Part shown: positions 1-64,000 of the stretch, piece by piece
How positions within the stretch are numbered: position 1 is the first letter of the stretch
Layout of the letters: the number at the start of each line of letters is the position of its first letter
From: Gemmatimonadaceae bacterium
GTDB lineage: Bacteria > Gemmatimonadota > Gemmatimonadetes > Gemmatimonadales > Gemmatimonadaceae
Length of the DNA stretch: 64,000 nucleotides
Reading direction: 5' to 3'
NCBI GenBank assembly: GCA_036493735.1
Contig: DASXPH010000047.1
Span: 1,619 to 65,618, forward strand
Made by a program: the position numbers and the translations under genes
Notes under the pieces: model-generated
The model's input: the letters and a program-made list of their open reading frames with translations, nothing else
Told to the model about the DNA's origin: nothing
Database searches by the model: none

Positions 1-71
1 GCCGGGGTGGGCGCGATGTCAACAGGGCGTTCCGGTTCTCGTTCGACGATCGGTTCAGCAACGGGAGTCAT
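1..71 (-). CDS. 5' end of an unidentified gene leaving the window (MTPVAEPIVEREPERPVDIAPTP..)
   Basis: ATG at 69-71 (minus strand), 9 nt downstream of AAGGAA (81-86, minus). The frame stays open to position 1. It is absent from the ORF track because there is no stop in the window. Confidence 0.3.
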   Translation of the reverse strand, partial: MTPVAEPIVEREPERPVDIAPTP

Positions 72-118
72 GATCGGTGCTTCCTTTTTAGAGGTGGCGG
101 GTTCCTTCCAGATTGCCA

Positions 119-156
119 TGACAACATCCTGTTGAGGTGACAACATGCTGTTGGGG
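119..156. promoter_or_regulatory. Tandem 19-bp repeat in which each unit carries a CAACA-N3-TGTTG dyad; candidate operator upstream of the gene starting at 71
   Basis: TGACAACATCCTGTTGAGG (119-137) is directly followed by TGACAACATGCTGTTGGGG (138-156); 17 of 19 positions are identical. Confidence 0.4.
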
Positions 157-396
157 TGCGGCGGTAAATATCAGCGGGTACCGAGGTCCGCTGTTATGTG
201 CGTCACGAATTGTGAAATTATTTCGTTGCCGAGGCCGCTTCTCGCGAGTGCAAGATCGCTTTCTCGTTAGGCAATGGTGATGCTGATCACGCTTTTCGGC
301 GCGCCAAGGCGACCGGGTTCGCTGGCGGCATCATGTCGATCAGGAAATACGAAAAGACGAACCGGTGTCACCAACGCAACCGGGGAGCGACACGCG

Positions 397-1206
397 CTAT
401 TTCTCGTGGATCACGCCGGGCGGCCCGAGCTCATAGGTCAGCCAGATGTCGTTTCCCCACCTGGTGCGACGCACGCTCTTGACGCGGATCTGCCATGCAT
501 CGCTCACGGAATCGAGCGACGCTCCCCAGACTTCGACGGAATCGCGCGTGGGGAGATCCATCTGGGCGCGCACTGTGTTTGGAATTCCCGGAGCTCTCGC
601 GATCCATTGCACGACGGCGCGCGCCTCCGATCCCCAACGGCCCACCTGAACGAAGAGCACTCGATAGCTGCCGCTCATGTTACCCTCGGTCCAGCTACCA
701 GCGCGAAGCATCTGACTCGGCCCGCGAGCGAATGTGTACTTCTCATTTGGCTCGACGTTGCAGGTAAGACGCGTGCTATCGCGCCAATGCCATTGCAGAC
801 AGTCGAGTGAGTCGCCACGGAAATGACCCCAGACATCAGTGCGCGCCGCACCTTGAACCGGCGCGCCGCCGGGTGCTCCCGCCGATGCTGGCCGCGCACA
901 GAGCCAATATCCGCGCGTTCCGAAATTCTCCATCATCGTGAACCAGAAGATCTTCTTCTCCTCGCTCGTCTCGCCCAGGCGGAAGCGGCCGAGGGAGTCG
1001 GTGACGCCGCGGCCTCCGGCCCGAGAGCAGGTGCGATCCTTGTAGTCGTCGGTCGAGGCGATGAAGTACTGAGCCGCAGGTGTGCCGTCGTCGAATGTGA
1101 GCATGCCGACGACCTTGGGGGTGACCTGCTCCTGATGCTTGACGGGGATCGGGATGCACGCCGCGACGAAGCAGGTCGCAATGAGAAGGCAGATACTTGG
1201 CTTCAC
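397..1206 (-). CDS. Hypothetical lipoprotein
   Basis: 269-aa ORF with an N-terminal signal peptide and lipobox (LLIATCFVAAC). No family recognised. Confidence 0.6.
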   Translation of the reverse strand: MKPSICLLIATCFVAACIPIPVKHQEQVTPKVVGMLTFDDGTPAAQYFIASTDDYKDRTCSRAGGRGVTDSLGRFRLGETSEEKKIFWFTMMENFGTRGYWLCARPASAGAPGGAPVQGAARTDVWGHFRGDSLDCLQWHWRDSTRLTCNVEPNEKYTFARGPSQMLRAGSWTEGNMSGSYRVLFVQVGRWGSEARAVVQWIARAPGIPNTVRAQMDLPTRDSVEVWGASLDSVSDAWQIRVKSVRRTRWGNDIWLTYELGPPGVIHEK

Positions 1207-1268
1207 TCGATGTCCGCGCTCCTCGCGATGACAAGAGGGTTCTTCCGCGAAGCTCCGCGTCAGAACGA

Positions 1269-1682
1269 TCAGTGCTTCGTGACGATCCCGATAACCCCCG
1301 ACGCATTTCCCCGCCCAAACGCATACTGCGCCTCGGCCGCGTTGTAAAAGGTGATCGTCGCGATCGCCGTTGCCGAGATGTCGCGCAGGACGGTTGCGTC
1401 GCCGTAGAACTGGTTGTCGACGTAGACGTTAGGCAGCGCCGTCATCGCGGGCTGGCGCGCGTCGAGTGTCACCGGACCGTGGCTCTGCAAGAACTGCGGT
1501 CGCAGCCGTTTGATGATTTCGTACGCGTTGGGAGCGTGGAGAGAATCGATCTCGGCTTCGGTGATCGACGTGCGTCCCGCGCCGGCCGTGGGGTCGCTGT
1601 GGTGCAGCGCGCACGATGTCGTGGCGAGCAGACATGCAACGAGTGCCGTCACAACTGCTCGACTTCCGCGGCTGCGATCCAT
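1269..1682 (-). CDS. Small lipoprotein resembling a TonB-dependent-receptor plug domain
   Basis: Internal ATG at 1682 gives MDRSRGSRAVVTALVACLLATTSC (lipobox). The C-terminus YVDNQFYGD..ITFYNAAEAQYAFGRGNASGVIGIVTK resembles a plug motif. The upstream part of track ORF 1269..1841 covers the hairpin repeat and is unlikely to be coding. Confidence 0.6.
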   Translation of the reverse strand: MDRSRGSRAVVTALVACLLATTSCALHHSDPTAGAGRTSITEAEIDSLHAPNAYEIIKRLRPQFLQSHGPVTLDARQPAMTALPNVYVDNQFYGDATVLRDISATAIATITFYNAAEAQYAFGRGNASGVIGIVTKH

Positions 1683-1756
1683 ATTCGCTCTCCTCACGAG
1701 TCGATCGACAGTACGACTATGGCTTCCGGGGCGTCTTGGGGAAAGGGGCGTGGTCT

Positions 1757-1826
1757 GTGATCGGTGGACGGTGGTCGGTAAACCTCGACAATGATCACGG
1801 TCCACCGTCCACCGATCACCGTGCCC
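1757..1826 (-). terminator. Heptad-periodic hairpin element downstream of the SusD-like gene
   Basis: Perfect 18-bp inverted repeat: GTGATCGGTGGACGGTGG (1757-1774) and CCACCGTCCACCGATCAC (1802-1819), with a 27-nt loop. The whole element reads as about 10 successive 7-mers (GTGATCG GTGGACG GTGGTCG ... CGTCCAC CGATCAC). Confidence 0.6.
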
Positions 1827-1898
1827 GACCACGCAAAACAACGATGGCCCGAGCTTTCGCCCGGGCCATCGCTGGTTCCAACTACCTAACGAAATCGA

Positions 1899-3311
1899 CT
1901 ACGGCTGCGGTGTGACGTTGCCATTACGCGCAGCGGCTTCGGTCGACGGCATCGGGAGTGCCGTCTGCAGGGGATCGCCGGAGTGCGACAGATCCGTCGA
2001 AACAGTCGGCATGCCCGCTTGTGAGACGTACGCCTTCGTGATCGTGCCGTACTCGCGGGCCGCGATCAGGTAATACGGCCCTTCGTAAATGAACGAGTAG
2101 CGGTACTCGTAGAGAATCGCGGTGCGAGCAGCAGGCAAAGAGGCGAACGTCGCGTACGGCGCGAGGCCGCCTTCGCCAACGCGAACGACGTTCACGTCCG
2201 CCGTGGCGCCAAGAAGATCGCCGCTTTCCGCTTTCGCCTGCGCGCGGAGCAGATAGAACGCCGCATTGCGGACGATCGGGATTGGCCGGGTGAGGTTGCT
2301 GGCGATCGTCGGATCCGTTACCGGATCTCGCATCGTCAGCTCAACCCCGTTGACGATCGACGACGGCGAGCTCGCCGTTGCGATCTTCGACGCGCGGAGG
2401 TCGCCAGCCTGGATCGAGTTAGCGAAGTTGTCCGTCAGGTAGACGTGGTTGTCAACCATCGGGTTCGAGAACGACTCCGGCGAGCTGGGATTGAACTGGT
2501 AGTATGGGCCCGCCGCGAGGTCGGTTGCCGACGCGCCGCCCAACGCGGCGTTCAGCGCCGTGATGCCCGTCGCGAAACAGGTCGGGCAGGGCGTCTGGTG
2601 ATCGAAGCCGCGGTACGTCTCTACCATCCCTTTCAGACCACGGTTGAACGTGATCAGGTTGGCGGTCTTCGTATAGTCACCGTCCTGCTTGAATCCACTC
2701 GGTAGCGTGAACGGCACGGTCGCGCTAGCCGAGGCGAAGTTCGTGTTCGCGGAATCGAGGAGCGCGGAGATGTAAGCGAGGACGACGCTCTTCGTGCGAA
2801 TCGGATCCGCCGTCGCGCCTTGCGAGATCTGGATCGCAACCCCGAGCGAATCGCGCAGCTGAATGAGGCGAATGTAGTCCAGTGCCTTCATCGTCTGCAC
2901 GAAGCCGATTGTTGCCGCCTTGTCGCCCGCCGTCATCGTGTTGAGCGACGGGCTGACGATCAGCTGGTTGGCGGCACGGATCTCCGAGTAGTAGCCGCTC
3001 CACGCCGAGCCGCCGATGAAATCGCTCGGATCGATCGGTACGGCGACGAACTCGTTGAGGTATCGCGGCTCGTTGGTGTCCATCCGGACCGAGTTGCGTG
3101 CCTCGGTCTCGGGGAAGAGGAGATAGCTGAAGGCCATCGCCGACGCACGATCCTGCGCGACGACACCGGTGACGAGATTCTGAATGGGCTGCGCCGTACC
3201 GGCCACGATGTTGTCCTGGCTCGGTGCGTTCAGCGCATCCTTACAGCCCGCGGAGAGCGCCAGCACGGCGGCGCTCATCGCGGCAAATGTCTTTTTCATA
3301 TATGGAATCAA
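1899..3311 (-). CDS. SusD/RagB-family nutrient-binding outer-membrane lipoprotein
   Basis: 470 aa with a lipoprotein signal (AAVLALSAGC). It lies 6 nt downstream of a SusC-type transporter gene. Its size and sequence character fit the SusD family. Confidence 0.85.
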   Translation of the reverse strand: MIPYMKKTFAAMSAAVLALSAGCKDALNAPSQDNIVAGTAQPIQNLVTGVVAQDRASAMAFSYLLFPETEARNSVRMDTNEPRYLNEFVAVPIDPSDFIGGSAWSGYYSEIRAANQLIVSPSLNTMTAGDKAATIGFVQTMKALDYIRLIQLRDSLGVAIQISQGATADPIRTKSVVLAYISALLDSANTNFASASATVPFTLPSGFKQDGDYTKTANLITFNRGLKGMVETYRGFDHQTPCPTCFATGITALNAALGGASATDLAAGPYYQFNPSSPESFSNPMVDNHVYLTDNFANSIQAGDLRASKIATASSPSSIVNGVELTMRDPVTDPTIASNLTRPIPIVRNAAFYLLRAQAKAESGDLLGATADVNVVRVGEGGLAPYATFASLPAARTAILYEYRYSFIYEGPYYLIAAREYGTITKAYVSQAGMPTVSTDLSHSGDPLQTALPMPSTEAAARNGNVTPQP

Positions 3312-3317
3312 TCTCTG

Positions 3318-6300
3318 TTAGAAGTTGACGTCGGCAGAGAAGAAGAACTGGCGACTCGGCGGGTACGGTGCGAGATCCCACATCCGGCTGAGCGCCGCGT
3401 TACCGAAGTTCGAAACTTCCGGATCGAGGCCGCGATAGTGCGTCCACGTGTAGAGGTTGCGGCCGCTCAGCTCGAGCCGCACGTCCTTCGCGGTGCCGCG
3501 GAAGAGCGTGTTCGTCAGGCGCGAGTTGAGCGAGTAGGACAACGTCACCTCGCGGAGCTTGGCGAAGCTGCCGTGCTCGAGGAATGCTGGCAGGCCCTTG
3601 GCGTACGCGCCCTGGTCAGCGTTGTTCATGGCCGTATCAGCGAGGTTGCCGCCAGGAATGCTGCTCTGGCCGTTCGCTCCCTGCTCGAGATAGGTCTGGC
3701 TCAGATCGGCGACCCAGCCGCCCTTGCGCCAATCGATCAGCGTCGAGAGGCGGAACGGTCCAGCCGTAAAGTCGTTGCCGAAGCCCATCGTCCAATCCGG
3801 GCTCTCGGAGCCGTAGAACTGCTCGATGCGATTGCCTTTCGAGTCGAAGCCGTTGTAGGCGACGACTTCGTCTTGTGCATAGCCAACCTGCACCTTGGTG
3901 CGCGCGGTCCGCTCGCCGAAGCCGCTACCGGTATAGAAAGCCGGCACCGGAAGGGACGTCACCATCCCGCGATTGCGCGCGTAGCTCGTGTGCGACTCCC
4001 ACGTGAAGGCGTGGGTCTGCACGGGGACCAAGCCCAGGCCGATTTCGGCGCCCTTGTTGGTGAGCGAGCCGCCGTTAATGACCTGCGTCGTGAAACCGGT
4101 CGATGGCGCGGGCGACGCCTGGAGCACGAGGCCCGATGTACGCTTGTCGTAGAGCGTGAACTCCGCCTGGCCGCGGCCGTGGAGGAACTGCACGTCGACG
4201 CCGCCTTCCGTCTCATTCGTGACTTCCGGCCGCACGTTCGAGAGACCGATCGTCGTCGACGGACGCAACCCGACGATGCCGTTCTCCGGCACCTGAGTGA
4301 GGAAGGTGTACTTGAAGTTCACCGGCACGCGGTTGCCCGCCTGGCCGTTCGCGATACGGAACTTGATGTTGTCGATGCCCGTCGGCGCGAAGGGCAGGTT
4401 GTACGACGCCGAGAATTTCGGAAAGGCGTAGAAGCGCGCCGTGTCACCGTTGGTGCTCGAGCGCTCGGCGTTCACGGCCGCCGTGAGGAACAACCGGTCG
4501 CTCAAGGTCGAGAGCTCTTCCTGGGCATAGTACGAGAACGTCTTGGAGAGCGATTGCGCCTGGAACTGGCCCGTCTGTACCCCGGTCGTCACGTTGGTGA
4601 TGCCGGGGAACAGGCCGCGGCCCTGATTCAGGAGCTGATCGGACTGCTGGCGCTCCTGACGCAGGCCTAACGAGGTCGTCGCCGTACCGAAGCGCGCGAT
4701 GAGCTTGTGAATCAGCGACGCGTTCAGGTTCGCGTTCACGACGTCGGTGTTGCCGTCGACGACCGTGCCGGGATACGGACTGATGTTGTGGCTCTGCTCG
4801 ATGTAGGTGTTCGGCGGCGAGTACAGATGAGCATGATCGTTGAATGCATCGACGCCGGCGAGGGTCGTGAAGTTCAGCGTCTGCCGCTCGTTGGCGAAGA
4901 CGCTCCAATTTGCCTGGACGTTGCCGATGAGGCGATAGACATCCTCCGGCGTGCGAATGTCCTCCTGGTCCTGCAGCACGTTCGCGCCGCCGGCGATGTA
5001 CGGATTCCTCACGTACTGGCCAGTCAGCGGATCGCGACGGCTCGGATCGAACCAGGTGGGAGTCGCACCGATGATCGTGTACGGCGCGATGTTGTTGTTG
5101 TCGTTGCCCGAGATGCCGCGCTCGGTGAGCGTGTGCATCAGCTCACTCGTGCCGGTGAGGTTCACCGGGCCGACGAGCTGGTTGAGGTTCAGGTGCAGCG
5201 ACTGCTTGCTGTAACCCGAGTTCACCGCCAGGCCGCCGTCGTGGCTAACAGAACCCGAGGCGAAGTACGTCGTGTTTTCATTGCCGCCGCGAAGCGACAG
5301 CGCGTCCTCATACGACAGAGACTTATGACCGTAGAGTTGCTGCTGCTCGTCGACGCAGCCCGCGTAATCGGCCTGGGTGAGGTTGACCTTGTACACCGTC
5401 AGCGCGATCTGCTGGGCGTCGGCGAAGCTGAAGCAGCGCATGTCGTAGCTCTTCGAGATTGCCTGCGTGCCGACGCGCTGCACGAAGTTGAGCGTCGGCT
5501 TGCCAGCCTGACCCTTCTTCGTGGTGATGATGACGACGCCATTGGCGCCTCGCGATCCATAAATGGCACCCGCGGACGGTCCCTTGAGGATCTCGATGCT
5601 CTCGATCTCTTCGGGATTCAGGTCGGCGATACGGTTGACCTGTTGGTCCTGGCTATTCGTGATGCCGCCGCCGGCGCCGGTGATCGAGTTCAAGCCGATG
5701 CCGAAAGCGTCATTGTTGACGATGATGCCATCGACGACGTAGAGAGGCTGGTACGCGCCGTTGATGGTGTTGCTGCCGCGAATCTGGAGCTGCACACCGC
5801 CGCCAGGCGCACCGCCGTTCTGGGTGATGACGGCGCCGGGCACCTTGCCCATGAGCGCGTTGTCGACCGTCGGCTGCGGCACACGGTTGATCTCGCCAGT
5901 GCCGACGACGGTGACCGCGTTCGCGGCGTTCTGGCTCGACACAGAGGTGGCCTGACCAGTCACGACGACTGTCTCGAGCTGGAGGAGATCCTGATCGAGA
6001 CGGATGTCGGCGACGTCGATGCCGGCGCCGAGGAGCTGCGTCGCGCGGCGATAGCCGATACGACGAGCGACCAGCACCTGCTGGCCCGCGGGGACGTTGT
6101 TGATCGCGTAACGCCCGTCTTGGTTGGTGATGGCGCCGAGGGTCGTACCCTGGACGGAGACGGTTGCGTTAGGCACTGGGACGCCGCTCGTCTCGGTAAC
6201 GCGGCCGGTGACCCGTCGCTGCGCCGAGGCGGCGGCGGCGGTGGTCACGCTGACGAGCAACGCGAGGAGACCAGTGACGAGATGGGAGCGATGCCACCGG

Positions 6301-6356
6301 AACGCGGACGCAAACCGCGGCGGCACCTGGAGGGGGTGCGAGAAGGCCGTTCGCAT
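3318..6356 (-). CDS. SusC/RagA-family TonB-linked outer-membrane transporter
   Basis: 1012 aa. It has an N-terminal carboxypeptidase-regulatory-like domain (TGRVTETSGVPVPNATVSVQGT..DGRYAINNVPAG), a plug motif (IESIEILKGPSAGAIYGSRGANGVVIITTKKG) and a C-terminal terminal Phe (..FFSADVNF). Confidence 0.9.
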   Translation of the reverse strand: MRTAFSHPLQVPPRFASAFRWHRSHLVTGLLALLVSVTTAAAASAQRRVTGRVTETSGVPVPNATVSVQGTTLGAITNQDGRYAINNVPAGQQVLVARRIGYRRATQLLGAGIDVADIRLDQDLLQLETVVVTGQATSVSSQNAANAVTVVGTGEINRVPQPTVDNALMGKVPGAVITQNGGAPGGGVQLQIRGSNTINGAYQPLYVVDGIIVNNDAFGIGLNSITGAGGGITNSQDQQVNRIADLNPEEIESIEILKGPSAGAIYGSRGANGVVIITTKKGQAGKPTLNFVQRVGTQAISKSYDMRCFSFADAQQIALTVYKVNLTQADYAGCVDEQQQLYGHKSLSYEDALSLRGGNENTTYFASGSVSHDGGLAVNSGYSKQSLHLNLNQLVGPVNLTGTSELMHTLTERGISGNDNNNIAPYTIIGATPTWFDPSRRDPLTGQYVRNPYIAGGANVLQDQEDIRTPEDVYRLIGNVQANWSVFANERQTLNFTTLAGVDAFNDHAHLYSPPNTYIEQSHNISPYPGTVVDGNTDVVNANLNASLIHKLIARFGTATTSLGLRQERQQSDQLLNQGRGLFPGITNVTTGVQTGQFQAQSLSKTFSYYAQEELSTLSDRLFLTAAVNAERSSTNGDTARFYAFPKFSASYNLPFAPTGIDNIKFRIANGQAGNRVPVNFKYTFLTQVPENGIVGLRPSTTIGLSNVRPEVTNETEGGVDVQFLHGRGQAEFTLYDKRTSGLVLQASPAPSTGFTTQVINGGSLTNKGAEIGLGLVPVQTHAFTWESHTSYARNRGMVTSLPVPAFYTGSGFGERTARTKVQVGYAQDEVVAYNGFDSKGNRIEQFYGSESPDWTMGFGNDFTAGPFRLSTLIDWRKGGWVADLSQTYLEQGANGQSSIPGGNLADTAMNNADQGAYAKGLPAFLEHGSFAKLREVTLSYSLNSRLTNTLFRGTAKDVRLELSGRNLYTWTHYRGLDPEVSNFGNAALSRMWDLAPYPPSRQFFFSADVNF

Positions 6357-6849
6357 GCTGCTAGGCTACCTCAAGTGTGATGGGGGAGGGCTCGCGAGGT
6401 AAGCGAGTAAAAACGAGCTAAGCCGTATTGCGTGTGATACGCTACTAGACTGTAATCGGCTGTAACAACTTGCGGAACCGCGAGACGGTCACTTTCTCGC
6501 GCGAACCGGCCGAAATTTCATCTTAAGCGTTCGCTCACATCCGATTCGGCGACCTCATGGTGATGAAGTGTCGGTTAAGAATCGTTTGCCCACTGGCGCT
6601 AAGGCTGCACGCGTATTACGGCGCTGCCTTACGAGTGTGGCGTTGAGGGGATGCGAACTCGGGGCTTGACGGTAGTCCGTCGATCAGCTACGCCGCGGCC
6701 CGTTTCACGGCCCTCGGAGTCGGTTCTGTCGTGGAGGCGCGTCGGCCCGTGGAGGAATGTCCAGGCGGGTCTGCAATGAAGAAGCCCTGGGCAAATGCAC
6801 GCTATAGCGACTTTCGGCCTGGCGGTCCGGCGGCTAAGATTGCCGACCC

Positions 6850-9231
6850 TTGAACTGCTCCGCCTTGGCCATCGCTCGCTTCGCCGTTCTCGTACTGTCG
6901 CTCGGGCTGTCCGCTCGCGTGCTCGCTCAGGCGCCGGCTGGCGCCACCGGCACCGTCGCTGGCCGCGTCGTCGCCAGGGCGGACAGCACCGCCTCTGTCG
7001 TTAGGCCCGCCGTCGCAACGCCTGTCTTCGGCGCGACGGTCGTCCTTGTCGGGTCGGTCGGTCGCACAGCGACCAGTGATTCCGCGGGCGGCTTCGTCAT
7101 CGGCGACGTCCCCGCCGGCCCGGTCACTCTCCGCATCCGGCGCCTAGGGTACCGCACTCTCGACCGCCGCGTCGTGGTGCCACCTAACGATACGGTCCGC
7201 GTGGAGATCATCGTCGAATCCGAGGCGCAGCAGCTCAGCCCCGTCCACACGCTGGCGACGCAGACCGAAGTCGAGTCGTTCACGGCCAAGCCGAACGTCG
7301 CGACGATCGTCATGCCGGCGCGCCTTCTCGCCGGCGTGCCGAGTGTCGGCGAGCCGGATGTCATTCGCATCGTGCAGCTCCTGCCGGGGGTCATGGCGCG
7401 CAACGACTTCAACACGGGGCTCAACGTCCGCGGCGGCTCGTCCGATCAAAATCTCGTGCTGCTCGACGGGATTCCGATCTACAATCCATTTCACATGGGC
7501 GGGCTGTTCAGCACGTTCATGGACGCGACCGTCGGCGGCATCGAGCTGATGACGGGTGCCTTTCCCGCGCGCTACGACGGACGGCTCTCGAGCGTACTCG
7601 ACGTTCGCTCAGCCGACGAGACACGTCCCGGCGTTCACGCCAGCGCCGATCTGTCCATCCTCGCGACGACGGCGCAGGTCGGCGGAGCGTTAGGCAACAG
7701 TCGTGGGAGCTGGAGCCTGGCCGGCCGGCGAACCTACGCCGATGCGCTGGCCAAGACGTTCAGCACCGATCAGTTCCCGTATCACTTCAGCGACTTCCAC
7801 GGGCATGCGGACTATCTGCTACCTCACGACTGGCGATTCGGCGTCACCGGCTACACTGGCAACGACGCGCTCGATCTGAATCTCGCGACGGCGATCGGAG
7901 ACTCGACGGTATCGACGGCCCGCCAGGGTACCTGGCAATACGGGTGGGGCAACACTGTGCTCGGCGCGTCGCTCGGCCGGGACTTCACGGCGCCGTCCGC
8001 TCTGGGCTGGCTGCTCGGCGGCACGACGACATTCGAGCAGCGCGTCTCGACCTCCCGCTTCGGCGCGACGCTCGACGTCGCGCAGGGCGCGCAGGTGCAG
8101 CGGAGCAACGTCCGCGACGTGCGGGCGACGGGATCGCTCACCGCGCACGGCGCGACGAACGATCGCTCGATCGGATGGGAGGTGTCCGGAACACACGTGC
8201 GCTATGGGACGGACTCGCCGCAGATGGGCACCACCGATTTCGACATCATCCAGGATCCGGTGTCGTACGCGGCGTGGGTTGGCGATCTCTGGCGGCCGAC
8301 GTCGCGCTGGCTCGTGGAGGGCGGGCTTCGCGGTGAGCGCCTAACGGGTGGAGCTGGCGCGCGTGACTGGGCGGCGCTCTCGCCCCGCCTCTCGCTCAAG
8401 TACTTCGTCACGCCGGAGGTCGCGTTGAGCGCGGCGGCGGGGCGCGTCACGCAGACGATGCACTCGATGGCCGGTGACGGGCCGCTGCGCTTCTTCGAGG
8501 TCTGGCTGTCGAGCGATCAGTACATTCCCGTCGAGACGGCGTGGCACTACGTACTCGGCGCCGAGCGTCGCGTCGAGAGCTCGTCGATCCGCATCGAGGG
8601 GTATGTCAAGAATTACGATCGGGTGCTCGACGCGAACCTGAGCGACGATCCGACGATTCGGGGCGACGAGTTCATCGTCGCGACGGGCCGCGCCTACGGC
8701 GTCGACGTGCTGGCGCGGTGGACACCTCGGTCGGGACCGACAGGATGGCTGTCGTACTCGTACGGCGTGGCGATGCACGAGCAGGATGGAGTGCGCTGGG
8801 CGCCGGGGAACGACCGTCGCCACGATCTGAATCTCGTGGCGACGTGGCAGCTCGCGCGGTATCGACTGGGGGCGCGCTTTGGCTATGCGACGGGAACGCC
8901 GTACACGCCGATCGTCGGCCAGATGCTCCGCCGACTGTATGATCCGTCTACGGGCCAGTGGGATGCGGGCATCACGACGCTCAACCTCGAGCCGTTAGGC
9001 GGCGCGCGGAACTCGGCGCGCTTCCCGGCGACGCAGCGGCTCGATGTCAACGTCTCACGCGACATGCATTATCGCGGCTCGACGATCTCGCCGTATCTGA
9101 GCGTCGTCAACGCGTACAACGCGCACAACATTTTCGTGTACGTGTACGACTACTCGACGGATCGCCCGACGCGTCGTGCCTACACACAGTTTCCGATTCT
9201 GCCGAGCCTGGGGGTGCGGGTTGCGTTCTAG
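6850..9231 (+). CDS. TonB-dependent receptor with an N-terminal carboxypeptidase-regulatory-like domain
   Basis: 793 aa with a TTG start and a signal peptide. It has a CarboxypepD_reg-like segment (GTVAGRVV..GGFVIGDVPAGPVTLRIRRLGY) and a plug motif (VQLLPGVMARNDFNTGLNVRGGSSDQNLVLLDGIPIYNPFH). The C-terminus is ..LGVRVAF. Confidence 0.85.
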   Translation: MNCSALAIARFAVLVLSLGLSARVLAQAPAGATGTVAGRVVARADSTASVVRPAVATPVFGATVVLVGSVGRTATSDSAGGFVIGDVPAGPVTLRIRRLGYRTLDRRVVVPPNDTVRVEIIVESEAQQLSPVHTLATQTEVESFTAKPNVATIVMPARLLAGVPSVGEPDVIRIVQLLPGVMARNDFNTGLNVRGGSSDQNLVLLDGIPIYNPFHMGGLFSTFMDATVGGIELMTGAFPARYDGRLSSVLDVRSADETRPGVHASADLSILATTAQVGGALGNSRGSWSLAGRRTYADALAKTFSTDQFPYHFSDFHGHADYLLPHDWRFGVTGYTGNDALDLNLATAIGDSTVSTARQGTWQYGWGNTVLGASLGRDFTAPSALGWLLGGTTTFEQRVSTSRFGATLDVAQGAQVQRSNVRDVRATGSLTAHGATNDRSIGWEVSGTHVRYGTDSPQMGTTDFDIIQDPVSYAAWVGDLWRPTSRWLVEGGLRGERLTGGAGARDWAALSPRLSLKYFVTPEVALSAAAGRVTQTMHSMAGDGPLRFFEVWLSSDQYIPVETAWHYVLGAERRVESSSIRIEGYVKNYDRVLDANLSDDPTIRGDEFIVATGRAYGVDVLARWTPRSGPTGWLSYSYGVAMHEQDGVRWAPGNDRRHDLNLVATWQLARYRLGARFGYATGTPYTPIVGQMLRRLYDPSTGQWDAGITTLNLEPLGGARNSARFPATQRLDVNVSRDMHYRGSTISPYLSVVNAYNAHNIFVYVYDYSTDRPTRRAYTQFPILPSLGVRVAF

Positions 9232-9232
9232 C

Positions 9233-10396
9233 GTGGCGATAACAGGCGCTGTCCTCTTGTCGATGACAATCGGCTGTGAGTTGGATAAGACGCCGATTCC
9301 ACCGAAGACGCCGCAGATCGTGCTGGAGGGGGTGTTGAACGCGGGCGCGCCATCGCAGGTCGTTCTGCTCGAGCGCGCCCGCAGTGGGCTCGTGTACGTG
9401 ATCTCGCCGCCTTACGATACTGAAGATCCGGTGACGAGCGATGCGGGGATCCCCGAGACCGGGGCGACGGTGACACTGATCACGCCGAGCGGGCAGTCGA
9501 TCCAAGCAATCGAAGACAGCAAAGTCAACGATGGGAAGGGAGAGGGTGTTTATCGAATTCCAATCACCGGCAATTCGTTGGTTCGCGATCAAACATATCA
9601 CCTGCTGGTGCAGACGCTGAGTGGCGAGACGTTGAGTGCCGTCACGTCCGTGCCCGATGGAATCGCGTCGACCAGCGTGACATACAACCCGAGCTTCGAT
9701 CGAACGAGGGACACCTTTTCCGCCACATGGCCCGCATCCGCGACGGCGAAGAGTTATCTCGTACGAATCGACACACCGGACGGGCCGCGGCAGTTTTTCA
9801 CGCAAGGGACCTCGATCAGTCTCCCGGGCATGCTGCGCAATGTTGATGTCGCGGAACTACCGCATGTGTTCTTCCCGGGTTTCCAACAGAACGTGACCGT
9901 GTCCGCCGTGGACTCCAACTACTACGACTGGTTCCGGACGCATAACGACGTGATCTCCGGCGAAGGCTTGATAAATCGAATCACCGGTGGCGTCGGCGTG
10001 TTCGGCTCGCTCGTGCTGCTGGAATACGACTACCTTCAGGTGACCGCCCCGAGGACACAGCCCACCGAGGGGACGTTCAATTTTACCGGCTCGTCGTTCG
10101 ACGCACTTGCCGTGCGCTATCTGAGCTTCGACATCTACATCGAATCGCCGGCGGCACGGAGCGGGCAGTCGGACGCCTTGAGTGGTCGATATACGCCGAA
10201 GCCGCGCCTCGATTACCACGGATGCCCTGTGTGCGGCTTTCTGGGGACGGCCAGCGGCAACCGGATCGAGCTCGCGTTGCTCGATGGCTGGTCGGCAAGG
10301 GATACGGTCGAAGTCTTCGACGGCCAGCTACAGGGCGATACCCTGACCGGCTACTTCCGCTTTGGTGGTGGCCCGTTCAAATTCGTTAGGCAATAG
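9233..10396 (+). CDS. DUF4249-like lipoprotein (usual partner of this receptor class)
   Basis: GTG at 9233, 1 nt after the receptor stop, gives VAITGAVLLSMTIGC (lipobox). Track ORF 9176..10396 is in the same frame but would overlap the receptor by 56 nt. Confidence 0.7.
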   Translation: MAITGAVLLSMTIGCELDKTPIPPKTPQIVLEGVLNAGAPSQVVLLERARSGLVYVISPPYDTEDPVTSDAGIPETGATVTLITPSGQSIQAIEDSKVNDGKGEGVYRIPITGNSLVRDQTYHLLVQTLSGETLSAVTSVPDGIASTSVTYNPSFDRTRDTFSATWPASATAKSYLVRIDTPDGPRQFFTQGTSISLPGMLRNVDVAELPHVFFPGFQQNVTVSAVDSNYYDWFRTHNDVISGEGLINRITGGVGVFGSLVLLEYDYLQVTAPRTQPTEGTFNFTGSSFDALAVRYLSFDIYIESPAARSGQSDALSGRYTPKPRLDYHGCPVCGFLGTASGNRIELALLDGWSARDTVEVFDGQLQGDTLTGYFRFGGGPFKFVRQ

Positions 10397-10428
10397 TCAG
10401 GTCGTATCACGTAGCACCGAGGCATCTC

Positions 10429-11025
10429 GTGGCACGCCGATCCATTCGTTTGTGCGGGCAGGACATCGATCAGCCGGGACACATCTGCGCCTTTTTCGGC
10501 TCTCGTGAGGAAGAGTACGCGACGCTCATTCCTTATCTGAAGGAGGGGATGGACGAGGGCGACGACATCCTGAATGTCATCGACGAGGCCCGAATCGCGG
10601 ATCATCGCTCGCGCCTGGAGGCGGGCGGCATCCGCGTCGAGGACGGTCATCTGTCGATCGCGGCATCGGAGAGCACGTATCTCGCCGGCGGCCAGTTCGA
10701 TATGCGGCGGATGGTCGACTTCGTTCGCGATCAGCTCTCACGATCGGCGCACGACGGCCGTTACGTGCGCACGGCGGGCTGGATGGACTGGCTGTCGCGC
10801 GAGTCCACGGACGTGAAGCGGGTGATGGAGTACGAGTCGCGCATGAATCTTCTGGTGCCGGATTTCGATTGCACGTTCATGTGTGTGTACGACCTGTCCT
10901 CGCTAGGAGGCGATACGGTGGCCGACATCCTGGCGACGCATCCATTCGTCATTCTCAATGGCCAGGTTCGACAGAACGAGTTCTACGTTCCGCCCGAGGA
11001 GTATTTGCGACAACTCCTGCAGTAG
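10429..11025 (+). CDS. Stand-alone MEDS-domain protein
   Basis: 198 aa. The HICAFFGSREEEYATLIPYLKEGMDEGD opening and overall layout resemble the MEDS (DcmR-type sensory) domain. Confidence 0.6.
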   Translation: MARRSIRLCGQDIDQPGHICAFFGSREEEYATLIPYLKEGMDEGDDILNVIDEARIADHRSRLEAGGIRVEDGHLSIAASESTYLAGGQFDMRRMVDFVRDQLSRSAHDGRYVRTAGWMDWLSRESTDVKRVMEYESRMNLLVPDFDCTFMCVYDLSSLGGDTVADILATHPFVILNGQVRQNEFYVPPEEYLRQLLQ

Positions 11026-11052
11026 ACTCTGGGTGATCAGACGGAGACAACG

Positions 11053-11988
11053 ATGAACCGGATGCTCGTATGCCAGACGGCGCTCCTGTTGCTCGCGTCG
11101 TCCCTCGCCGCCCAACCCATGAACGTTGCCCAGCGACTCGGCTACCCCGCCAATTCAAAGTTGCTCATCCTGCACGGCGATGACCTCGGCGTGGCGCATT
11201 CGGTGAACGTCGCCAGTCTCGACGCGCTCGACCGTGGCGCGATCACGTCGGCGAGCATCATGATGCCGACGCCATGGGTGACGGAGGTCGCGGCGTACGC
11301 AAAGGCCCGTCCCGACGCGGATCTCGGGCTGCACCTTACCCTGACGAGCGAATGGGAGACATATCGGTGGGGGAGCGTCGCGTCGAAGGATCAGGTGCCG
11401 AGTCTCCTCGGCCCGGACGGAACCTTTCCGAGCGACGTACCGCCGGTCGTCGCGCGCGCGAAGGCGGCGGAGGTCGAGCGCGAGCTGCGGGCGCAGGTGG
11501 AGCGCGCGCTGGCGATGGGGATCCATCCCACGCACCTCGACAGCCACATGGGCGCGCTGTTCGTGACGAACGATCTCGTCGCGACATATATCAAGGTCGC
11601 GCACGACTATCACCTACCATTTCTCGCGATCCGTGGCTTTCCGGCGGGCGTGACTCAGGTGCCGCTGGGGCCGAACGATGTGGTGCTCGACAATGTCGTC
11701 ATCGCTGGCCCCGAGATCGCGCGCGACCACTGGAAGGAGTTCTACCTGAACACGATCGCGAATCTCAAACCGGGCCTCACGGAGATCATCGTCCACCTCG
11801 GCCACGACGACAGTGAGCTGCAGGCGGTGACGGTGAACCACGAGCCCTATGGCTCAGCGTGGCGGCAGCGCGATTACGACGTCGTGAATAGCGCGGAGTT
11901 CAAGAAGGCGCTGAAGGACAACAACGTGATTCTCATCCGCTATCGGGACTTGCAGAAATTGATCGGCCAGCCGCTCGGGATGAAATAA
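11053..11988 (+). CDS. YdjC/ChbG-family carbohydrate deacetylase-like protein, secreted
   Basis: 311 aa with a signal peptide. It contains LILHGDDLGVAHSVN and GLHLTLTSEW motifs typical of the YdjC family. Confidence 0.75.
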   Translation: MNRMLVCQTALLLLASSLAAQPMNVAQRLGYPANSKLLILHGDDLGVAHSVNVASLDALDRGAITSASIMMPTPWVTEVAAYAKARPDADLGLHLTLTSEWETYRWGSVASKDQVPSLLGPDGTFPSDVPPVVARAKAAEVERELRAQVERALAMGIHPTHLDSHMGALFVTNDLVATYIKVAHDYHLPFLAIRGFPAGVTQVPLGPNDVVLDNVVIAGPEIARDHWKEFYLNTIANLKPGLTEIIVHLGHDDSELQAVTVNHEPYGSAWRQRDYDVVNSAEFKKALKDNNVILIRYRDLQKLIGQPLGMK

Positions 11989-12009
11989 GGAAAGCAGCGT
12001 GCTCCAGGC

Positions 12010-12702
12010 TCAGATGATCTGGATCCGGACGCCCCCGCCGACCTGATCGAGGATCAGGATCGTTCGCTTCTCGCCGCTCGCGAGCGGCACCTGCACTTTC
12101 ACCGGCGCGGTAGACCAGCCCGAGGAGTCGGCAGGTGTTTGCCAGATGTGCACCTCCCACGTGCCGACTGTGCTCTGAAGGAAGGGTGCGCTGAGACTCG
12201 TCGGATTGTCCTGGTAGTTGAATGGGAACTGCCACGCGATAGGCGTCTGGTAGTCGGGCTGGGTGCGATAGACCTGGAGCGTGCCGGCGTTCGGCGCGAG
12301 ATGAATGACGCGGAGCTTCGTGGCGCCGGCGGGGACGACGTCGTTCGTGTCATCGAGCACCGCGGCGGAGATCGTGCCGCTGGAGGAGCGTACGGCGGCG
12401 ATCGTGCTCAGGGCACCGCTGACGGCCGCGAACTGCTGGGTGATCGGCGTCCCCGAGCCCGCAGGCCGCATCACGAGCGTGTGACTACCGGGCTGCGGCC
12501 CCAGCGTATCGATCGCGCCCGCGGAGACCGCCGACGCGGCGATGACGTCATCGATGAAGATGTCGACGGGCCCGGGGAACCCGTTGACGATGCGAAGCGA
12601 CGGCGTCCCACCTAACGAGCAGCAGGTCGTCGTCGAGTCGGTGTTGCAGCCGGCGGTGGCAGCCGCGAGGAGCGCGACGGCGGCAAGAGCGCGAAAGCGC
12701 AT
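12010..12702 (-). CDS. DUF4397-domain lipoprotein
   Basis: 230 aa with lipobox AATAGC. It has repeated LRIVNG..VDIFID and LRVIHLAPNAG..LQVY segments. Confidence 0.7.
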   Translation of the reverse strand: MRFRALAAVALLAAATAGCNTDSTTTCCSLGGTPSLRIVNGFPGPVDIFIDDVIAASAVSAGAIDTLGPQPGSHTLVMRPAGSGTPITQQFAAVSGALSTIAAVRSSSGTISAAVLDDTNDVVPAGATKLRVIHLAPNAGTLQVYRTQPDYQTPIAWQFPFNYQDNPTSLSAPFLQSTVGTWEVHIWQTPADSSGWSTAPVKVQVPLASGEKRTILILDQVGGGVRIQII

Positions 12703-12735
12703 AATAGGCTCCGAACAGGGCGTCCGGTGAGCAAT

Positions 12736-13701
12736 CTAAGGGTCGGTCACGCCGAAGCGTACCTGCCGCGTTTCGCGCTCCATCCCGGTGCGCCGCGTTA
12801 GGCAGTCGTACAATTCCGGCCGTCTCGCGCGCAGCCAGCGGCGCCCAGAGGACATCGGCAGCAGCGACGCGTCGAGATCGGCGACGACCATGTCGTCGCC
12901 CGGCTTGCTCGTCTCGGCGATCACCTCGCCATAGGGATCGAGGATCATCGCATTCCCGGTGCGGATCTCGTCGTCGTCCGGACCGACGCCGTTGCTGAAG
13001 ATGAGAAAGAGGCCGTTGTCGTGCGCGCGACTCGGCAGCCAGCGCATGAGCCACGCGCGCCCCTTCGGCCCACAGAGCTCGGCGCGGATCGCGTCGGGGT
13101 CCTCGTGGCGTCGCGCCCAGATGGCGGGATCGACGGGCTTCATTGCCTTCGGGCTCACCGAGTTGCATCCGCCCGTCTGATGCGGCGCGAGCAGGACCTC
13201 GGCGCCGGCGAGCGCCGTCGCCCGCGCGTTCTCGACGATGTTGTTGTCGTAGCAGGTGAGCACGCCGACGCGGCAGCCGTGGGGCGTGTCGAAGACGGTG
13301 TACTGTTCGCCGTTGGACAGGTGTTCACTCACGAACTCGTGCAGCTTGCGGTGGACGGCCCACTCGCCGTTAGGCATGGCGACGACATAGCCGTTGTACA
13401 TCCGCCCGTCGGCGGCGCGTTCGATGAGCCCGGCGCCGATGGTGATGCTCCGCTCGCGTGCGAGGCGAAGCAAATCCTGAGTCAATGGGCCGTCCGGGAC
13501 CGGCTCGGCGAGCGCCTCGACCTCGTCGCGCGAGAGCTTGCGGACATGCCAGTAGCCCGTCAGGCACATCTCCGGAAAAACGACGATCTCCGCGCCGGCG
13601 TGGGCGGCGTCATTCACATAGTGCCTAACGCGGCCGAGGTTGTACGGCTTGTCGCCGGGCGCATGCTGGAACTGGACACTCGCGACGCGGATGTTCCGCA
13701 T
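12736..13701 (-). CDS. Carbon-nitrogen hydrolase (nitrilase superfamily)
   Basis: ATG at 13701 gives MRNIRVASVQFQHAPGDKPYNL..IVVFPEMCLTGY, with catalytic Glu and a later TCYD Cys motif. Its start lies 1 nt from the kinase stop. The upstream extension of the track ORF is Arg-rich junk. Confidence 0.85.
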   Translation of the reverse strand: MRNIRVASVQFQHAPGDKPYNLGRVRHYVNDAAHAGAEIVVFPEMCLTGYWHVRKLSRDEVEALAEPVPDGPLTQDLLRLARERSITIGAGLIERAADGRMYNGYVVAMPNGEWAVHRKLHEFVSEHLSNGEQYTVFDTPHGCRVGVLTCYDNNIVENARATALAGAEVLLAPHQTGGCNSVSPKAMKPVDPAIWARRHEDPDAIRAELCGPKGRAWLMRWLPSRAHDNGLFLIFSNGVGPDDDEIRTGNAMILDPYGEVIAETSKPGDDMVVADLDASLLPMSSGRRWLRARRPELYDCLTRRTGMERETRQVRFGVTDP

Positions 13702-13702
13702 G

Positions 13703-14920
13703 TCAGCGCGCCTTCGCCTTCCTCCGCGGACTCCGCGCACTCTGCGGCCCCCGCGTTTTTGTCGGCGTCTTTTTCGCACCGTCCACCAATCGCCAGAACT
13801 GCTTATCACCGATCACCGTCACCGCGTGGCCCAAGGCGGCCAGTCGGCGGATCTCCATGATCTTCGTGCCGCCAACGGTGCCGGCAACCTGCAGCGGGTT
13901 CGGTCGCCCGCGTACGAGCACGTCCGTCAGTTGCCCCGGCTTCGACTGCACCACCGCGCCGGCTTTCTTCGCGGCGGTGATTGCTTCGCTCCGTGGGCGG
14001 CTCAGGAATCCGGTGAACGAGATTCGCTTGCCCCTGAGGCTCTGGAGACGTCCCGTCGCCGGCGGCGACGGTATGCGCTGGCGGAGCGCGGCGATCAGCT
14101 CTCCCGCCGCTTCGTAGCGCTTGCCGCGCGAGCCGAGGCAGCGGTGGATGACCTCCTTCAGATGATCGCTGCATGGCAGGCGGCGCACGTCCTTGCTGCG
14201 CATCGGCTTCGAGATCTCGCCGCGCAACAGCATCGCGGCGATGAGGCCGATCTGATAGATGTCGTCGCGCTGCTGCCAGCGCCGGATCTTGCCCCACGCG
14301 ATCTCGGTTGGCGCGTTGAGCACGTTGAACGCGTCGGCGGTGACCCCGCGGCGGCTCAACTGGTGCGTCGCAATGCCGAAGTCGCCGAGCTTGAGCTCCT
14401 CGTTCTCGCAGACAAAGACGTTGAAGGGGGTGAGGTCGCGATGCAGCGCCTGGCCCCGATGCAGGGCGTCGAGCGCGCGGAGAATCGCCGCGATCTCGCG
14501 CCTAACGAATCGCTCGGACTGTGGACCGGCGCGCGTCAGCCACTGGCTGAGATCACCCTGCTCGGCATACTCCATCGCGAGGCAGTAGCGCGTGCGCAAA
14601 CCGTCGACGATGGGAAAGCGGTCGTAGACGCGCAGCGCGCGCACCTCGCGATCGAGCAGCTCGGCGAAGTACGCTTCGCGCAGCCACGCCGTGAGTCGCT
14701 CGCTGATCTTGACGCAAACCTTCGCCGGAAATCCCTGAGCGGGTGTGACCGTCGCGAGATACACCTCGCCGAAGCCGCCCTTGCCGATGAGCTGCTCGAG
14801 GTGATAGGTGCGTCCCGTCTCGCCGCTATAGGCAGTTGGCACGTTCGATTTTGCGGCGACCGTTGGGTGCGGCGTGTACGCAGCGCCGAGTGCGGTCGTC
14901 TCCCGATTTTGGGTCGGCAT
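13703..14920 (-). CDS. Hanks-type Ser/Thr protein kinase fused to a C-terminal BRCT domain and a basic tail
   Basis: Kinase motifs are IGKGGFGEVY, VCVKISE, HRDLTPFN and LGDFGIA. The C-terminal LRGKRISFTGFLSRPRSEAITAAKKAGAVVQSKPGQLTDVLVRG..GGTKIMEIRRLAALGHAVTVIGDKQFWRLV matches the LigA-type BRCT pattern. The tail is KKTPTKTRGPQSARSPRRKAKAR. Confidence 0.8.
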   Translation of the reverse strand: MPTQNRETTALGAAYTPHPTVAAKSNVPTAYSGETGRTYHLEQLIGKGGFGEVYLATVTPAQGFPAKVCVKISERLTAWLREAYFAELLDREVRALRVYDRFPIVDGLRTRYCLAMEYAEQGDLSQWLTRAGPQSERFVRREIAAILRALDALHRGQALHRDLTPFNVFVCENEELKLGDFGIATHQLSRRGVTADAFNVLNAPTEIAWGKIRRWQQRDDIYQIGLIAAMLLRGEISKPMRSKDVRRLPCSDHLKEVIHRCLGSRGKRYEAAGELIAALRQRIPSPPATGRLQSLRGKRISFTGFLSRPRSEAITAAKKAGAVVQSKPGQLTDVLVRGRPNPLQVAGTVGGTKIMEIRRLAALGHAVTVIGDKQFWRLVDGAKKTPTKTRGPQSARSPRRKAKAR

Positions 14921-14965
14921 AGGGCTACTAGTTGACCTCTTTCGGGTGCTCCGTCAAGTCGGGGC

Positions 14966-15007
14966 GCGTGGCCCGTGGCGCGTGGCGCGTGGCGCGTGGG
15001 GCGTGGC
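14966..15007. repeat. Six tandem copies of the heptamer GCGTGGC in a divergent promoter region
   Basis: The sequence reads GCGTGGC CCGTGGC GCGTGGC GCGTGGC GCGTGGG GCGTGGC. No complementary arm lies nearby. Confidence 0.8.
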
Positions 15008-15121
15008 GCGTAAAGACGTCGAACCGCGAAATGTCCCGTTTCGGCCACGAGATACGAATAAAGAATAAGTCGGAAGCCAGACTTGCTCGCGATCGAACCA
15101 ACAACGGGAGAGCTCAGATTC

Positions 15122-15796
15122 ATGTTCACAACGCTGACCACGACGCGCCGCGCGATGCTTGCCGCATCGCTCGCGACGATTGCCGCAGGCGCCGCCATCA
15201 CCGTGCACGCGGGCGCACTCCAGGCGGATACGAAGCCTGCCGCGCACAACGTGCCGAGCAACAACTGGCTCAAAGGGCTGAAGGCGAAACACAAGCAGTT
15301 CTTCGACAATCCTTCACCGAACGGCGGGGTCGCGCTCGTGCATGTGATGAACTATTACGACACCTATAACAAAGCCTTCAATGTGAAGGACTCCGACATC
15401 GACGCGGTGCTCACCTTCTACGCCGCGACCACCTTCTATGGGCTGAACGACGCCGCGTGGGCGAAGTACGATCTTGGCGAGTTTCTCGACGCGAAGGATC
15501 CCGCGACGGGCAAGCCCGCGACGGCCAATCCATGGCGCACGGCGCCGGTGGTCCTCGGTATGACGCTGCCGTCAGCGAGTATCGAGTCGCTCCATAAGCG
15601 CGGCGCGACGCTGATTATGTGTAACAATGCGCTGACGATCTTCTCCGGCTTGCTCGCGGCGAAGCGCGGGCTCGACGCGAAGGTGGTCTACGAAGACCTG
15701 CGCGCGAACATTCTCCCGGATGTTCAGTTGGTGCCGGGGATGGTGGTCGCCGTCGAACAGGCGCAACGAGCGGGGTTGAGCTACCACCGCCAGTGA
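15122..15796 (+). CDS. Tat-exported protein, possibly DsrE/DsrF-like fold
   Basis: ATG at 15122 gives MFTTLTTTRRAMLAASLATIAAGA (twin-arginine signal). The family assignment is tentative and made by eye. Confidence 0.5.
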   Translation: MFTTLTTTRRAMLAASLATIAAGAAITVHAGALQADTKPAAHNVPSNNWLKGLKAKHKQFFDNPSPNGGVALVHVMNYYDTYNKAFNVKDSDIDAVLTFYAATTFYGLNDAAWAKYDLGEFLDAKDPATGKPATANPWRTAPVVLGMTLPSASIESLHKRGATLIMCNNALTIFSGLLAAKRGLDAKVVYEDLRANILPDVQLVPGMVVAVEQAQRAGLSYHRQ

Positions 15797-15814
15797 ACCC
15801 GTTGGTGTTGAGCA

Positions 15815-15864
15815 GTGGGCGTTGGGCCTTGATCGCTAGACGCCAAACGCGGAACGCCCAACGC
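15815..15864. terminator. Heptad-type hairpin between convergent genes
   Basis: GCGTTGGGC (15819-15827) pairs with GCCCAACGC (15856-15864). The flanks read as GCGTT-type 7-mers. The element overlaps the stop of the 15864..16316 gene. Confidence 0.4.
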
Positions 15865-16316
15865 TATGAGCTCAGTACGTCGCTTCGTTTCAGTTCGTCG
15901 GTGAGCCAGCGGGCGCCCGCTACGATGGCGCCCGCGATCGGCATGAGAATGAGCGCGCGCACCAGGAGTGTCACCGTGTTCGTCATGGCGCCCGCGAGGG
16001 CGGCACTGAACCCGGCCGGCATAACGAGCCGGCCGGCGAGATCGGCGACGACGCCCCCGCAGAAAATGGTGGCAGCAATGATCAGTCCCGCGCCGAGCCA
16101 GTTGTCGTCACGCAGCCAGATCACGACGCCGACAACATAGATCGCGGCCACCAGCCAGAGCAGACTCGTGAGGAAGGCCGCGGTCGCGCTCATCGGCGCG
16201 AGCGTCGTCAACAACTTGGCGACGGTCCGCACCATCGTGTACACGGCGGCGGGGAGGAGCACCGAGGCGGCCTCCGGCCCGTCCAATTGAATGCGAAAAT
16301 CTACCCCTTTGCTCAT
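15864..16316 (-). CDS. Hypothetical integral membrane protein
   Basis: 150 aa with about four hydrophobic helices. Confidence 0.55.
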   Translation of the reverse strand: MSKGVDFRIQLDGPEAASVLLPAAVYTMVRTVAKLLTTLAPMSATAAFLTSLLWLVAAIYVVGVVIWLRDDNWLGAGLIIAATIFCGGVVADLAGRLVMPAGFSAALAGAMTNTVTLLVRALILMPIAGAIVAGARWLTDELKRSDVLSS

Positions 16317-16502
16317 CGCACAGGTCGTTAGGCGGGCAAAAAGTCACGGCGGCATCGTCGCGCTGGAAAGCGGGCCCGCGGCTACTTACCCGCTCCACAC
16401 AATCGACGACTCGGCCATGACCTCCGAAACCACCCCGTCCGGCGCTCTGTGGGCCATGTCCACCCAGCGGCAGGATATGGGTCACCGATTCGCCCAGTGA
16501 GC

Positions 16503-19199
16503 TCAGGCGTCGGCTCGCAGGGCAATGCTGGGGTCTACTCGCGACGCTACGAAGGCAGGCAGGATGCTCGCCATCAGGGCAACCGACAGGAGCACCGCCC
16601 CGACGACCATATATATGACGGGGTCCGTCGGCGACTCCTGGAAGAGCAGTGACGCAATCGCCCGTGCGGCCAGGAGCGCTATGCCGACGCCGAGTACGAT
16701 GCCAACGGAGACAAGCCTGATGCCGCCGTGCATGACGAGTCGCACGACGCTCGCCGCCGACGCGCCGAGGGCGATGCGAACGCCGAGCTCCCGGCGTCGC
16801 TGGGCGACGCCGTACGCGATCACGCTGTACAACCCGATACCAGCCAGCAGCAGTGCCAGGCCGCCGAAGGCGACGAACATGGTGGCGCCCAGCTGCCAGC
16901 TTCGCAGCCTGCCGTCGATCATGTTCCGAAACGGCTCGACGGTGACATAGGAGGAGCCTGGCATCGTGCGCTGCAACTGACGTCGCACGCTCTCGGCGAC
17001 TTCGCTCGCGTTTCCGTCGACACGTACGAACAGCATGCCCTCCGGCTCGCCATGCTGCGCGATCGGGATGTAGTACATGAACTCGTGCGCCTCGCGCAGA
17101 GTATGGAGCCGGAGATCCTCCGACACGCCAATCACCGTCGCGCACGAGGAGTCACGCGACGCAATGCGAATGCATTTGCCTAACGGCTCCTGCCCGGGCC
17201 AGAGCGCGTTCGCCATGCCCTGGCTGACGACAACCACACGCGGCGATCTGGCGTCGTCGTGCTCATCGAACGCGCGTCCGCGCAGGAGCCGTGTTCCAGC
17301 CGTCCGGAAGTAGTCGGGGTTCGCCGCCTGCATGTCGAAATTCCCGAGGACGTCGACGCTGTCGATGCCGGCGACGAAAAGCGCGCGGCTCTCGAATCCA
17401 TAGAAGGGCACCGAGCTCACGATCGATGCACCGACCACACCGGGGATGGATCGCGCTGATTCCACCAGCCGATTCTCGAGCGCCAAGTGCTCGGCCGGCG
17501 TGAACACCACGCCCCGCCTCTGATCCGTCACGAGGAGGAGCGGATCGACATCGTAGCCAAGGCGCAGCGCGCGCACGTGCTGCAGACTGCGCACGAAGAG
17601 TCCCGCACCGACGAGCAGGACCACTGACAGGGTCGCCTGCAGCACGAGCAGCGCGGCGCGGCTGCGCGAGGATCGCAGGCCGGTGTCGCGCCCGGCGCCG
17701 ACGAGCATCGGCGACAATGATGCCCGGGTCGCGTCGAAGAGGGGAGCAATCCCAATCAGCAACGCCGTGATCAGTGTGAGCGCGAGCGTCACGATCAGCG
17801 TGCGATAGTCGGCAACCACACTTGCGCTGAAGTCGGGCGGCAGGAACAGGGCGCGAAGCACCCCACCGCCCCACTGGGCAATTACTAAACCGAGAAGGCC
17901 GCCGAGCGCGGCGAGCACGAAACTCTCGATCAGCAGTTGTTGCAACAACCGCGCGTTGCTTACGCCGAGTGCGCGGCGGAGGGCGATCTCACGGCGACGC
18001 GCGAGAGCGCGCGCGAGCAGCAGATTGGCGACGTTGGCGCACGCGACGAGGAGCACGACGAGAGTCACGCCGGCGACCCAGGTCAATACTCTGGCTTCAG
18101 GTCCGGCGAGTGGTCCCCGCTCCGGCTGCACTGGCCCAACGATGGCAGTGGGTCGAGCTGCGGCGAGCGGTTGCTGCCCCTTTTCAACGGCGAGCTCCGC
18201 GAGCCAGCTGCGCTGGAAAGCGGCGGTGAGGTCCGCACTCGCGGCAGCGACGCTCACCCCTGTCTTTCGTCTAACAACGGCGCTGATCCAGTGGAAACCG
18301 TAATTGGTGACGTAGCTCGCGCCGCGTGCATCCATGCCGAAGGTGGTGACCGGGATGTAGACGGCGGGATCGTGCTCCTCCTCGAACCCGTGGAAACCGG
18401 GCGGCGCGACACCGATGATGGTGCAGAGCGTGTGGCCGACGCGGAGCCGCTGGCCAAGGACATCGGATCGGCCGCCGAACTCCGTTTGCCAGAACCCGAA
18501 GCCGAGGACGGCCACGGGCGTGCCTAACGGGATGCTGTCTTCGGCGGTCGTGTAGTAGCGACCGAGGGCGGGCTTGGCGTCGAAGAAATCGAAGTAGCTC
18601 GCCGAGGCGCCAACTACCTGATGTACGCGGGCCGCGTCACCCTCGCCGACGGCGAGTCGCCACGACACGAACGCGGCGGCGTCGGAGAAATCGTGACTCC
18701 ACCTTACAAGGTCACGGAATCGCGGGAACTGGAAGCCGTCGGTGGTCCGGGTAACTCGGTCTCGGGTGCGCCTGAGGTACACACGATGGACGTGGTCGGC
18801 GTCGCGAAGAAATGTCGGCGGCCGGAGCAGGAGCCGGTCGACGATGCCAAACATCCCCGCGTTGGCGCCAATACCGAGGGCGAGGGTGACGACGACTCCG
18901 GCAGCGAATGCCGGGCGCGCGCGCATCCCGCGCACGGCGTAACGGATGTCGTGGGCGATTGTATCGATGAGGAATGTGCCGCGTGCGTCGCGGCTCTGCT
19001 CCTTGGCGGTGTCGACGCCGCCGAACGCGATTCGCGCACGGCGCGTGGCGTCGGCGCGCGACATTCCGGCTCGCTCGTACTTATCGGTTTCGCGGTCGAG
19101 GTGGAAGCGAAGCTCGTCGTCGAGCTCGCGCTCGACGTCGGGGCGTCGGAAGAGGACGCGGAGCCGATAGCGGAAGTCGCTCCAGAGTTCAGTAAGCAT
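16503..19199 (-). CDS. ADOP/MacB-like ABC-type permease (duplicated FtsX domains), paralog 1
   Basis: ATG at 19199 gives MLTELWSDFRYRLRVLFRRPDVERELDDELRFHLDRE, the typical ADOP N-terminus. It has two FtsX-like modules, and the C-terminus ..RVDPSIALRADA is shared with paralog 2. Confidence 0.85.
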   Translation of the reverse strand: MLTELWSDFRYRLRVLFRRPDVERELDDELRFHLDRETDKYERAGMSRADATRRARIAFGGVDTAKEQSRDARGTFLIDTIAHDIRYAVRGMRARPAFAAGVVVTLALGIGANAGMFGIVDRLLLRPPTFLRDADHVHRVYLRRTRDRVTRTTDGFQFPRFRDLVRWSHDFSDAAAFVSWRLAVGEGDAARVHQVVGASASYFDFFDAKPALGRYYTTAEDSIPLGTPVAVLGFGFWQTEFGGRSDVLGQRLRVGHTLCTIIGVAPPGFHGFEEEHDPAVYIPVTTFGMDARGASYVTNYGFHWISAVVRRKTGVSVAAASADLTAAFQRSWLAELAVEKGQQPLAAARPTAIVGPVQPERGPLAGPEARVLTWVAGVTLVVLLVACANVANLLLARALARRREIALRRALGVSNARLLQQLLIESFVLAALGGLLGLVIAQWGGGVLRALFLPPDFSASVVADYRTLIVTLALTLITALLIGIAPLFDATRASLSPMLVGAGRDTGLRSSRSRAALLVLQATLSVVLLVGAGLFVRSLQHVRALRLGYDVDPLLLVTDQRRGVVFTPAEHLALENRLVESARSIPGVVGASIVSSVPFYGFESRALFVAGIDSVDVLGNFDMQAANPDYFRTAGTRLLRGRAFDEHDDARSPRVVVVSQGMANALWPGQEPLGKCIRIASRDSSCATVIGVSEDLRLHTLREAHEFMYYIPIAQHGEPEGMLFVRVDGNASEVAESVRRQLQRTMPGSSYVTVEPFRNMIDGRLRSWQLGATMFVAFGGLALLLAGIGLYSVIAYGVAQRRRELGVRIALGASAASVVRLVMHGGIRLVSVGIVLGVGIALLAARAIASLLFQESPTDPVIYMVVGAVLLSVALMASILPAFVASRVDPSIALRADA

Positions 19200-19277
19200 C
19201 AATCCTCGCTCGCGTTTTGCGCTCGTGCTCCTCTCACCGATCCAGTCGACCGCGGGCACTCGACCAACAGCCCCCGA

Positions 19278-19329
19278 CCCTTGTACTTCTACAAGAGACG
19301 ATACGTTTCGCCTTGTAGAAGTACAAGGG
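19278..19329. promoter_or_regulatory. Perfect 18-bp inverted repeat upstream of ADOP paralog 1; operator or terminator candidate
   Basis: CCCTTGTACTTCTACAAG (19278-19295), a 16-nt loop, then CTTGTAGAAGTACAAGGG (19312-19329). Each arm is itself a CTTGTA-N4-TACAAG dyad. Confidence 0.6.
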
Positions 19330-19382
19330 GGAAGGGACAGCCGGCCCGAGATGCGCCGGCAGCGGGACGCGGGATGCGGCGA

Positions 19383-19628
19383 TCAGGACGGATTCAGACT
19401 CTCGACGGTGGTTTCAGTGCTCGCCCATACGACGGTCCCCAAGGCGCGGACTGGCCGTGGCGGGTCCTGCCTAACGAGCATCAGGTGAAGCTCCCATCCA
19501 TCGTCGTCGCGATAACCGAGGTCGTTCAGGATTGGCTCGATCTCACGCTCCAGATCTTCGTAAGTATGGTCGTCCACAGCACCAGCGACGAACACCCGGA
19601 CGGTCACCAGCCAATCCCTGACCTCCAA
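19383..19628 (-). CDS. Small hypothetical protein
   Basis: C-terminal part of track ORF 19383..19907. A TTG start at 19628 avoids overlap with glpF. The start is uncertain. Confidence 0.35.
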   Translation of the reverse strand: MEVRDWLVTVRVFVAGAVDDHTYEDLEREIEPILNDLGYRDDDGWELHLMLVRQDPPRPVRALGTVVWASTETTVESLNPS

Positions 19629-19836
19629 CGTGACGGCTCGCGCCCCGGGTGGAAGAATCGTTGGGAAAAGGCGCGTCAGGGTTGGCGTGAGGACCGCCAC
19701 GACCGTCGCATCCGTCACGTTAGTCACCTCGGCATCACAGGCACTGGCAGAACCCCCCGGCAAGCGCGACAATAGCCGCGCCGCTAAGTCCTCGCGACCA
19801 CCCCGACCAACGACAACAGCCCACCGACCCCCGACA

Positions 19837-20571
19837 ATGTCCGCTCTTCTCGCTGAGCTGTTCGGCACCGCGATCCTCATTCTCCTCGGGGACGGGGTCG
19901 TCGCCAATGTTGTTCTGCAGCGCTCGAAAGGCTACAACTCCGGCTGGATCGTGATCACCACCGGCTGGGCGCTCGCGGTCACAATCGCGGTGTACTGCGT
20001 CGCGAGCGTGAGCGGAGCGCACCTCAATCCGGCGGTGACGCTCGCGCTGGCGACGATCGGCACCTTCCCCTGGGCAAAGGTGCCTGGCTACATCGTCGCG
20101 CAGATCATCGGTGGCTTCCTTGGCGGCGTTCTCGTCTGGCTGCAGTATCTGCCGCACTGGAGCGCGACGCCGGATCCGGACGCGAAGCTCGCGGTGTTCT
20201 CGACGATGCCTGCCATTCGCCGGTCGGGCGCGAACCTGATCTCCGAGACCCTTGGCGGGTTCATGCTCGTGTTCGCGCTGCTGGCCGTGATCTCACCGGG
20301 GAATTTCGTTCCCGGCTCCGAGCTGTCGAAGGGGCTCGGCCCGCTGCTCGTCGGCGCGATCGTCGCCGCGATCGGTCTGTCGTTAGGTGGCCCGACCGGC
20401 TACGCGATCAACCCCGCACGCGACCTTGGGCCGCGGATCGCGCACGCCGTGTTGCCGATCGTCGGCAAGAGGAATTCGGATTGGGGGTACGCATGGATTC
20501 CGATTGTCGGGCCGATCGTGGGAGGGGTGTTGGGGGGGGTGCTCTATCATGTTCTTTGGGGACGAAGTTGA
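19837..20571 (+). CDS. glpF: MIP-family glycerol uptake facilitator (aquaglyceroporin)
   Basis: ATG at 19837. Two NPA boxes are present (HLNPAVTLA and INPARDLGPR). It lies directly upstream of glpK. Confidence 0.9.
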   Translation: MSALLAELFGTAILILLGDGVVANVVLQRSKGYNSGWIVITTGWALAVTIAVYCVASVSGAHLNPAVTLALATIGTFPWAKVPGYIVAQIIGGFLGGVLVWLQYLPHWSATPDPDAKLAVFSTMPAIRRSGANLISETLGGFMLVFALLAVISPGNFVPGSELSKGLGPLLVGAIVAAIGLSLGGPTGYAINPARDLGPRIAHAVLPIVGKRNSDWGYAWIPIVGPIVGGVLGGVLYHVLWGRS

Positions 20572-20598
20572 CACATCACTAAACCACGCGATACAACC

Positions 20599-22083
20599 AT
20601 GAAGGTCATCCTTGCCCTGGATCAGGGCACCACCAGCTCCCGCGCCATCGTCTTCGACCACGCCGGCTCGATCGTCGCCGTCGCGCAGAAGGAGTTTAGG
20701 CAGATCTTCCCGAAGCCCGGCTGGGTGGAGCACGATCCGCGCGACATCTGGTCGTCGCAGGCGGGGGTCGCGGCCGAGGCGCTGACGAAGGCTGGCGCCG
20801 CGGCGACGGACGTCGCGGCCATCGGGATCACCAATCAGCGCGAGACGACGATCGTCTGGGATCGCGCGACTGGGGAGCCGGTGTGCAACGCCATCGTCTG
20901 GCAGGATCGACGCACGGCAGCAATCTGCGACCGACTGAAGGCGCGAAAGCTCGATCGAGTCATCCGCCGGAAGACGGGGCTCGTGATCGACGCGTATTTC
21001 TCGGCGACGAAAGCGCAATGGATTTTAGAGAATGTGAAAGGCGCGAAGGCGCGCGCGAAGCGGGGCGAGCTGGCATTCGGGACAGTGGATTCCTGGCTCG
21101 TCTGGCAGCTCACCGGCGGCCGCGTGCACGTGACCGACGCGAGCAATGCCTCGCGGACGATGCTCTTCGACATCGCAAAGGGCGAGTGGGATGAGGAGCT
21201 GCTGAAGATCTTCGGCGTCCCGCGCTCGATGCTTCCCGAGGTGCGTTCTTCGAGTGAGGTCTACGGCGAAACAACGCTCCTCGGCGCATCGATTCCGATC
21301 GCGGGCATTGCCGGGGACCAGCAGGCAGCGCTCTTCGGCCAGGCGTGCACGAAGCCTGGCATGGCCAAGAACACCTACGGCACGGGTTGTTTCATGCTCA
21401 TGAACACGGGCACAAAGCGCATCGCGTCGAAAAACAACCTGCTGACGACGGTTGCCTGGCGGATCGGCGACCGCACCGAGTACGCGCTCGAGGGGAGCAT
21501 CTTCATCGCCGGCGCCGTGGTGCAGTGGCTCCGCGACGGTCTCGAGTTCTTCCGCGCCGCCCCGGAGATCGAGGCGCTCGCGCGGAGCGTCCCCGATACG
21601 GGCGGTGTCTATCTCGTGCCGGCGTTCGCGGGGCTCGGGGCACCCCACTGGGATCAGTATGCGCGTGGCACGATCGTCGGCCTCACGAGGGGCACCACCA
21701 AGGCGCACATCGCCCGTGCCGCGCTGGAGTCGATCGCGCTCCAAACGATGGACGTGCTCGTGGCGATGCAGGCCGACGCCGGGATCAAGCTCAAGCAGCT
21801 CCGGGTGGATGGCGGCGCGAGCGCGAACAACCTCCTGATGCAACTGCAGGCGGACTTGTTAGGTGTGCCGGTCGTCCGTCCAAAAGTATCCGAGACGACC
21901 GCGTTAGGCGCCGCCTACCTCGCCGGTCTAGCCGTGGGCTTCTGGAAGTCGACGGCTGAGATCGCGCGTCAATGGCAGGTGGACCGGGAGTTCAAACCGG
22001 GGATGAAGGGGACGGAGCGGAAGCAGATTGCGAGTGGATGGGAGCGTGCGCTGGGAAGGGCAAAAGGGTGGGAGACGGCGTGA
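20599..22083 (+). CDS. glpK: Glycerol kinase
   Basis: 494 aa. The N-terminus is [27 protein letters not shown], with FGGY-family motifs throughout. The C-terminus EFKPGM..W..A..R..GW resembles E. coli GlpK. Confidence 0.95.
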
Positions 22084-24337
22084 CGGCGCGGCCGGGCCAC
22101 CAGTTCCACTTGCCCGCCAGCGCCAGCAATGCGGGGCTGACGGCGAGCCGCATCACCGTCGCGTCGAGAAGCACCGCGACCGCGAGTGCGAAGCCGAGCA
22201 TCTTCATGAGAAGGAAGTCGGCGAACATGAAGGCCCCGAACACGACGATCATGATTGCAGCGGCACTGGTGATCAGGCGGGCCGTATCAGCCAGGCCGTC
22301 AGCAATCGCGGCACGTTCCTCGGCGCCGCGCTGACGCGCCTCGCGAACGCGAGCGACAAGGAACACCTCGTAGTCCATGCTCAGGCCGAACACGACGCAG
22401 AAGACGAGCACTGGGATCGCCGGAAAGATGGCGCCGAGCGGCGCGGCAATGCCTAGCCAGCGCGCGCCGATGCCATCCTGAAAGACGAGCGTCACGGCGC
22501 CGAAAGCGGCCGCGACCGCGAGCAAGTTGAGGACGATGGCCTTCAGAGGCACGAGCAGCGAGCGGAAGCCAATGGCGAGCACGAGGAAGGTCGCCCCCAC
22601 GATGAGGCCGACCACCTCGAGGAATCGCCGTCCTCCGGAAACGGCGTCCTGATAATCGACGTTGAGCGCGGGAAGTCCACCGACTCGTACTCGTGCCGCT
22701 CCGGGGCCGGTGACGAGCATGGGTGGCGCGGCCCGCGTGCGCCTAACGAAATCGCCGAGCTGCTGGGGAGTGGCGCCCTCACGCGGGATGGCCTCGAGCA
22801 TTGCGATTCGGCCGTCGCGGCTCACGAACGACGCGCGCACGTCGGGCGGCACCGCAGCGACGAGCACAGATCGCGGCAATGTCGCGCCCAACGGGGCGAC
22901 GAGTCCGGGGAGTGACCGGACACGCGCGACGGCGGGATCCGCGACCAGTAGCCTTGCGAGCCGCGTCGTTGCTGCCCAGCCGCTGTCGTCGACCGCGGTG
23001 ACGCCGGGCGGCATCTCGACCGTAACGCGCACCGTCTGCACGACGGAGCCGCGTCCCATTGCCTCGAGCGCATGCAGCGCGACAGCCGATTCCATCGTCG
23101 CCGGCAGCCAGTTTCCTCGCGGTTGGCCGACGGCGAGACGGCGTGCCTGCCAGGCCAGTGCGCCGACTGGCAGCGCCGCGAGAACGAGCACGAGTGCGGG
23201 GTAGCGCGTCACCAGCACCGCCCAGCTACGCCATCGCGTCTTCGGCGCTCGCCTGTTGTTCATCCTCGAAGGGCGCCCACGCTGGATCGAGAGCCGGCCG
23301 AAATCCACTCGCCCGCCCATCATTGCCAGAGCGCCGGGGAGGAGTGTCGTGGTGATGAGCATCGACGCCAGCGTCACCAGCAGCCCACCAACGGCGACCG
23401 ACCGCAGTTCGTTCACAGGGAGCACCGCCAGTGCGCCGAAGCCGATCGCGACGGCCGTACCCGAAAGCAGGATCGTCGGTCCAGCGGCAGCCAGGGCGTC
23501 TCTCGCCGCGCGCTCGCGATCGCGGCTCTCGCCCAGCTCCGCGCGGAAGCGTTGCACGACGAGCAGCGAGTAATCGATGCCAAGGCCGAGGCCGATCATC
23601 GTGACGACATTCTGGAGCAGGATGGAGAGCGACCAGACGTGTGCCGCGAGCGCCGCCAGCCCTAACGACACACCGATTGCGATCATCGCGCCGGCCACTG
23701 GGAGCAGCGCGGCGATGATCGCTCCAAAGGCGGCGAGCAGGAGAACGAAGCTCAATGGTAGGGCGCGCCATTCCGCGCCCCGGGCGTCGCGAGCGCTCGT
23801 CCGCCGGAGATCGGCGTTGAGCGCGCTCTCGCCAGTCCAGCGCAGAGCGGCGCCAGGAAATCGGCGGACGAGCGCCGTCGCGAGGCGAGCCGTCGACGCG
23901 CGCATGCTGTCGAGGCGCTGGTCGGGAGCGATCCGGTCGTCGACGCCGACGACGAGAAAGGTGCCGCCGTCGCTTCCCAGGAAGATGGAATCATGGCCGT
24001 CCAGGTAGCTCACAACGCGTGCGACACCGGACATCGCGTGTACGGAGTCGACGACGAGTCGGAGTGTGGTGTCGCCAACGGGAGTCGCCGGCGACGGAAC
24101 GCTCGACGCGACGAGCACGAGCGGGTGGGCCAACGATGAGCCGAAGCGTCGCGCGAGCTGCTCGTCGACCATCGCCGACTCGCTGCCGCCAACACGCGCG
24201 GCGACGCCGAGGAGGGACTCGATCCGTCGTGCACCCGGAAGCAGTAGCAGACAGGCGAGTAGCCACACGGTTGCGACGCGTCGTCGCCGTCTAACGATCA
24301 AAGCCGCCAACGTCGCGTGATACGCCTCGAGACTCAT
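21992..24337 (-). CDS. MMPL-family (RND-like) membrane transporter
   Basis: 781 aa with two 6-TM modules carrying [15 protein letters not shown] and [17 protein letters not shown] motifs. Its ATG overlaps the GNAT stop (ATGA at 24334-24337). Confidence 0.85.
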
Positions 24338-25470
24338 ACGAGGGCGATCTCGTAGTGGAGGGGCCGGTCGGCGAGGGGCGGCCCGACGTAGTCACCGCCG
24401 GGTGTGCAGACGTACGCGTTGACGTTCGTCGGCTGCGTGAAGAGTCCGTCGAGGGCCGAGCACAACGGGTCGCACAGGTCGAGACCGATCGTCGCGAACG
24501 CATAGTGCGCCGCGCGCAGCTCGGCGTGGCTGCGCCGAAGCAGCGCGCGGAGCACTTGCGGCTGCTCCGGCCGTACGCAAACGTGAACGGCAGTCCGATA
24601 TCGGAGCGATCCGCCGACCTCGGGCAAACCGACTCCACCCGTTAGGCCGCCAAGGGCGTTAACGATTGCTCGCGCAACGCGCAGTCGAGGCGAGTAGCGC
24701 GTCACCTGCATCTGCTTGAATGATTCCTGGTCCCACCACCCCAGGAATCCGACGATGCGTCCGCGTCGATCACGAGCGACGCGATAGTCCGTGATCGCGA
24801 GAGAAGGCGCGGCCTGAATCCAGGCCGCGAGTGAATCGGCCGTGAAAGCTGGTGCAAACTGGCGATGCGCAGCAACGCTTGCCCAGAGCTCGGCCATCTC
24901 GAGAACATCGCATGCCCTAGCTGGCGTGATGACGAGACCGTCCGTTGCCTCGCGCCGTGAGAAAAGGAGCGGGATCGAGAAGACTCGAATCGTGGCAAAG
25001 CGCCCGAAGCGAGGCACGAGACCGCGGCCAGCGGTGCGATGCTCCATCGCGCGATTGCCGGCCAGAATCGTCAGCAGCAGCGGAGTGTCGCTCCCGCCCA
25101 TCTCGGCGAGGGTGCATCGCACCCATTCGCTCAGCGCGTCCGCGACACCGGCGCGGCGCGCCGCTGGGTGCACCTTGAGATCGCCGGCATACAGTGTGGG
25201 CTGCGCGACGCCGTGCAGGTAAGCTTGTCGCACCGCGCCCATGACGCAGCCGACGACACAGCCGTCGACTTCCGCGACGCCGACTCGCCACGCCGTGCCC
25301 TCGAGCCGAGCGAGCTGGAAGAAGTCGGGCTGGCGCGTCACGCGCAGCGCGATGTCGCCCTCCATCGAGCAGGCGGCGGCGATGGCGACGAGTGCGTCAT
25401 TGTCGGCGGGCTCGGCATCGCGGACAGTGATTCCCTGCGTGGCTGGAGTCGTTAGGCTCACGGCGACCAC
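24334..25470 (-). CDS. Large two-part GNAT-family acyltransferase
   Basis: 378 aa with a GTG start. The N-terminal half has a GNAT acetyl-CoA-binding-like region (LKVHPAARRAGVADAL). The C-terminal half is unassigned. Confidence 0.7.
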   Translation of the reverse strand: MVAVSLTTPATQGITVRDAEPADNDALVAIAAACSMEGDIALRVTRQPDFFQLARLEGTAWRVGVAEVDGCVVGCVMGAVRQAYLHGVAQPTLYAGDLKVHPAARRAGVADALSEWVRCTLAEMGGSDTPLLLTILAGNRAMEHRTAGRGLVPRFGRFATIRVFSIPLLFSRREATDGLVITPARACDVLEMAELWASVAAHRQFAPAFTADSLAAWIQAAPSLAITDYRVARDRRGRIVGFLGWWDQESFKQMQVTRYSPRLRVARAIVNALGGLTGGVGLPEVGGSLRYRTAVHVCVRPEQPQVLRALLRRSHAELRAAHYAFATIGLDLCDPLCSALDGLFTQPTNVNAYVCTPGGDYVGPPLADRPLHYEIALV

Positions 25471-26639
25471 CCGGTGTCAACACGACAGAGAGCGAAGCGT
25501 CGCTGTACCACACTTCGGTCACAGCGCATGAGCCGCTGGCCCAGCACGCGATCTTCGACGATGACGTCCCGGTAGCGCAGTGGAATTTCGGTCCAGCCAA
25601 CGAAATTGCGGAAGCACAGCACGGCGCCCGGTACGGCGGTGCGCGTGATCTCGCCAAAGAGATCGAGCAGCTGATTGGGTGACAGCCACTCGCAGATGTT
25701 GGAGAGTACGAAGCCAGTGACGCTATTCGGTGCGAGCGCACGCAGATACTCCGTCATCGTACCATCCACGAGCGCGAGTCGGTCAATGGCATCGGCCGCC
25801 GCGTCGTGTCCCGTGCGGCTCAGATACGGTGGTACGCCATCGAATGCGTCGACCGGATATCGCCCCGTGAGCATGTGGTGCACGAAGTAGTTGTCACGCA
25901 CCGGCAGCTCGGTGAGCGTTTCCTCCGCGCGAACTCGGAAATGTTCGGCGAAGCTCGGTCGATGGAGATGAGCGAAGAACGCCGGATCGTACGTGCGACG
26001 AAACACGCCGCGATTCAGCAATAACTGGAAGAAGAGCCGCCAACGGCGGGTATTCCATTCGCGAGCAAAGAGCTCGCGCTGCTCGTCGAGCGATGTCGCG
26101 GCCAGCATCCGCTCGATGCGTGACCGAGGATGCACGAAGAGCCGTAACGCGAGCGCGAGGTTGCGAACGAACTTTTCTGTGACGCCTACTCCGAGCACGC
26201 CTGCCGCGACGTCGGGCAGGCGGCCATCCCAGTAGGCGCACGCCGGCGCCGTGAGGCGCGAGCGCAAGATGGCGTACGCGTCGATTCGCCCGAGCGCCGA
26301 GCCGTCGGCCGCGCCTAGGAAAACAAACGTCTCACGATGACCGAGAACAGCAATGGCCGCGAGCTTGAGCTCGATGAGGTGATTCTGGGTGCGGTTGAGA
26401 TCGACCGCGGTGACGTGACCCGCGCCGGCGGCGAGCAGTGAGAGCGCTGTACACCCCGCCGACCCGACGACGACAACCGAATCGTTAGGCCCGGGATCGA
26501 GGGCCTCGATCTCGAGCCGAGGGTCCTCGCGCACCTGAGCGAAGTAGAGTCGATCGTCGACGGAGCCCGGAAGCGTGGTGCGAAGTAACGCGAAGGGCGC
26601 AGCGCGCGCGGAGGGGTCGGAGGGAACGGTCAGGCGCAT
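25458..26639 (-). CDS. DUF3419 / BtaA-like SAM-dependent (3-amino-3-carboxypropyl transferase-like) protein
   Basis: ATG at 26639. YFAQVREDPRLEIEAL..VVVVGSAGCTALSLL matches the BtaA/DUF3419 N-terminal signature. The first ~230 codons of track ORF 25458..27338 overlap the neighbouring gene in another frame and are rejected. Confidence 0.7.
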   Translation of the reverse strand: MRLTVPSDPSARAAPFALLRTTLPGSVDDRLYFAQVREDPRLEIEALDPGPNDSVVVVGSAGCTALSLLAAGAGHVTAVDLNRTQNHLIELKLAAIAVLGHRETFVFLGAADGSALGRIDAYAILRSRLTAPACAYWDGRLPDVAAGVLGVGVTEKFVRNLALALRLFVHPRSRIERMLAATSLDEQRELFAREWNTRRWRLFFQLLLNRGVFRRTYDPAFFAHLHRPSFAEHFRVRAEETLTELPVRDNYFVHHMLTGRYPVDAFDGVPPYLSRTGHDAAADAIDRLALVDGTMTEYLRALAPNSVTGFVLSNICEWLSPNQLLDLFGEITRTAVPGAVLCFRNFVGWTEIPLRYRDVIVEDRVLGQRLMRCDRSVVQRRFALCRVDTGWSP

Positions 26640-27175
26640 GCGAGCTCCTGCCATCCGTACTCGCTCATCAGCTGCTTGCGAATCGCGGCGTCGGCGGCGC
26701 TGTAACGGCGCATCAGAGTCGGGATCGCCGAGCGGCGTGAGCCCGTCTGTCGGTCGAGCCACTCTTTCACCCACGAGAGATGTCCGCGCTCGTCGGCGAG
26801 CATGCGGCGGAGCGTCGCCTGGACGCGTGGGTGCGTACCAGGCCGGCGCAGATGCGCCACGAAGTGGCGATAAACGCCGCGCTCGAATACCTGGGTCAGT
26901 GCCAGCACCTCGAGCAGTGACGTTGGCGTGCCGATCACACCGGCGTATCGCGATTGATAGGTATCTGCGGTGGGAGTCGGACGGCCTCCGACGTCGACGA
27001 TGGTCTCGGTCCAGAGCTGCGCGTGAAGGACTTCCTCGGCGCTGTGCGCCGTCAATCGCACTATGAGATTCGCGTCGCGCACATGCTGAACGAGGCGGCC
27101 GAGAATCAATCCACCCTGCAGCTCGGATGCACGATAGAAGTTGAGCACCGTGAGCTCGCGATAGTTGATTTCCAT
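26630..27175 (-). CDS. Ferritin-like four-helix-bundle diiron protein
   Basis: ATG at 27175 (MEINYRELTV). It shows an E...EXXH...E...EXXH pattern (ASELQG, AEEVLH, VFERG, ADERGH). Confidence 0.65.
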   Translation of the reverse strand: MEINYRELTVLNFYRASELQGGLILGRLVQHVRDANLIVRLTAHSAEEVLHAQLWTETIVDVGGRPTPTADTYQSRYAGVIGTPTSLLEVLALTQVFERGVYRHFVAHLRRPGTHPRVQATLRRMLADERGHLSWVKEWLDRQTGSRRSAIPTLMRRYSAADAAIRKQLMSEYGWQELACA

Positions 27176-27177
27176 GG

Positions 27178-27924
27178 TCAGACCTCCAGTTCGCTCTTGA
27201 GGTGATCGACGATGCGCCTGCCGCACAGCCGTTCGATGCGGGTGGCGAAGGTGCGGATGGCGATCTCGTCGCCTTCCATGGCGGTCGGTACTTCGCCGAC
27301 CGCCTCCTCGCCGTAGTGGCGGAAGTGCGCCGCGGCACGCAGCACGTCAGGCGCCAGCTCCGGATGCACGGCGATGCGCTGAGCGATCAGATCGGATGCC
27401 GACTGTGCGTGACGGACCTCGTCGGCTGCGATGTAGGCCAGTAGCTCGCGCAGCTGCGGCTCGCGCGCCTGCTCGCCGAGCCGACGAAAGAAGTATGCGG
27501 CGAGATGCTCGCTGAGCATGAACTCGACGAGCGGCGACACGGGATCGCCGGGATCGAGGTCGTCGCGGCTCGCGCGCTGACGGATCCGCCGCAGCTCGTC
27601 GTTCGTGATACTGGGCTCGTAGCCAACCGCGTCGAGGTACATGCGCAAGGCGTGGAAGTGCTTGAATCCCTCGTACATCTCGAGTGAGAACACGACGCCC
27701 GCGTCCACGTCGTCCCACGCGAAGCGAATGAGACGCGAGAGATTAACGGGATGGAAAGACTCGATGAGCGCCGCGTCGCGGAGCTTCGCGAGAATCTCCG
27801 GCTGCGAGAGCGCGACGTCCCGATCGATCTGCCCCCAGTGGATGTCGCGCTCCACGGACCAAGCGGCGCGATCGGCAGCACGTGCGTGACGTACATAGAG
27901 TGAATGGGCATGTAGATCACGCAT
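27178..27924 (-). CDS. Ferritin-like diiron-carboxylate superfamily protein (oxygenase/desaturase-like)
   Basis: ATG at 27924 overlaps the stop of the ligase gene. Candidate metal ligands are LIESFH, EGFKHFH, SEHLAAY and ADEVRH. The exact family was not resolved. Confidence 0.55.
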   Translation of the reverse strand: MRDLHAHSLYVRHARAADRAAWSVERDIHWGQIDRDVALSQPEILAKLRDAALIESFHPVNLSRLIRFAWDDVDAGVVFSLEMYEGFKHFHALRMYLDAVGYEPSITNDELRRIRQRASRDDLDPGDPVSPLVEFMLSEHLAAYFFRRLGEQAREPQLRELLAYIAADEVRHAQSASDLIAQRIAVHPELAPDVLRAAAHFRHYGEEAVGEVPTAMEGDEIAIRTFATRIERLCGRRIVDHLKSELEV

Positions 27925-28828
27925 GGGCCCTCTCCTCCTGCTGCAGCTCGGGAAGCGCCGGCCAGCCCGACGCATCCGCTCCGTGCCTGACGAGGAACGC
28001 GAGCAGCCAACGCTCGAGCCCGAACGCGACACAGGCCGTCGTCACCGGCTCCCCTGTCGGCAGCGTGATGTCGAACGCGTCGCCGAAGAAGGGCCCGTGC
28101 AGATTGAACGACGACGCGGCGATCCGCCGATGTGCGGCGATCGGCAGCAGGAGCTCGTGCTTGAGCTCCATGAGTTGCTGAAGTAGCTGCTTGGCGCGAG
28201 CCGCCGGTGCGAAGAAGGGATCGGTCGCGACTTCGATCGCGCCCTGCAGCCCGAGGGTGCGCGCGAAGTCCCAGACACGATCGATCGTGCGGACGAGGAA
28301 CGCACGAGCATCATTCATCGAGCCGAGGCAGACGATCTCACGCATCGTGAACGTCCAGCCTCGCTCCAACGCGCCGTGACTGCTCTCGTGTCGCCAGCAC
28401 GCCGCCTGTGCGGTCACGAGACGTGGCGCTTCCAGCACCGATCCGGCAAGGCTGGAGTACACGTGGTAGCAGACAGCTGGGTTGAGCACCGCTTTCGGTG
28501 GCGCGAGTGCACCGCGCACCGCCAACGCCGGATCGTTATGCCCGGCGACCGCGCGGAGGGCATCGGTGTCGTCGGTCAAATGCGACGCGACGGTGAGCCA
28601 TTGTGGAAAGGAGGTGAAGTAATCGGCACGCACGAGCGTGGCGAAATCGATAGCGGGTGGAACGGACCAGTCGTCGCCGGCCTCCATTCCGCAAAGGGAT
28701 GCGATCGCCCGCTCGAGGGCGCGTGAGAGCTTCGCGACGTCTCCGCGCAACGCCGTCACGCCCGGTACCGGTTCCCATAGCTCGCCGCGCTCGCGCAGCG
28801 TCGCGATGACTCGGTCACGCGGCCACAT
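27917..28828 (-). CDS. Amino acid:[carrier protein] ligase, a truncated class-II SerRS-like enzyme
   Basis: About 303 aa with no tRNA-binding arm. Class-II-like motifs are NPAVCYHVY, CWRHESS, RGWTFTMREIVCLG, RIAASSFNLHGPFFGDAFDI and TTACVAFGLERW. It lies immediately downstream of a carrier-protein gene. The start (28828 vs 28873) is uncertain. Confidence 0.7.
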   Translation of the reverse strand: MWPRDRVIATLRERGELWEPVPGVTALRGDVAKLSRALERAIASLCGMEAGDDWSVPPAIDFATLVRADYFTSFPQWLTVASHLTDDTDALRAVAGHNDPALAVRGALAPPKAVLNPAVCYHVYSSLAGSVLEAPRLVTAQAACWRHESSHGALERGWTFTMREIVCLGSMNDARAFLVRTIDRVWDFARTLGLQGAIEVATDPFFAPAARAKQLLQQLMELKHELLLPIAAHRRIAASSFNLHGPFFGDAFDITLPTGEPVTTACVAFGLERWLLAFLVRHGADASGWPALPELQQEERAHA

Positions 28829-29102
28829 CGGCGCCTCCCGTGTCGTCCCCACGACGTGCAAAAGTGTCGGCAATCTGCCTAACGCTGCGGAAGTAGTCCA
28901 TGCGAATCCGGGAATCGGGAATGCGGATGTCGAGCGCCCGCTCCGTCCAGGCGATGAGCTTCAGGATGCGAATGGAGTTGATGAGTCCATCGGCAAAGAG
29001 CGCCGTGTCGGCGTCTATCGTGACACTCGGTGGAACAAGCGTTCTGTTGATCCACTCGACTGTGCGCGCGACGAACGACGCGTAGTCCATTTGCGCGCTC
29101 AT
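28815..29102 (-). CDS. Acyl/peptidyl carrier protein
   Basis: 95 aa. FADGLINSIRILKLI fits the phosphopantetheine attachment motif (Ser in LINS). Its ATG overlaps the reductase stop (ATGA at 29099-29102). Confidence 0.75.
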   Translation of the reverse strand: MSAQMDYASFVARTVEWINRTLVPPSVTIDADTALFADGLINSIRILKLIAWTERALDIRIPDSRIRMDYFRSVRQIADTFARRGDDTGGADVAA

Positions 29103-30202
29103 GCGGCACTCCTCGCCAAAGCGTCGACGCGTGTGGACACCATGCGATCGAGCATCGCCGGCCAGAACTCACGGACCGCGGGCGCTGGGTGACCGAGCAG
29201 AGTGTCGGCGTTCGTCGTGACGAATCGCTTGGGCAATGCGAGCTGCGGTACGAAATGCGAGAGCGCGCGGGTGATCCGCTTGAGCGACGCGTCCGCGACG
29301 TCCTCGACGGTCTGTTCGAAGAGCGCGTACGTCGCCAACTCGGCGAGCGCCGGCCGTGCGATGCCACGACGCCGCCAATCGGGGTCGCGTGCCCAGCGCT
29401 CGTACGTCACGTCGAGGAGCTCGACGAGTGGTAATGCGCCCTCACCGGCGCAGAGATGCACGGTGCGCCCATGGGCGCTTTCGGCGAGCGCGAGTCGCGC
29501 GATCGCGTCCGCGACGTAGGCAGTAGTGACGACGTCGATGGTGGATCCGGCGACACCCGGCATCATGGCGACGAGCCCGCCATACAGGAGCCGGAGCGCG
29601 CGATGCACGGCGTTCACCTGCGTCACGCGCCCATCGATGCCATCGCAGACGATGGTGCTCGGCCGGAAGATCACCCAACTTGCCGCGTCGGCGCGCACGA
29701 GCTGCTCAGCTTCGTACTTCGACTGCTCGTACGCGTTCACCCAACCGTCACTTCCGCCGCTCGGGTCTTCCGCGATCACGCCTGTGCAGCGGCCGGCGAC
29801 GAAGGCAGTGCTGACGTGCGCGACGTGTATCGCCGAGGCACACTCGTCTCCGAGCTCGAGAACGCACCTCGTGCCCGTGGTATTCACCTCGCGGGCCCGA
29901 TCGAGCGAGTTCGAAAATGTCGTATCGGCAGCGAGATGGACGATCGCCGACAGCTTGCGACATAGGAGCGCGTGGTCGTTGGGCGCGAGCCCGAGCTCCG
30001 GCACGCGCAAGTCGCCCTGGACGGGCACCACTCGGCGAACGTCCTCGAGTGCGACCGAGGCAACGGACCACCGCGCGAGATCGCGCACGAGCACGTAAAC
30101 GTGCAGGAGCGGATCGTCGGCGAGGAGTCGCGCCAATACCTGACGTCCGAGCAGGCCTGTAGCGCCGGTCAAGAGAATGGAACGTCCTGAGGTCATGGTC
30201 AT
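29099..30202 (-). CDS. Stand-alone thioester reductase-type SDR (NAD-binding, R-domain-like)
   Basis: ATG at 30202 (MTMTSGRSILLTGATGLLG). It has a YEQSK catalytic motif and VHLAADTTF..VNTTGT typical of terminal reductase domains. Confidence 0.8.
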   Translation of the reverse strand: MTMTSGRSILLTGATGLLGRQVLARLLADDPLLHVYVLVRDLARWSVASVALEDVRRVVPVQGDLRVPELGLAPNDHALLCRKLSAIVHLAADTTFSNSLDRAREVNTTGTRCVLELGDECASAIHVAHVSTAFVAGRCTGVIAEDPSGGSDGWVNAYEQSKYEAEQLVRADAASWVIFRPSTIVCDGIDGRVTQVNAVHRALRLLYGGLVAMMPGVAGSTIDVVTTAYVADAIARLALAESAHGRTVHLCAGEGALPLVELLDVTYERWARDPDWRRRGIARPALAELATYALFEQTVEDVADASLKRITRALSHFVPQLALPKRFVTTNADTLLGHPAPAVREFWPAMLDRMVSTRVDALARSAA

Positions 30203-31167
30203 GCCTCGACGGCCAGCGCCGTCCAGTGGGCGCCGAAGCCATAAGAGAAGAGGAGCAGGCGATCGCCGGGCCGCACGTTGCCGTCGTCGAGTGCGTCGCG
30301 CAGGTTGATGAAATTGTCGCCGGCGAGTGTGTGCCCGAGGCGACTGATGTTGCGGCACCAGAGTCGCTCGCGCGCGATGCCGGTGAGGCCGAGCAGGATC
30401 TCCCAGCTGCGGACGCTCACGTTGTGAGGAATCACCCAGGTGACATCGTTAGGCGACCAGTGCGCGCTGTTGAGTGTTTGGGCGATCACGTGCCGCGCGG
30501 TGGGGAAATAGGAAGCGACGATCTCGTTGCGCAGTGCGTCGCCATCCCAGTAGTAGCCCTTCGTCACGTGGGACGAAGCGACGATCCGATTGCGCTCGGC
30601 GCCCGCTTCGACCAAGAGCGCGACCGCGGCGTCGGCAGTGCAGTTGTAGATCGCCTCACGCCCCGCGCAGTTGGGGAAGAATTCCGACGAAACGCAGAGC
30701 ACGCGCTGCGCTTCGCCGGCGGCAATCAGCGAGCGCGCGATCCGGACACCGGCAAAGAGCGAGGTGCACGCCGCCTGATCGAGCGCGAGCACCGATGCTC
30801 GGTCGAGATCGAGGTCATATTGGAGGCGCGTCGCCGGATACTGGAAGCGGCGGGTGGTAGCGAGCTGACCGGCGGCGTCGGCCGCGCTTCCCGCGCGCGC
30901 GAACGCTACGGCGGGCGTGCCGCAGTAGAGCAGTGCGTCGATGCTTGCCGGAGTGATCGACCGCTCGCGCAGCAGCGACCACGCTGCCGCGAGGGCGAGA
31001 TCATAGGGCGTCTCCTCGTCGGCGACCGCGACCTCGGCAAAGCCGAGCCGCGCGAGCATGCGCGGCTCGCTCTCCAGCTCGCCGAGCGCGTGAAGCTCAC
31101 CTAACGAGCGCCGTGTGGGTGGCAGGACGTAAGCGATGCCGCTGATCCCGATCGGCGGCGCCATCAT
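30199..31167 (-). CDS. KAS III (FabH)-like thiolase-fold condensing enzyme or acyltransferase
   Basis: ATG at 31167. The active-site Cys context is DQAACTSLF and the His context is VIPHNVS. The third motif reads LGHTLAGDN where FabH has GNTSAAS. Confidence 0.8.
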   Translation of the reverse strand: MMAPPIGISGIAYVLPPTRRSLGELHALGELESEPRMLARLGFAEVAVADEETPYDLALAAAWSLLRERSITPASIDALLYCGTPAVAFARAGSAADAAGQLATTRRFQYPATRLQYDLDLDRASVLALDQAACTSLFAGVRIARSLIAAGEAQRVLCVSSEFFPNCAGREAIYNCTADAAVALLVEAGAERNRIVASSHVTKGYYWDGDALRNEIVASYFPTARHVIAQTLNSAHWSPNDVTWVIPHNVSVRSWEILLGLTGIARERLWCRNISRLGHTLAGDNFINLRDALDDGNVRPGDRLLLFSYGFGAHWTALAVEA

Positions 31168-31841
31168 GCGGCCTCCAGTACGACGACCGCGGCCACCATG
31201 CCAAGCAGGCGCGGAAGTCTCACGACATACGCACGCGCGGGCTGCCACTCGCTGTCGACGCGCACACCGGAGAGGAGGCGATCGTCGCTCGTGACGTCGA
31301 GCTCGAGCGCCGCGAATGGCAAATCTGCGTTGAGCCGAAGCGCCTTCCACGCCGCTTCCTTGAGCACCCACGCCAGCGTCGCGTCGAGGCGGCGCATGGC
31401 ACGCTCGCCCGTACCAAGAAAGAGACGGCGCTCATGAGGGGCGATGGTGCCTTCGCGCTCGACGTCGACTCCGATAGGCGTCGTCGGATCGCTGGCCGCG
31501 GCGACGGCGACACCGTCGCAGTGACCAATCGAGAGGGTGACCGCCAGCGGTGTCCACGATCCATGCGCGAGGAGCGAGCAGGTCGGCGCGCCGGCGATTT
31601 GTGTCATGAGGCAAAGCCGATTGATCGACGCGCCGCGCCGCCTTGCCACGGCGCGTTTCGCGGCGCAACGGCCGGCGAGCCAATCGCCGCGGCGTATGTC
31701 GTACCGCAGCGCGTCGTATTCACTCCGCTCAGCTGCAGTCAGGATCTCGGTCCCGATCGCGGCCCGGTGGGCAATAGCAAGTGTGAATGGGGTGCGCCCG
31801 AGTGGGCGCGCCGACCTGGCTGTCCGCATCCATCTTCTCAT
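31164..31841 (-). CDS. Sfp-type 4'-phosphopantetheinyl transferase
   Basis: 225 aa with GVDVE and WVLKEAAWKAL motifs. It is the first gene of the operon. Confidence 0.8.
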   Translation of the reverse strand: MRRWMRTARSARPLGRTPFTLAIAHRAAIGTEILTAAERSEYDALRYDIRRGDWLAGRCAAKRAVARRRGASINRLCLMTQIAGAPTCSLLAHGSWTPLAVTLSIGHCDGVAVAAASDPTTPIGVDVEREGTIAPHERRLFLGTGERAMRRLDATLAWVLKEAAWKALRLNADLPFAALELDVTSDDRLLSGVRVDSEWQPARAYVVRLPRLLGMVAAVVVLEAA

Positions 31842-31981
31842 CGTTGAGGACTGGTGCAGAATGTCCGTCCGCGCGCCCAGTCCTCATCGGGAGAGTGACG
31901 TAGCCGTGGCCCGGCGATTACGTAGGGGCGGGGCGGGGGACACGTGTCTATGTTCTCCGAGGAGCCCAACCCCAAGGTCCG

Positions 31982-34405
31982 ATGGATCGCTTGCGTCAGG
32001 ATATACGCGTCGCGCTGCGCGGCTTCCGCCGCACCCCATCGTTCACGATCACCGCCATCGCGATCCTCGCCATCGGGATCGGCATGGCCGTCGCGATGTT
32101 CACTGTCTACGACGCGGTGGTCGTTCGGAATCTGCCCGTTCCGGCGCAGGACCGGATCGTCGAGCTCTTCACCTATCGGGACAACCCGAACACCGACTAC
32201 TACCTGTTGCGCGGCGATCTGCGCCAGGTCGCGGCGGGCAGCCTAACGATGCACGACATTGCCGGCGTCGCGCACTGGGGCGAAGTAACGGCGCCATTTC
32301 TCGACGGCGACCGAACGCTCATTATCGGGCGGACATTCGTTAGCGGCAACTTCTTCGACGTGCTCGGTGCCCGGCCGCTGCTCGGCCGCTTCATGCGACC
32401 GAGCGATGACCTGCCTGGCGCCGCGCCGGTGCTCGTGCTCAGCTACAGCGCGTGGAAGCGCTTCTTCGACGCCGATCCACACGTCGTCGGCAGGAAACTG
32501 GTCGAGCCCTACTCGCGACGTGGCTTCGAGGTCATCGGCGTCGCGCCAGCGGGATTGGATTATCCCACGGGCGTCGGCGTCTGGATGCCACCCTGGCAAC
32601 CGTCGGACAATCTCTCCGTCATCGCCCTCGCGCGGATCGCGCCCGGCGCGTCGGTGCGTGACGCACAGGAGGAATTTTTCGCGAAGATGCGCCGCCTGCC
32701 CCAGATCGACGTCGGCGGTCCTCGCGACTACAAGGGTGTGCACATTCGTACCTTCACCCAGGCGGTCGTCGGCAACGTTCGGCCGACACTCGTGACGCTC
32801 ACGGCGGCTGTCGGTCTCCTGCTGCTCATCGCGTGTGTCAACGTCGGCAACCTCCTCCTCGTGCGCGCCGCGGAACGAGCACGCGAGCTCTCGATACGTC
32901 GCGCGCTCGGCGCATCATTGGGTATGATCGTCAGGCAGCTCGTGGTCGAGAGCGCGCTGCTCGGGGTTGCCGGTGGCGTGCTCGGCTTCCTCACCGCTAT
33001 CGCGCTCATCAAGCTCCTCATTGCCGCCGCGCCGCCCAAGTTGCCACGGCTCGACGACATCGCTATTGCCGGCATGCCGCTCGGCATGGCGCTTCTCGTC
33101 ACCATCGGCGCCGTGGGCCTCTTTGGTGTGGTGCCCGCGCTGCTTGGCTCGTCGTCCGAGCTCGCGTCGCCGCTGCGCTTCGATTCGCGCGCGGGACGGA
33201 CGACGCGTGGCGGCCAGCGGCTGCGTCGCACGCTCGTAGGGTTGCAGGTGGCACTCGCCCTCGTCATGCTCGCCGGCGCCGGCCTGCTCGTCCGCAGCCT
33301 CGAGCACCTCCAGAGCATCACCCTCGGTTACAACCCGGAGCACCTCACGCTCGTCGACGTGACGTTCACGCCTAACGAATACGGTGGCGTGTCCGGCAAC
33401 GTCGATCAGCGCAAGCTGAACAATCTCGCGGACCTTCTGGTGCCAGCGTGGCGGGCGATTCCGGGGGTTGCCGGCGTGACCCCGTCGCTGGTCCCGCCAT
33501 TTCTCGGACCGGGTATCTTCGTCGGCCCCGCGCTCAAAGAGGGCAACTCGCCGCAGGAGGACAAAGCCGCGCCCCAGATGCCCGTCGAGGCGGGGGGAAC
33601 GGACTACTTCCGCGTCATGGGCATTCACCTCCTGCGCGGCCGAGGCTTCACCGACGCGGACCGGGAGGATGCACAATATGTCGCCGTCGTGAGCCAGAGC
33701 GCGGCGCGGCGTCTGTGGCCTAACGAAGACCCGATCGGCAAGCGGATGCATTACTGGTCTGCGGATACGATCTGGCGCACCGTCGTCGGCGTCGCTGACG
33801 ATATTCGGTGGCGATCGCTCCGCGATCCGACGCCGACGATCTACTTGCCATGGCGACAGGCGTACTGGCAGGGGTCTTTCGCCATCCGGACGTCCGGCGA
33901 TGTCAGCGCGGTTCTCCCCGCCATCCGTCGCGCGACGCACGAGATCAATCCCGTGCTGACGGTCTGGGAGGCGCTTCCGATGGACAACCTGCTCGCGGGT
34001 CCGCTCGCGCAGCCGCGCCTCGGGGCGTTGCTTCTTGGCGCGTTCGCGTTTGTGTCGATGCTGCTGGCGGCGATTGGCCTGTATGGCGTAATGGCGGCGA
34101 TCGTGACGGCGACGACCCGGGAGATCGGCGTCCGCGCCGCCCTTGGCGCGAGCCCAGAGCGGCTGCGTCGTGACGTTCTCGCCGAGGCGTTAGGCATGGC
34201 CGGTGCGGGCGTCATGGTCGGGTTGGTCGTCGCGCTCGGCGCGTCGCGTCTGCTGTCGTCATTGCTGTTCGAGGTGAGCCCCGGCGATCCACTTGCGGTG
34301 ATTGGCGCACTCGTCGTCCTGCTCCTCGTCGCGCTCGGGGCAGCGTACATTCCAGCGCGTCGCGCGACTCGCATCGACCCAGCGACGGCGCTCCGGGCTG
34401 ATTGA
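31982..34405 (+). CDS. ADOP/MacB-like permease, paralog 2
   Basis: 807 aa. The N-terminus is MDRLRQDIRVALRGFRRTPSFTITAIAILAIGIG. It has duplicated FtsX modules and the C-terminus RIDPATALRAD. Confidence 0.85.
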   Translation: MDRLRQDIRVALRGFRRTPSFTITAIAILAIGIGMAVAMFTVYDAVVVRNLPVPAQDRIVELFTYRDNPNTDYYLLRGDLRQVAAGSLTMHDIAGVAHWGEVTAPFLDGDRTLIIGRTFVSGNFFDVLGARPLLGRFMRPSDDLPGAAPVLVLSYSAWKRFFDADPHVVGRKLVEPYSRRGFEVIGVAPAGLDYPTGVGVWMPPWQPSDNLSVIALARIAPGASVRDAQEEFFAKMRRLPQIDVGGPRDYKGVHIRTFTQAVVGNVRPTLVTLTAAVGLLLLIACVNVGNLLLVRAAERARELSIRRALGASLGMIVRQLVVESALLGVAGGVLGFLTAIALIKLLIAAAPPKLPRLDDIAIAGMPLGMALLVTIGAVGLFGVVPALLGSSSELASPLRFDSRAGRTTRGGQRLRRTLVGLQVALALVMLAGAGLLVRSLEHLQSITLGYNPEHLTLVDVTFTPNEYGGVSGNVDQRKLNNLADLLVPAWRAIPGVAGVTPSLVPPFLGPGIFVGPALKEGNSPQEDKAAPQMPVEAGGTDYFRVMGIHLLRGRGFTDADREDAQYVAVVSQSAARRLWPNEDPIGKRMHYWSADTIWRTVVGVADDIRWRSLRDPTPTIYLPWRQAYWQGSFAIRTSGDVSAVLPAIRRATHEINPVLTVWEALPMDNLLAGPLAQPRLGALLLGAFAFVSMLLAAIGLYGVMAAIVTATTREIGVRAALGASPERLRRDVLAEALGMAGAGVMVGLVVALGASRLLSSLLFEVSPGDPLAVIGALVVLLLVALGAAYIPARRATRIDPATALRAD

Positions 34406-34501
34406 TCGGTGAACGGTGGTCAGTGATCGGTGATCGATAGACCTCAGTTCACGACTCACAGCTCACCGTTCACTGTTCACCGTCCACCGACCCTACCGAC
34501 C
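34404..34501 (+). repeat. Intergenic spacer made entirely of about 14 successive 7-mers, self-complementary (terminator-like)
   Basis: The spacer reads GATCGGT GAACGGT GGTCAGT GATCGGT GATCGAT ... AGTTCAC GACTCAC AGCTCAC CGTTCAC TGTTCAC CGTCCAC. It runs from the permease stop to the next start codon. Confidence 0.75.
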
Positions 34502-35260
34502 ATGAGCGACACGAACCCGACCCGTCGTGAATTTCTGCAGCGCTCGGCTGCGACCGCGGCGCCGGCTCTGATCGGGCTGCATGCATCGCTACCATCGGGC
34601 GCAGCTCCGCTGAAGGTGGTCTGCGTCGGCGGTCATCCCGACGATCCTGAATCTGGCTGCGGCGGGGCGCTCGCTCGTTACGCCGCTGCCGGCGATTCCG
34701 TGACCATCGTCTATCTCACACGCGGCGAGCGCGGCATCGACGGCAAGTCGCTGGACGAGGCGGCGCGCATTCGCACCGCGGAGTCGGAGTCGGCGTGCAA
34801 GTTTATAGGCGCAAAGCCGGTCTTCTTTGGCCAGATCGACGGCGCGACGGAAGTCACCCATGCGCACGTCGACGCGATGACGAAGCTGCTCGCCGCCCAG
34901 CAGCCGGACGTGCTGTTCGCGCACTGGCCGGTGGACACGCACATGGACCACCAGGTTGCGAGCTTACTCACCATCCGCGCGTGGATGCAGCTCCGCAGCC
35001 CGGCACTCTACTTCTTCGAGGTAAACAGCGGCAGCCAGACCGAGGGATTCTACCCGAACACTTACGTGGACATCTCGGCTGTCGTCGAGCAGAAGAAGCG
35101 CGCGCTCTTCGCGCACGTGAGCCAGGACGGCCAGGGTATCTGGCGCGAGCACCACGCGATCATGGCAACGTGGCGTGGACGCGAAGCAGGTGTGGCCGCG
35201 GCCGAAGGTTATGTGCACCTCGATCGCGTGAGCACGACAAGCAAGCTTCCCGGGATGTGA
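34502..35260 (+). CDS. PIG-L/LmbE-family deacetylase with a Tat signal
   Basis: ATG at 34502 (MSDTNPTRREFLQRSAATAA). It has the VGGHPDDPESGCGG motif plus later HxDH. Confidence 0.8.
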   Translation: MSDTNPTRREFLQRSAATAAPALIGLHASLPSGAAPLKVVCVGGHPDDPESGCGGALARYAAAGDSVTIVYLTRGERGIDGKSLDEAARIRTAESESACKFIGAKPVFFGQIDGATEVTHAHVDAMTKLLAAQQPDVLFAHWPVDTHMDHQVASLLTIRAWMQLRSPALYFFEVNSGSQTEGFYPNTYVDISAVVEQKKRALFAHVSQDGQGIWREHHAIMATWRGREAGVAAAEGYVHLDRVSTTSKLPGM

Positions 35261-35262
35261 TT

Positions 35263-35293
35263 GCGTGGCGCGGGACGCGTGGCGCGTGACGCG
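35263..35293. repeat. Short GCGTGGC-type heptad array between convergent genes
   Basis: The sequence reads GCGTGGC GCGGGAC GCGTGGC GCGTGAC GCGAC. It is the same heptamer as at 14966-15007. Confidence 0.5.
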
Positions 35294-35294
35294 A

Positions 35295-35888
35295 CTACTC
35301 CGTGAGGAACGACAGGTCGCGCGGCAGGGCGTAGCGCTCGTAGCAATCCGGGCAGAGCCAGTTCTCCTTTGAATCTATATACCCCTGGGGACTCGCGGCA
35401 TCGATGTGCACGTTGCAAAGCGCACAGTGCTCATGGTCCCACGCTCCCTCGCGTATGCCAAGGTCTACAGCACCCTCGAGCAACTCCATTTCGACTGGCT
35501 GCCAGCCGACTATGCCGCCAAGTTGGAAATAACGCGCGGGTGCGCCCACAAAAAGGCGAGCCTCCCACCGACCCGCGAGGATCATGTCGACATGATAGCG
35601 CTGCCAGTACTGGTCGATGTACGGGAAAACACGACCAGGTACGAGCTCAGGCTCGTACTCTGCGTCGGGTGTGACAAATTCGACAATCTCGTCTGGCGAG
35701 GTTGGAACGCGTGACAGGCTGCCGTTGATCTGATACTCATCACGCGTTCCGTAAAGCGAGCCGCGGTCGTTACGGACACCGTTCAGATGCGAGAAGCGCC
35801 CAAGGAGCACCGTGGTGCCGTCCTCGTGGCCGTGTGATGCGCGAACTTCGAGAATGCTGAACTGCGGAAGTCCGGTGAGATCAACCAT
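35295..35888 (-). CDS. Hypothetical protein with a C-terminal CxxC..CxxC zinc-ribbon-like motif
   Basis: 197 aa with HEHCALCNV...WLCPDCYERY. Local G+C is clearly lower (two 60-nt lines hand-counted at 52-55%). Confidence 0.5.
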   Translation of the reverse strand: MVDLTGLPQFSILEVRASHGHEDGTTVLLGRFSHLNGVRNDRGSLYGTRDEYQINGSLSRVPTSPDEIVEFVTPDAEYEPELVPGRVFPYIDQYWQRYHVDMILAGRWEARLFVGAPARYFQLGGIVGWQPVEMELLEGAVDLGIREGAWDHEHCALCNVHIDAASPQGYIDSKENWLCPDCYERYALPRDLSFLTE

Positions 35889-35900
35889 CTGGCAGGCGTA

Positions 35901-36482
35901 TCAACCAGCCGCGCCAGGCCACCGGCCGTTCACGGAGAAACCGAGCAGCATCCCTCCGGCCCAGCCGATAGTTCCGAAGAGCAGGCCGAAGAAGATTGCC
36001 GTGAAGCCGAGACCGAAGGCGATCCCCAGCGCCTGGACGCGCTCCGACTGATTGGCGCGGCGCGCCGCCTCCTGTTGAGCCATGCCCGGCGCGATGCGAT
36101 CCAGCCACGCGGGAGGTGGTGTCCGCGCCGACGCCGTCTGCGCCGAGTCTGTCACGTGCTGTATCTGCTTCCAGGTTCCCGACGGCACGAACGCGGACAC
36201 CAGACCGGCGTACAGCGCCGTCGCCGCGACCACACCGCACATCGCTGCAACCCAATGGCCGATGGCCGGCAACCTCTTCCCGCGGCGTCGCCAGAGCCAT
36301 GCGCCGATGGCCATGCCGATCGGCGCGGCAAAGGCCGCGCCGAGTGAGAAGAGCGCGCCAACCACGAGTACCGCGAAGGCGCCGAGGAAGGCGAACACTC
36401 GCGCGACCGCGCCGGCGCGCGGCGCTGCGGTGGCCGCGGGTGGGAATGCGGTAACGGGGATCGGTTCCGAAGGATTCGTCAT
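35901..36482 (-). CDS. Hypothetical membrane protein
   Basis: 193 aa with about four hydrophobic segments. Confidence 0.5.
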   Translation of the reverse strand: MTNPSEPIPVTAFPPAATAAPRAGAVARVFAFLGAFAVLVVGALFSLGAAFAAPIGMAIGAWLWRRRGKRLPAIGHWVAAMCGVVAATALYAGLVSAFVPSGTWKQIQHVTDSAQTASARTPPPAWLDRIAPGMAQQEAARRANQSERVQALGIAFGLGFTAIFFGLLFGTIGWAGGMLLGFSVNGRWPGAAG

Positions 36483-36551
36483 ACGAGTCAGCGGATGTTT
36501 GACAAACTGTTATGTCGAACAAACGCTGTCTTGTCCAGTCGTGGCGACGGA

Positions 36552-39281
36552 TCAACCTCCCCGCATCGCCACGGCCGGATCCACCCTCGCCGCTCGCAAC
36601 GCTGGAATCCAGCAGGCGCTCAACCCGATCGCCGCCATTCCGAGGGCCACGGCGATGAACGTCGCCGGATCGTGCGGTGCGACGCCGAAGAGGAGCCCAC
36701 GCAGTACCAGCGTGCCGAAGTACGCGCCGGCAACGCCGAGTACGAGCCCGATCCCCAGCAGTACACCACCCTCCCACAGAATCATGCGCTCCACGCGCGC
36801 GCGGTCGGCGCCGAGGCTCATGCGGATGCCGATCTCCTGTGTGCGCGTGCTCACGGAGAAGGCGAGGACACCGGCGATTCCGACGGTCGCAATGATCACG
36901 GCGAGTGCGCCTAGCGACGCTATCAGTTCGGCATTGAGCCGCCGCGGCGCGATGCTCTGATCCTTGATCTGCGCGACGGTCATGAGATTCTGAATGGCAC
37001 CAGTTGGCGCGATACTGTGGACGATCCGCGTCACGGCTGGCTCGAGCAGCGACGGATCTCCATTTGCGCGGATGACGAAGCTTCCCCCGAACGACAGCTC
37101 CTGCGAGCGTGGGAAGAACATCGCCGCGCGATGCGGTTGGTCCATGCCGCCGTCCTGCGTGTTCCCGACGACGCCGACGATTGTGCGCCAATCGCCACTC
37201 AAGGGCGTGAACTGCAGGACCTCGCCCGTGAGCGCGATGCGCTTGCCCAGCGGGCTCTCGTTCGGAAAATACTGCTCGACAAAGGTGCGATTGACGATCA
37301 CTACGCGGCCGCTCCCCGCGCGGTCGGTATCGTTGAACTCGCGTCCCTGGAGCAGCGGGATCCCCGAAGCGCGAAAGTAGGAAGGATCGGCGCTCCGCAT
37401 GTCGGCGCTCGGGAGTGCCTCGCCAACGGCGGTCGACTTGCCCTCGAACTTGATGAGCCACTGGTCAGACGCCCGGAGTGGCGCTTGCGAGCCGAGACCG
37501 ACGTCGAGAACACCAGGTAGCGCGCGGATCTCCTGCTCCATCTGGTTGTACTGCTGCTTCACGTGCACGTCGGCGGCGAGAATGCTACGGAAGAAGCTCA
37601 TGTTGTCGGTCGTCCCGCCAGGGGCGACGAACTTCATCAACGTTAGACTGAATGTGAGCATCTGCTCACTCTGCAAGCCGGTCGAGACGTCGGAGAGCTC
37701 GACCATCGTTCGCATGAGCAGCCCGGCGCCCGCCAAGAGGACGACCGATACGGCGACCTGCGCAACGACGAGCACCCGCTGGACGCGCTGTCGCGACAAA
37801 CTTCCCGCCATGCGGCGAAAGCCCGCGTTCACGATCGATGCCAGAGTGCCTTCGCGCGGTACGAATGCGACGAAGGAGAGCAGGAGCGCGAGCAGGAGCG
37901 ACAACCCGAGCGCGAAACCGAGCACCACGTAGTCCACGCCGATCTCGCCGGCGCGCGGCGAATAACGCGCCGCCAGGCCGACGAGGAGCTTCACCCCGCC
38001 AAAGGCCAGCGCGAGGCCGAGGATCGCTCCCATGACGGTGAGCATCAGATTCTCGACGAGGAGCAGCCGCCGGAGCCGTCCGACGCCGGCGCCTAACGCG
38101 GCGCGGACGACGAGCTCCGCCTCGCGGCGGACGCCGCGCATCAACGTGAGATTGACGACGTTCGCCGCGGAGATGATGAGGACGAAGGCGGCGGCGGCCA
38201 TGAGGAGCCAGAGTGTGAATCGGGCCCGTTCGCCGAGCGCTTCCTTGAACGGGACGACGGACACCCGATAGTGGGACGTCGAGTCATACGCGTCGTGGTG
38301 GTCGCGCTGCATGCGTGTGTACACCGACGAGACCTGGGCGCGGGCATCGTGCAGCGTGGCGCCGGGCGTGAGCCGCGCGACGATTTGCGTCATCCGGTGC
38401 GTCCGGCCCTGGATCATCTGCGCACTCAGGTGATGTGGGCTCACTACCATGTTGAGAAAACCGTCGACGCGATCGGGAAACCACGGCGCCGCCTGGACGA
38501 CGCCGATAATCGGTACCGACTGGCCGTCGAGCTTGACCATCGTGCCAACGACGTTGGGGTCGGCGCCGAAGTGCTGACGCCAGAACTGCTCGGTGAGGAC
38601 CATCACTGGCGGCACGCCCGGTCCGTCGTCGCTCGGGCGTGTCATTCGCCCCAGAATAGGGGAGAGTCCCATCGTCTCGAAGAAGTTGCCCGTGACGAGG
38701 CCGACGTTGACACGGACGCTGTTCTCGCCTTCGAGCGTGTACGTCATGGGCGAGTACTCGGCGAGCGTGCCTAACGCCGGAGCGCCGCTCCGCAGGTCGT
38801 GGACTTCGGGCACCGAGAAGGCGATGTTGTCGCCGTCGGGCTTGTCCGTGGACTGCCGCAGATAGACGAGCCGATCCGCGTCGCGATGGGGAAGTCCCTT
38901 GAGGAGCACACCGCGCACGACGCTGAAGATCGCGGTGTTCGCGCCGATCCCCAGTCCGAGGGTGATGATGACGATGGCCGTGAACGCGGGCGCGTGGCGC
39001 AGCGTTCGGGAGGCATATTTCACGTCGGCGACGATGCTCTCGAGCCAGGGGAGTCCGCGCTGGTCGCGGACCGCCTCGGACGCGACGGTGAGACCGCCGG
39101 AATCGAGCAGCGCGCGCCGTCGGGCTTCATCGGGGGTCATGCCCCGGCGGATGTTCTCGGCCGTCGCCATCTCCAGATGGGCGTCGAGCTCGGCGCGCAT
39201 GTCGTCGTCCGCGGCGGCGCCGGTATCGAGCGTCCCCTGCACACGGCGCAGCGCGGCGCGGAATGATGACAGTATGCTCAT
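36552..39281 (-). CDS. ADOP/MacB-like permease, paralog 3
   Basis: ATG at 39281 (MSILSSFRAALRRVQG..ELDAHLEMATAENIRRGM), 5 nt after the PadR stop. It has duplicated FtsX modules. The 1294-aa track ORF is a read-through artefact. Confidence 0.85.
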   Translation of the reverse strand: MSILSSFRAALRRVQGTLDTGAAADDDMRAELDAHLEMATAENIRRGMTPDEARRRALLDSGGLTVASEAVRDQRGLPWLESIVADVKYASRTLRHAPAFTAIVIITLGLGIGANTAIFSVVRGVLLKGLPHRDADRLVYLRQSTDKPDGDNIAFSVPEVHDLRSGAPALGTLAEYSPMTYTLEGENSVRVNVGLVTGNFFETMGLSPILGRMTRPSDDGPGVPPVMVLTEQFWRQHFGADPNVVGTMVKLDGQSVPIIGVVQAAPWFPDRVDGFLNMVVSPHHLSAQMIQGRTHRMTQIVARLTPGATLHDARAQVSSVYTRMQRDHHDAYDSTSHYRVSVVPFKEALGERARFTLWLLMAAAAFVLIISAANVVNLTLMRGVRREAELVVRAALGAGVGRLRRLLLVENLMLTVMGAILGLALAFGGVKLLVGLAARYSPRAGEIGVDYVVLGFALGLSLLLALLLSFVAFVPREGTLASIVNAGFRRMAGSLSRQRVQRVLVVAQVAVSVVLLAGAGLLMRTMVELSDVSTGLQSEQMLTFSLTLMKFVAPGGTTDNMSFFRSILAADVHVKQQYNQMEQEIRALPGVLDVGLGSQAPLRASDQWLIKFEGKSTAVGEALPSADMRSADPSYFRASGIPLLQGREFNDTDRAGSGRVVIVNRTFVEQYFPNESPLGKRIALTGEVLQFTPLSGDWRTIVGVVGNTQDGGMDQPHRAAMFFPRSQELSFGGSFVIRANGDPSLLEPAVTRIVHSIAPTGAIQNLMTVAQIKDQSIAPRRLNAELIASLGALAVIIATVGIAGVLAFSVSTRTQEIGIRMSLGADRARVERMILWEGGVLLGIGLVLGVAGAYFGTLVLRGLLFGVAPHDPATFIAVALGMAAIGLSACWIPALRAARVDPAVAMRGG

Positions 39282-39286
39282 GACGA

Positions 39287-39631
39287 CTATGGTGCCTCCC
39301 GTCTGGGTGCGAGGAACGCCGCGATGAGGTCCGCCGTCTGGTTCCACTCGCGGGTCTCGCGCGCGAGCTGCTTGCGGCCGGCGGCCGTGAGTCCGTAGTA
39401 CTTGGCGCGGCGATTGTTCTCCGACTGGCGCCACTCCGCCTTGATGAAACCCTCCTGCTCCAGCTTCAGCAGGGCGGGGTAGAGTGTGCCGTAGTTGAGG
39501 CTGAGGCGGAATTTGCTGACTTCCTCGATCCGCCGGGCGATGCCGTAGCCGTGGAGCGGCCCGAGCCCTTCGAGCGTCTTGAGGATCATCAAGGCGAGCG
39601 TACCTTGCTGGACTTCGAGCTTCTCGGGCAT
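39287..39631 (-). CDS. PadR-family transcriptional regulator
   Basis: 114 aa. GTLALMILKTLEGLGPLHGYGIARRIE..LYPALLKLEQEGFI is a canonical PadR winged helix. Confidence 0.9.
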   Translation of the reverse strand: MPEKLEVQQGTLALMILKTLEGLGPLHGYGIARRIEEVSKFRLSLNYGTLYPALLKLEQEGFIKAEWRQSENNRRAKYYGLTAAGRKQLARETREWNQTADLIAAFLAPRREAP

Positions 39632-39644
39632 GTTGCGTCTTCCT

Positions 39645-39722
39645 ATTGGTTTCCCATATCACGCTACGGTCGGTAGCCTGGCGGCGCAAGGCTCGGCAGC
39701 GGCCTCGTATGGGTTTCCAATA
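39645..39722. promoter_or_regulatory. Pair of related 14-15-bp sites in the padR/M28 divergent promoter (candidate PadR operators)
   Basis: ATTGGTTTCCCATA (39645-39658) and TATGGGTTTCCAATA (39708-39722). The flanking half-sites are reverse complements and the central TTT is retained. Confidence 0.35.
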
Positions 39723-39872
39723 CGGGACGACCGTTCGGCCGGTTTCAGCCGCTCGTGCCAGTCGCCTGACGGCGCCAATCAATACGAATTCCGAACAAGA
39801 CTCCGCGAGGCTCCCGACTGCGGCGTGCCCTTCCGCGAGATAAGTTCTCCGCAAATCCGGCAGGAGTGACCC

Positions 39873-41534
39873 ATGCACATCGTCTCGCCGCGACGCGCAG
39901 TGATGTTTTGCGTCTTCGCCGCTGCTTGCGCGCGCTCGACACAGCGCGCTCCCGAATCGCCAACCGTCGCCGCCATCACGACGGCCGATCTCGAGTATCG
40001 TCTTCGCATCATCGCCGACGATTCGATGATGGGTCGTGAGAGCGGCAGCGAGGGCGATTACAAGACCGCCGACTATGTCGCGTCGGAGTTTCGCCGACTG
40101 GGTCTCGAGCCCGCGGGCGAGAACGGCACCTACTTCCAGACCGTTCCATTCTGGACCGTTGGAGTCGATCGGACGTCCAGCTTGTCTGTCGACGGCACCC
40201 CGCTGGAGCTCGGCCGCGATTTCTTGCCAGCGTCGTCGAACATCAGCCCACGGCGGCTGGAGAGTGTCGATGTCGTCTACGGTGGCGTGATGGGAAGTCC
40301 AGGCGGAACGATCGACCCGGCCGCGGTGGCGAACAAGCTCGTGGTGTTCACGCCGCCTAACGGGCCGGCACGCGGCGGTCCGAATCTCGGCGCATTTTCG
40401 TCGGCGCGCGCCATTGGCGTCGCGAATCTCGATCAACTGCCGCCCGAGTTCGTCGCTCGCCTGCGTGAGGGGCGGCCGGTCGCCGACACGACAACGTCGG
40501 CTGCCCGCGCGCCAATCATCTATGTGTCACGCGCGACGGCGGCGAAGCTTCTCGGAGCAGCGCCGGAAGGATTGACCGCCGGAACCCCCGGGCATCGCGT
40601 CAGCGGCTTCGTGGGCTACCGCTTTACGCCGGTGAGATTCCCGGCTCGCAACGTGGTCGCCATTCTGCGCGGCGCCGACCCGGCGCTCCGCGGCGAGTAC
40701 GTCTCTCTCACGGCGCATAACGATCATGTCGGCTTCGATCACGCGCCGGTCGATCACGATTCCCTGCGCGCGTTCAATCGCGTCATCCGGCCGATGGGTG
40801 CCGACTCGCCGGTGCGCCAGCCCACCGACGCTGAATGGACGCAGATCCGCGTCATTCTCGACAGCCTCCGCCGGGTGCACAAGCCGCGTCTCGACTCGAT
40901 TCGCAACGGCGCCGACGACGATGGATCGGGCACGGTGAGTATCATCGAAATCGCGGAGGCGATGGCGCGCGGCACGCGGCCACGGCGGTCGGTGCTGTTC
41001 GTCAACCATACCGGCGAGGAAGCGGGCCTCCTCGGGTCTCGCTGGTTCACCGATCACCCGACGGTGCCGCTGGATTCGATCATCGGGGAGATCGATCAGG
41101 ACATGGTCGGCCGCGGTACCGCCACCGACTTCCCGTACAACGGTACGGGCGCCGGCAGCCCACAGTATCTCGAGGTCATCGGCGCGAAGCGGCTCTCGCG
41201 GCAGTTCGGGGAGGCACTGGATTCAGCAAACGCTCATCAGTCGATACCATTCGTCTTCAATCTGGAGTACGATCAGCCGGGTCATCCGCTGCAGTACTAC
41301 TGTCGCGCCGACCACTACAGTTACGCGCGCTACGGAATTCCGTCGCTCGCGCTGTCTCGCGGCGAGCATCTCGACTATCACCAGGTCACCGACGAGGCGC
41401 AGTACATCGATTATGTCGATCTCGCGCGGGTGACGCGCATGGTCTACGACATGGCGCTGTCACTCGCCAACGCGCCCACGCGGCCGACACTGGACGCGCC
41501 GAAGCCGGATCCTCACGGTCAGTGCCGTCAGTAA
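39873..41534 (+). CDS. M28-family metallopeptidase lipoprotein, paralog A
   Basis: 553 aa with lipobox FAAAC. Motifs are NVVAILRG, TAHNDHVG, DDDGSGTVSIIEIA, GEEAGLLGS and DMVGRG. Confidence 0.85.
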   Translation: MHIVSPRRAVMFCVFAAACARSTQRAPESPTVAAITTADLEYRLRIIADDSMMGRESGSEGDYKTADYVASEFRRLGLEPAGENGTYFQTVPFWTVGVDRTSSLSVDGTPLELGRDFLPASSNISPRRLESVDVVYGGVMGSPGGTIDPAAVANKLVVFTPPNGPARGGPNLGAFSSARAIGVANLDQLPPEFVARLREGRPVADTTTSAARAPIIYVSRATAAKLLGAAPEGLTAGTPGHRVSGFVGYRFTPVRFPARNVVAILRGADPALRGEYVSLTAHNDHVGFDHAPVDHDSLRAFNRVIRPMGADSPVRQPTDAEWTQIRVILDSLRRVHKPRLDSIRNGADDDGSGTVSIIEIAEAMARGTRPRRSVLFVNHTGEEAGLLGSRWFTDHPTVPLDSIIGEIDQDMVGRGTATDFPYNGTGAGSPQYLEVIGAKRLSRQFGEALDSANAHQSIPFVFNLEYDQPGHPLQYYCRADHYSYARYGIPSLALSRGEHLDYHQVTDEAQYIDYVDLARVTRMVYDMALSLANAPTRPTLDAPKPDPHGQCRQ

Positions 41535-41627
41535 GCGACGTCAGTCGAATGCATCATCCCCGGCATAACGCTTTCACGATGGCTTCGGTCACCTTAGCGT
41601 TCAGAGTTCGCACCAGAGGACGGACAA

Positions 41628-42011
41628 GTGACCTCGCCCAAAGATAGACTGCGTCAACCACCCGCCGAGCGCTTAGCCGGCCCCGAGCACCGCATCGATC
41701 TGGGTGCAGCGCTCGAGGAGCTCCGGCGCGAGCCGCACCACGCCACCGACAAGCACCGGCAGATCACGGTCTTTCACAAGGGTCCGCTGCGCCTCGTGCT
41801 CTTTGCGTTCGAGCCAGGTGGCGGCTTGCCGGCGCATCGTGCGCCCGGGTCGGTGGTGATCCACACGCTTCGCGGGCGCATCCACGTGAAAACGTTGAAC
41901 GAGAGCTACGAGCTCGCGACGGGACAGATCCTGATGCTCGATCCCGAGGTGGTGCACGACGTCACCGCGCAGGAGCAGTCGGACATGTTGCTCACGGTCA
42001 CGATCAGCTAG
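41628..42011 (+). CDS. Cupin-domain protein
   Basis: 127 aa with GGGLPAHRAPGSVVIHTLRGRI..VVHDV. Confidence 0.7.
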   Translation: MTSPKDRLRQPPAERLAGPEHRIDLGAALEELRREPHHATDKHRQITVFHKGPLRLVLFAFEPGGGLPAHRAPGSVVIHTLRGRIHVKTLNESYELATGQILMLDPEVVHDVTAQEQSDMLLTVTIS

Positions 42012-42032
42012 CCGCCGTAGGTCGCTCGAGCT

Positions 42033-42502
42033 TCATCCGTCTCGGTCGCGCACCAGAACGCGGACCTCGCCAAGCACGACGGTGCCGTTCACGCGAATCC
42101 GCTTCGCCTTGCTCTCGTCACTCGGCTCACTTGCTTGAGTGATCGCGTTGCCGCCGAACGCGAGCACATCGAACCCGACGTCGACGCCCGGCGGCACAAC
42201 GAGAGTGACGCGCGCGCCCACGCCCGCACATCGAGCATGAAATCGTCCGGAATCGCGTTCTGGCGCAGATCGATCCGAACTTCACCGAGGAACGCGCGAA
42301 TGCGCAGCAGCTTGGGCACCGCCCAACGACGCACTCGCTTCACCTCGCCGAGGACCGCAAGGATTCGGCGCTCGGCGGGCGGTGCGGAGGTGGAAGCATC
42401 CAGTAAGCCAGCCGGTTCGCGAACGGCGGGCACGCGACTCACGTCTGGCGCCCCGACGTTTGGCGTGGCGCGCTCACGGTTCCTGACGTTATGCGGTTCC
42501 AA
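42033..42502 (-). pseudogene. LiaF-C-terminal-like (DUF2154-like) gene split by an apparent 1-nt frameshift
   Basis: Track ORFs 42089..42502 and 42033..42221 together read ..AVLGEVKRVRRWAVPKLLRIRAFLGEVRIDLRQNAIPDDFMLDVRA / GARVTLVVPPGVDVGFDVLAFGGNAI... The frames switch near 42215-42230. Confidence 0.5.
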
Positions 42503-42691
42503 TGCTGGGGTCTTCAGGGAATTCCGGTGTGCCCGATCATTTCGAGCAGTCTAGGAAATCAAATCGGCTGGGAGTACGGAGTGAACCGATCACAGGGATC
42601 TTCACGGATCGCTCGCTTTGTGCGCCCGAGGAATGGGTCACTCACGCACGTGCTTGTGTCGCTCAGCTGAGAATGTGCAGATGTCTCCCTC

Positions 42692-43795
42692 TCAACGATC
42701 GCCGAAGTAGGCCTTGTTGCTGTTGCGCGCCATCGGCGCTGGCGGATGCCAGCGGCCCGACTCGGCGTCCATCCAGCGCATGAACAACGAATCGCGATAG
42801 CTCGCGAGGATGTTCTTGCCGTCCGGATGCTTGCTCACCGTCTCCATCAGGACTCGCGAATACCCGGTGCTCGCCGCGCCGACGAGCGCGATCACGCCGT
42901 CATACGCGGCTCGGAAATCCGGCGCGCTGAACGTCACCGTCTCGTTCGCGTACTCGATCCCGGGAATGCCCTGCATGAACGCGAGCGTCGCCGGTGGCGC
43001 GGCGTGCAGGCCGGCGCGCATCGGCGTCGACAACGTCATTACCTGTGCCTTGCCGAGGTCGCGCACGGCGCGCGCGGCCTTCTCGCGCATTTCGGCGTGC
43101 ACCTGGTCCACGGGGCGCAGCTCGACCGTGGACGCGCTCGTCGCCTTCTTCGTGACGACATATTCGATCCAGGGCAAGACCTTCAGATCCTCTTGCAATC
43201 GGTCGTCGCCGGAGACAAAGATGATCGGGACGCCGACCCGTCCCCATGAGTAGCCGACGATCTCGCTCTCGGTAATCGACTTGCCGTTCAGGAGCATGTC
43301 CATGCCTAACGTGATCGTGTGCGACGCGAAGCCCCGGCTGCCCGTCTTGGCGTGCATGCCGACCGCGACGACCGCGTCGTAAGCGTTCGGTGCGGTGAGG
43401 TCGACGTACGGATCGAAGGGCTTGTCGCGGAAGACCTGCTTCGCGCGCGGGTCGAGCAGCTCGCGTCGGACGTCGGGCTCGGGGTTGCCGCTGCCATGCG
43501 CGTCGACAACGTCAACCTGCGTCGCGCCGCCGGCAAAGAGTCCGTCGATGACGGCGTTGAGATCCGCCGCGAGCATCTTCTGGCCCTCGGGATATCGTTC
43601 GGGATGGCTGAAGAGGAAGGTGCGCCAGTCGTCCTGGCCCGCGAGTCCTTCCATGTCATGATAGACGAGGATGCGAACTGGGACGGCCGGTTTGTGACGC
43701 CTCGCTGGCGCACGGACGGTCGCGGCGGTTGCGATGAGAACGATCAGCATTGCCGCCACCGCGTAGCGGGCGCGGGGTTTCACGCGATTGGTCAT
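42692..43795 (-). CDS. M55-family D-aminopeptidase (DppA-like)
   Basis: 367 aa with ILVYHDMEGLAG, VVDAHGSGN and IFVSGDD motifs. Confidence 0.8.
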   Translation of the reverse strand: MTNRVKPRARYAVAAMLIVLIATAATVRAPARRHKPAVPVRILVYHDMEGLAGQDDWRTFLFSHPERYPEGQKMLAADLNAVIDGLFAGGATQVDVVDAHGSGNPEPDVRRELLDPRAKQVFRDKPFDPYVDLTAPNAYDAVVAVGMHAKTGSRGFASHTITLGMDMLLNGKSITESEIVGYSWGRVGVPIIFVSGDDRLQEDLKVLPWIEYVVTKKATSASTVELRPVDQVHAEMREKAARAVRDLGKAQVMTLSTPMRAGLHAAPPATLAFMQGIPGIEYANETVTFSAPDFRAAYDGVIALVGAASTGYSRVLMETVSKHPDGKNILASYRDSLFMRWMDAESGRWHPPAPMARNSNKAYFGDR

Positions 43796-43881
43796 GGGCG
43801 GGTCAGTGAGGTTGCCCGAATGTGGCGCTTCGCGCCCACTTTAGACAGTATGGTTGGCAGCGGATAGAGCGAGTGAGGATC

Positions 43882-44514
43882 ATGGACTACGGATCGGTCA
43901 TCCTTCGGCATTTCAGTGTGGTTCTCGGCGGCCTCATAACGGTCTCACGTCTCGGCGCGCAGGAGCCCGCGGGAGCTGTCAACCGCCAACCGGCACTACA
44001 CTCGGCCGCATATCAGATCGCCGCCGCGGTGACGCCGCTTCCCGAGGAGATGCGGAGCGGCGCCACGGTCGTCGGGTACACCGCCGTCGGCAAGCCAGTC
44101 GTCACACTGCGCGAAGGCACGAACGACATGATCTGTCTCTTGCCCGATCCGCCGTCGTCCCAATTCCACGCAGCGTGTTATCACAAGTCGATGGAGCCAT
44201 TCATGGCGCGAGGGCGCGCATTACGAGCGGCCGGCGTCAGTGGGGGTCAGGTGGACAGCGTGCGCTTCGCCGAAGTGAGAGCGGGGAAGCTCAAGATGCC
44301 GGCACAACCGGCAATGCTTTATCAGATCTTCGGTGGCAGCTTCGATTCGGTGACGACCAAAGCGAGTGGCGGGAACTCGCTGTTCGTCACGTATATCCCA
44401 TTCGCGACGCCAGAGACCACGGGCATCTCGGCGCGGCCGAGTGCGACGTCACCCTGGATCATGTTCCCGGGCACGCCGAAGGCTCACATCATGTACGTTG
44501 GTACAAAGATGTGA
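43882..44514 (+). CDS. Hypothetical secreted protein
   Basis: ATG at 43882 gives a signal-like N-terminus (MDYGSVILRHFSVVLGGLITVSRLGAQE). Confidence 0.5.
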   Translation: MDYGSVILRHFSVVLGGLITVSRLGAQEPAGAVNRQPALHSAAYQIAAAVTPLPEEMRSGATVVGYTAVGKPVVTLREGTNDMICLLPDPPSSQFHAACYHKSMEPFMARGRALRAAGVSGGQVDSVRFAEVRAGKLKMPAQPAMLYQIFGGSFDSVTTKASGGNSLFVTYIPFATPETTGISARPSATSPWIMFPGTPKAHIMYVGTKM

Positions 44515-44533
44515 AACCGTCGCACTGGCGAAT

Positions 44534-44956
44534 TCAGTCGCCGGTCGGAACGACGTTCGCTGTTTCCACCATCAGAATGACCGTCGGCTCCAGCGCGCGG
44601 GTGCGATGGACCACGCCGCGCGGAACGACGAACGCTTCGCGTGGCTCGAGCTCGATCACTCGCCCCGGCGTCACACCGTCAGCGGCGGGCTCGAGGTCGA
44701 TGAGAAAGCGTCCCTGGAGGCAGAGGAAGAACTCGTCATCGACATCGTGATGGTGCCAGTGATACTCGCCCTGCATGACGCCGAGCCTGACGATCGAGTC
44801 GTTGACCTTGACGAGTGTCTGGTTCCACCACTCGTCGCGCACGCCGGCGATGATCGGATCGAGCGCGATCTTTTCGAGGGCAGGGAAGAGGACGTTGAGG
44901 TGCGTCGCGTATGGAAACGCATCACTCGAATTCGTGGTCGGTGTCATGAGCTTCAC
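44534..44956 (-). CDS. Cupin-domain protein
   Basis: 140 aa with GEYHWHHHDVDDEFFLCLQG..VVPRGVVH. Confidence 0.7.
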   Translation of the reverse strand: MKLMTPTTNSSDAFPYATHLNVLFPALEKIALDPIIAGVRDEWWNQTLVKVNDSIVRLGVMQGEYHWHHHDVDDEFFLCLQGRFLIDLEPAADGVTPGRVIELEPREAFVVPRGVVHRTRALEPTVILMVETANVVPTGD

Positions 44957-45073
44957 TCCAAGATGACGTTGTGTACCGGAGGCGCGAAGATCGGCATTCT
45001 CGTATCGCGACGGAGTAGTTCTTGCAGATTCTCCTGCGGTAACTGTGCATGCTCATTTGCGCGAGGAGAGACC

Positions 45074-45700
45074 ATGTCGAGCCACACGTTTCGCGTTGCC
45101 GCTGCAGCAGTTCTATGTGTTCTCACGGCCTGTGGCAAGAAGGAGAACTATGGCGCCGCCGGTGACACCACGCACGGCGCAGGGGCGACTGCCTCCGCCG
45201 CACGAAGTGGGGCCGGCGCGACTGCGGCGAGTGCGCCAGCCGCCGCACCGACACTCACTGATGCGAACATCGTCTTCATCCTCGATCAAGCGAACGCAGC
45301 CGACAGCGCACGTGGCCACATCGCGGCGACCAAGGGCACGAGTGCCGACGTGAGAAGCTTCGGCAGGCTCATGGTTGCCGAACACCACATGTTGCGCCAG
45401 CAGGGGCAGCAGCTGGCAAAGAAGCTGAATGTCACTCCTCAGGCGCCGGCCAATGATCAGAGTGAAGCACAGGCAAAAATGCAGTTGGACAGCCTGAACG
45501 CGATGCCGAAAGGGAAAGCCTGGGACAAGGCGTACATCGACTACGAAGTGAACGCTCACCAGCAAGTGCTCGACACGGCCAACAAGGCGCACGACGCGGC
45601 GCAGAATCCGGAGCTGAAGGATCTGATCTCGAAGGCGGCCCCGGTCATTCAGAAGCACCTCGACCGCGCCAAACAGATCCAACAGAAGTTAGGCAGTTAA
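45074..45700 (+). CDS. DUF4142-domain lipoprotein
   Basis: ATG at 45074 after GGAGAG, with lipobox LTAC. It has FGRLMVAEHH..YIDYEVNAHQQVLD repeats. The rest of track ORF 44366..45700 is antisense to the cupin gene. Confidence 0.75.
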   Translation: MSSHTFRVAAAAVLCVLTACGKKENYGAAGDTTHGAGATASAARSGAGATAASAPAAAPTLTDANIVFILDQANAADSARGHIAATKGTSADVRSFGRLMVAEHHMLRQQGQQLAKKLNVTPQAPANDQSEAQAKMQLDSLNAMPKGKAWDKAYIDYEVNAHQQVLDTANKAHDAAQNPELKDLISKAAPVIQKHLDRAKQIQQKLGS

Positions 45701-45710
45701 TACACCGGAT

Positions 45711-47240
45711 TCAGAGCGCGCGAATGGACAGCGCGTGGTGGAACACGTTACGTGGATCCCACCGCGCCTTCGCACGCTGCAAGCGCTCGTAGCTCCTCTG
45801 GTAGTACAGCACCGGCCATGCTACGCGCGAGGTGTTGAGAGTCGAATCCGCATGATCGGTGTCGGGATGATTGATGAGGCTACCAGCATATCGATCTCCC
45901 GGCACCGGAACGCCACCCGTGTCGGCGAAGAGGTCGCGGTAGAATGCGCGTACCCAGGCGAGGTTCTGAGTCTGCTCACGCGAATCGAGCCAGCCGGCGT
46001 TGCACGCCATGTCGAGAATCGCGTTGCGCGCGGCGGAAGCCGTCGTGTCCGGAGCGACGGTGTTGATCCGGCCGCCGTAGGTTGCCAGGCCGAACACGCC
46101 CCCCGGCGCCTGGTACTCGCTGCTCGTCAGGTAATCGTAGGCGACGCCGACCTGGCGGTCGGTGAGGCGTTTCGTCAGCAATGCGTCCTTCACCTTCACG
46201 TTGACGCCTCCTGGTGGCATCCCGAACAGCTCGGGGAAGGGGTCGAGCGCGAAATCGAGCCAGCCGACGCGGGCTCGCGTCCGCGGTCGCGGCGGCGCAA
46301 TGCCACTGCCTAACGCGGCAAGGTGTGCGTCGATCTGGCGCTCGGCACTCGCACCGGCTGTGCTGAGCCCACGAACGAAGATCTTCCCGAACTCTCGGCG
46401 ATGCACCTCGAGCAGCGTCGACAGCGACGCGTCTGGCGAGTCGGCACCGCTATTCTCCTCGCACCAGCGACCGTGATTCGTCAGCAGACGCGCGAACGAG
46501 TGGCGGTCGATGTCTTTCCAGTCCCACTCGACCTCGAACGTCGTGACCGACTCTGGTGCCGGCGGGAGGAATCGAGCGGGATCGTCGCCAGACGAGCCGG
46601 GGTCGCGGAACCAGTACTTGGTGACGATGCCGAAGTTGCCGCCACCGCCGCCTGTGTGCGCCCACCAGAGCTCGCGATTCGGATCGGATGACTCGCGCGT
46701 CGCGACGACACCCTGCGCGCGCCCCCTTGCGTCGACCGTCACGACCTCGACGGCGTAGAGATAGTCGGCGGCGAGGCCGAGCTGTCGGCAGAGAAACCCG
46801 AATGCCCCGCCGACAACGTGGCCGCCCATGCCGATGTGCGGATACTCGCCTAACGGGACGACGACGCCCCAGTTCCCGAATAGAGCCTGAAAGGTCTCGC
46901 CAACCGTTGCGCCGCCCTCGACGGCAACGGCGCGCATCGACTCGTCGAACCAGATCCGCTTCATCGGCGAGACGTCGATGATGACGCGGACGTCGGGATC
47001 GGAGACGAACCCCTCGAGACAGTGGCCGCCGCTCGTGACGACGATGCGCTGTCCCTCACGGACTGCGTCCTCGACGGCGACAATGACCTCTTCCGTCGAA
47101 TGGGCCAGTCGAACGTACTCGGGCCGGGCACGAAAGCGCTTGTTGAATTGCTTGTCGACGACGGCCTGGTACCGATCGTCGCCGGCCTTGATTCGCGGCA
47201 GCTCAGCGTGAGATTCGTGGGGCGTCTGTCCGATGGTCAT
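45711..47240 (-). CDS. FAD-linked oxidase with a berberine-bridge-enzyme-like C-terminus
   Basis: 509 aa. It has a PCMH-type FAD-binding N-terminal region (VVTSGGHCLEGF) and the C-terminal YERLQRAKARWDPRNVFHHALSI. Confidence 0.85.
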   Translation of the reverse strand: MTIGQTPHESHAELPRIKAGDDRYQAVVDKQFNKRFRARPEYVRLAHSTEEVIVAVEDAVREGQRIVVTSGGHCLEGFVSDPDVRVIIDVSPMKRIWFDESMRAVAVEGGATVGETFQALFGNWGVVVPLGEYPHIGMGGHVVGGAFGFLCRQLGLAADYLYAVEVVTVDARGRAQGVVATRESSDPNRELWWAHTGGGGGNFGIVTKYWFRDPGSSGDDPARFLPPAPESVTTFEVEWDWKDIDRHSFARLLTNHGRWCEENSGADSPDASLSTLLEVHRREFGKIFVRGLSTAGASAERQIDAHLAALGSGIAPPRPRTRARVGWLDFALDPFPELFGMPPGGVNVKVKDALLTKRLTDRQVGVAYDYLTSSEYQAPGGVFGLATYGGRINTVAPDTTASAARNAILDMACNAGWLDSREQTQNLAWVRAFYRDLFADTGGVPVPGDRYAGSLINHPDTDHADSTLNTSRVAWPVLYYQRSYERLQRAKARWDPRNVFHHALSIRAL

Positions 47241-47259
47241 GGGTCTCCCGCGCTCGAAG

Positions 47260-48126
47260 ATGCATCCTAATCACGTCGAACGAACGCCGCGAAAATTGAC
47301 ACGCGGAGCTCGGTTCATCGTCGCCGCGGCGCTATGCGTCGGCGCGGCCCCACCTGGTGCTCGAGCGCCAGCGTTTCGCGCGATCGCCTTCTTCACCGCC
47401 AGGGAAGACAAGGCGCACATCAGCTTCGTTCACGAAGCCGTGCGCTGGTTCCCCGAGGTCGCGGCGCAGTACCACTTCCAGTTCGACACCACCTCGGATT
47501 GGCGCAACCTCAACGGGCGCTTTCTCTCAGACTATCAGGTCGTTGTCTTTCTCGACACGCGTCCCGAAGAGCCGGCACAGCGCGCGGCGTTTCAGTCGTA
47601 CATGGAGCGGGGCGGAGGATGGATGGGATTTCACTTCGCCGGCTTCGCGCTCACGCCGTCCGCAGTGCCGGCGAACTGGGATTGGTACCATGACCATTTC
47701 CTCGGTGCCGGCTCCTACGTCAGCAACACGTGGCGGCCGACGTCGGCGCTACTGCGTGTGGAGGATCGCACACATCCAGCAACGGCGCGTTTGCCAGCGA
47801 CCTTTCGTTCGTCTCCCAGCGAATGGTATCGCTGGGAGAGAGACCTCCGGCAGAATCCGGACATCGACATTCTCGCCTCGATCGACTCGACGAGCTTCCC
47901 GCTCGGTACAGGCCCGAAGTCGGAGGAAATCTGGCACAGCGGCTACTACCCGGCCGTGTGGACGAACCGGAAGTACCGGATGATCTATTTCAACATGGGC
48001 CACAACGACATCGATTACGAGCACAAGTACGACACGACGAATCGCACGTTGTCGCACACGCTGAACAATCCGGTTCAGGATCGGCTCATCATCGATGCGC
48101 TATTGTGGCTTGGCGGAATGAAGTAG
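47260..48126 (+). CDS. ThuA-like domain protein, secreted
   Basis: ATG at 47260 avoids overlap with the oxidase. It has ERGGGWMGFHFAG and RTHPAT..SEWYRW segments. Confidence 0.7.
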   Translation: MHPNHVERTPRKLTRGARFIVAAALCVGAAPPGARAPAFRAIAFFTAREDKAHISFVHEAVRWFPEVAAQYHFQFDTTSDWRNLNGRFLSDYQVVVFLDTRPEEPAQRAAFQSYMERGGGWMGFHFAGFALTPSAVPANWDWYHDHFLGAGSYVSNTWRPTSALLRVEDRTHPATARLPATFRSSPSEWYRWERDLRQNPDIDILASIDSTSFPLGTGPKSEEIWHSGYYPAVWTNRKYRMIYFNMGHNDIDYEHKYDTTNRTLSHTLNNPVQDRLIIDALLWLGGMK

Positions 48127-48138
48127 CGCTCGCCGGAG

Positions 48139-48840
48139 TTACGGAGTGGGCGCGAGCGCTTTGACCGCCGCGTCGTCCACCCGGAACCAGAGCGTGTACT
48201 CGTTCTTCACGCCGTCCGCCTCGAATGGAATGACGATGGCAAAGCGACGGCCGACGTGAGAGCGCACGGCGGTCGAGAACGAGTCGGGGGGAGCCGAAGC
48301 TGGTTCGCCCTGCTGCGAGATCGTAAATGCCGGAACGAGAAGCGGGCCGTTCTGATACCCGCCGGTTAGATGAGCAGTCGCCTGTCGATACCAGACGCGA
48401 TTCGTGGGGAACAGATCATCGGCGAGACGCTGATGCGCCGGGATGACCGTCGGCGGCTGCGAGGAGTTTCGATCGGCGTACTTGACGCCCACGTGCATGA
48501 TGCGCGACAACGTCCCATCGACGTCGATGAAGCTGGCCTCGTCCCAGATCACCTTGATCGACTGATCGGTCTTGTTCTGCACCCTGATGCGGACCGCGGT
48601 TGGCAACACCCCGACCTGGGCGGCGATCAACCCATCCTCGAACTTGAACCGAGACGAATCGCCGGAAGTAATCGCCGCGATCGCGCCGTACCGCTGCTTG
48701 GTTGTCGGCGTTCGCGCCACTTCGGCGAGTGAGGCGTTATACCTGGCGGCGTACAGCTGTTGGTGCGCGATTCTCCCCGCGCACGCGCTGAGGCCGGCCG
48801 CGACTCCGCCGGCAATGGCAAGGGAGCTACGGATTCGCAT
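48139..48840 (-). CDS. Hypothetical lipoprotein
   Basis: 233 aa with lipobox GLSAC. Confidence 0.55.
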   Translation of the reverse strand: MRIRSSLAIAGGVAAGLSACAGRIAHQQLYAARYNASLAEVARTPTTKQRYGAIAAITSGDSSRFKFEDGLIAAQVGVLPTAVRIRVQNKTDQSIKVIWDEASFIDVDGTLSRIMHVGVKYADRNSSQPPTVIPAHQRLADDLFPTNRVWYRQATAHLTGGYQNGPLLVPAFTISQQGEPASAPPDSFSTAVRSHVGRRFAIVIPFEADGVKNEYTLWFRVDDAAVKALAPTP

Positions 48841-48981
48841 CGGAGCTTTCTCGATCAGGGTCGGACCTCAAGGACAGTCAGCGGTCAACGTGTCAGCCTT
48901 CTCTAACACGGCCGGCCGACGCACCTCTACGACGAACGAGATCCTTGCCGCGCCACACTCCCTGATCGTTACATTAGCCCG

Positions 48982-49542
48982 ATGGAGCTGACGATCCGGC
49001 CGCTGACGCCCGACCTCTGGCCCGCGCTCGAGGAGCTGTTCGGTCCACTCGGCGCGTGCAACGGCTGCTGGTGCATGTACTGCCGGATCGGCGCCGAGTA
49101 CAAGAAGCGACCGCGCTCGAAGAACAAGGCCGACTTCCGCGAGATCGTTAGGCATGGACCGCCGCCCGGATTGCTCGCGTTCGATGGCGAGCTCGCCGTC
49201 GGCTGGTGCCAGCTCACGCCCCGAGATGCGGTGCCCTGGCTGGATCGGACCTGGCGCCTCAAGCGCGTGGACGATTTGCCCGTCTGGTCGCTTTCGTGCC
49301 TGTACATCCGAATCGGTTACCGCCGGCGGGGCGTCTCGACGGCGCTCGTGAGGGAAGCGTTGCGTGTCGCGAAGCGGGCGAAAGCGCCGGCACTCGAGGC
49401 GTATCCCTTCGACGCCGAGCTGTCGCCGAGCTCCACCAGCACCGGCTTTGCGTCGACGTTCACGAAGCTCGGATTCAAGGTCGTCGCGCGGCGCATTCCG
49501 GCGCGGCCGATCATGCGTCACGACCTGAAGAAGATCACCTGA
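48982..49542 (+). CDS. GNAT-family N-acetyltransferase
   Basis: 186 aa with a YIRIGYRRRGVSTALVREAL acetyl-CoA-binding motif. Confidence 0.75.
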   Translation: MELTIRPLTPDLWPALEELFGPLGACNGCWCMYCRIGAEYKKRPRSKNKADFREIVRHGPPPGLLAFDGELAVGWCQLTPRDAVPWLDRTWRLKRVDDLPVWSLSCLYIRIGYRRRGVSTALVREALRVAKRAKAPALEAYPFDAELSPSSTSTGFASTFTKLGFKVVARRIPARPIMRHDLKKIT

Positions 49543-49807
49543 TAGGCAAGAGCGGCGCCGTTCGACGGATCCAGATGAGTGCCGTGCCTAACGTCACAGA
49601 TGACGCGCCTACATTGCGCATCACGAGGCGCAGGGGCGTGTTGTCCGAGGCGTTCCCGGTCGAAAGTGCCCGCGCACGCGCCGTCACTCGTGCATGGTGA
49701 CGCAAGCCACGGTGAGACTGTTTTTATTTCTTAACTTCTCTGGGCACGCCGCAAGTTGCACGACGTTCTGGCGAAATACGGATTCACTCACCGACTGTTC
49801 GAGGTTT

Positions 49808-50239
49808 ATGACCACACGTGCGATGATTCCTGCCGGTCTCGCTCAGCGCGCGGAGCCGGAGACGTTCCGCGCCCGTAGCGTATCGGCGGCGCTGTTCGTG
49901 AAAGACATACAGAAGAGCCTCGTCTGGTACCGTGACAAGGTCGGCTTCTTCGTCGATCAGCAGATCCAACGCGGCGGCAAGCTGAACGCCGTTGCGCTGA
50001 AGGCCGGTGATGTGCGAATTGTCATCACCCAGGACGACGGCGGCACCGGGTGGGATCGCGTGAAGGGCGCCGGGTTCGCCTTGCAGTTCACGACGGCGCA
50101 GGACCTCGACGGGCTTGCGGAAGCCATCAAGCAGCGCGGCGGCTATATCGACTCACCGCCAAAGGTCGTGGGCGGAACGCGCGTACTCCAACTGAAAGAT
50201 CCGGATGGATTCAAGCTTCTGATCTCGGCGGCCGGCTAG
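49808..50239 (+). CDS. VOC (glyoxalase/bleomycin-resistance) family protein
   Basis: ATG at 49808. It contains LFVKDIQKSLVWYRDKVGF...LKDPDGFKLLI. Confidence 0.75.
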   Translation: MTTRAMIPAGLAQRAEPETFRARSVSAALFVKDIQKSLVWYRDKVGFFVDQQIQRGGKLNAVALKAGDVRIVITQDDGGTGWDRVKGAGFALQFTTAQDLDGLAEAIKQRGGYIDSPPKVVGGTRVLQLKDPDGFKLLISAAG

Positions 50240-50242
50240 AAC

Positions 50243-50298
50243 GCGTTGCGCGTTGCGGGTCGAGCGTTGAGCGTGGCGCCCAACGCCCAACGCTCAGC
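50243..50298. terminator. Heptad-periodic imperfect hairpin between convergent genes
   Basis: The element reads GCGTTGC GCGTTGC GGGTCGA GCGTTGA GCGTGGC GCCCAAC GCCCAAC GCTCAGC. GAGCGTTG pairs with CAACGCTC. Confidence 0.6.
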
Positions 50299-50301
50299 CA
50301 A

Positions 50302-52068
50302 TCACTGCTGACATGAGCCGTGCGGATCTGGCTTCGGGTGATCGACCATCACCCGATGATCCAGGTTCGCGACATGGACCGCCACGTCCTCGATGAACGA
50401 CGCGATCCGCGCCATGTGATCGTAGTCGATGTATTCCGGCTCATCCGTCACCTGGTGGTAATCCGAGTGCACGCCCGTCGTGAAGAACACGATCGGGATG
50501 CCGTAGCGCGCGTACGCGTAATGGTCGCTGCGGCAGTAGATGTTCTCCGGATGCCCATTGGCGTCGAATGAATAGTCGAAGACGAGGCCATGCTTGTCCG
50601 CTGTATTCACACGTTCGATGAGATCGCCGAGCTCTGTGGAGAGGCGCCGCGAACCGACGAGCATCAGCAAACGCGAATTGCCGTGGAGTGGCTTTCCGTC
50701 CTTATCGTCGCCGATCTGGTCCCACGCGTCGCCCCGGCCAACCATGTCCATGTTGAGCTGCGCGACAATCGAATCGCGCGGCACCGTGGGATGATCGGTG
50801 AAGTACATCGAGCCGAGCAGACCTTTCTCCTCGCCGACGTGAAAGACGAACAGCATCGATCGCTTTGGCGCCGGCCTGACCGCGGCCAGGCGCTCCGCGA
50901 TCTCGAGAACCGTCACCGTGCCACTGCCATCGTCGTCCGCGCCATTGTAGATCGAATCGAGACGGGTTTCGCCGGGGTGCGCGGCGCGCCACGCCGCGAG
51001 CTGCTTGTTCACCTCGAGCTGCTGTTCCGGCGTCGCGTGGGCGGCTGCTTGCTCGGCGCCGCCGGGCCTGACGATATGGTTGTAGATGCGAACCGAGTCG
51101 TGATCCGCCGGCGCGTGGTTGAGGCCGACGTGGTCCGTGTGCGCGCCGATCGCGACGTACTGGCCCCGCAACTTCGGATCGCTGCCGGGGAGAAGCGCGA
51201 TGACGTTGCGCGCTGGAAAGGGCATCGGACCCGTGTGCACGTGGATCTCGATGTCCGCGGGCTTGCTCACTGTGCCGACGGCAATCGTGCCTAACGGTGC
51301 ACCGAAGATCTGCGACGCGGCGCTGTCGGTAAGATAGACAAGCGAGCCGAGGGGGCCATTGTTGGCACCGCCGGCATCCAGGATCTGCTGAGGCTCCGTG
51401 AAGAAGGGGAGGAACTGGGTGGGGCCAACGACCATCATGCCGGCGCTCCGCGACGCCACGGCGCCGATTGCGCGCAGACCGCCCTGAAAGTCTGTTGGCG
51501 AGAGGCGGCCGAGGACAACCTTCCCCGCGAGCGAATCCAATCGCATGAAGCTGGAGTCGCCGAGCACCCCGCCGTAGACGATCGGCTGATCGTGACGCAC
51601 GATGTCGGTCGGCGTCGACGCGCCCCATTCTCGCCCGAATGGAAGCTTGGTGTCGCCCGTGGCAATGACCGAGCTGGAATCGATCGAGCGATTCTTGAAT
51701 GGCAGAACCTGGAAATACGTGCCGCTGTCGCCTGCTGGCTTCAGGCCCATTCGCTTCAATTCGGCAGCGATGTACGCCGTCGCTTTCACATTGCCGATGG
51801 CACCGGCATCGCGCCCTTGCATGGAGTCGTCGGCGACGATGTAGAGACGTGTCATCAAGTCGGCGGCGGAGATCGCGGCGCTCGTCGGGCGCGGCTGATG
51901 CGTACGGGGGAGCCGCGTCGCTGGTAGAGGCACCACCGCGGATGCTTGTTCGGCCGGCGCTTGCGCGAGCGTCAGCGACGGAGCGAGAAGGGCGGCCAGG
52001 AACAGCTGGGTCGCGACGCACGGCAGGCGGAGCTTGAACAACTCGAGCAGCATGCGAGCAACGCGCAC
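50302..52068 (-). CDS. M28-family metallopeptidase, paralog B
   Basis: 588 aa. It has the same motif set as paralog A and the same C-terminal ending (HPKPDPHGSCQQ vs APKPDPHGQCRQ). Confidence 0.85.
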   Translation of the reverse strand: MRVARMLLELFKLRLPCVATQLFLAALLAPSLTLAQAPAEQASAVVPLPATRLPRTHQPRPTSAAISAADLMTRLYIVADDSMQGRDAGAIGNVKATAYIAAELKRMGLKPAGDSGTYFQVLPFKNRSIDSSSVIATGDTKLPFGREWGASTPTDIVRHDQPIVYGGVLGDSSFMRLDSLAGKVVLGRLSPTDFQGGLRAIGAVASRSAGMMVVGPTQFLPFFTEPQQILDAGGANNGPLGSLVYLTDSAASQIFGAPLGTIAVGTVSKPADIEIHVHTGPMPFPARNVIALLPGSDPKLRGQYVAIGAHTDHVGLNHAPADHDSVRIYNHIVRPGGAEQAAAHATPEQQLEVNKQLAAWRAAHPGETRLDSIYNGADDDGSGTVTVLEIAERLAAVRPAPKRSMLFVFHVGEEKGLLGSMYFTDHPTVPRDSIVAQLNMDMVGRGDAWDQIGDDKDGKPLHGNSRLLMLVGSRRLSTELGDLIERVNTADKHGLVFDYSFDANGHPENIYCRSDHYAYARYGIPIVFFTTGVHSDYHQVTDEPEYIDYDHMARIASFIEDVAVHVANLDHRVMVDHPKPDPHGSCQQ

Positions 52069-52261
52069 GGTCGGTCTCCATCAGCAGAATGGGAGTTCGA
52101 AGATAGCAGGTAGGCGGGCGGTGCTGCAGCCATGAGACCCCGGACAATGCGCAACGCACTTGACGCTTCTTGCTCGCCGCGCGACGATTCGCGCCGCAAA
52201 GCGGTTCTCCGCGTCCCTCCGCGCACTCCGTGCGCTCCGCATCGTACCCGAGCCGTACCCC

Positions 52262-53908
52262 ATGAAAAGCACCGTACTGGTTTGTCTCTTCGTCCTCGGC
52301 GCCTGCAAGGGCGACATCACCGATAGCCAATCGAATGAGCCGAGCACGACGAACCCTCAGACGGTATCGGTGCTCACCCAGCATAACGACAATACGCGCG
52401 CCGGCTGGAACGCCAGCGAGACCGCGCTGACCACGAGCAGTGTGAATGTCCAGCACTTCGGCAAACTGTTCACGCTGTCGGTCGACGACCAGGTGTACGC
52501 GCAGCCATTGGTGGCCGGAGGGATCACCATTCGCGGCGGGCTACACAACGTGGTGTACGCCGCCACCGTCAACAATTCGATCTACGCGTTCGACGGGGAC
52601 AACGGCAAACTGTACTGGCAGCGGAATTTCACGGCGCCTGGCATGCGTCCGACGCGAAATACCGATCTCGCCGGAGCGTGCGGCGGTACGTACACGGATT
52701 TCATCGGCAACATCGGAATCGTCGGCACGCCGGTGATCGATGGCGCGAAACACACCATCTACTTCGTCACGCGCAGCATCAGCGGCAGCGACAACGCATT
52801 CGTACAGCACCTGCACGCGGTAGACATCGTCACTGGAAGTGAAGTCGCCGGCAGCCCGGTCGTGATTACTGCGACCGCGAACGGCAGCGGTGACGGAAGC
52901 GTCAACAACCTCATCACCTTCGACGCCGAGCGTCAGAACCAGCGGCAGGGGCTGACCCTTCTCAACGGCGTCGTGTACGTGACGTTCTCATCGTATTGCG
53001 ATTGGGGTCCATATCACGGCTGGATCCTCGGCTACGACGCCAAGACGCTCCAGCAGCAGGTCGTCTACAACGCAACGCCCGACGGATCTGCGGGCGGCAT
53101 GTGGGAGAGCGGCGCTGGCATGGCCGCCGATGCTCAAGGCAATCTGTACATAGTAGTCGGCAATGGCACTGTCGGGACCACGAGCGATCCAACGAGTTCG
53201 AGGAATCGCGGAGAGAGCGCTCTCAAGCTGACCCGCAGCGGCGCGACCCTTCAGGTGGCCAGCTACTTCACTCCGAGCAATTACCAACAGCTCAACGACG
53301 GCGACCTGGATTATGGCGGCCCCGGTGCGTTTCTGATACCCAATTCGAGCTATTACTTCACGGGCGCCAAGGATGGCACCCTCTACCTGCTGAACAAGGA
53401 CGCGATGGGTGGCTATCAGTCGTCAGGCAACGCCGTTCAGCAAACCGTATCGTTAGGCTCCTCCGTCAACCTGCATTGCCAGCCTGCGTACTACAAGGGC
53501 GCAACGAAGGAGTTCGTCTACGTCTGGTCCGAGAACGATGCGTTGCGCGCGATCCCGTTCGATCGCGGCAGCAGCATGTTGGACGAGGCTGGTCAGGTCA
53601 CGATGGCTTCCGGCGGGCCCACGGGGCTCAGCGGTGCGCTGCTGTCGGTTTCATCGAACGGAAGCGTGGACGGCACCGGCATCGTCTGGGCATCGCACTC
53701 CTATGGTGGCGATGCGGGGCACGCCGTCGCCGATGGCATCCTTCGCGCCTTCGATGCCAGTGACGTCACGAAGGAGATCTGGAACAATCGGCAGACGGCG
53801 CCGGACGCGGCGGGAAAGTTCGCGAAGTTCGCCCCGCCGACCATCGCCAACGGCCACGTCTACCTGCCGACGTTCTCCAATCAGATCGCGGTCTACGGAC
53901 TGCGCTGA
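52262..53908 (+). CDS. PQQ-like beta-propeller repeat lipoprotein
   Basis: ATG at 52262 (MKSTVLVCLFVLGAC). It has repeated ..VYAQPLV..VVYAATVNNSIYAFDGDNGKLYWQ.. blades. Confidence 0.7.
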   Translation: MKSTVLVCLFVLGACKGDITDSQSNEPSTTNPQTVSVLTQHNDNTRAGWNASETALTTSSVNVQHFGKLFTLSVDDQVYAQPLVAGGITIRGGLHNVVYAATVNNSIYAFDGDNGKLYWQRNFTAPGMRPTRNTDLAGACGGTYTDFIGNIGIVGTPVIDGAKHTIYFVTRSISGSDNAFVQHLHAVDIVTGSEVAGSPVVITATANGSGDGSVNNLITFDAERQNQRQGLTLLNGVVYVTFSSYCDWGPYHGWILGYDAKTLQQQVVYNATPDGSAGGMWESGAGMAADAQGNLYIVVGNGTVGTTSDPTSSRNRGESALKLTRSGATLQVASYFTPSNYQQLNDGDLDYGGPGAFLIPNSSYYFTGAKDGTLYLLNKDAMGGYQSSGNAVQQTVSLGSSVNLHCQPAYYKGATKEFVYVWSENDALRAIPFDRGSSMLDEAGQVTMASGGPTGLSGALLSVSSNGSVDGTGIVWASHSYGGDAGHAVADGILRAFDASDVTKEIWNNRQTAPDAAGKFAKFAPPTIANGHVYLPTFSNQIAVYGLR

Positions 53909-54035
53909 CTCGAGGGCTAGGGTGGCGAAGGTTCTGACCGCCCGGGCTGCATCGCGATCCTTTGTGGTGCAACAAAGAATCAACGCGGGCAACCTGCCCT
54001 CCGCACCGATCGCTTGACTTTCATCGTGAATAGTT

Positions 54036-54060
54036 GAATTTTGAACGCGTTCAAAAATTC
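54036..54060. promoter_or_regulatory. AT-rich near-perfect palindrome 18 nt upstream of the membrane-protein/DCC/TetR operon; candidate TetR operator
   Basis: GAATTTTGAACG|CGTTCAAAAATTC, with one extra A in the right arm. TTGACT at 54014-54019 could be a -35 element. Confidence 0.5.
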
Positions 54061-54078
54061 TCCCACAGCGAGCGATCC

Positions 54079-54492
54079 ATGGACATCATCGTCACGACGT
54101 ACCTCATCTACCTCGGCCTCAGCATCGTCATCACCATCTGGGTGGCGCGGGCCCTCTTCAAGAACGGCTTGATCTTCCTCGTCGACGTGTTTGCTGGAAA
54201 CGAGGCGCTCGCCAGCTCGGTAAATCACCTGCTCGTAGTGGGCTTCTACCTCATCAACCTCGGCTTCGTGGCGCTGGCGCTGCGAATAGCGACGCCGGTT
54301 CCCGACGCACGCACGAGCATCGAGGCGCTCGCCTCCAAGATCGGAACGGTGCTCCTCGTGCTCGGCACGATGCACTTCTTCAACTTGTACGTCTTCAGCC
54401 GCTTGCGTCGAAATGCGAGGCTCGAGCTCGCGCCACCGCCAGTCGAGCCGGATGCGTGCACCGCCGTGCGGGCGGCCGCGGCTCATGCGTGA
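54079..54492 (+). CDS. Hypothetical 4-TM membrane protein
   Basis: ATG at 54079 (MDIIVTTYLIYLGLSIVITIWV). Confidence 0.55.
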   Translation: MDIIVTTYLIYLGLSIVITIWVARALFKNGLIFLVDVFAGNEALASSVNHLLVVGFYLINLGFVALALRIATPVPDARTSIEALASKIGTVLLVLGTMHFFNLYVFSRLRRNARLELAPPPVEPDACTAVRAAAAHA

Positions 54493-54859
54493 CCTGACCG
54501 TCCTCTACGACGCGACATGCGCGCTCTGCGTCGACGCGCGGAGGTGGCTCGAGGCGCAGCCGAAGTTCGTACGACTGCGCTTCCTGCCAGCTGGTTCGCC
54601 CGGCGCTGCCGCACGGTTTCCGGAGTTGAACCCAGCCGACACGCTGCGCGACATCACCGTCGTCGACGACGCGGGGAACGTATATCGCGGCCCCAAGGCA
54701 TGGGCGATGTGCTTATGGGCGACACGGAGCTACCGCGGCTGGTCACAGCGCCTCACCAGTCCCGAGCTGTGGCCGATGGCAAAGCGTATGATTGCGTGGG
54801 TCTCGCGGAATCGAGGTTCACTGGCGCCAGCGGGTGGCTGGGCGCTTCGGAGGTTGTGA
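54485..54859 (+). CDS. DCC-family thiol-disulfide oxidoreductase (DUF393)
   Basis: ATG at 54485 overlaps the upstream stop (ATGCGTGA). It has the YDATCALCVDARRWL motif. Confidence 0.75.
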   Translation: MRDLTVLYDATCALCVDARRWLEAQPKFVRLRFLPAGSPGAAARFPELNPADTLRDITVVDDAGNVYRGPKAWAMCLWATRSYRGWSQRLTSPELWPMAKRMIAWVSRNRGSLAPAGGWALRRL

Positions 54860-55530
54860 TGGAGGTGACGAAGACGCGCAAGAGCGACGAGACTCGCGCG
54901 CGGATTCTCGAAGCGGCTCTGTCGTTGTTCCTCGAGCGCGGGTATCAGGAGACCACGATGCGCGCGATCGCGGATCGCGCCGGAGTCGCCGTCGGCAACG
55001 CCTACTACTACTTCGAGTCGAAGGAGCAGCTCATCCAGGCGTTTTATGCGCGCACGCATGCCGAACACGTCATCGCGAGCCGCGACGTGTTGGCGAATGC
55101 GAAGTCGTTCGCTGAACGATTGCGCGGCTTGATGCGCGCGAAGATCGAGACCATCGAACCCTATCACAGGTTTTCCGGCATACTCTTTCGCACCGCGGCG
55201 GATCCCGAGAGCCCGCTGCATCCGCTCAGTCCGGAGTCCGCGCCCGTGCGCGAGGAGGCGATTGCAATCTTCGCCGAGGCACTAGACGGATCGACCTTGC
55301 GCATTCCCTCCGATCTCCGCGCCGAGCTGCCACGCCTGCTCTGGCTTTACCACATGGGCATCGTGCTCTTCTGGATTCACGACAGCTCGCCCGAGCGTGT
55401 GCGCACGCGCCGACTCGTGGACGGCACGGTCAGCATAATCGCGAGTCTCGTGAGTCTTTCCGGCAATCCGCTGCTCCGGCCACTGCGCAAGCGCGCGCTT
55501 CGACTTCTTCGAGAGACGATGACGGAGTAA
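54859..55530 (+). CDS. TetR/AcrR-family transcriptional regulator
   Basis: ATG at 54859 overlaps the DCC stop (TGATG). The HTH is TRARILEAALSLFLERGYQETTMRAIADRAGVAVGNAYYYF. Confidence 0.9.
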   Translation: MEVTKTRKSDETRARILEAALSLFLERGYQETTMRAIADRAGVAVGNAYYYFESKEQLIQAFYARTHAEHVIASRDVLANAKSFAERLRGLMRAKIETIEPYHRFSGILFRTAADPESPLHPLSPESAPVREEAIAIFAEALDGSTLRIPSDLRAELPRLLWLYHMGIVLFWIHDSSPERVRTRRLVDGTVSIIASLVSLSGNPLLRPLRKRALRLLRETMTE

Positions 55531-55533
55531 AAC

Positions 55534-55644
55534 GATGGGCGATGGGCGACGGTGGGATTAGGAACGAAACTCTGATGAGGTAGCGAGCACTCTAGTTCAG
55601 CCACCCATGATCAAGGCTTCATTCCGAATTCCCCATCGCCCATC
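55534..55644. repeat. Heptad-type inverted repeat with a long loop
   Basis: GATGGGCGATGGG (55534-55546) pairs with CCCATCGCCCATC (55632-55644). Both arms are tandem GATGGGC/GCCCATC 7-mers. Confidence 0.5.
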
Positions 55645-55697
55645 GCCCACCGATCGCACTTGACGTTCACCGCTAGCCGGGCGACGATTGCCCGACT

Positions 55698-56969
55698 ATG
55701 ACCCTGGAACGTCGCGAGCTTCTCAAGACACTGAGCGGAATGGCCGCATGCGTAGCGCTCGGGAAATTCGACGCCACGGCTGTTCTCGACGTGGCGCAGC
55801 GATCGAACCCCGGCCTTCCCAGAAAGCAGGACTTCGACCTCGCGGACGGTTTTGCGTATCTCAACGCGGCCTACACCCATCCCATCCCTCGGCCGGCGGC
55901 CGAGGCGGCGCGCGCGTATCTGACACAGCGCAACAAGCTCGCGATGCCGCGTCCGGGATCGGGTGGCGGCGTCGGCGAGGGCTTCAATGCAAAGGCACTC
56001 TTCGCTGAGCTGATCAACGCCAGACCGTCGGAGATCGCGTACGTCCCCAACACCAGCACTGGCGAGAACCTCGTCGTCAGCGCGCTCGGACTCGATCGCC
56101 CCACGGATTCCAACGTCGTCACCGACTGGCTCCACTTCGATGGCGCTCTCGTTCATTTGCTCGAGCTGAAGCGCGGCGGTCTGGACGTGCGCATCGTTAG
56201 CCCGACGGCCGACTATCACATCGACATCAACGACCTCGCGCGCGTGATCGACCGCAAGACGAAGCTCGTCGAGTTATCGTCCACGACGATGTACAATGGC
56301 TTTCAGCACGACCTCAAAGCCGTCTGTGAGCTCGCGCATTCGCATGGCGCCTATGTGTACGCGGACATCATTCACACCGCTGGTGCAGAACCCTTCGACG
56401 TGAAAGCCAGCGGTGTCGACTTCGCCGCGTGCTCGAGCTTCAAGTGGCTCATGGGTGACTATGGCCTTGGCTTTCTCTACGCGCGTGACGATCTGATTGA
56501 CAAGATTCGCCGTCCGCTCATCGGCTACTATCAGGCGGCGAGCATGAGCGGACACGAGCCGCCGTTCGACAATGTCGGCGCGTCGGCGCCTGTGTCCTGG
56601 ACGCTGTCGCGCGACGCGACAGGTCACTTCGAGGCAGGCTCCATCGCCGGTGCACTCGGCGCGGGCCTCGCTGCCTCGCTCGCCTATGTGAAAGAGCTAG
56701 GACTCGCTGATATACAAAATTATCGCAGGCCACTCATTCAGAAGCTCCGCGCTGAAGTACCGCGACTCGGCTTCACCTGCGTCACGCCAACGGAATCCAC
56801 CGCGAGCATCATCACCTTTGCGCGCAAGGGACTCGCCGCGAGCGAGATTCCGGCGAAGCTCGCGAGGGCCCGAGTCAACGTTCGACTCGGCGACAGCTGG
56901 ATGCGCGTCTCGCCCTCGATCTACAACGACATGACCGACGTCGATCGACTCCTGGAAGCGCTGACGTGA
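55698..56969 (+). CDS. Class-V aminotransferase / cysteine-desulfurase-like PLP enzyme with a Tat signal
   Basis: 423 aa with MTLERRELLKTLSGMAACVALG and ACSSFKWLMG (PLP lysine context). Confidence 0.8.
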   Translation: MTLERRELLKTLSGMAACVALGKFDATAVLDVAQRSNPGLPRKQDFDLADGFAYLNAAYTHPIPRPAAEAARAYLTQRNKLAMPRPGSGGGVGEGFNAKALFAELINARPSEIAYVPNTSTGENLVVSALGLDRPTDSNVVTDWLHFDGALVHLLELKRGGLDVRIVSPTADYHIDINDLARVIDRKTKLVELSSTTMYNGFQHDLKAVCELAHSHGAYVYADIIHTAGAEPFDVKASGVDFAACSSFKWLMGDYGLGFLYARDDLIDKIRRPLIGYYQAASMSGHEPPFDNVGASAPVSWTLSRDATGHFEAGSIAGALGAGLAASLAYVKELGLADIQNYRRPLIQKLRAEVPRLGFTCVTPTESTASIITFARKGLAASEIPAKLARARVNVRLGDSWMRVSPSIYNDMTDVDRLLEALT

Positions 56970-57001
56970 TCCGTTGGGCCGCGGGCGCATTGCTCGTCGC
57001 G

Positions 57002-59128
57002 CTAGCGATCCAGCGGACTGGAACGCAGCTGAAAGTGGAGGACCTTGCTCGTCGTTCCCTTGCCGGTCTCCATGTGGAACGGAGCGCGCGTACTCACCGT
57101 CGCCCAGAGACCGCGTCCCTTCCATCCGGCATTCACGTCATCGATCCTGCCGTCCATCCACTTCGTGTAGAAGCCAGTGGGGTAGGGCACGCGCAGGACC
57201 ACCCATTTGCCATCTTTCAACGCAAGCAAGCCCTCGGACGCGTTACCGGTGTTGATTGGCGTGTTCTTCCCGAGTCCCAGCGCGTTCTGCTGGTCGACCC
57301 AGGTGTAGTAGCTCGCCTCGGCGCTGCCTGACGAGGTGACGTTCTTCAGCTGCGGCAGCGGCTCCGGATAGAGCGTCCAGCCTTCCGGGCATTGCTGGCC
57401 AGTCGCTTTGGGTCCGTTGAGCGGACCCTTGCACTTGCGTCGATCGAAGCTCGCCATGTGCCCGCTCGCCAGCGCCACCCATGCGACGCCATTGCGGTCG
57501 ATGTCCATGCCGCGCGGCGAGTAGCCGCGCTTCGACGGATCGGGGCTGTTGTACGGCGGTTCGTAATATTCTACTAAACTCGTCTCGGGCGGATGATTGC
57601 CCGGCACGAGACGCAGAATGCCGCCGGGGAATCCAAGCGCCGAACCCCAGATCGATCCGTCCGGCGCCGGCGCCACCGCGTAGAAGCCCGCATTGATCCG
57701 ATGATCCTTGGTGGGATCGATTGGCTGGTTAGGCTCGGTGTAGTCGCCGCGCTTGCCATCGCCATTCGTATCGAGGATCAACGCCGTCCACCCCTGTGCC
57801 CTTTCTTCGTCGCCAGTCTCGTCGAAGAGCTTCGTGTCGAACCAGCCGACTACTGGGCCGCCTCCACTCGTCCACAGCGTGCGATGCGAATCCTCGGCGA
57901 ACATCAGGTGATGCGTGCCGAAGCAGGTGCTGATGTGCGTGAGCTTCTTCGTCTTCGGATCGTACATCGCGAGCTGTCGGCCGGAGCGATTGAGCGGAAA
58001 GAGTCGCGCCGATGGATGCCCAGATCCCTCCTTGCAGAACGCCGGGTCATCTGGCGGTCGCACCGTCGAGGTGATCCACACGCGACCCTTCTCGTCCATC
58101 ATCGGATTGTGGACGTTGTTCTTACTCGTCCAGACCGTCTCGCTGCCCCAGTAGACCGACGGCGCGCCATTGTTGGTCCCTGCCGCGGGTTGAGTAGCGG
58201 GATCGCGAACGGTGAGCGGCACACGCGAGATCGAGTTGTGAACGGGATCGAGGACCGGGAGATAGTCGGAGCTGAGCTCCGTTGCACCGTAGACCAAACC
58301 GTTCGCGTTGAGCGTCGGATTGCGCCGGTCGGTGGACACGAGGTCGTGCAGGTACGTCTTGGCATCGGCCCAGTCCCACTCGGTGATCACGACGTTCCGT
58401 TCGATGCCCTGTGGGCGATGAGGCGCGGTCGCTGGCACTTCGCCGGCGGCAATGCGATCGGTCCAATCTGCAAAAAGCTGCAGCGCGCGCGTGTGACCGA
58501 GGTTGTCGATCGTGTTGAGCATCTGCGTACCAGCCTGGCCAGATTGCACGCGGCGCTCCCACGCGGCGACACCAGAGCCGAGCTTTCGGTATTCCTCCGG
58601 AACGTCGCGCGTGCCGCGCGTGCCGAGCTGGTGACAGGCCGTACAGCCGCCGGATTTGATAGTGCGAATCCAATCTTCCTGCGAGTTCATGTTTGGTGAA
58701 ATGCCATTCCCGCTCAGCCCCGTGCCAGGGAATTCGTTCTTCTCGGGCACGCGGAGCATCGACAACCAGTAGCCCGCTGGATAAATCGCTGCCGCGGCAC
58801 GCGCGTCAGACGCCGGCGTGGCTTTCAGGTCGAGCGTCTTGCCGACTGTCGATCGAGATTTTGGCGAATCGACAAGACCGTAGCCGCGCACCCACACGTC
58901 GTAGGTCGCGGTCGGCAAGTCGGGGATGAGATAGCGCCCCCGGTCGTCGGTAACGACGATGCGCACGAATCTCGTCGGGAGGTCGCTGGTTTCGGCGATC
59001 ACCCAGACACCCGCCTCGGGACCGCTTCGGCCGGTGACGGTGCCAGTTATGTCGTTAGGACCGACCAGTCCCGCTTCCGAAGTAAGGATGAGAGTAGCGG
59101 TTACAGCGAGTAAGTGCAGCGTACGCAT
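57002..59128 (-). CDS. Secreted carboxypeptidase-regulatory-like domain protein carrying one CXXCH haem-c motif
   Basis: 708 aa with a signal peptide. It has TGTVTGRSGPEAGVWV..DDRGRYLIPDLPTATYDVWV and GGCTACHQLG. Confidence 0.7.
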   Translation of the reverse strand: MRTLHLLAVTATLILTSEAGLVGPNDITGTVTGRSGPEAGVWVIAETSDLPTRFVRIVVTDDRGRYLIPDLPTATYDVWVRGYGLVDSPKSRSTVGKTLDLKATPASDARAAAAIYPAGYWLSMLRVPEKNEFPGTGLSGNGISPNMNSQEDWIRTIKSGGCTACHQLGTRGTRDVPEEYRKLGSGVAAWERRVQSGQAGTQMLNTIDNLGHTRALQLFADWTDRIAAGEVPATAPHRPQGIERNVVITEWDWADAKTYLHDLVSTDRRNPTLNANGLVYGATELSSDYLPVLDPVHNSISRVPLTVRDPATQPAAGTNNGAPSVYWGSETVWTSKNNVHNPMMDEKGRVWITSTVRPPDDPAFCKEGSGHPSARLFPLNRSGRQLAMYDPKTKKLTHISTCFGTHHLMFAEDSHRTLWTSGGGPVVGWFDTKLFDETGDEERAQGWTALILDTNGDGKRGDYTEPNQPIDPTKDHRINAGFYAVAPAPDGSIWGSALGFPGGILRLVPGNHPPETSLVEYYEPPYNSPDPSKRGYSPRGMDIDRNGVAWVALASGHMASFDRRKCKGPLNGPKATGQQCPEGWTLYPEPLPQLKNVTSSGSAEASYYTWVDQQNALGLGKNTPINTGNASEGLLALKDGKWVVLRVPYPTGFYTKWMDGRIDDVNAGWKGRGLWATVSTRAPFHMETGKGTTSKVLHFQLRSSPLDR

Positions 59129-59168
59129 CGCGGCCTCCTCGTTCGCCCTTCGATCACTTCAGAATCGA

Positions 59169-59591
59169 TCAAACTTTTTCCAGACGGCCTGGTCTCAGCA
59201 TGATCATGATGACCACGGCGATAGCGGCAATGCCGATTCCAGATTGTGCCCCAACGACGCCGTACAGGAAGACAGAGAGCAACCCTGCTCCTTCGGCGAT
59301 TGCCCACATCACGAGTGCTGGCGAGGACGCCTTGAGCCAGAACGAGTCCGGCGACTCGGTGGCCGATCGCCTCGGGACGCGCGAGCGGAGCAGGAGCGAC
59401 ACAAGGGCGGCACCGAGCGCCACCCCAGGAAGCAGCCGTTGTATATCAGGTGAGATGTCCGTCGCGCCCGTCATCGACGGTCTCATCACGAAGTGTGCGA
59501 CGAGAGCGAACAGTACGACGCCGGTGATCATCGCGGCATGCACGAGACGAATCGTCTTTGCCGTCGGGGCGGCTGCGCGTGGCGCTGTCAT
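59169..59591 (-). CDS. Hypothetical membrane protein
   Basis: ATG at 59591, with four hydrophobic helices. Confidence 0.5.
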   Translation of the reverse strand: MTAPRAAAPTAKTIRLVHAAMITGVVLFALVAHFVMRPSMTGATDISPDIQRLLPGVALGAALVSLLLRSRVPRRSATESPDSFWLKASSPALVMWAIAEGAGLLSVFLYGVVGAQSGIGIAAIAVVIMIMLRPGRLEKV

Positions 59592-59605
59592 TGGTGATAA
59601 GATGC

Positions 59606-60184
59606 TCAACGCCGCTCGACGGGGATTGCCAACCGCGTGCTCTCCCACTCTACGTTCATCGTCGCGGCTCTGTTGGATGTGCGACGGAGCGTGATCGTCA
59701 ACGTCTCGACCGGCTTGTCCACTCGCGCCGCGGGCACGACGCCGGAGCCCACGTCCTTGGTACGCACTGTGTCATCGATCGGAGTCCCCCACCGCTGCGC
59801 CTCGCCATTGACGACGACCCGCCACTCCTTTGCCTCTGGTATGACATACAGCGAATACCACCCCGCCGCGACATTGGTGCCCGCGATTCGCGCCGCGAAT
59901 GGAAGGTAGATCGTCGTCGCTTCATTGGCGCCGAGACGCCAGGGCGTGCCGTACGGCACCAGCTGCCCCATGATCGGTCGGCCGTGCCGACTGGGACGGC
60001 TATAGCACACTTTGATCGTTCCACCGTCGAGCGCAACGGTTGCCGAGTCCAGGGGGCTCGGCCGCGTCTTCGCCTCGCTCGCGCTGCCGCGTATCCAGCA
60101 CCCGTTCGAGTCGCCAACCTGCGCCACCAATCGCGGCGCGGCGACACACGTGACCAGCAGGGCCGTCCAGAGATGACTAATCAT
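59606..60184 (-). CDS. DUF2911-domain protein
   Basis: 192 aa. YSRPSRHGRPIMGQLVPYGTPWRLGANEATTIYL..GWYSLYVIP matches the DUF2911 pattern. Its ATG overlaps the hydrolase stop (ATGA at 60181-60184). Confidence 0.75.
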   Translation of the reverse strand: MISHLWTALLVTCVAAPRLVAQVGDSNGCWIRGSASEAKTRPSPLDSATVALDGGTIKVCYSRPSRHGRPIMGQLVPYGTPWRLGANEATTIYLPFAARIAGTNVAAGWYSLYVIPEAKEWRVVVNGEAQRWGTPIDDTVRTKDVGSGVVPAARVDKPVETLTITLRRTSNRAATMNVEWESTRLAIPVERR

Positions 60185-61896
60185 TGGCCCACCTTGGTGA
60201 AACGAAGATGCCTAACGCGGCCCGCCTCGATGAGATATCCGGTGATGCGGCCCTTCGCGTCACGCTGGACGTCGACGACGGTACCGCCACCACCGCCACG
60301 CGTGAAACCATCCTTGTACGTCGGCTCGAGCACGCCAAGGCGGCGATCGTTCGCGTAAACGACGAGTTGACCCTTCTCCACCTTCCACACTTGCGTCGTC
60401 TCCACCTCGTCGCTCCGATAGCTCCCCGCATATTCGGCGAGCTGCGTCGGCGTGAGCGCGACGGTATCGGCACGCGTGAACGTCACCTCATCCCCCGTAG
60501 TGTGAACGATCATGCGTATTGGAGCGGCAGAAGGACCTTCGAAGCGCAGCTCGGTCCCGGATCCCTCTCGGAAGCGGCCGTCGCCGAGCGGGATGATGCG
60601 CGTGCGCTGGCCACCGGCGGCGAAGAGCGTGTCGCCGACGAGTAGCAGCCGTCGGACCTCCCCACGCTCGACGTTGCGCCACACGCCCACGAGGGGGCGA
60701 AGGGCTGTGGCGGGTACGTCGAAGCGCGGCGCGCCTTCGAGGGCGACGGTCCACATCGTCGCGCTGTCGGGTTGCATGCGGTCGGCGAGGTAGATACCTG
60801 CGACTTTACGAGCGAGGGAGTCCGGGCCCGATGTCGTCAGATTGCAGAACGTCGCGACGGCGAAGCGCTGATCAGGAAACCGCAAAAAGTGTCCGCGATA
60901 GCCCGCCCAGCTCCCGCCGTGCGACACGACGCGCAGACCGCGCAGCGTCCCGACGTTGAGGCCGATCGCGTATGCCTCGTTAGGACCGGATCGAGCCGGC
61001 AAGCCGTCGTTCAGCTTCGTTGGGGTCGTCATGGTCTCGATGATGTCGCGGCCGCCGACCGTCGCCTCGTCGTAATTGTTCAGCCAGCGGCCGAAATCCT
61101 CGACGGAAGTGTGCACCGCCCCCGCGCCCATGATCGCGCCGTCGTACGACGAACGTGCGACACGGAATCCCGCTCCCGCCCCCTGCCGTGGCGCATACCC
61201 CTCGGCGCCGTTCGGGATGATTGTCGTCGCGTCGGCGAGAATGCGCGTGTCGTGCATGCCTAACGGCTGAAAGATGCGCTCGTCGACGAACTGCGCGAGC
61301 GTCTTGCCGGTCAGTCGGTACACGATCTGCGCGGCGAGAATCCAGCCGGAATTCGTGTACAGATATCGCTCACCCGGCGTGTAGTTAGGCTCGGTCGAGT
61401 GGGTGATGACGCGGAGCGCGTCGATCGAGTCGCCGGCGAAGGTGCGGCCTGTCTGCGCCATCATGACGTAGATGTCGCGCAGCCCGCTGGTCTGACTCAG
61501 CGCGCGGCGCAGCGTGATCTTGTCCGCGTACGGCGGCAGCTCGGGGATGTATTTCCGGATCGGATCGTCGAACGAGAGCTTGCCCTCCTTCTGGAGCATG
61601 AGCATCGACATCGCGGTGAACTGCTTGGATATCGAGCCGACGTCGAGCACCGATCGCGGGGACATCGCGACCCCATGCTCGAGGCTCGCCATGCCGTAGC
61701 CGCGGGCATAGAGAATCTTGCCGTCCTGATAGACGCCGAGGGCGCAGCCTGGCGAGTCGGTGCGATCGAAGTGCTGGAAGACGCTGTCGGCGCGGACCGC
61801 GCGCGCGTCGCGGACGCCAATGATCTGCTGGGCGTGAGTGGAGTTAGGCAGAAGCAGGACGACGGCGACGATCTCTAGTGTGCGGCGAAAAGACAT
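60181..61896 (-). CDS. Beta-lactamase-fold serine hydrolase (class C/PBP-like)
   Basis: 571 aa with a signal peptide, an SxxK motif (GSISKQFTA) and a YTNSGW motif. Confidence 0.85.
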   Translation of the reverse strand: MSFRRTLEIVAVVLLLPNSTHAQQIIGVRDARAVRADSVFQHFDRTDSPGCALGVYQDGKILYARGYGMASLEHGVAMSPRSVLDVGSISKQFTAMSMLMLQKEGKLSFDDPIRKYIPELPPYADKITLRRALSQTSGLRDIYVMMAQTGRTFAGDSIDALRVITHSTEPNYTPGERYLYTNSGWILAAQIVYRLTGKTLAQFVDERIFQPLGMHDTRILADATTIIPNGAEGYAPRQGAGAGFRVARSSYDGAIMGAGAVHTSVEDFGRWLNNYDEATVGGRDIIETMTTPTKLNDGLPARSGPNEAYAIGLNVGTLRGLRVVSHGGSWAGYRGHFLRFPDQRFAVATFCNLTTSGPDSLARKVAGIYLADRMQPDSATMWTVALEGAPRFDVPATALRPLVGVWRNVERGEVRRLLLVGDTLFAAGGQRTRIIPLGDGRFREGSGTELRFEGPSAAPIRMIVHTTGDEVTFTRADTVALTPTQLAEYAGSYRSDEVETTQVWKVEKGQLVVYANDRRLGVLEPTYKDGFTRGGGGGTVVDVQRDAKGRITGYLIEAGRVRHLRFTKVGQ

Positions 61897-61977
61897 GGCG
61901 ACGTGGAAGGGAGAGAGACGGGGAGTTGGCTAATGTCCAACGTCCAAGATCATCGTTGACAGTCGTCGACGGCGCTA

Positions 61978-61996
61978 TACTTTGCGATACAAAGTA
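61978..61996. promoter_or_regulatory. 7-bp inverted repeat with a 5-nt spacer in a divergent promoter
   Basis: TACTTTG CGATA CAAAGTA, located 19 nt upstream of the GTG start at 62015. Confidence 0.3.
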
Positions 61997-62014
61997 CAAC
62001 GCCTGGAGGCGACT

Positions 62015-62536
62015 GTGGGGCGCTGGACACGAATTGTTCGTGGGATGATCGGGACGGGATTGACGTTTGCTGTCGGGGTCGGCGGGGTGGCGACCATTCT
62101 GGGCACGATTGCCACGCTGATCGGCGGCGGCTCGTTTCGCGAAGTCTTCAGGATCGCGGGAAGACTGTCCGTCGCCGCGTTCCTGCTCGGCATCGGCTTC
62201 TCCGCCATTCTCGCGATCACGTCGCGGAGTCGTCGACTCGTCAATCTCTCGATCCCCCGCTTCGCGTCGCTCGGCGCCGGCGCGGGACTGATCTACTTCG
62301 GGTTGATATCGATCAACGGAGTCGGCAAGTGGTCGCTCGGGACCGCGATCCTGAACTTCCTTCTGCTCACCGGACTGGGCGCTGGATCCGCCGCGGCGAC
62401 TCTGCTGCTCGCGCGGAGGGGTCGGAAGGAGCTGGAGTCCGAGGAGCGCTCGTCTTTGGGCCCAGGCGATTCAGGGTTCGAGACGCGGGCCTCAGCTGAG
62501 ACGAGCAGTGTATTTCCATTGGACGACCGACGGTAA
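62015..62536 (+). CDS. Hypothetical membrane protein
   Basis: GTG at 62015, 5 nt after GGAGG, in frame with track ORF 61982..62536. It has about five hydrophobic helices. Confidence 0.5.
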   Translation: MGRWTRIVRGMIGTGLTFAVGVGGVATILGTIATLIGGGSFREVFRIAGRLSVAAFLLGIGFSAILAITSRSRRLVNLSIPRFASLGAGAGLIYFGLISINGVGKWSLGTAILNFLLLTGLGAGSAAATLLLARRGRKELESEERSSLGPGDSGFETRASAETSSVFPLDDRR

Positions 62537-62843
62537 TCGGCGTCTCTCTGACCATCGACGGCTCAGCGTTAGGCATGCATCACCTGTTGGGAACGCGGAC
62601 ACGGCGCGGAAACGGCGCGGGTCTGCTCCGGGTGCATTTGCATCTCCGATGCGCAGCGAGCCGGATTCTGTGGCAACAGCACCCCAAGAAATTCCCGGCT
62701 CGTGGCAACAGCGGGTGCACGGCTACACGGAAAAAAGCGGCGCTCTTTCCGTGCAGTTGCGGGCCGTTTCCGCGTTCAAAGCAGTTGATGTTTGGACAAC
62801 GAGGAATTCTGCAGGCCAAGATTGCTTTAACTGCAACGCCCCG

Positions 62844-63059
62844 TTAGGCGACGGCTTCTGGCTCGGGCGCACCGCGACCCCGGAACTCCCACTTCGACCG
62901 CGCCACGGCAAGTGCCGCCGCAAGCACGGCGATCGCGAGCATGTTCCACGCAACAGCGTCTTTGGTCAGGGCCAGGACGAGCGCGAGAAAGCCGCCGATT
63001 GCACCGGCGACGGCTCCGATGAGGGCCAGGGCGGCGCTGATTTTCAGGACACGAAACAT
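62844..63059 (-). CDS. Small hypothetical membrane protein
   Basis: 71 aa with two hydrophobic helices. Its TAA stop lies inside a CGTTAGGC copy. Confidence 0.35.
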   Translation of the reverse strand: MFRVLKISAALALIGAVAGAIGGFLALVLALTKDAVAWNMLAIAVLAAALAVARSKWEFRGRGAPEPEAVA

Positions 63060-63154
63060 GATCCTCGAGGAGACATCGAAACCAGTCGGGCGTACATGTG
63101 GTAGTGACCAGGGCTATCCGCAGCGCGCCTCGATTCTTCACTCCGGGATCATTC

Positions 63155-64000
63155 ATGCGCAACCTCAAGCTCGCCTTCCGAACGCTGGGCCGTACGCCGT
63201 TCGTCACCACGATCGCCGCGCTCTCCCTGGGCCTCGGCATCGGCGCCAACTCGGCGATCTACTCGATCTTCTATCGGATGGTACGCCAGCAGCTCCCGGT
63301 GGCCGGTGCCGACCGACTGGTCAACCTCAGTGCTCCGGGCCCGAAGGATGGAAGTCTGTCGTGCGGGCAGGCAGGCTCCTGCGACGACGTCTTCAGCTAC
63401 CCGATGTTTCGCGATCTACAAAAAGGGAAGCTGGCCGCGTTCACGGCCATTGCCGGACACCGGGACATCGGCGCGAACGTCAGCTATGAACGGAGCGCCT
63501 TCGCGCGACGCGGACTGCTCGTCTCGGGGAGCTACTTTTCGGTTCTGCAAATCCGTCCCGCGCTCGGCCGATTGCTCTCGCCCCTCGATGACGAAACCGG
63601 CGCCCCGCCCGCGGTCGTGCTCGCCCACTGGTTCTGGGAAGCGACCCTCGGCGCCGATCCGGCGGTTATCGGCAAGACGCTGACGGTCAATGGCCATCCG
63701 ACGACGATCGTCGGCGTCGCGCCGGAGAGCTTCAACGGCACGACTTACGGGGACAGGCCGGCGTTCTATCAGACGCTCGCGATGGGGCCGCTGGTCGGCA
63801 CCGACATCGCGCGCCAGATCAACGACCGTCAGGCGTACTGGATCTACGTTTTCGCGCGTCTCGCCCCCGGCGCGACGATCGAGCAGGCGCGGACGCAGGT
63901 GAACGCCCTCTATCACCCGATCATTCGCGATGTGGAAGCGCCGCTACAGCGCAACAGGGCTGACTCAGTGATCAGTCGCTTTCTCGCGAAACAAGTGGTA
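63155..64000 (+). CDS. ADOP/MacB-like permease, paralog 4 (3' end outside the window)
   Basis: Not in the ORF track because there is no stop in the window. Hand translation from the ATG at 63155 gives MRNLKLAFRTLGRTPFVTTIAALSLGLGIGANSAIYSIF..VIGKTLTVNGHPTTIVGVAPESF, open to 64000. Confidence 0.85.
   Translation, partial: MRNLKLAFRTLGRTPFVTTIAALSLGLGIGANSAIYSIFYRMVRQQLPVAGADRLVNLSAPGPKDGSLSCGQAGSCDDVFSYPMFRDLQKGKLAAFTAIAGHRDIGANVSYERSAFARRGLLVSGSYFSVLQIRPALGRLLSPLDDETGAPPAVVLAHWFWEATLGADPAVIGKTLTVNGHPTTIVGVAPESFNGTTYGDRPAFYQTLAMGPLVGTDIARQINDRQAYWIYVFARLAPGATIEQARTQVNALYHPIIRDVEAPLQRNRADSVISRFLAKQVV

What the first reader, a model, noticed from the sequence alone, without database searches (positions are those of the whole stretch)
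265..62849. Hyper-abundant non-palindromic octamer CGTTAGGC / GCCTAACG scattered through genes and spacers
Hand scan of both strands.
- CGTTAGGC on the top strand starts at 265, 1427, 6167, 6999, 7688, 8993, 10384, 12796, 13368, 16326, 21902, 24640, 25450, 26483, 30447, 34188, 49146, 53451, 62567 and 62842.
- GCCTAACG on the top strand starts at 4665, 8339, 13623, 14500, 17178, 18522, 19469, 22741, 28877, 32241, 33370, 33718, 38091, 38769, 40355, 43304, 46308, 46848, 49586, 51289, 60210 and 61258.
- The 7-mer core with a different eighth base starts at 1885, 7183, 12611, 20381, 23661, 31100, 59053 and 60978.

That makes 42 full octamers and 50 cores in 64 kb. A crude independent-base estimate at about 67% G+C predicts only 2-3 octamers on both strands combined.

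The copies occur in different reading frames, for example S-L-T at 32241, P-N-E at 33370 and 33718, A-L-G at 34188 and V-R at 10384. They lie on sense and antisense strands (about 28:16 by my count) and in intergenic DNA (265, 1885, 16326, 49586, 62567). They introduce otherwise very rare TTA/CTA codons, and one supplies a stop codon (62844-62846). None falls in the frame that would create an in-frame TAG or TAA in any long ORF, which suggests the motif has co-evolved with the genes.

No conserved flanks are seen apart from a weak preference for A after the octamer. Density is about 1 per kb in the first 34 kb. It is lower afterwards, with motif-free stretches at 34196-38090 and 53459-59052. 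The behaviour resembles DNA uptake sequences, cyanobacterial HIP1 or Chi-like words. I do not know this word from the literature.
Basis: seen in the sequence. Interest (0 to 1): 0.8.

Follow-up and report, generated by a model that had tools for sequence, protein, structure and literature searches.

The report
Hyper-abundant asymmetric DNA word CGTTAGGC
An 8-base word, CGTTAGGC, is written into this soil bacterium's genes and spacers about 40 times more often than chance allows; the same word fills the genomes of an unrelated soil phylum and of several phages, so some unidentified DNA-reading machine appears to favour DNA that carries it.

Summary
The hand count is exact: 42 copies (20 +, 22 -) at the listed coordinates, against about 1-1.5 expected. 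It is a free-standing word, not a repeat element. Flanks are random except -1 (rarely A) and +1 (A or G). Copies sit in all four stop-free reading frames. They take about 23% of the peptide contexts that can encode the word and hold 15 of the 33 TTA codons.

The window is Gemmatimonadaceae. Related contigs keep 0.45-0.8 copies/kb while individual sites turn over by point mutation. More distant Gemmatimonadota lack the word. The same word, with T in front, is equally dense in Chthoniobacterales (Verrucomicrobiota). About a dozen genuine phage contigs carry it at 0.5-2 copies/kb.

Host copies show no strand skew and avoid each other within 250 bp.

No known class fits fully. Magnitude, symmetry, dialects and spacing look like DNA uptake sequences. 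Phage enrichment looks like Chi. I favour a "self/kin tag" read by a DNA-handling machine that biases survival or incorporation of tagged DNA, most likely after the DNA has entered the cell. Confidence is low. Uptake signal and a methylation/repair ratchet (HIP1-like) remain serious rivals. I found no prior report.

The parts
265..272 (+). word copy, intergenic, 1 nt before an ATG at 274
1427..1434 (+). word copy, antisense in ORF 1269-1652(-), reads L-P-N-V
4665..4672 (-). word copy, sense in SusC/RagA gene 3318-6356(-), TCG TTA GGC
6167..6174 (+). word copy, antisense in SusC/RagA gene, V-P-N-A
6999..7006 (+). word copy, sense in gene 6865-9231(+), V-V-R-P
7688..7695 (+). word copy, sense, GCG TTA GGC
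8339..8346 (-). word copy, antisense, R-L-T
8993..9000 (+). word copy, sense, CCG TTA GGC
10384..10391 (+). word copy, sense in gene 9263-10396(+), F-V-R-Q
12796..12803 (+). word copy, antisense in CN-hydrolase gene 12736-13701(-), C-L-T
13368..13375 (+). word copy, antisense, M-P-N-G
13623..13630 (-). word copy, sense, R-V-R-H
14500..14507 (-). word copy, sense in protein-kinase gene 13703-14920(-), F-V-R-R
16326..16333 (+). word copy, intergenic, 10 nt upstream of the start of gene 15864-16316(-)
17178..17185 (-). word copy, sense in ADOP permease 16503-19199(-), CCG TTA GGC
18522..18529 (-). word copy, sense in ADOP permease, CCG TTA GGC
19469..19476 (-). word copy, sense in ORF 19383-19727(-), L-V-R-Q
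21902..21909 (+). word copy, sense in FGGY kinase 20599-22083(+); kept in L081
22741..22748 (-). word copy, sense in MMPL gene 21992-24268(-); absent at the orthologous site of L081 and L082
24640..24647 (+). word copy, antisense in gene 24334-25470(-); window-specific
25450..25457 (+). word copy, antisense; window-specific
26483..26490 (+). word copy, antisense in DUF3419 gene 25458-26639(-); window-specific
28877..28884 (-). word copy, sense in ORF 28815-29102(-); kept in L081 and L082
30447..30454 (+). word copy, antisense in KAS III gene 30199-31167(-); orthologs have CGTTAGGT
32241..32248 (-). word copy, antisense in ADOP permease 31982-34405(+); kept only in the 96%-identical strain L088
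33370..33377 (-). word copy, antisense, T-P-N-E; kept in L088, L082, L090 and L084; L081 has ACCTAACG
33718..33725 (-). word copy, antisense, W-P-N-E; kept in all six aligned orthologs and in L084; L086 has CGTCAGGC here
34188..34195 (+). word copy, sense, GCG TTA GGC; kept in all six aligned orthologs despite the rare TTA codon
38091..38098 (-). word copy, sense in ADOP permease 36552-39242(-); orthologs have GCCCAACG
38769..38776 (-). word copy, sense; L081 and L088 have ACCTAACG
40355..40362 (-). word copy, antisense in M28 peptidase 39903-41534(+)
43304..43311 (-). word copy, sense in M55 peptidase 42692-43795(-), ACG TTA GGC
46308..46315 (-). word copy, sense in FAD oxygenase-like gene 45711-47240(-)
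46848..46855 (-). word copy, sense, CCG TTA GGC
49146..49153 (+). word copy, sense in ORF 48982-49542(+), I-V-R-H
49586..49593 (-). word copy, intergenic
51289..51296 (-). word copy, sense in gene 50302-52053(-)
53451..53458 (+). word copy, sense in gene 52160-53908(+), TCG TTA GGC
60210..60217 (-). word copy, sense in beta-lactamase-like gene 60181-61896(-)
61258..61265 (-). word copy, sense, CCG TTA GGC
62567..62574 (+). word copy, intergenic
62842..62849 (+). word copy overlapping the TAA stop (62846-62844, minus strand) of the small ORF 62844-63059(-)
1885..1892 (-). one-off variant CGTTAGGT (the commonest near-cognate); the same variant is at 7183(-), 12611(-), 20381(+) and 31100(-)
59053..59060 (+). 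one-off variant CGTTAGGA; also at 60978(+); CGTTAGGG at 23661(-)
45687..45694 (+). one-off variant AGTTAGGC; also at 61383 and 61842; GGTTAGGC at 57727

Best explanation
CGTTAGGC is a free-standing, asymmetric 8-bp signature word. Its core GTTAGG is invariant and its edges are lineage-dependent. A force acting on DNA, not on protein or RNA, keeps it at about 0.5-0.8 copies per kb.

I propose it is a self/kin tag: the recognition word of a sequence-specific DNA-handling machine that makes word-bearing DNA more likely to survive or to be incorporated. New copies arise by ordinary point mutation at sites one or two changes away. They are then fixed preferentially, so density is held constant while individual sites turn over.

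Of the concrete versions, I favour a step after the DNA is inside the cell. In this version a translocating helicase-nuclease or a defence enzyme spares, or hands to recombination, DNA ends that carry the word, as Chi does for RecBCD/AddAB. A linear fragment needs a correctly facing word near each of its two ends, which would give the strand symmetry seen in the chromosome. Phages that must survive the same enzyme would be selected to carry the tag.

Status of each step:
- Shown: the over-representation, the absence of a repeat element, frame and strand independence, the codon cost, the turnover, the taxonomic pattern and the presence in phages.
- Inferred: that a protein reads the word, and which protein it is.
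For: Real and extreme.
- The window has 42 copies against 1-1.5 expected.
- 160 kb of related Gemmatimonadaceae DNA has 99 against 2.1 expected.

Acts on DNA, not on protein or RNA.
- Flanks are random.
- All four stop-free frames on both strands are used.
- Occupancy is 18-42% of the peptide contexts that allow the word, which accounts for the 24:13 sense:antisense ratio.
- 15 of the 33 TTA codons lie in the word.
- Position along genes is uniform.

Maintained by an ongoing force.
- Syntenic orthologs at 77% nucleotide identity keep the same density. Only 4/13 and 5/12 window sites are retained, against 14-15% for random 8-mers.
- Orthologous positions of lost sites differ by 1-3 point changes.

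Sharp specificity with lineage dialects.
- The core GTTAGG never varies.
- The enriched one-off variants are CGTTAGGT (20 observed / 0.9 expected) in Gemmatimonadaceae and TGTTAGGC (12 / 0.5) in Chthoniobacterales. The latter also has T at -1 in 40/44 copies.

Patchy and cross-phylum, as for a transferable recognition module.
- Present in orthologous contigs whose ADOP protein is at least 66% identical, and in L031.
- Absent from about ten other Gemmatimonadota loci.
- Present in four Chthoniobacterales loci, including one from a 1.54-Mb contig.

Phages carry it.
- About 13 viral contigs have 5-24 dispersed copies (0.5-2 per kb) with random flanks.
- They encode terminase, portal, tape measure, sheath and Mu-type portal proteins.
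- L101 is related to Mu/B3-type phages and carries the Chthoniobacterales dialect.
- True Chi is likewise over-represented in E. coli phages that lack their own recombinases (PMC3784561).
- Uptake sequences show the opposite pattern: they are drastically reduced in genomic islands (PMC7371117).
Against: - There is no strand skew in any host locus: 20:22 in the window, and a heterogeneity chi-square of 2.3 on 7 loci. Every characterised Chi is co-oriented with replication.
- Observed/expected is 30-48, against about 2.3 for E. coli Chi. That magnitude is otherwise seen only for uptake sequences and HIP1.
- Host copies avoid each other within 250 bp (8 close pairs against 19.3 expected, P = 0.001). 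This is a known property of Haemophilus uptake sequences (recalled, not checked here), not of Chi.
- The phage strand skew is weak once the search's own bias is removed (p about 0.07, carried by L122).
- The hosts of the phage contigs are inferred only from dialect and G+C (one search gave no names).
- No recombination, nuclease, methylase or competence gene lies in the window, so no reader protein is identified.
Confidence: 0.3

Rival explanations
1. DNA uptake sequence (DUS/USS-like). A competence receptor binds the word, so conspecific DNA carrying it is taken up and recombined more often. The word then accumulates by molecular drive.
For: - Density of 0.45-0.8 per kb and observed/expected of 30-48 are in the DUS/USS range; DUS occur about once per 400-1100 bp (PMC7371117).
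- Both strands are used equally.
- Coding and non-coding DNA are occupied in proportion, and any stop-free frame is used.
- Lineage dialects exist.
- Sites turn over while density is kept.
- Spacing is more even than random.
- The distribution among relatives is patchy, as for Neisseriaceae and Pasteurellaceae.
Against: - About 13 genuine phage contigs, including a Mu/B3-type phage, carry the word at host density or above. DUS density is drastically reduced in genomic islands. From memory, the Mu-like prophage of H. influenzae Rd is a USS desert.
- The same word occurs in two phyla; known uptake words are family-specific.
- There are no inverted pairs in terminators and no AT-rich flanks.
- Natural competence is unknown in these groups, and no competence gene is in the window.
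Confidence: 0.25
2. By-product of a sequence-specific modification/repair system (HIP1-like ratchet). A methyltransferase or nickase recognises the word, and repair near modified sites is biased towards the word-bearing strand. Any DNA replicating in the cell, phage DNA included, then drifts towards the word without the word having a use of its own.
For: - It acts on any resident DNA, which explains the word in phages of several morphotypes.
- R-M and methylase genes move readily between phyla, which explains the patchy, cross-phylum distribution and the dialects.
- In each lineage the dominant one-off variant is a C-to-T change at one edge cytosine: position 8 in Gemmatimonadaceae and position 1 (a CpG) in Chthoniobacterales. 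The same change recurs at orthologous sites. This fits a methylated, deamination-prone C.
- A ratchet of this kind has been proposed for HIP1 (PMC5861425).
Against: - Such a ratchet has never been demonstrated.
- Near-cognate words are not depleted, although a very-short-patch type of correction would deplete them.
- It does not predict the avoidance of close pairs.
- An asymmetric site is a poor strand-discrimination signal.
- No methylase or nuclease gene was seen in the window or in the phage fragments.
Confidence: 0.2
3. Binding site of an abundant nucleoid-associated or chromosome-organising protein. Selection keeps the site dense and regularly spaced.
For: - Spacing is more even than random and no two copies lie within 255 bp in the window.
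- Orientation does not matter in hosts.
- In viral contigs L173, L162 and L105 the GTTAGG core sits inside longer conserved, regularly arranged elements that look like protein-binding arrays.
Against: - Nucleoid proteins rarely need an exact 8-mer.
- It gives phages of several types no reason to carry the site at host density or above.
- Individual sites turn over quickly.
- No candidate protein is known.
Confidence: 0.08
4. Classical polar chromosome motif: a replication-oriented Chi, or KOPS/AIMS that guide FtsK.
For: It is an asymmetric 8-mer, and one phage contig is strongly skewed (L122, 6:18).
Against: Copies split 20:22 in a 64-kb window whose GC skew is mostly of one sign. No host locus is skewed. 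The density is far above that of KOPS or Chi.
Confidence: 0.03
5. Fragment of a dispersed repeat (REP/MITE), a conserved peptide motif, or a compositional or assembly artefact.
For: - In an unrelated Pyrinomonadaceae locus (L063), three copies are encoded by a conserved L-A-L-G-I-G-A motif of ADOP paralogs.
- Some viral hits are tandem repeats that happen to contain the word (L114, L160, L161).
Against: - In the window and in its relatives the flanks carry no information.
- The copies encode many different peptides in four frames and also lie in spacers.
- Markov models up to order 3 expect about 1 copy.
- The word recurs in independent assemblies from several studies.
Confidence: 0.01

Closest known systems
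DNA uptake sequences: Neisseriaceae DUS (GCCGTCTGAA and dialects) and Pasteurellaceae USS (AAGTGCGGT)
   Same: - A short non-palindromic word at roughly one copy per kb, tens to hundreds of times over expectation.
- Both strands are used, inside genes in any workable frame.
- Lineage dialects share an invariant core.
- Sites turn over while density is maintained.
- Spacing is more even than random.
- Confined to particular clades.
   Different: - Dense in phage contigs, whereas DUS are drastically reduced in islands.
- Shared by two phyla.
- No terminator-forming inverted pairs and no AT-rich flanks.
- Uptake bias, receptor and competence are all untested.
Chi (RecBCD/AddAB recombination hotspot; GCTGGTGG in E. 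coli)
   Same: - An asymmetric 5-8-nt word read by a DNA-processing enzyme and serving as a self marker.
- Over-represented in the host and, equally or more so, in some of its phages (PMC3784561).
   Different: - No co-orientation with replication.
- Observed/expected of 30-48 rather than about 2.3.
- Density about three times that of E. coli Chi.
- Close pairs are avoided.
- No enzyme is identified.
HIP1 (GCGATCGC) of cyanobacteria
   Same: - An octamer over-represented 15-300-fold, in genes and spacers, at a codon cost.
- Somewhat more conserved than control words.
- Function unknown after decades; a methylation-linked ratchet has been proposed (PMC5861425).
   Different: - HIP1 is a palindrome containing known methylation sites; this word is asymmetric.
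- A different phylum.
- The tens-of-kb periodicity reported for HIP1 cannot be tested in 64 kb.
KOPS / AIMS (FtsK-orienting polar sequences, GGGNAGGG)
   Same: An asymmetric octamer scattered through genes.
   Different: KOPS are more than 80% co-oriented with replication and much sparser. This word is unskewed.
Asymmetric restriction targets with strand bias in phages (Type III sites such as EcoP15I CAGCAG in T7), and mycobacteriophage stoperators
   Same: An asymmetric site whose copies are largely co-oriented in some phage genomes (L122, L174, L169).
   Different: Those sites are not hyper-abundant in the host chromosome. The phage co-orientation here is weak overall. This comparison is from memory and was not tested.

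Membership tests
DNA uptake sequence (DUS/USS) | Short word, about 1 per kb, far above expectation, on both strands | tested here: met
   0.66 per kb in the window and 0.45-0.83 per kb in relatives; observed/expected 30-48; 20:22 by strand
DNA uptake sequence (DUS/USS) | The word increases DNA uptake or transformation by competent cells | not testable with these tools
   Needs a cultured word-bearing strain and uptake assays
DNA uptake sequence (DUS/USS) | Competence machinery and a word-specific receptor are encoded | not tested
   No such gene in the 64-kb window; the rest of the genome was not available
DNA uptake sequence (DUS/USS) | Depleted in prophages and other horizontally acquired DNA | tested here: not met
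   About 13 phage contigs carry 0.5-2 copies per kb, against reduced DUS density in islands. Caveat: the phage-host links are inferred
DNA uptake sequence (DUS/USS) | Related lineages use dialects around a fixed core | tested here: met
   Core GTTAGG is fixed; T at -1 in Chthoniobacterales (40/44); edge variants differ by lineage
Chi | Asymmetric over-represented word | tested here: met
Chi | Co-oriented with replication (strand skew within a replichore) | tested here: not met
   20:22 in 64 kb; chi-square 2.3 on 7 host loci
Chi | Recognised by RecBCD/AddAB, switching it from degradation to recombination | not testable with these tools
   Biochemistry or genetics required; no recB/C/D or addA/B sequence was in hand
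Chi | Also enriched in phages that rely on host recombination | tested here: inconclusive
   Phage contigs are enriched, but their hosts and their recombination genes are unknown
KOPS/AIMS | Strong (>80%) polarity towards the terminus | tested here: not met
HIP1-type highly iterated palindrome | Palindromic octamer | tested here: not met
   CGTTAGGC is not its own reverse complement
HIP1-type highly iterated palindrome | Sites conserved more than control octamers | tested here: inconclusive
   31-42% retained against 14-15% for controls; P = 0.10 and 0.026
HIP1-type highly iterated palindrome | Matching methyltransferase present | not tested
   No methylase in the window or in the phage fragments; no methylome data
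REP/MITE dispersed repeat | Copies share extended flanks or terminal inverted repeats | tested here: not met
   Flank information is about zero beyond +/-1; mean flank identity is 0.24-0.33 in the phage loci

The most novel reading that the evidence does not exclude
A horizontally mobile recognition module has imposed one and the same 8-bp self/kin tag on thousands of sites in two unrelated soil phyla (Gemmatimonadota and Verrucomicrobiota). Their phages copy the tag to pass as self. This would be a new class of genome-wide tag that combines the magnitude and symmetry of uptake sequences with the phage mimicry of Chi. It could instead be the first uptake-type signal outside Proteobacteria, and one that links two phyla into a single exchange community.
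Probability: 0.25. Interest if true: 0.85.

Novelty: new variant of a known kind. Interest (0 to 1): 0.66.

Why it matters
Only a handful of genome-wide hyper-abundant words are known: DUS, USS, HIP1 and Chi. Each opened a line of work on how cells tell their own DNA from foreign DNA, or is still an open puzzle.

This word adds a case in two abundant, poorly cultured soil phyla. It combines properties that no known class has together: uptake-sequence-like magnitude and symmetry, sharing across phyla, and enrichment in phages.

Uses and consequences:
- Because the word is exact and easy to count, it is a ready marker for assigning contigs and phages to these lineages.
- It can serve to detect islands in their genomes.
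- It gives a concrete handle for finding the reader protein by phylogenetic profiling.
- If the tag governs uptake, recombination or defence, it would shape gene flow in soil communities.

Tried and rejected
- Literature. Searches for the word and for related terms found only primers and unrelated uses.
- "Every soil genome has its own word." Several Acidobacteriota loci seemed to have their own abundant 8-mers, but these are local tandem heptamer or 14-mer arrays next to ADOP/PadR genes, not dispersed words.
- Misbinning of the Chthoniobacterales contigs. Rejected: close homologs (78-86% identical) come from several independent MAGs named Chthoniobacterales, one locus comes from a 1.54-Mb contig, and the dialect differs from that of Gemmatimonadaceae.
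- Sense-strand bias as a sign of an RNA-level function. Rejected: occupancy is similar in all four frames, and the bias follows the number of usable peptide contexts.
- Motif-free stretches as islands. Gap sizes fit chance, and the genes there are ordinary.
- Metagenome scan for more orthologs. It gave only 4 loci.
- Genome scan.
- Host assignment of phage L179 from homolog names. Failed, because no names were given.
- A shared driver gene in the phage fragments. Only structural and HTH proteins were found, and no methylase.
- Cultured relatives of the phages. All are distant, at most 53% identical.
- Phage strand skew. It looked significant (p = 0.018), but the search pattern demanded two co-oriented words. 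Without those two words p is about 0.07. Scans for inverted pairs found fewer word-rich contigs than expected, but not decisively so.
- Rfam, tRNA and tandem-repeat scans of the window. Nothing relevant.

Full report
**1. The observation**

A mechanical search finds 42 copies of CGTTAGGC/GCCTAACG, 20 on the + strand and 22 on the - strand.

Dinucleotide-preserving shuffles give a mean of 1.15 copies and a maximum of 5. Markov models of order 1 to 3 give 1.0-1.5. By observed/expected it is the top 8-mer of the window. The excess comes from the AT-containing centre: TTAGG occurs 58 times, GTTAGG 55, CGTTAGG 50 and the full word 42. Almost every TTAGG in this 64.6% G+C window is therefore part of the word.

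**2. What it is not**

- It is not a repeat element. Aligning the 42 copies with 20 bases on each side shows no information outside the word, except at +1 (A 22, G 12 of 42) and -1 (A only 3 of 42).
- It is not a peptide motif or an RNA signal. With my own gene calls (88% coding), 24 copies are sense, 13 antisense and 5 intergenic. The two frames that would create TAG or TAA are empty, and the other four are all used.
- The sense excess is explained by opportunity. I counted every peptide context that could encode the word by synonymous choice:

| Frame and context | Occupied / available |
|---|---|
| Sense, [SPTA]-L-G | 15 / 80 |
| Sense, x-V-R-[LPHQR] | 9 / 37 |
| Antisense, [SCRG]-L-T | 5 / 28 |
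| Antisense, x-P-N-[VADEG] | 8 / 19 |

  That is 37 of 164 contexts, or 23%.
- The word carries a codon cost. TTA makes up 33 of 1,900 leucine codons, and 15 of those 33 lie in the word.
- Copies are spread uniformly along genes.
- The window holds ordinary chromosomal genes: SusC/RagA, three ADOP permeases with PadR, glycerol kinase with an aquaporin, a lipid-synthesis cluster and peptidases. It has no methylase, nuclease, competence or recombination gene, no tRNA and no Rfam match.

**3. Spacing and strand**

Copies do avoid each other at short range. The smallest gap in the window is 255 bp (P = 0.0007 under uniform placement). Over eight host loci there are 8 gaps under 250 bp where 19.3 are expected (P = 0.001).

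There is no strand skew. The window has 20:22 while its GC skew is mostly of one sign. Across seven host loci the heterogeneity chi-square is 2.3.

**4. Relatives**

Homologs of the ADOP permease at 31982-34405 place the window in Gemmatimonadaceae. Contigs carrying its orthologs have these word counts:

| Locus | Ortholog identity (protein) | Copies / length |
|---|---|---|
| L081 | 85% | 12 / 22.4 kb |
| L082 | 83% | 8 / 18 kb |
| L084 | 70% | 14 / 17 kb |
| L085 (70% G+C) | 66% | 10 / 22.4 kb |
| L086 | 64% | 3 / 22.4 kb |
| L087 | 56% | 0 / 22.4 kb |

Another Gemmatimonadaceae MAG locus (L031) has 13 copies in 15.8 kb. About ten other Gemmatimonadota loci have none or one.

A 17.8-kb block of the window (21.9-39.7 kb) is syntenic with L081 and L082 at 77% nucleotide identity. 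Of the 13 window copies there, 4 are retained in L081, and 5 of 12 are retained in L082. Random 8-mers are retained at 14-15% (P = 0.10 and 0.026). Three copies are retained in all three genomes, against 6.9% expected. Five copies exist only in the relatives. Lost sites differ by one to three substitutions.

Density is therefore maintained while sites turn over. This points to a continuing force acting genome-wide rather than to position-specific function.

**5. Specificity**

In 160 kb of word-bearing Gemmatimonadaceae DNA there are 99 perfect copies (2.1 expected). Of the 24 one-off variants, only CGTTAGGT (20 observed / 0.9 expected) and CGTTATGC (12 / 2.0) are clearly raised. Changes within GTTAGG at positions 2, 3 and 7 are at expectation. 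The C/T change at position 8 is also the commonest difference at orthologous sites, including between strains 96% identical.

**6. A second phylum**

The same word is equally dense in Chthoniobacterales (Verrucomicrobiota):

| Locus | Copies / length |
|---|---|
| L058 | 11 / 13.2 kb |
| L021 | 4 / 4.2 kb |
| L092 (from a 1.54-Mb contig) | 11 / 22 kb |
| L093 | 18 / 22.4 kb |

Close homologs of an L058 protein come from several independent MAGs named Chthoniobacterales. The dialect also differs: T precedes the word in 40 of 44 copies, and the raised variant is TGTTAGGC (12 / 0.5). This is therefore not misbinning or recent transfer of Gemmatimonadaceae DNA. Other Verrucomicrobiota and about 60 Acidobacteriota loci lack the word. 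The three copies in L063 are encoded by a conserved peptide.

**7. Phages**

I scanned 2.9 million viral contigs for two co-oriented copies 300-330 bp apart and obtained 99 loci. Half have just those two copies, which is chance level. About ten have 5-24 dispersed copies with random flanks:

| Locus | Copies / length |
|---|---|
| L122 | 24 / 11.8 kb |
| L159 | 15 / 7.1 kb |
| L127 | 8 / 4.6 kb |
| L101 (13 copies with the Chthoniobacterales T) | 16 / 13.9 kb |
| L179 | 13 / 13.75 kb |
| L174 | 10 / 12 kb |
| L169 | 8 / 7.8 kb |

L158, L190 and L109 also belong to this group. Scans for inverted pairs added L217, L221 and L232.

These are real phage genomes. They encode tape measure, sheath and baseplate proteins (L179), large terminase and a Mu-type portal (L101, related to B3/Mu-like phages), virion structural proteins (L159, L127), and P22-type and SU10-type proteins.

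Their density equals or exceeds that of the hosts even after the two triggering copies are removed. Some are strand-skewed: L122 6:18, L174 8:2 and L169 7:1. The skew is sometimes with the genes and sometimes against them. The search itself favoured co-oriented copies, and once that is corrected the skew is only suggestive (p about 0.07). No methylase or other shared candidate driver was seen in the fragments. Hosts could not be named.

**8. Interpretation**

The word is a genuine signal at the DNA level, with a sharp specificity profile and lineage dialects. That is what a protein-read site looks like. No known class fits fully.

- Uptake sequences match on magnitude, density, symmetry, dialects, turnover and spacing. 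But they are drastically reduced in horizontally acquired islands (PMC7371117), whereas here diverse phages are rich in the word.
- Chi matches on asymmetry and on enrichment in host and phages. Chi is over-represented in lambdoid phages that lack recombinases, at host-like density (PMC3784561). But Chi shows observed/expected of about 2.3 and is replication-oriented, and this word is neither.
- HIP1 matches on magnitude and mystery, but it is a palindrome (PMC5861425).

I therefore propose a self/kin tag that biases the survival or incorporation of DNA. I prefer a step after entry into the cell, which would explain the phages and, through the need for a tag facing each end of a fragment, the symmetry. 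My confidence in this is 0.3. The main rivals are uptake drive (0.25) and a methylation/repair ratchet (0.2). The ratchet would also explain the C-to-T edge variants. Function remains inferred throughout.

**9. Novelty**

Full-text searches found no description of this word as a bacterial motif. It is best filed as a new variant among hyper-abundant genomic words. Two features are unreported for that class: sharing between phyla, and enrichment in phages.

Noticed in passing
L031 6217-6524; L063 12-26, 2497-2565, 5000-5061, 7617-7671; L032 6135-6205; L040 6507-6642 and 9053-9237; L016 2434-2448, 9080-9094, 15781-15795; window 14963-15011: Short tandem arrays of 7-mer or 14-mer units lie in the spacers next to ADOP permease/PadR genes in several Acidobacteriota and Gemmatimonadota loci. 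Examples are (ACTCAGC)n, (AGTCGTC)n and (ACTGCGA)n, and the unit differs by lineage. The window has (GGCGCGT)7. They may be operator arrays for PadR-type regulators.
   Followed up: partly
L086 (whole locus; e.g. 11722): A Gemmatimonadaceae relative (ADOP ortholog 64% identical) has only 3 CGTTAGGC but 11 dispersed CGTCAGGC (about 2 expected). One of them sits at the position orthologous to the conserved window copy at 33718. This is either a sister dialect or the decay product of a lineage that lost the drive: T-to-C is synonymous and codon-favoured in two of the four frames.
   Followed up: partly
L173 3000-8500; L162 4900-8500; L105 2400-4300: In viral contigs of 54-63% G+C, the GTTAGG core sits inside conserved elements about 20 bp long. 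One strand reads ttagcttggNNcGTTAGGcg and the other gttgagcgNNNgGTTAGGcg. In L173 the elements form alternating pairs about 58 bp apart, and in both L173 and L162 the pairs recur every 300-700 bp. They look like promoter or operator arrays of a phage early region.
   Followed up: partly
L153 (5.9 kb, 55% G+C): This viral contig has 37 dispersed GTTAGG cores (6.3 per kb), mostly TGTTAGG, on both strands and with random flanks. It may be a further dialect, at extreme density.
   Followed up: no
L161 12141-12253; L114 5560-6500; L160 5300-5820 and 10430-10920: L161 carries a tandem heptamer array (CGTTAGG)n. In two low-G+C (23-32%) viral contigs, 70-108-bp tandem repeats carry GCCGTTAGGCGCG. These are different phenomena that the word search happened to pick up.
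   Followed up: no
window 35295-35888: This 197-aa gene has no Pfam match. It is absent from the 96%-identical strain L088 and from L081, but present in L082. It is a strain-level presence/absence polymorphism, and it carries no copy of the word.
   Followed up: no
L092 and L093 (whole loci), L058: The Chthoniobacterales loci hold head-to-tail arrays of six to nine ADOP duplicated-permease genes on one strand. This is an unusually large paralog expansion for a family named after Acidobacteria.
   Followed up: no
window 34188, 13368, 43304, 49146, 61258, 62567, 265: ATG follows the word directly in six copies (34188, 13368, 43304, 49146, 61258, 62567; CGTTAGGCATG), where about 0.4 are expected; at 265 it follows after one extra base. 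In the sense frame-1 copies this encodes L-G-M. It is not a start-codon association.
   Followed up: partly

Follow-up and report, generated by a model that had tools for sequence, protein, structure and literature searches.

Results

Heptad hairpins and solo arrays in the window

The stretch of DNA that was analysed, 64 kb in length and referred to as the window, carries five intergenic hairpins built of 7-nt units, each found where a preliminary description of the sequence had placed it, as well as solo arrays of such units. TRF gave period-7 arrays at 1796-1822, 34403-34436, 34463-34489, 50242-50279, 50277-50293, 55533-55549 and 55632-55649. The hairpins were annotated without strand, and their RNA folds were scored against 200 dinucleotide shuffles per locus. 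The earlier description is confirmed for all five. Four of them fold better than the shuffles; the locus at 15815 is degenerate, and the fold of 15797-15866 is weak (z -1.40).

The hairpin at 1757-1822 belongs to the GGTGAWC family and is located 3' of the minus-strand gene at 1899-3311, beyond that gene's own terminator. It consists of a G arm at 1757-1779 (GTGATCG, GTGGACG, GTGGTCG and a final GT), a loop at 1780-1796 and a C arm at 1797-1822, and the fold of 1757-1826 reaches -40.1 kcal/mol (z -5.75). The terminator, at 1839-1874 on the minus strand, is of the classical intrinsic type, with a 16-bp GC-rich stem followed by TTTT, and is part of the context of the hairpin, outside the repeat. 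The other GGTGAWC hairpin, at 34403-34501, has its G arm at 34403-34436 and its C arm at 34448-34501. Its G arm starts with the TGA stop codon of an upstream permease gene and its C arm stops 1 nt short of the next ATG (34503); the fold of 34401-34502 has a z of -4.25.

Two hairpins are of the GCGTTGR family. The degenerate one, at 15799-15864 (G arm approximately 15799-15827, C arm approximately 15839-15864), fills the spacer bounded by a TGA stop (15794-15796) and, at 15864-15866, by the stop codon of the convergent gene. The one at 50242-50295 (G arm 50242-50276, C arm 50277-50295) is preceded by a TAG stop (50237-50239) and followed by the stop codon of a convergent gene (50302-50304), and its fold, scored over 50240-50301, has a z of -2.59.

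The fifth locus, 55533-55652, is a composite element in which (GATGGGC)n at 55533-55556 and (GCCCATC)n at 55631-55652 enclose a core at 55557-55630, designated core C. The element begins 3 nt past a TAA stop (55528-55530) and ends just upstream of the TTGACG box of the next gene (55660-55665), a promoter box that is conserved in congeners. What had been described as a loop of about 85 nt is a conserved palindromic core, running GGAACGAAAC...GCTTCATTCC, so that the whole 122 nt fold as a single hairpin (55531-55652, -63.7 kcal/mol, z -7.35). A hammerhead ribozyme in this core, suggested by CTGATGAG and CGAAAC, was rejected because the order and spacing of the motifs do not fit and there is no Rfam match; no Rfam family reached its gathering score anywhere in the window.

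The solo arrays are a run of seven heptads of the GCGTGGC type between divergent genes (14963-15011, plus strand), for which no complementary arm was found, and a G-rich GCGTGGC/GCGGGAC array immediately 3' of a TGA stop between convergent genes (35263-35293, plus strand).

Period-7 arrays are abundant in the spacers of the genome

Seven is the commonest tandem period in the genome, with 1211 arrays compared to 325 of period 6 and 273 of period 8. Although 89% of the genome is coding, 73% of the period-7 arrays are intergenic. The 785 intergenic arrays stand against 15-23 (about 19) in five dinucleotide-preserving shuffles, while the intergenic arrays of period 8 are at shuffle level (28 vs 22-32). 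The condition that the preliminary description had named as refuting it, no excess of period 7 in spacers over shuffled sequence, is thus clearly contradicted. About 300 foldback elements with paired arms, and several hundred solo arms, are present in the genome.

The elements share one layout and fall into families

The approximately 300 elements have a common layout of a G/T-rich heptad arm, a core and a complementary C/A-rich arm, which supports the architecture proposed from the five loci. The core is either a family-specific palindrome or merely a short loop. On either strand the G-rich arm is the 5' arm: for G-rich arrays the complement was downstream 238 times and upstream twice, and C-rich arrays show the opposite pattern (240 vs 2). 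The median arm length is 31 nt, equal to 4.4 units, and the order of unit variants is weakly mirrored between the two arms (mean z 0.65), which suggests that much of the arm sequence is made locally by slippage.

Each locus had been thought to use a heptamer of its own, but the five loci in fact represent three recurrent families: GGTGAWC (1757 and 34404), GCGTTGR (15815 and 50243) and GGGCGAT with core C (55534). The conclusion drawn from it, that no single mobile sequence has spread, is likewise unsupported, since the heptamers recur in families of 20-100 arrays with conserved cores of their own. Core A is present in 31 of the 43 GGGTAGA elements and core B in 57 of 100 GGTGGYT elements; of the 69 core A hairpins, 60 are flanked by a heptad array on one side or both, and core C exists in at least 26 closely similar copies. 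When the core C copies were aligned for covariation, the outer stem was almost invariant and the inner part aligned poorly. There are also arm-bounded cassettes of about 560 bp at unrelated sites. A relation of the arrays to Chi sites, prompted by GCTGGTGG within GGTGGCT arrays, was dropped, as it leaves the other heptamer families unexplained.

If the arrays were ordinary microsatellites, slippage would act independently in each spacer and produce the inverted arrangement only incidentally, with neither mobility nor a partner protein involved. The weak mirroring of unit variants agrees with this, as do a copy number that varies from 2 to 16, the 629 arrays that have no detectable partner and the absence of target-site duplications. 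The strict 5' position of the G arm (238:2) is however beyond slippage alone, which accounts neither for the preferred length of 4.4 units nor for the fact that a few heptamers recur at dozens of unrelated places, accompanied by non-repetitive cores specific to each family. The concentration of arrays beside S23p genes across phyla, 20- to 30-fold, is not produced by slippage either (see below), and this explanation is considered unlikely.

The base composition of the G arms, 52% G and 24% T, raises the alternative that they are G-quadruplex (G4) regulatory repeats, of the kind that GGGAATC (Xanthomonas) and GGGGAYT (Nostoc) have been proposed to be; the G arm would then act through a G4 in DNA or RNA. 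Some families are classical G3N4/G4N3 motifs (GGGTAGA, AGGGGCT, GGGCGAT), and the median of 4.4 units fits the four G-tracts that a G4 requires (Rehm et al. 2015, PMC4692102). Four runs of G3 or longer are nevertheless present in only 38 of 300 G arms, and the GGTGAWC and GCGTTGC/GCGTTGA families of the window are unable to form three-tetrad G4s. The heptamers that flank S23p genes in other phyla are often G-poor (AGGATTG, GGTTTTC, AGTAGCC), and the adjacent complementary arm would compete by forming a duplex. A G4 function as the basis of the elements therefore appears highly improbable.

The elements are found at gene ends

The location of the five loci at gene 3' ends, as first reported, is borne out by the genome-wide data, in which the sides adjacent to a stop codon (n=307) have a median distance to it of 0 nt, and 73% are within 10 nt. 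Sides that face a start codon are a median 47 nt from it. In about 40% of the genes that elements abut, the stop codon is supplied or overlapped by the element.

The preliminary description had suggested that the hairpins may have a role in the transcript, as factor-independent terminators or as stabilisers of the 3' end of the upstream mRNA; they would then be RNA structures selected by the host. Consistent with such a role, the hairpins have very stable folds (-65 kcal/mol on average for 110 nt) and begin at stop codons or within a few nt of them, and elements are enriched approximately 2-fold in convergent spacers and depleted approximately 2-fold in divergent ones. A terminator-like GC hairpin with a T-run is moreover present inside 96 of 300 cores, on both strands in 31 of those.

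Several observations point away from selection by the host. The lack of a trailing T-tract, correctly noted for the five loci, extends to 291 of the 300 elements in the genome (nine have one), and between the stop codon and the 1757 hairpin there is a separate classical terminator. Only about 6% of gene ends are followed by an element, and 37 elements are in divergent spacers and 29 inside called genes. In 147 co-directional spacers the fold of the sense RNA matches that of the antisense RNA in stability (68 vs 79, p = 0.21). The orthologous genes in congeners, compared for two loci (50243 and 55534), have no element beside them, and the GGTGGYT family has a patchy distribution, being present in four of ten congeners and absent from 150 further genomes of the phylum. 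A terminator or stabiliser function as the main explanation is thus rather doubtful. Strand-specific selection on the RNA was considered separately and discarded, the sense minus antisense fold energy giving no signal.

Comparison with relatives and signs of transposition

No clean empty site with conserved neighbours, and thus no insertion event, was found in the congeners, whose identity is only 80-86% and whose neighbours differ at 50243 and 55534. The Logan contigs of four soil metagenomes all end at the element. There are no target-site duplications at the elements, the longest word shared by the two flanks being 3.61 nt compared to 3.49 nt in mismatched pairs, and no motif was found in the flanks. 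A search for the Y1 transposase (PF01797) gave no match in the genome and was positive in 6 of 14 control genomes; no candidate or relative of a transposase was identified for the elements. The assembly has no 23S rRNA gene, and all copies of the element are between protein genes.

S23p genes are flanked by heptad arrays

S23p/PF05635 (TIGR02436) is a large family of four-helix-bundle proteins related to Avd of the diversity-generating retroelements. To our knowledge the family has no assigned role and the 110-aa bundle no catalytic activity. Two of the three PF05635 genes in the genome are located between (GGTGGTT)n and (AACCACC)n. These two copies are 77% similar, the similarity starting and stopping inside the arms, and they carry a common frameshift; the third copy has no arms. 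The approximately 300 elements are consequently without an evident intact partner in cis. The ORF is absent from all five loci of the window. An origin of the short cores as leftovers of the cassette interior was rejected, because no similarity was visible between cores A-C and the ends of the cassette.

Inverted arrays bracket about 24 of 30 S23p genes in eight relatives, and the heptamers include families of the present genome (GGGTAGA, GGGCGAC, GGTGGTT, GGGGCTA and GCGTGGC). The loci from the congeners were pooled with those of a cross-phylum scan, which used a 7-sequence alignment, giving 102 loci, from at least 12 phyla, each with 300 nt or more of flanking sequence at either end. Arrays with a period of 7n are present on one side in 83 of the 102 loci and on both sides in 75, with a median of 4.4 copies. 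Close to the S23p ORF (up to 100 nt away) there are 7.4 arrays per kb, compared to 0.2-0.4 per kb farther out, and the same polarity was found at 54 of 62 loci. The identity of the S23p proteins follows the similarity of the heptamers even across phyla, from 55% where the heptamers are identical to 45% where they differ at 4-5 positions (permutation p about 0.0015). These sequence comparisons indicate that S23p genes and heptamer repeats belong together, and the link between protein and heptamer could stem from co-transfer, with no functional tie between them.

Discussion

Relation to known repeats

The closest likeness among tandem heptamers is to GGGAATC of Xanthomonas campestris and X. axonopodis and to the STRR-type GGGGA(C/T)T of Nostoc PCC 7120 (Rehm et al. 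2015, PMC4692102). Both are intergenic tandem 7-nt units with approximately four units preferred, and they form 70-75 convergent pairs per genome with the G arm first, the orientation found here. The rule given there, that G-rich units are on the sense strand near stops (within 50 nt) and on the antisense strand ahead of starts, is also followed by the solo arrays of the present genome (90:19, 55:9 and 46:13). By contrast, this genome contains many heptamer families, most of which are unable to form three-tetrad G4s, and the arms enclose conserved family-specific cores, some of them terminators. The G3+ tract in the unit, which in the Xanthomonas and STRR-type repeats would let four units fold into a G4, does not recur in the necessary number in most of the present elements, among them the GGTGAWC and GCGTTGC/GCGTTGA families of the window. 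One GGGAATC array adjoins XCC0516, the S23p protein of PDB 2gsc, which in the portions of the article and supplement covered is labelled only 'conserved', with no link to S23p.

Terminal inverted repeats are shared with the 23S rRNA intervening sequences of Leptospira, Coxiella and Salmonella (Warrier et al. 2016, PMC4990558). These have a stem of approximately 28-31 bp around a loop that may hold an S23p/PF05635 gene, occur also in ORF-less forms and forms with a decaying ORF, and are held to be selfish elements of unknown origin (PMC4990558). They differ from the present copies, which follow the stop codons of protein genes rather than interrupting rRNA helices 25 or 45, have arms of heptad arrays and number hundreds per genome.

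As in REP, BIME and REPIN sequences, there are hundreds of short intergenic palindromes, with a preference for the ends of genes and in lineage-specific families, and as in the REP/RAYT system a cognate gene is flanked by repeats in inverted orientation. The bracketed gene, however, encodes a 110-aa four-helix bundle. The initial view that these are not classical REP/BIME elements is upheld by the absence of a RAYT/Y1 transposase from the genome and by the arms, which are 7-nt periodic and variable in length, whereas REPs have no internal 7-nt period. Unlike MITEs, the elements have neither target-site duplications nor an identified transposase relative. Geobacter metallireducens has multicopy sites in which 7- or 8-nt units are repeated four times in tandem; they are mostly paired on opposite strands at variable distance and were read as binding sites of a global regulator (Aklujkar et al. 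2009, PMC2700814). Their unit sequences differ from those found here, and hairpin cores or a link to S23p are not described there.

Probable gene-less members of heptad foldback families

The five loci are probably foldback repeats without a gene, belonging to several families and representing the same type of unit as the cassettes in which S23p genes lie between inverted heptad arrays. Those cassettes resemble 23S rRNA intervening sequences in their arrangement. The copies in the window would then correspond to the cassettes in the way that intervening sequences lacking an ORF, or MITEs, correspond to their gene-bearing forms. The observations behind this reading are the repeat families, the polarity, the position at stop codons, the linkage of core to heptamer and the occurrence of the same heptamers on both sides of S23p genes in this genome, in congeners and across phyla. 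The elements may have spread, or been copied, as units, with the arms subsequently lengthened or shortened by slippage, and may survive in the dispensable stretch that separates a stop codon from the next promoter. Effects on the transcript would be secondary, through cleavage of the long stem by RNase III or a block to 3' exonucleases, and in a third of the copies possibly through a terminator within the core.

It is further possible, as a tentative extension, that S23p is the sequence-specific partner of the heptamer arrays, and that protein and arrays together constitute a widespread element which propagates itself or takes part in transcript processing. The PDB entry of the relative XCC0516 (2gsc) contains five chains, and the structure is given as a homopentamer in a review of the Coxiella intervening sequence. 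With S23p as partner, one subunit might read one 7-nt unit, resulting in the preference for 4-5 units.

Significance

The STRR repeats of cyanobacteria were first reported about 1990, and together with the GGGAATC repeats of Xanthomonas and the pairs of Geobacter they have been recorded with no agreed origin or function. The elements in the window are a variant of the known heptamer-repeat and intervening-sequence kind. In some Gemmatimonadaceae such elements fill a large share of the spacers that follow genes, and they break short-read assemblies. Joining the heptamers to S23p turns two descriptive puzzles into a single question, namely whether S23p binds its own heptads and what would follow from such binding. 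If S23p is indeed the partner of the arrays, this would cover the cyanobacterial STRR and the Xanthomonas GGGAATC repeats, the gene-less hairpins described here and the 23S rRNA intervening sequences.

Abundance and architecture of the repeats

The draft genome (6.39 Mb, 64% G+C), in which the window occupies C47:1619-65618, contains a multi-family population of foldback repeats with arms built of heptads. These repeats have a fixed polarity and a preferred arm length, and they lie against stop codons. In the whole assembly TRF found 1211 tandem arrays with period 7, 325 with period 6 and 273 with period 8. Genes were called with a purpose-made codon-model caller (5382 genes, 89% coding); 73% of the period-7 arrays are intergenic, and for periods 6, 8, 9 and 12 the share is 5-15%. 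The excess of period 7 in spacers over shuffled sequence, on which the preliminary description depended, was confirmed: intergenic DNA has 785 such arrays, and five shuffles that preserve dinucleotides gave 15-23. In the same comparison period 8 shows no enrichment. Intergenic arrays with period 9 are also enriched (126 vs about 25 in shuffles).

The reverse complement of each array was sought within 300 nt on either side, and about 300 paired elements were found. The partner of a G-rich array lies downstream in 238 cases and upstream in 2, and the C-rich arrays show the reverse (240 vs 2). Because this polarity is nearly absolute, every element reads, on both strands, as a 5' G/T-rich arm, a centre and a 3' C/A-rich arm. 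The G arm consists of 52% G, 24% T, 13% C and 11% A, and the median arm is 31 nt, or 4.4 units.

On the 307 sides adjacent to a stop codon the median distance to the element is 0 nt, with 73% at most 10 nt away, and in about 40% the arm's first units contain the stop codon. On sides adjacent to a start codon the median distance is 47 nt. The elements are found in co-directional (147), convergent (80) and divergent (37) spacers and inside called genes (29), on a background of 1832 co-directional, 418 convergent and 746 divergent spacers. Arrays with no detected partner are oriented by the same rule as the paired elements: near stops it is the sense strand that is G-rich (90:19 and 55:9), and upstream of starts it is the antisense strand (46:13). 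The window has two such arrays of the GCGTGGC type, one in a divergent spacer (14963-15011) and one immediately 3' of a TGA stop between convergent genes (35263-35293).

Heptamer families and cores

Most arrays are built from a small number of heptamers, the commonest being GGTGGCT (85 arrays), GGGTAGA (84), GCGTGGC (79) and GGTGGTT (68). The sequence between the arms differs by family. Core A (AAGGCCGACGGC-loop-GCCGTCGGCCTT, together with an A-run and a T-run) accompanies GGGTAGA arms in 31 of 43 elements; of its 69 occurrences, 60 have a heptad array on one side or both, and it is predicted to be a bidirectional terminator. Core B (GAATTCGGA-GC hairpin-TCCGAATTC) goes with GGTGGYT arms (57/100 elements). 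Core C (GGAACGAAGCGTTGAT...ATCAACGCTTCGTTCC) goes with GCGTTGR, GCGTGGC and GGGCGAT arms and is present in at least 26 closely similar copies, among them the window locus at 55534. A second dispersed palindromic repeat, GGAGCGAAGCGAAGGATCTGCTG...CAGCAGATCCTTCGCTTCGCTC, has about 12 copies (e.g. C24:34539, C147:80284 and C149:205, on other contigs of this genome) and no relation to the heptad cores.

The five window loci belong to three recurrent families: GGTGAWC (1757 and 34404), GCGTTGR (15815 and 50243) and GGGCGAT with core C (55534). The earlier argument that each locus has its own heptamer, and hence that no sequence has spread, therefore fails. The two arms mirror each other only weakly in the order of their unit variants (mean z 0.65; z > 2 in 24 elements, z < -2 in 4), so slippage evidently remodels the arms once a copy has been made.

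In this genome every unit of (GGTGGCT)n contains GCTGGTGG, the Chi octamer of E. coli, and (GCGTGGC)n contains GCGCGTG, the Chi of Lactococcus. With the G arm 5', such Chi-like heptads would, judged from their orientation, point away from any break that occurred in the loop.

Folding of the window loci and a role in RNA

All five loci were found as described, and for loci 1, 3, 4 and 5 TRF detected period-7 arrays in each of the two arms. RNA folds were scored against 200 dinucleotide shuffles. The MFE was -40.1 kcal/mol for locus 1 (1757-1826; z -5.75), -40.7 for locus 3 (34401-34502; z -4.25), -31.4 for locus 4 (50240-50301; z -2.59) and -63.7 for locus 5 (55531-55652; z -7.35). Locus 2 (15797-15866; -27.6 kcal/mol) is a decayed copy, since its fold is weak (z -1.40). 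In locus 5 the sequence between the arms, described as a loop, itself folds as a hairpin. No Rfam family was matched anywhere in the 64-kb window.

A host-selected role as terminators or mRNA stabilisers, acting at the RNA level, is unsupported and seems unlikely. Sense folds show no advantage in stability over antisense folds (68 vs 79 of 147 co-directional spacers; Wilcoxon p = 0.21). A T-tract follows at none of the window loci, as had been noted, and at 9 of 300 elements in the genome. Hairpin 1 lies beyond its gene's own classical intrinsic terminator (1874-1839, minus strand; 16-bp stem and TTTT), which follows the stop of gene 1899-3311(-) and precedes the hairpin, and only about 6% of gene ends have an element 3'. 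Inside the core, a terminator-like hairpin with a T-run is found in 96 of 300 elements, in 31 of them on both strands. In these copies transcription from either side would be expected to stop past the G arm and leave the C arm untranscribed.

Occurrence in relatives

The congeners have 80-86% identity in coding DNA. Their orthologues of genes 50302-52068 and 55698-56969 have different neighbours and no heptad element. Element 5 stops a few bases short of a TTGACG promoter box (55660-55665) upstream of gene 55698-56969, and the box is kept in congeners (loci L013, L015 and L017). (GGTGGYT)3 has 108 copies here and 53, 30, 14 and 1 in four congeners; none were found in six other congeners or in 150 genomes of the phylum's other genera. 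In sampled stretches of two congeners (G002 and G008) period 7 is conspicuous against periods 6 and 8, with the same families, and in sampled stretches of two other genera, one of them lacking an S23p gene, it is not prominent. Logan contigs of other soil samples terminate at the element.

Association with S23p genes

S23p genes are surrounded by the same architecture, both within the genus and in bacteria of other phyla. Two S23p loci on other contigs of this genome (C2:57915-58545 and C132:17950-18510), which has three PF05635 matches, are placed between (GGTGGTT)n and (AACCACC)n. These cassettes are 77% identical across about 560 bp; the similarity starts and stops inside the arms, outside which the flanking sequences are unrelated. 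Both genes (C2:58099-58412 and C132:18100-18359) carry an identical frameshift just past the conserved IAEG motif, which points either to duplication of an already defective cassette or to readthrough of the shift.

Eight relatives have 2-13 S23p genes per genome. About 24 of 30 congener loci have inverted repeats on their two sides, and in at least 15 of those 24 the period is 7, 14 or 21. The flanking heptamers include GGGTAGA, GGGCGAC, GGTGGTT, GGGGCTA, GCGTGGC and GCGGGAC, and most are families of the gene-less hairpins here. In relatives of genus g2 S23p is flanked by arrays of 15-18 nt, not heptads.

A scan with a 7-sequence S23p alignment, using one genome per species, gave 80 loci spread over at least 12 phyla. 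The upstream/downstream inverted-repeat score exceeded the 99th percentile of mismatched pairs in 43 of 75 scanned loci. Pooling congeners and scan gave 102 loci with enough flank; a period-7n array was present on one side in 83 and on both sides in 75 (median 4.4 copies). Array density is 7.4 per kb up to 100 nt from the ORF vs 0.2-0.4 per kb at 200-1200 nt, and the array with G>C comes first in 54 of 62 loci. S23p identity rises with heptamer similarity (p ~0.0015, permutation within phyla); between phyla it is 55% with identical heptamers vs 45% with 4-5 positions different.

The S23p proteins belong to TIGR02436 and weakly match DGR Avd. Among relatives with a solved structure the closest is XCC0516 of Xanthomonas campestris (2gsc, five chains; E 1e-35). 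Rehm et al. 2015 (PMC4692102) enter this gene in their supplementary table only as 'conserved', and GGGAATC repeat no. 15 (four units) adjoins or overlaps its start region. Because 4-5 units are preferred and S23p relatives are pentameric, one might speculate that one subunit binds per heptad.

Relation to known systems

We infer that the window loci represent the S23p-cassette kind of unit in a form that has no gene, comparable to ORF-less intervening sequences or MITEs. The elements would be copied as units, the arms of the copies then remodelled by slippage, and the copies tolerated where DNA is dispensable. No target duplications were found at the elements.

The layout is shared with heptamer repeats of Xanthomonas and Nostoc (PMC4692102); as a population the elements here do not qualify as G-quadruplexes, since only 38 of 300 have the required sequence. 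It is also shared with 23S rRNA intervening sequences containing S23p (PMC4990558), but the elements here are not located in rRNA. The paired heptamer and octamer sites of Geobacter (PMC2700814) and REP/RAYT systems are also among the closest described, but the RAYT part does not hold here, and no Y1 transposase was found in this genome. Full-text literature searches returned no paper tying S23p to heptamer repeats. What this analysis adds is the statistical link of heptad elements to S23p.

Follow-up and report, generated by a model that had tools for sequence, protein, structure and literature searches.

The 64,000-nucleotide stretch of Gemmatimonadaceae DNA analysed here (the window) contains a ten-gene operon on the reverse strand (21992–31841) that includes a predicted ligase of the amino acid:[carrier protein] type (aa:CP ligase) and a dedicated carrier protein (CP). 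As judged from sequence, the 303-aa ligase very probably charges the 95-aa CP with an amino acid, which is likely Gly, Ala or Ser. Taken as a whole, the operon is best explained by a thiotemplated pathway that starts from the aminoacyl-CP and ends in an exported lipid of the amino-alcohol type, a reading that we hold to be moderately probable. Neighbouring genes overlap by 4–14 nt or abut, and are ordered as follows:

31164..31841 (−): Sfp-type 4'-phosphopantetheinyl transferase (PPTase), first gene of the operon (PF01648, E 5.5e-6)
30199..31167 (−): KASIII (FabH)-like enzyme, 322 aa
29099..30202 (−): free-standing thioester reductase, 367 aa, fatty-acyl reductase type (NAD_binding_4), carrying the motifs TGATGLLG and YxxSK
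28815..29102 (−): dedicated CP, 95 aa, with a predicted phosphopantetheine site at Ser43 (DGLINS)
27917..28828 (−): predicted aa:CP ligase, 303 aa, class II aaRS catalytic core of the methanogen-SerRS type
27178..27924 (−): diiron protein FeA, acyl-ACP-desaturase-like, 248 aa
26630..27175 (−): small diiron protein FeB, COQ7/ferritin-like, 181 aa
25458..26654 (−): DUF3419 protein (BtaA family), about 398 aa (PF11899, E 4.8e-59)
24334..25470 (−): double-GNAT acyltransferase with an N-myristoyltransferase (NMT)-like predicted fold, 378 aa
21992..24337 (−): RND exporter of the MMPL family, 781 aa, closing the operon (PF03176, E 1.3e-69)

The ligase is encoded within the reverse-strand ORF 27917–28873, and all four class II synthetase-like strings that an earlier note on this DNA had quoted for it (NPAVCYHVY, CWRHESS, RGWTFTMREIVCLG and SSFNLHGPFFGD) are present in the translation. 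The ATG at 28828, with the sequence GGGAGG located 6 nt upstream, gives the 303-aa product, and the farthest alternative start is a TTG at 28873 that would lengthen it to 318 aa. An in-frame stop is located 30 codons upstream beyond this TTG, and therefore no alternative start can add an N-terminal tRNA-binding domain; the DNA upstream of the ligase codes for the CP in another frame. The earlier statement that the protein has no tRNA-binding arm thus holds even for the longest start choice, since the upstream stop leaves no coding space.

A Pfam search with the ligase returned no match, and NCBIfam, PDB and fold comparisons were therefore required. The ligase matches the NCBIfam amino acid--[ACP] ligase model NF005479 (E 8.6e-52) and NF002120 (E 3.2e-20), and covers only positions 301–499 of the 518 positions of the SerRS model. 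In the PDB, the best match comes from Bll0957, the glycine:[carrier protein] ligase of Bradyrhizobium (E 1.5e-38, residues 38–291), with the type-2 SerRS of M. kandleri (3w3s) behind it at E 2.3e-13. Foldseek analysis of the AlphaFold model (pLDDT 85.5) gave Bll0957 for all of the top ten hits (TM 0.75–0.85), followed by methanogen SerRS, with TM-scores normalised to the query of 0.78–0.83 for the M. kandleri and M. barkeri enzymes. Similarity to class II aaRS cores and aa:CP ligases is far above chance in each of these comparisons (NF005479, Bll0957, 3w3s and the fold). Sequence, profile and predicted-fold comparisons all favour published aa:CP ligases over methanogen-type SerRS, which upholds the earlier identification of a SerRS-like aa:CP ligase. 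The NF005479 score of 176 bits is under the NCBIfam equivalog cutoff of 357, which places the ligase in a divergent subfamily and not as an orthologue of Bll0957 or Atu2573; this sub-cutoff score and the blank Pfam search count against the best explanation given above. Ligases of the window type also form a clade apart from the canonical ligases in a neighbour-joining tree (22 of 30 bootstraps).

The closest known ligases are Bll0957 and Bll6282 from Bradyrhizobium and Atu2573 from Agrobacterium (PDB 3mey, 3mf1, 3pzc and 4h2s). Like these proteins, the window ligase is a truncated methanogen-type SerRS core of about 300 aa with a predicted Cys/Glu/Cys zinc triad and class II motifs 2 and 3, and it adjoins a small dedicated carrier protein; its predicted fold agrees with Bll0957 structures at TM 0.80–0.85. 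It differs from the published aa:CP ligases in sequence (about 35% identity over a 259-column HMMER alignment) and in its genomic setting, as the rhizobial ligases lie in the order ACP, acyl-CoA dehydrogenase, ligase and DUF1839, and the window ligase lies among quite different genes (KASIII, thioester reductase, two diiron proteins, BtaA-family enzyme, NMT-fold GNAT and MMPL). The catalytic fold and zinc-dependent active-site architecture are shared with methanogen-type SerRS (M. barkeri 2cj9, M. kandleri 3w3s) at only about 19–22% identity, but the N-terminal tRNA-binding domain of these enzymes of about 500 aa is absent.

Residues C120, R146, E148, E164, C266 and R273 are invariant among 44 ligase relatives from two phyla. 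The zinc ligands are predicted from sequence to be C120 (AVCYH), E164 (TMREIVC) and C266 (TACVAF), which align to chain residues C151, E196 and C299 of Bll0957. The zinc ligands of Bll0957 are reportedly C131/E176/C279 in the Mocibob 2010 numbering, and a 20-residue tag offset brings both Bll0957 cysteines into line with the C131/C279 numbering. The zinc triad suggested in the earlier note therefore stands for the two cysteines in AVCYH and TACVAF and fails for the glutamate, which had been placed in RHES; the predicted ligand is E164, and the RHES glutamate E148 is the fRxE residue that makes up motif 2 together with R146 (CWRHE). R273 (GLERW) is the motif 3 arginine. Ligase residues ~209–219 align with the stretch in which engineered Bll0957 (4h2w) departs from the wild type; they fall mostly inside a predicted helix (211–220), a candidate for carrier-protein recognition, and both Q217 and K223 are invariant.

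The CP matches the PP-binding domain PF00550 (E 2.5e-5), and nine carrier proteins encoded at related loci all keep Ser43 of the DGLINS motif, in agreement with the carrier protein and serine motif described earlier. The CP stop codon at 28815–28817 results in a 14-nt overlap with the ligase ATG, so the ligase start does lie within the 3' end of the CP gene, as had been reported from the sequence. The ligase is translationally coupled to the CP, and its start has an RBS of its own. The CP is similar to the aminoacyl carrier proteins that pair with Bll0957 and Atu2573 (4h2w_C and Atu2571, E about 2e-3) and also resembles type II PCPs. The OlsHI ornithine-lipid ACP was a weak NCBIfam match for the CP; it pointed to an unrelated GH3-dependent pathway and was set aside.

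The remaining gene products point to acyl chemistry, redox steps and export. The PPTase is conserved in the related loci L001 and L003 and in metagenome loci. The KASIII-like enzyme keeps the Cys and has a His in place of FabH Asn274, giving Cys-His-His, while its actinobacterial orthologues have Cys-Gln-His with a Gln at the FabH His244 position; the lack of a canonical Cys-His-Asn triad also counts against the best explanation. The thioester reductase matches the entire Male-sterility/FAR domain (PF07993, E 3.5e-42) and TIGR01746 (E 5.7e-32). The E55xxH58 and E169xxH172 motifs of FeA are invariant, and the FeA profile matches the acyl-ACP desaturase DesA2 (1za0, E 3.6e-9). FeA has no AurF Pfam match and an hhalign probability of 0.4% against actinobacterial AurF proteins; with blastp and hhalign blank and the profile favouring an acyl-ACP desaturase, its assignment as an orthologue of the actinobacterial AurF-family gene was rejected. 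Since FeA has no detectable similarity to the AurF-family enzyme found at the equivalent actinobacterial place, the oxidative step may differ between versions of the pathway, which likewise counts against the best explanation. The FeB ligands E18, E48, H51, E98, E129 and H132 are invariant; FeB exhibits weak AurF similarity (E 0.005), and its profile search gave generic ferritin-like matches only.

BtaA, a member of DUF3419, moves the 3-amino-3-carboxypropyl group from SAM onto the hydroxyl of a lipid (PMC6642084). The window operon thus shares a DUF3419/BtaA-family enzyme with BtaA/BtaB betaine-lipid (DGTS) synthesis, but it has no BtaB-type methyltransferase, and none of the ten operon proteins has a methyltransferase family match. 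The acceptor of BtaA is diacylglycerol, whereas in the window it would be the amino alcohol released by the reductase. The top 36 structural matches of the GNAT model (pLDDT 91) are all NMT (TM 0.60–0.65), with no Fem or MprF structure among the 50 matches listed. Single-sequence PDB searches with the DUF3419, GNAT and FeB proteins found nothing. The MMPL protein is closest to the MmpL3 model (E 2.3e-72). A ketoreductase, dehydratase and enoylreductase set and a malonyl-loading enzyme are absent from the operon, and scanning it for promoters and terminators proved uninformative.

Soil Gemmatimonadaceae commonly carry the operon, and its gene order is found again in Gemmatimonadaceae genomes and metagenome contigs, being shared by L001–L003 and, as far as the contigs extend, by metagenome loci of 5 kb or more. 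The ligase–CP pair does therefore sit inside a complete operon, as first proposed, with ten overlapping or abutting genes and an order kept across many genomes and contigs. A genome scan with single proteins gave five loci only, so the synteny statistics rest mainly on metagenome contigs. A core of KASIII, diiron protein, CP, ligase, reductase and FeB is present at 30–40% identity in Mycobacterium riyadhense, Streptomyces and Thermomonospora, and Catellatospora has the same core without a detected FeB; FeB orthologues are thus found in actinobacterial clusters. In these clusters an AurF-family (PF11583) gene immediately precedes the CP gene, and further genes encode an AMP-binding enzyme resembling fatty-acyl-AMP ligases, a condensation domain, a PPTase::CP fusion and an MMPL protein; the GNAT is missing from most of them. 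In the L038 locus, an ICMT/PEMT-like methyltransferase and an AcrB-type pump replace DUF3419, GNAT and MMPL, and that these three are not universal counts against the best explanation. The adjacency of CP and ligase and their translational coupling are kept in all loci examined. Among other relatives of the ligase, those of the Streptomyces plasmid L010 lie in a cassette of 3-hydroxyacyl-CoA dehydrogenase, PCP, acyl-CoA dehydrogenase, ligase and acyltransferase, which presumably resembles the zwittermicin aminomalonyl-ACP genes, and P0303 (743 aa) is a ligase::GNAT fusion, whose GNAT part was discounted as kin of the window GNAT for lack of detectable sequence similarity. Many ligase relatives of 380–420 aa have an N-terminal extension of ~95 aa; it was considered as a carrier domain, and none was detectable.

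By homology, the ligase would bind a small alpha-amino acid at its Cys/Glu/Cys zinc site, convert it with ATP to an aminoacyl-adenylate and pass it to the phosphopantetheine thiol of the 95-aa CP, which the operon PPTase would turn into the holo form. The aminoacyl-S-CP would be the unit from which a dissociated, type-II-NRPS-like pathway encoded by the operon begins. The KASIII-like enzyme would link a fatty acyl group to the CP-bound amino acid, by C–C coupling or N-acylation, and FeA and FeB may oxidise the CP-bound intermediate by desaturation or hydroxylation. The fatty-acyl-reductase-type thioester reductase would then free the product as an aldehyde or alcohol. In the Gemmatimonadaceae version, the BtaA-family enzyme would attach a SAM-derived 3-amino-3-carboxypropyl (homoserine) group to the amino alcohol, the NMT-fold GNAT would N-acylate it, and the MMPL transporter would export the decorated product, expected to be a phosphorus-free membrane or envelope lipid derived from an amino acid. 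CP-tethered processing with reductive release and export is a probable course of events, and a lipid with a homoserine-type head group is put forward only tentatively as the product. The lipid direction is favoured by the FAR-type reductase, the DesA2-like FeA, the NMT-like GNAT, the BtaA-family DUF3419 protein and the MmpL3-like MMPL protein, as well as by the fatty-acyl-AMP-ligase-like enzyme, condensation domain, PPTase::CP fusion and MMPL of the actinobacterial clusters. However, MMPL and RND pumps export non-lipid metabolites too, which counts against a lipid.

A PLP-independent pathway that makes a long-chain amino alcohol of the sphingoid kind, with a homoserine-capped, ceramide-like product, is a quite improbable reading of the operon. 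The KASIII-like enzyme would in that case attach a fatty acyl group by C-acylation at the alpha-carbon of glycyl-S-CP or of a different aminoacyl-S-CP, and the FAR-type enzyme would convert the thioester to the 1-alcohol, a 2-amino-3-oxo-alkan-1-ol. N-acylation by the NMT-fold GNAT would lead to a ceramide-like molecule, its 1-hydroxyl being capped with a homoserine group by the BtaA-family enzyme. To our knowledge, there is no precedent for C-acylating an aminoacyl thioester without PLP, which counts against the best explanation as well. Such a pathway, if true, would mean a new class of phosphorus-free envelope lipid in the Gemmatimonadota, with Actinobacteria, among them Mycobacterium riyadhense, making a related core product, and it would provide the first physiological role for aa:CP ligases.

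A small-molecule pathway of the pvf/ham kind in place of a lipid pathway appears unlikely. Diiron N-oxygenation of the aminoacyl-S-CP and reduction to an N-hydroxy amino aldehyde would lead to a diffusible signal or toxin of the pyrazine N-oxide, diazeniumdiolate or O-alkyl hydroxylamine type, with DUF3419 and GNAT serving in tailoring or self-protection and MMPL as an efflux pump. In ham/pvf, valine bound to an A-T-R NRPS is the substrate that an AurF-like oxygenase oxidises, which follows the same logic but uses another loader (PMC11659414). By analogy, the operon would share with PvfB/PvfC and HamC/HamD the loading of an amino acid on a carrier, its diiron oxidation while tethered and its reductive release. 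The AurF-family enzyme encoded directly before the CP gene in the actinobacterial relatives is a pvf/ham-like feature, and the weak AurF similarity of FeB and the L038 core, which lies beside a methyltransferase and a general RND efflux pump, also fit. The window FeA, however, resembles an acyl-ACP desaturase and not AurF, the reductase belongs with the fatty-acyl reductases, the predicted fold of the GNAT is that of a long-chain N-acyltransferase, and KASIII, fatty-acyl-AMP-ligase-like and condensation enzymes and MmpL3-like exporters are better suited to lipid assembly. The loader of pvf/ham is an ANL adenylation domain within a fused A-T-R protein, whereas the window has a class II aaRS-like ligase with CP and reductase as separate proteins, and adds KASIII, BtaA-family, NMT-fold and MMPL genes. 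KASIII enzymes choose starter units, and the window KASIII-like enzyme keeps Cys and two His as in decarboxylating KAS I/II, so it could condense aminoacyl-S-CP decarboxylatively with malonyl-ACP to a gamma-amino-beta-ketoacyl chain, to be extended or reduced to an amino-terminated fatty or polyketide-like alcohol. The L010 cassette likewise suggests that the ligase family can feed PKS-type chemistry. This route is rendered distinctly unlikely by the Gln at the FabH His244 position of the actinobacterial orthologues and by the missing ketoreductase, dehydratase, enoylreductase and malonyl-loading functions; its product would also be on the FAS ACP and not on the operon CP, where the reductase is expected to act.

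The CP could also serve only as an aminoacyl donor, with the double-GNAT moving the amino acid to a lipid or other acceptor built by the other enzymes, much as MprF and VlmA transfer an amino acid from aminoacyl-tRNA. Double-GNAT folds include aminoacyl transferases, and P0303 joins a ligase to a GNAT; yet most actinobacterial clusters have no GNAT, the structural matches of the window GNAT are to NMT with neither Fem nor MprF among those listed, and the P0303 GNAT part is not detectably similar to it, which makes a donor role very improbable. That the protein is no aa:CP ligase at all, but a degenerate remnant of SerRS, or an amide or amino acid-CoA ligase that just happens to adjoin an ACP gene, is extremely improbable. 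The blank Pfam search and sub-cutoff NCBIfam score would suit this, as would the aminoacylation of free CoA and cysteine in vitro by published aa:CP ligases (PMC5370406), but relatives from two phyla keep the catalytic and zinc residues without exception, the coupled CP–ligase arrangement is found in every examined locus, and the region aligned to the 4h2w helix engineered for CP recognition is present. An oxyvinylglycine-type product (aminoethoxyvinylglycine- or rhizobitoxine-like, by Gly/Ser reduction and carboxypropyl transfer) was rejected, as our literature search gave no support and the lipid-type partners argue against it. An aliphatic azoxy pathway was likewise rejected, as the azodyrecin cluster has an MprF-like aminoacyl-tRNA transferase and different genes.

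The aa:CP ligases reportedly received their structural and kinetic description in 2010–2013. A 2022 review states that the biological role played by amino-acid loading on these carrier proteins is still unknown (PMC9437257), which agrees with the earlier remark that the downstream pathways of the family are unknown and with our literature searches, in which no paper describing this operon was found. The window ligase belongs to a distinct subfamily in a conserved operon with readable partner chemistry, comprising condensation or the transfer of acyl groups, oxidation by diiron proteins, release by reduction, SAM-dependent alkylation, N-acylation with long chains, and export, and this makes the question of its role concrete and the pathway testable. 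In the proposed lipid pathway, the place that an adenylation domain usually has in thiotemplate biosynthesis would be taken by a class II aaRS core. The Gemmatimonadota are a little-studied phylum and Mycobacterium riyadhense is a close relative of the tuberculosis complex; with the operon in soil Gemmatimonadaceae and its core in Actinobacteria, the product could be of ecological or medical interest, as an envelope lipid or exported metabolite that has so far gone unrecognised. Among the carriers of the operon is L001, a MAG that has been assigned to Gemmatimonas aurantiaca, a cultivable species.

Two overlapping ORFs lie on the minus strand of the window at 27917–29102, and the downstream one spans 27917–28873 when counted from its first TTG. 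The earlier note had read them as a SerRS-like amino acid:[carrier protein] ligase (aa:CP ligase) with its own carrier protein (CP), and all of the motif strings it quoted for the ligase are present in the translation of ORF 27917–28873. The most probable ligase start is the ATG at 28828, giving 303 aa; a GGGAGG sequence lies 6 nt upstream, and homologues of 297–312 aa align from residue 1. Above TTG 28873 the reading frame meets a stop 30 codons up, and the DNA there codes for the CP in another frame. No choice of start can thus supply a tRNA-binding arm, in keeping with the earlier note, which reported none at the N-terminus. The reported overlap of the two genes was also found, the CP reading frame ending 14 nt into that of the ligase. 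The pair belongs to a run of ten minus-strand genes, from 31841 to 21992, in which neighbours overlap by 4–14 nt or abut and several genes have visible Shine-Dalgarno sequences.

Genes of the operon, in order, all on the minus strand
Gene 1: Sfp-type PPTase
Gene 2: KASIII-like enzyme
Gene 3: stand-alone thioester reductase, with a match over the complete fatty-acyl-reductase (Male sterility) domain, E 3.5e-42
Gene 4: 28815–29102, CP, 95 aa, PP-binding match, E 2.5e-5
Gene 5: 27917–28828, ligase
Gene 6: diiron protein FeA, 248 aa
Gene 7: diiron protein FeB, 181 aa
Gene 8: DUF3419 protein, E 4.8e-59
Gene 9: GNAT protein, 378 aa
Gene 10: MMPL transporter

The flanks of the operon are unrelated: one has genes for a glycerol facilitator and kinase, the other a MacB/FtsX permease gene on the opposite strand. 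Near the operon the window has two MacB/FtsX-type permease genes, at 31982–34405 (+) and 36552–40436 (-), the latter probably over-extended at its 5' end since its domains begin at residue 486. At 34430–35260 is a gene for a PIG-L family deacetylase.

The ligase has no match in a Pfam search, and it matches the NCBIfam amino acid--[acyl-carrier-protein] ligase model with an E-value of 8.6e-52; its match to the type-2 SerRS NCBIfam models is confined to their last 200 positions. Sequence, profile and predicted fold all uphold the proposed identity. The best solved-structure match, over residues 38–291 (E 1.5e-38), is Bll0957, a glycine:[carrier protein] ligase of Bradyrhizobium; the SerRS of M. 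kandleri and of M. barkeri come next. When an AlphaFold2 model made from 44 homologues (pLDDT 85.5) was compared with the PDB, Bll0957 accounted for the ten closest matches (TM 0.75–0.85), methanogen-type SerRS followed, and bacterial SerRS came after these. Invariant residues in the 44-sequence alignment, which covers two phyla, include C120, R146, E148, E164, C266 and R273. On the Bll0957 chain, which carries a 20-residue tag, C120, C266 and E164 map to Cys131, Cys279 and Glu176, reportedly the zinc ligands (Mocibob 2010). Both cysteines of the Cys/Glu/Cys zinc site suggested earlier are therefore retained and the RHES glutamate is not: the predicted zinc Glu sits in TMREIVC, and the RHES residue is assigned by its sequence to motif 2.

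The ligase scores 176 bits against an NCBIfam equivalog cutoff of 357, conforming to the family in every other sequence-level respect, and a neighbour-joining tree places it among ligases from similar operons, separate from Bll0957 and the rhizobial members (22/30 bootstraps). For these reasons it is regarded as a divergent subfamily of the aa:CP ligases. The ligase–CP pair is clearly a member of a known enzyme kind, and the subfamily and its pathway context are rated as a new variant within it. The CP is similar to type II peptidyl carrier proteins and to aminoacyl carrier proteins co-crystallised with aa:CP ligases, and the Ser of its DGLINS motif (Ser43) is the sole invariant serine among nine aligned carrier proteins from related loci.

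The gene order is kept in three Gemmatimonadaceae genome contigs, one from a MAG assigned to Gemmatimonas aurantiaca, and two of these span the whole order through MMPL. A profile of the ligase retrieved 80 metagenome contigs, and the 27 of at least 5 kb were compared. These carry KASIII-reductase-CP-ligase-FeA-FeB-DUF3419-GNAT-MMPL wherever their reach suffices, with three exceptions (L038, 3378–11148; L063; L083) that retain the genes from KASIII to FeB. In L038 the place of DUF3419-GNAT-MMPL is taken by genes for an ICMT/PEMT-like membrane methyltransferase, a MarR regulator and an outer-membrane beta-barrel protein, together with an HlyD-AcrB-OEP tripartite pump. Catellatospora, Mycobacterium riyadhense, Streptomyces and Thermomonospora have more distant ligases, of 34–38% identity, in the order KASIII, AurF-family diiron protein, CP, ligase, reductase. 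In the last three of these taxa, an FeB orthologue (34–40% identity) follows the reductase, and the clusters hold varying sets of a PPTase::carrier-protein fusion, MMPL, PEMT/ICMT-like methyltransferases, AMP-binding enzymes and a condensation domain; the Catellatospora cluster retains DUF3419 (54% identity) and GNAT (45%). Gene content across the Gemmatimonadaceae, metagenome and actinobacterial loci thus defines a stable core of KASIII, diiron enzyme, CP, ligase, reductase and FeB, around which tailoring and export genes vary.

Two actinobacterial loci, L006 (12618–13547) and L008 (12614–13489), encode a PPTase with a fused PP-binding domain, a second carrier protein; both carry AMP-binding enzymes, and M. 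riyadhense adds a condensation-domain enzyme and a short-chain dehydrogenase. In another Gemmatimonadaceae MAG (JBBJNN010000022.1, 4664–13991), a sister ligase (52% identical) keeps PPTase-CP-ligase alone, preceded by four ORFs of 236–387 aa without Pfam or NCBIfam match and followed by a LuxR-type AAA/TPR regulator, and is possibly a third pathway type.

The KASIII-like enzyme (30199–31167) retains the acyl-accepting Cys. FabH Asn274 is replaced by His in all eight operon-family sequences checked, and the actinobacterial orthologues also have FabH His244 replaced by Gln; judged from these residues, the reaction need not be the standard malonyl-dependent condensation. For FeA, the matches obtained with a family profile are DesA2, the acyl-ACP desaturase homologue of M. 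tuberculosis (E 3.6e-9), and R2-like oxidases, and a search for a relationship between FeA and the actinobacterial AurF-type proteins detected none. FeB has a complete E/ExxH/E/ExxH ligand set and otherwise generic ferritin-like and COQ7 similarity. The 36 best structural matches of the GNAT model (pLDDT 91) are N-myristoyltransferases (TM 0.60–0.65), double-GNAT enzymes that transfer a long acyl chain to a primary amine. BtaA, on which DUF3419 was founded, moves the 3-amino-3-carboxypropyl group of SAM to diacylglycerol (PMC6642084).

In the most likely mechanism, the PPTase would produce holo-CP and the ligase would form an aminoacyl-adenylate at its predicted zinc site, then a thioester on the CP, as close homology to assayed enzymes suggests (PMC5370406). 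The KASIII-like enzyme would then attach a fatty acyl group to the CP-bound amino acid, FeA and FeB would oxidise the tethered chain, the reductase would release an aldehyde or alcohol, the BtaA-family enzyme would alkylate the hydroxyl and the NMT-fold enzyme acylate an amine, and MMPL would export the lipid; for these steps after loading, the evidence is family membership and synteny. By analogy with characterised members the amino acid would be Gly or Ala, with Ser possible. As the main rival, a pvf/ham-like pathway (PMC11659414) would N-oxygenate the CP-tethered amino acid and set it free as a small signal or toxin. This is favoured by the AurF-family genes of the actinobacterial clusters, whereas the lipid-type partners in the window's operon count against it. 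The earlier statement that the downstream pathways of aa:CP ligases are unknown agrees with a 2022 review (PMC9437257) and with full-text literature searches, in which neither a paper on such an operon nor newer work giving these ligases a role was found. The interest of the subfamily and its pathway context is that they make an orphan ligase function testable, rather than that they provide a new principle.

The family is large: among 1.84 billion cluster representatives searched, 1809 matched at E <=0.001 and 316 at E <=1e-30. Close homologues of the window's ligase carry only the source names seryl-tRNA synthetase or hypothetical protein. In the wider family, most 50%-cluster representatives (P0249–P0390) are 376–423 aa with an N-terminal extension of ~95 aa, which showed no Pfam match or detectable carrier domain in the few relatives scanned. 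One relative, P0303 (743 aa), is a natural fusion of an aa:CP-ligase-like domain to a C-terminal GNAT domain with a weak NMT match and no detectable similarity to the window's GNAT. The context of canonical ligases differs from that of the operon: on the Rhizobium gallicum symbiosis plasmid pRgalIE4872c (7488–10808) the order is ACP, acyl-CoA dehydrogenase, ligase and DUF1839, the last being mentioned in a 2023 classification of papain-like cysteine peptidases (PMC10318531). This locus, in which the ligase is annotated, lies between nifDKENX-fdxB genes and an ACC deaminase gene. A 399-aa relative on the Streptomyces sp. NBC_00984 plasmid (NZ_CP108735.1, 7362–12231) lies inside an NRPS/PKS cluster, in the order 3-hydroxyacyl-CoA dehydrogenase, PCP, acyl-CoA dehydrogenase, ligase and acyltransferase. 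This resembles the zwittermicin aminomalonyl-ACP cassette, with an aaRS-like ligase replacing the adenylation enzyme.
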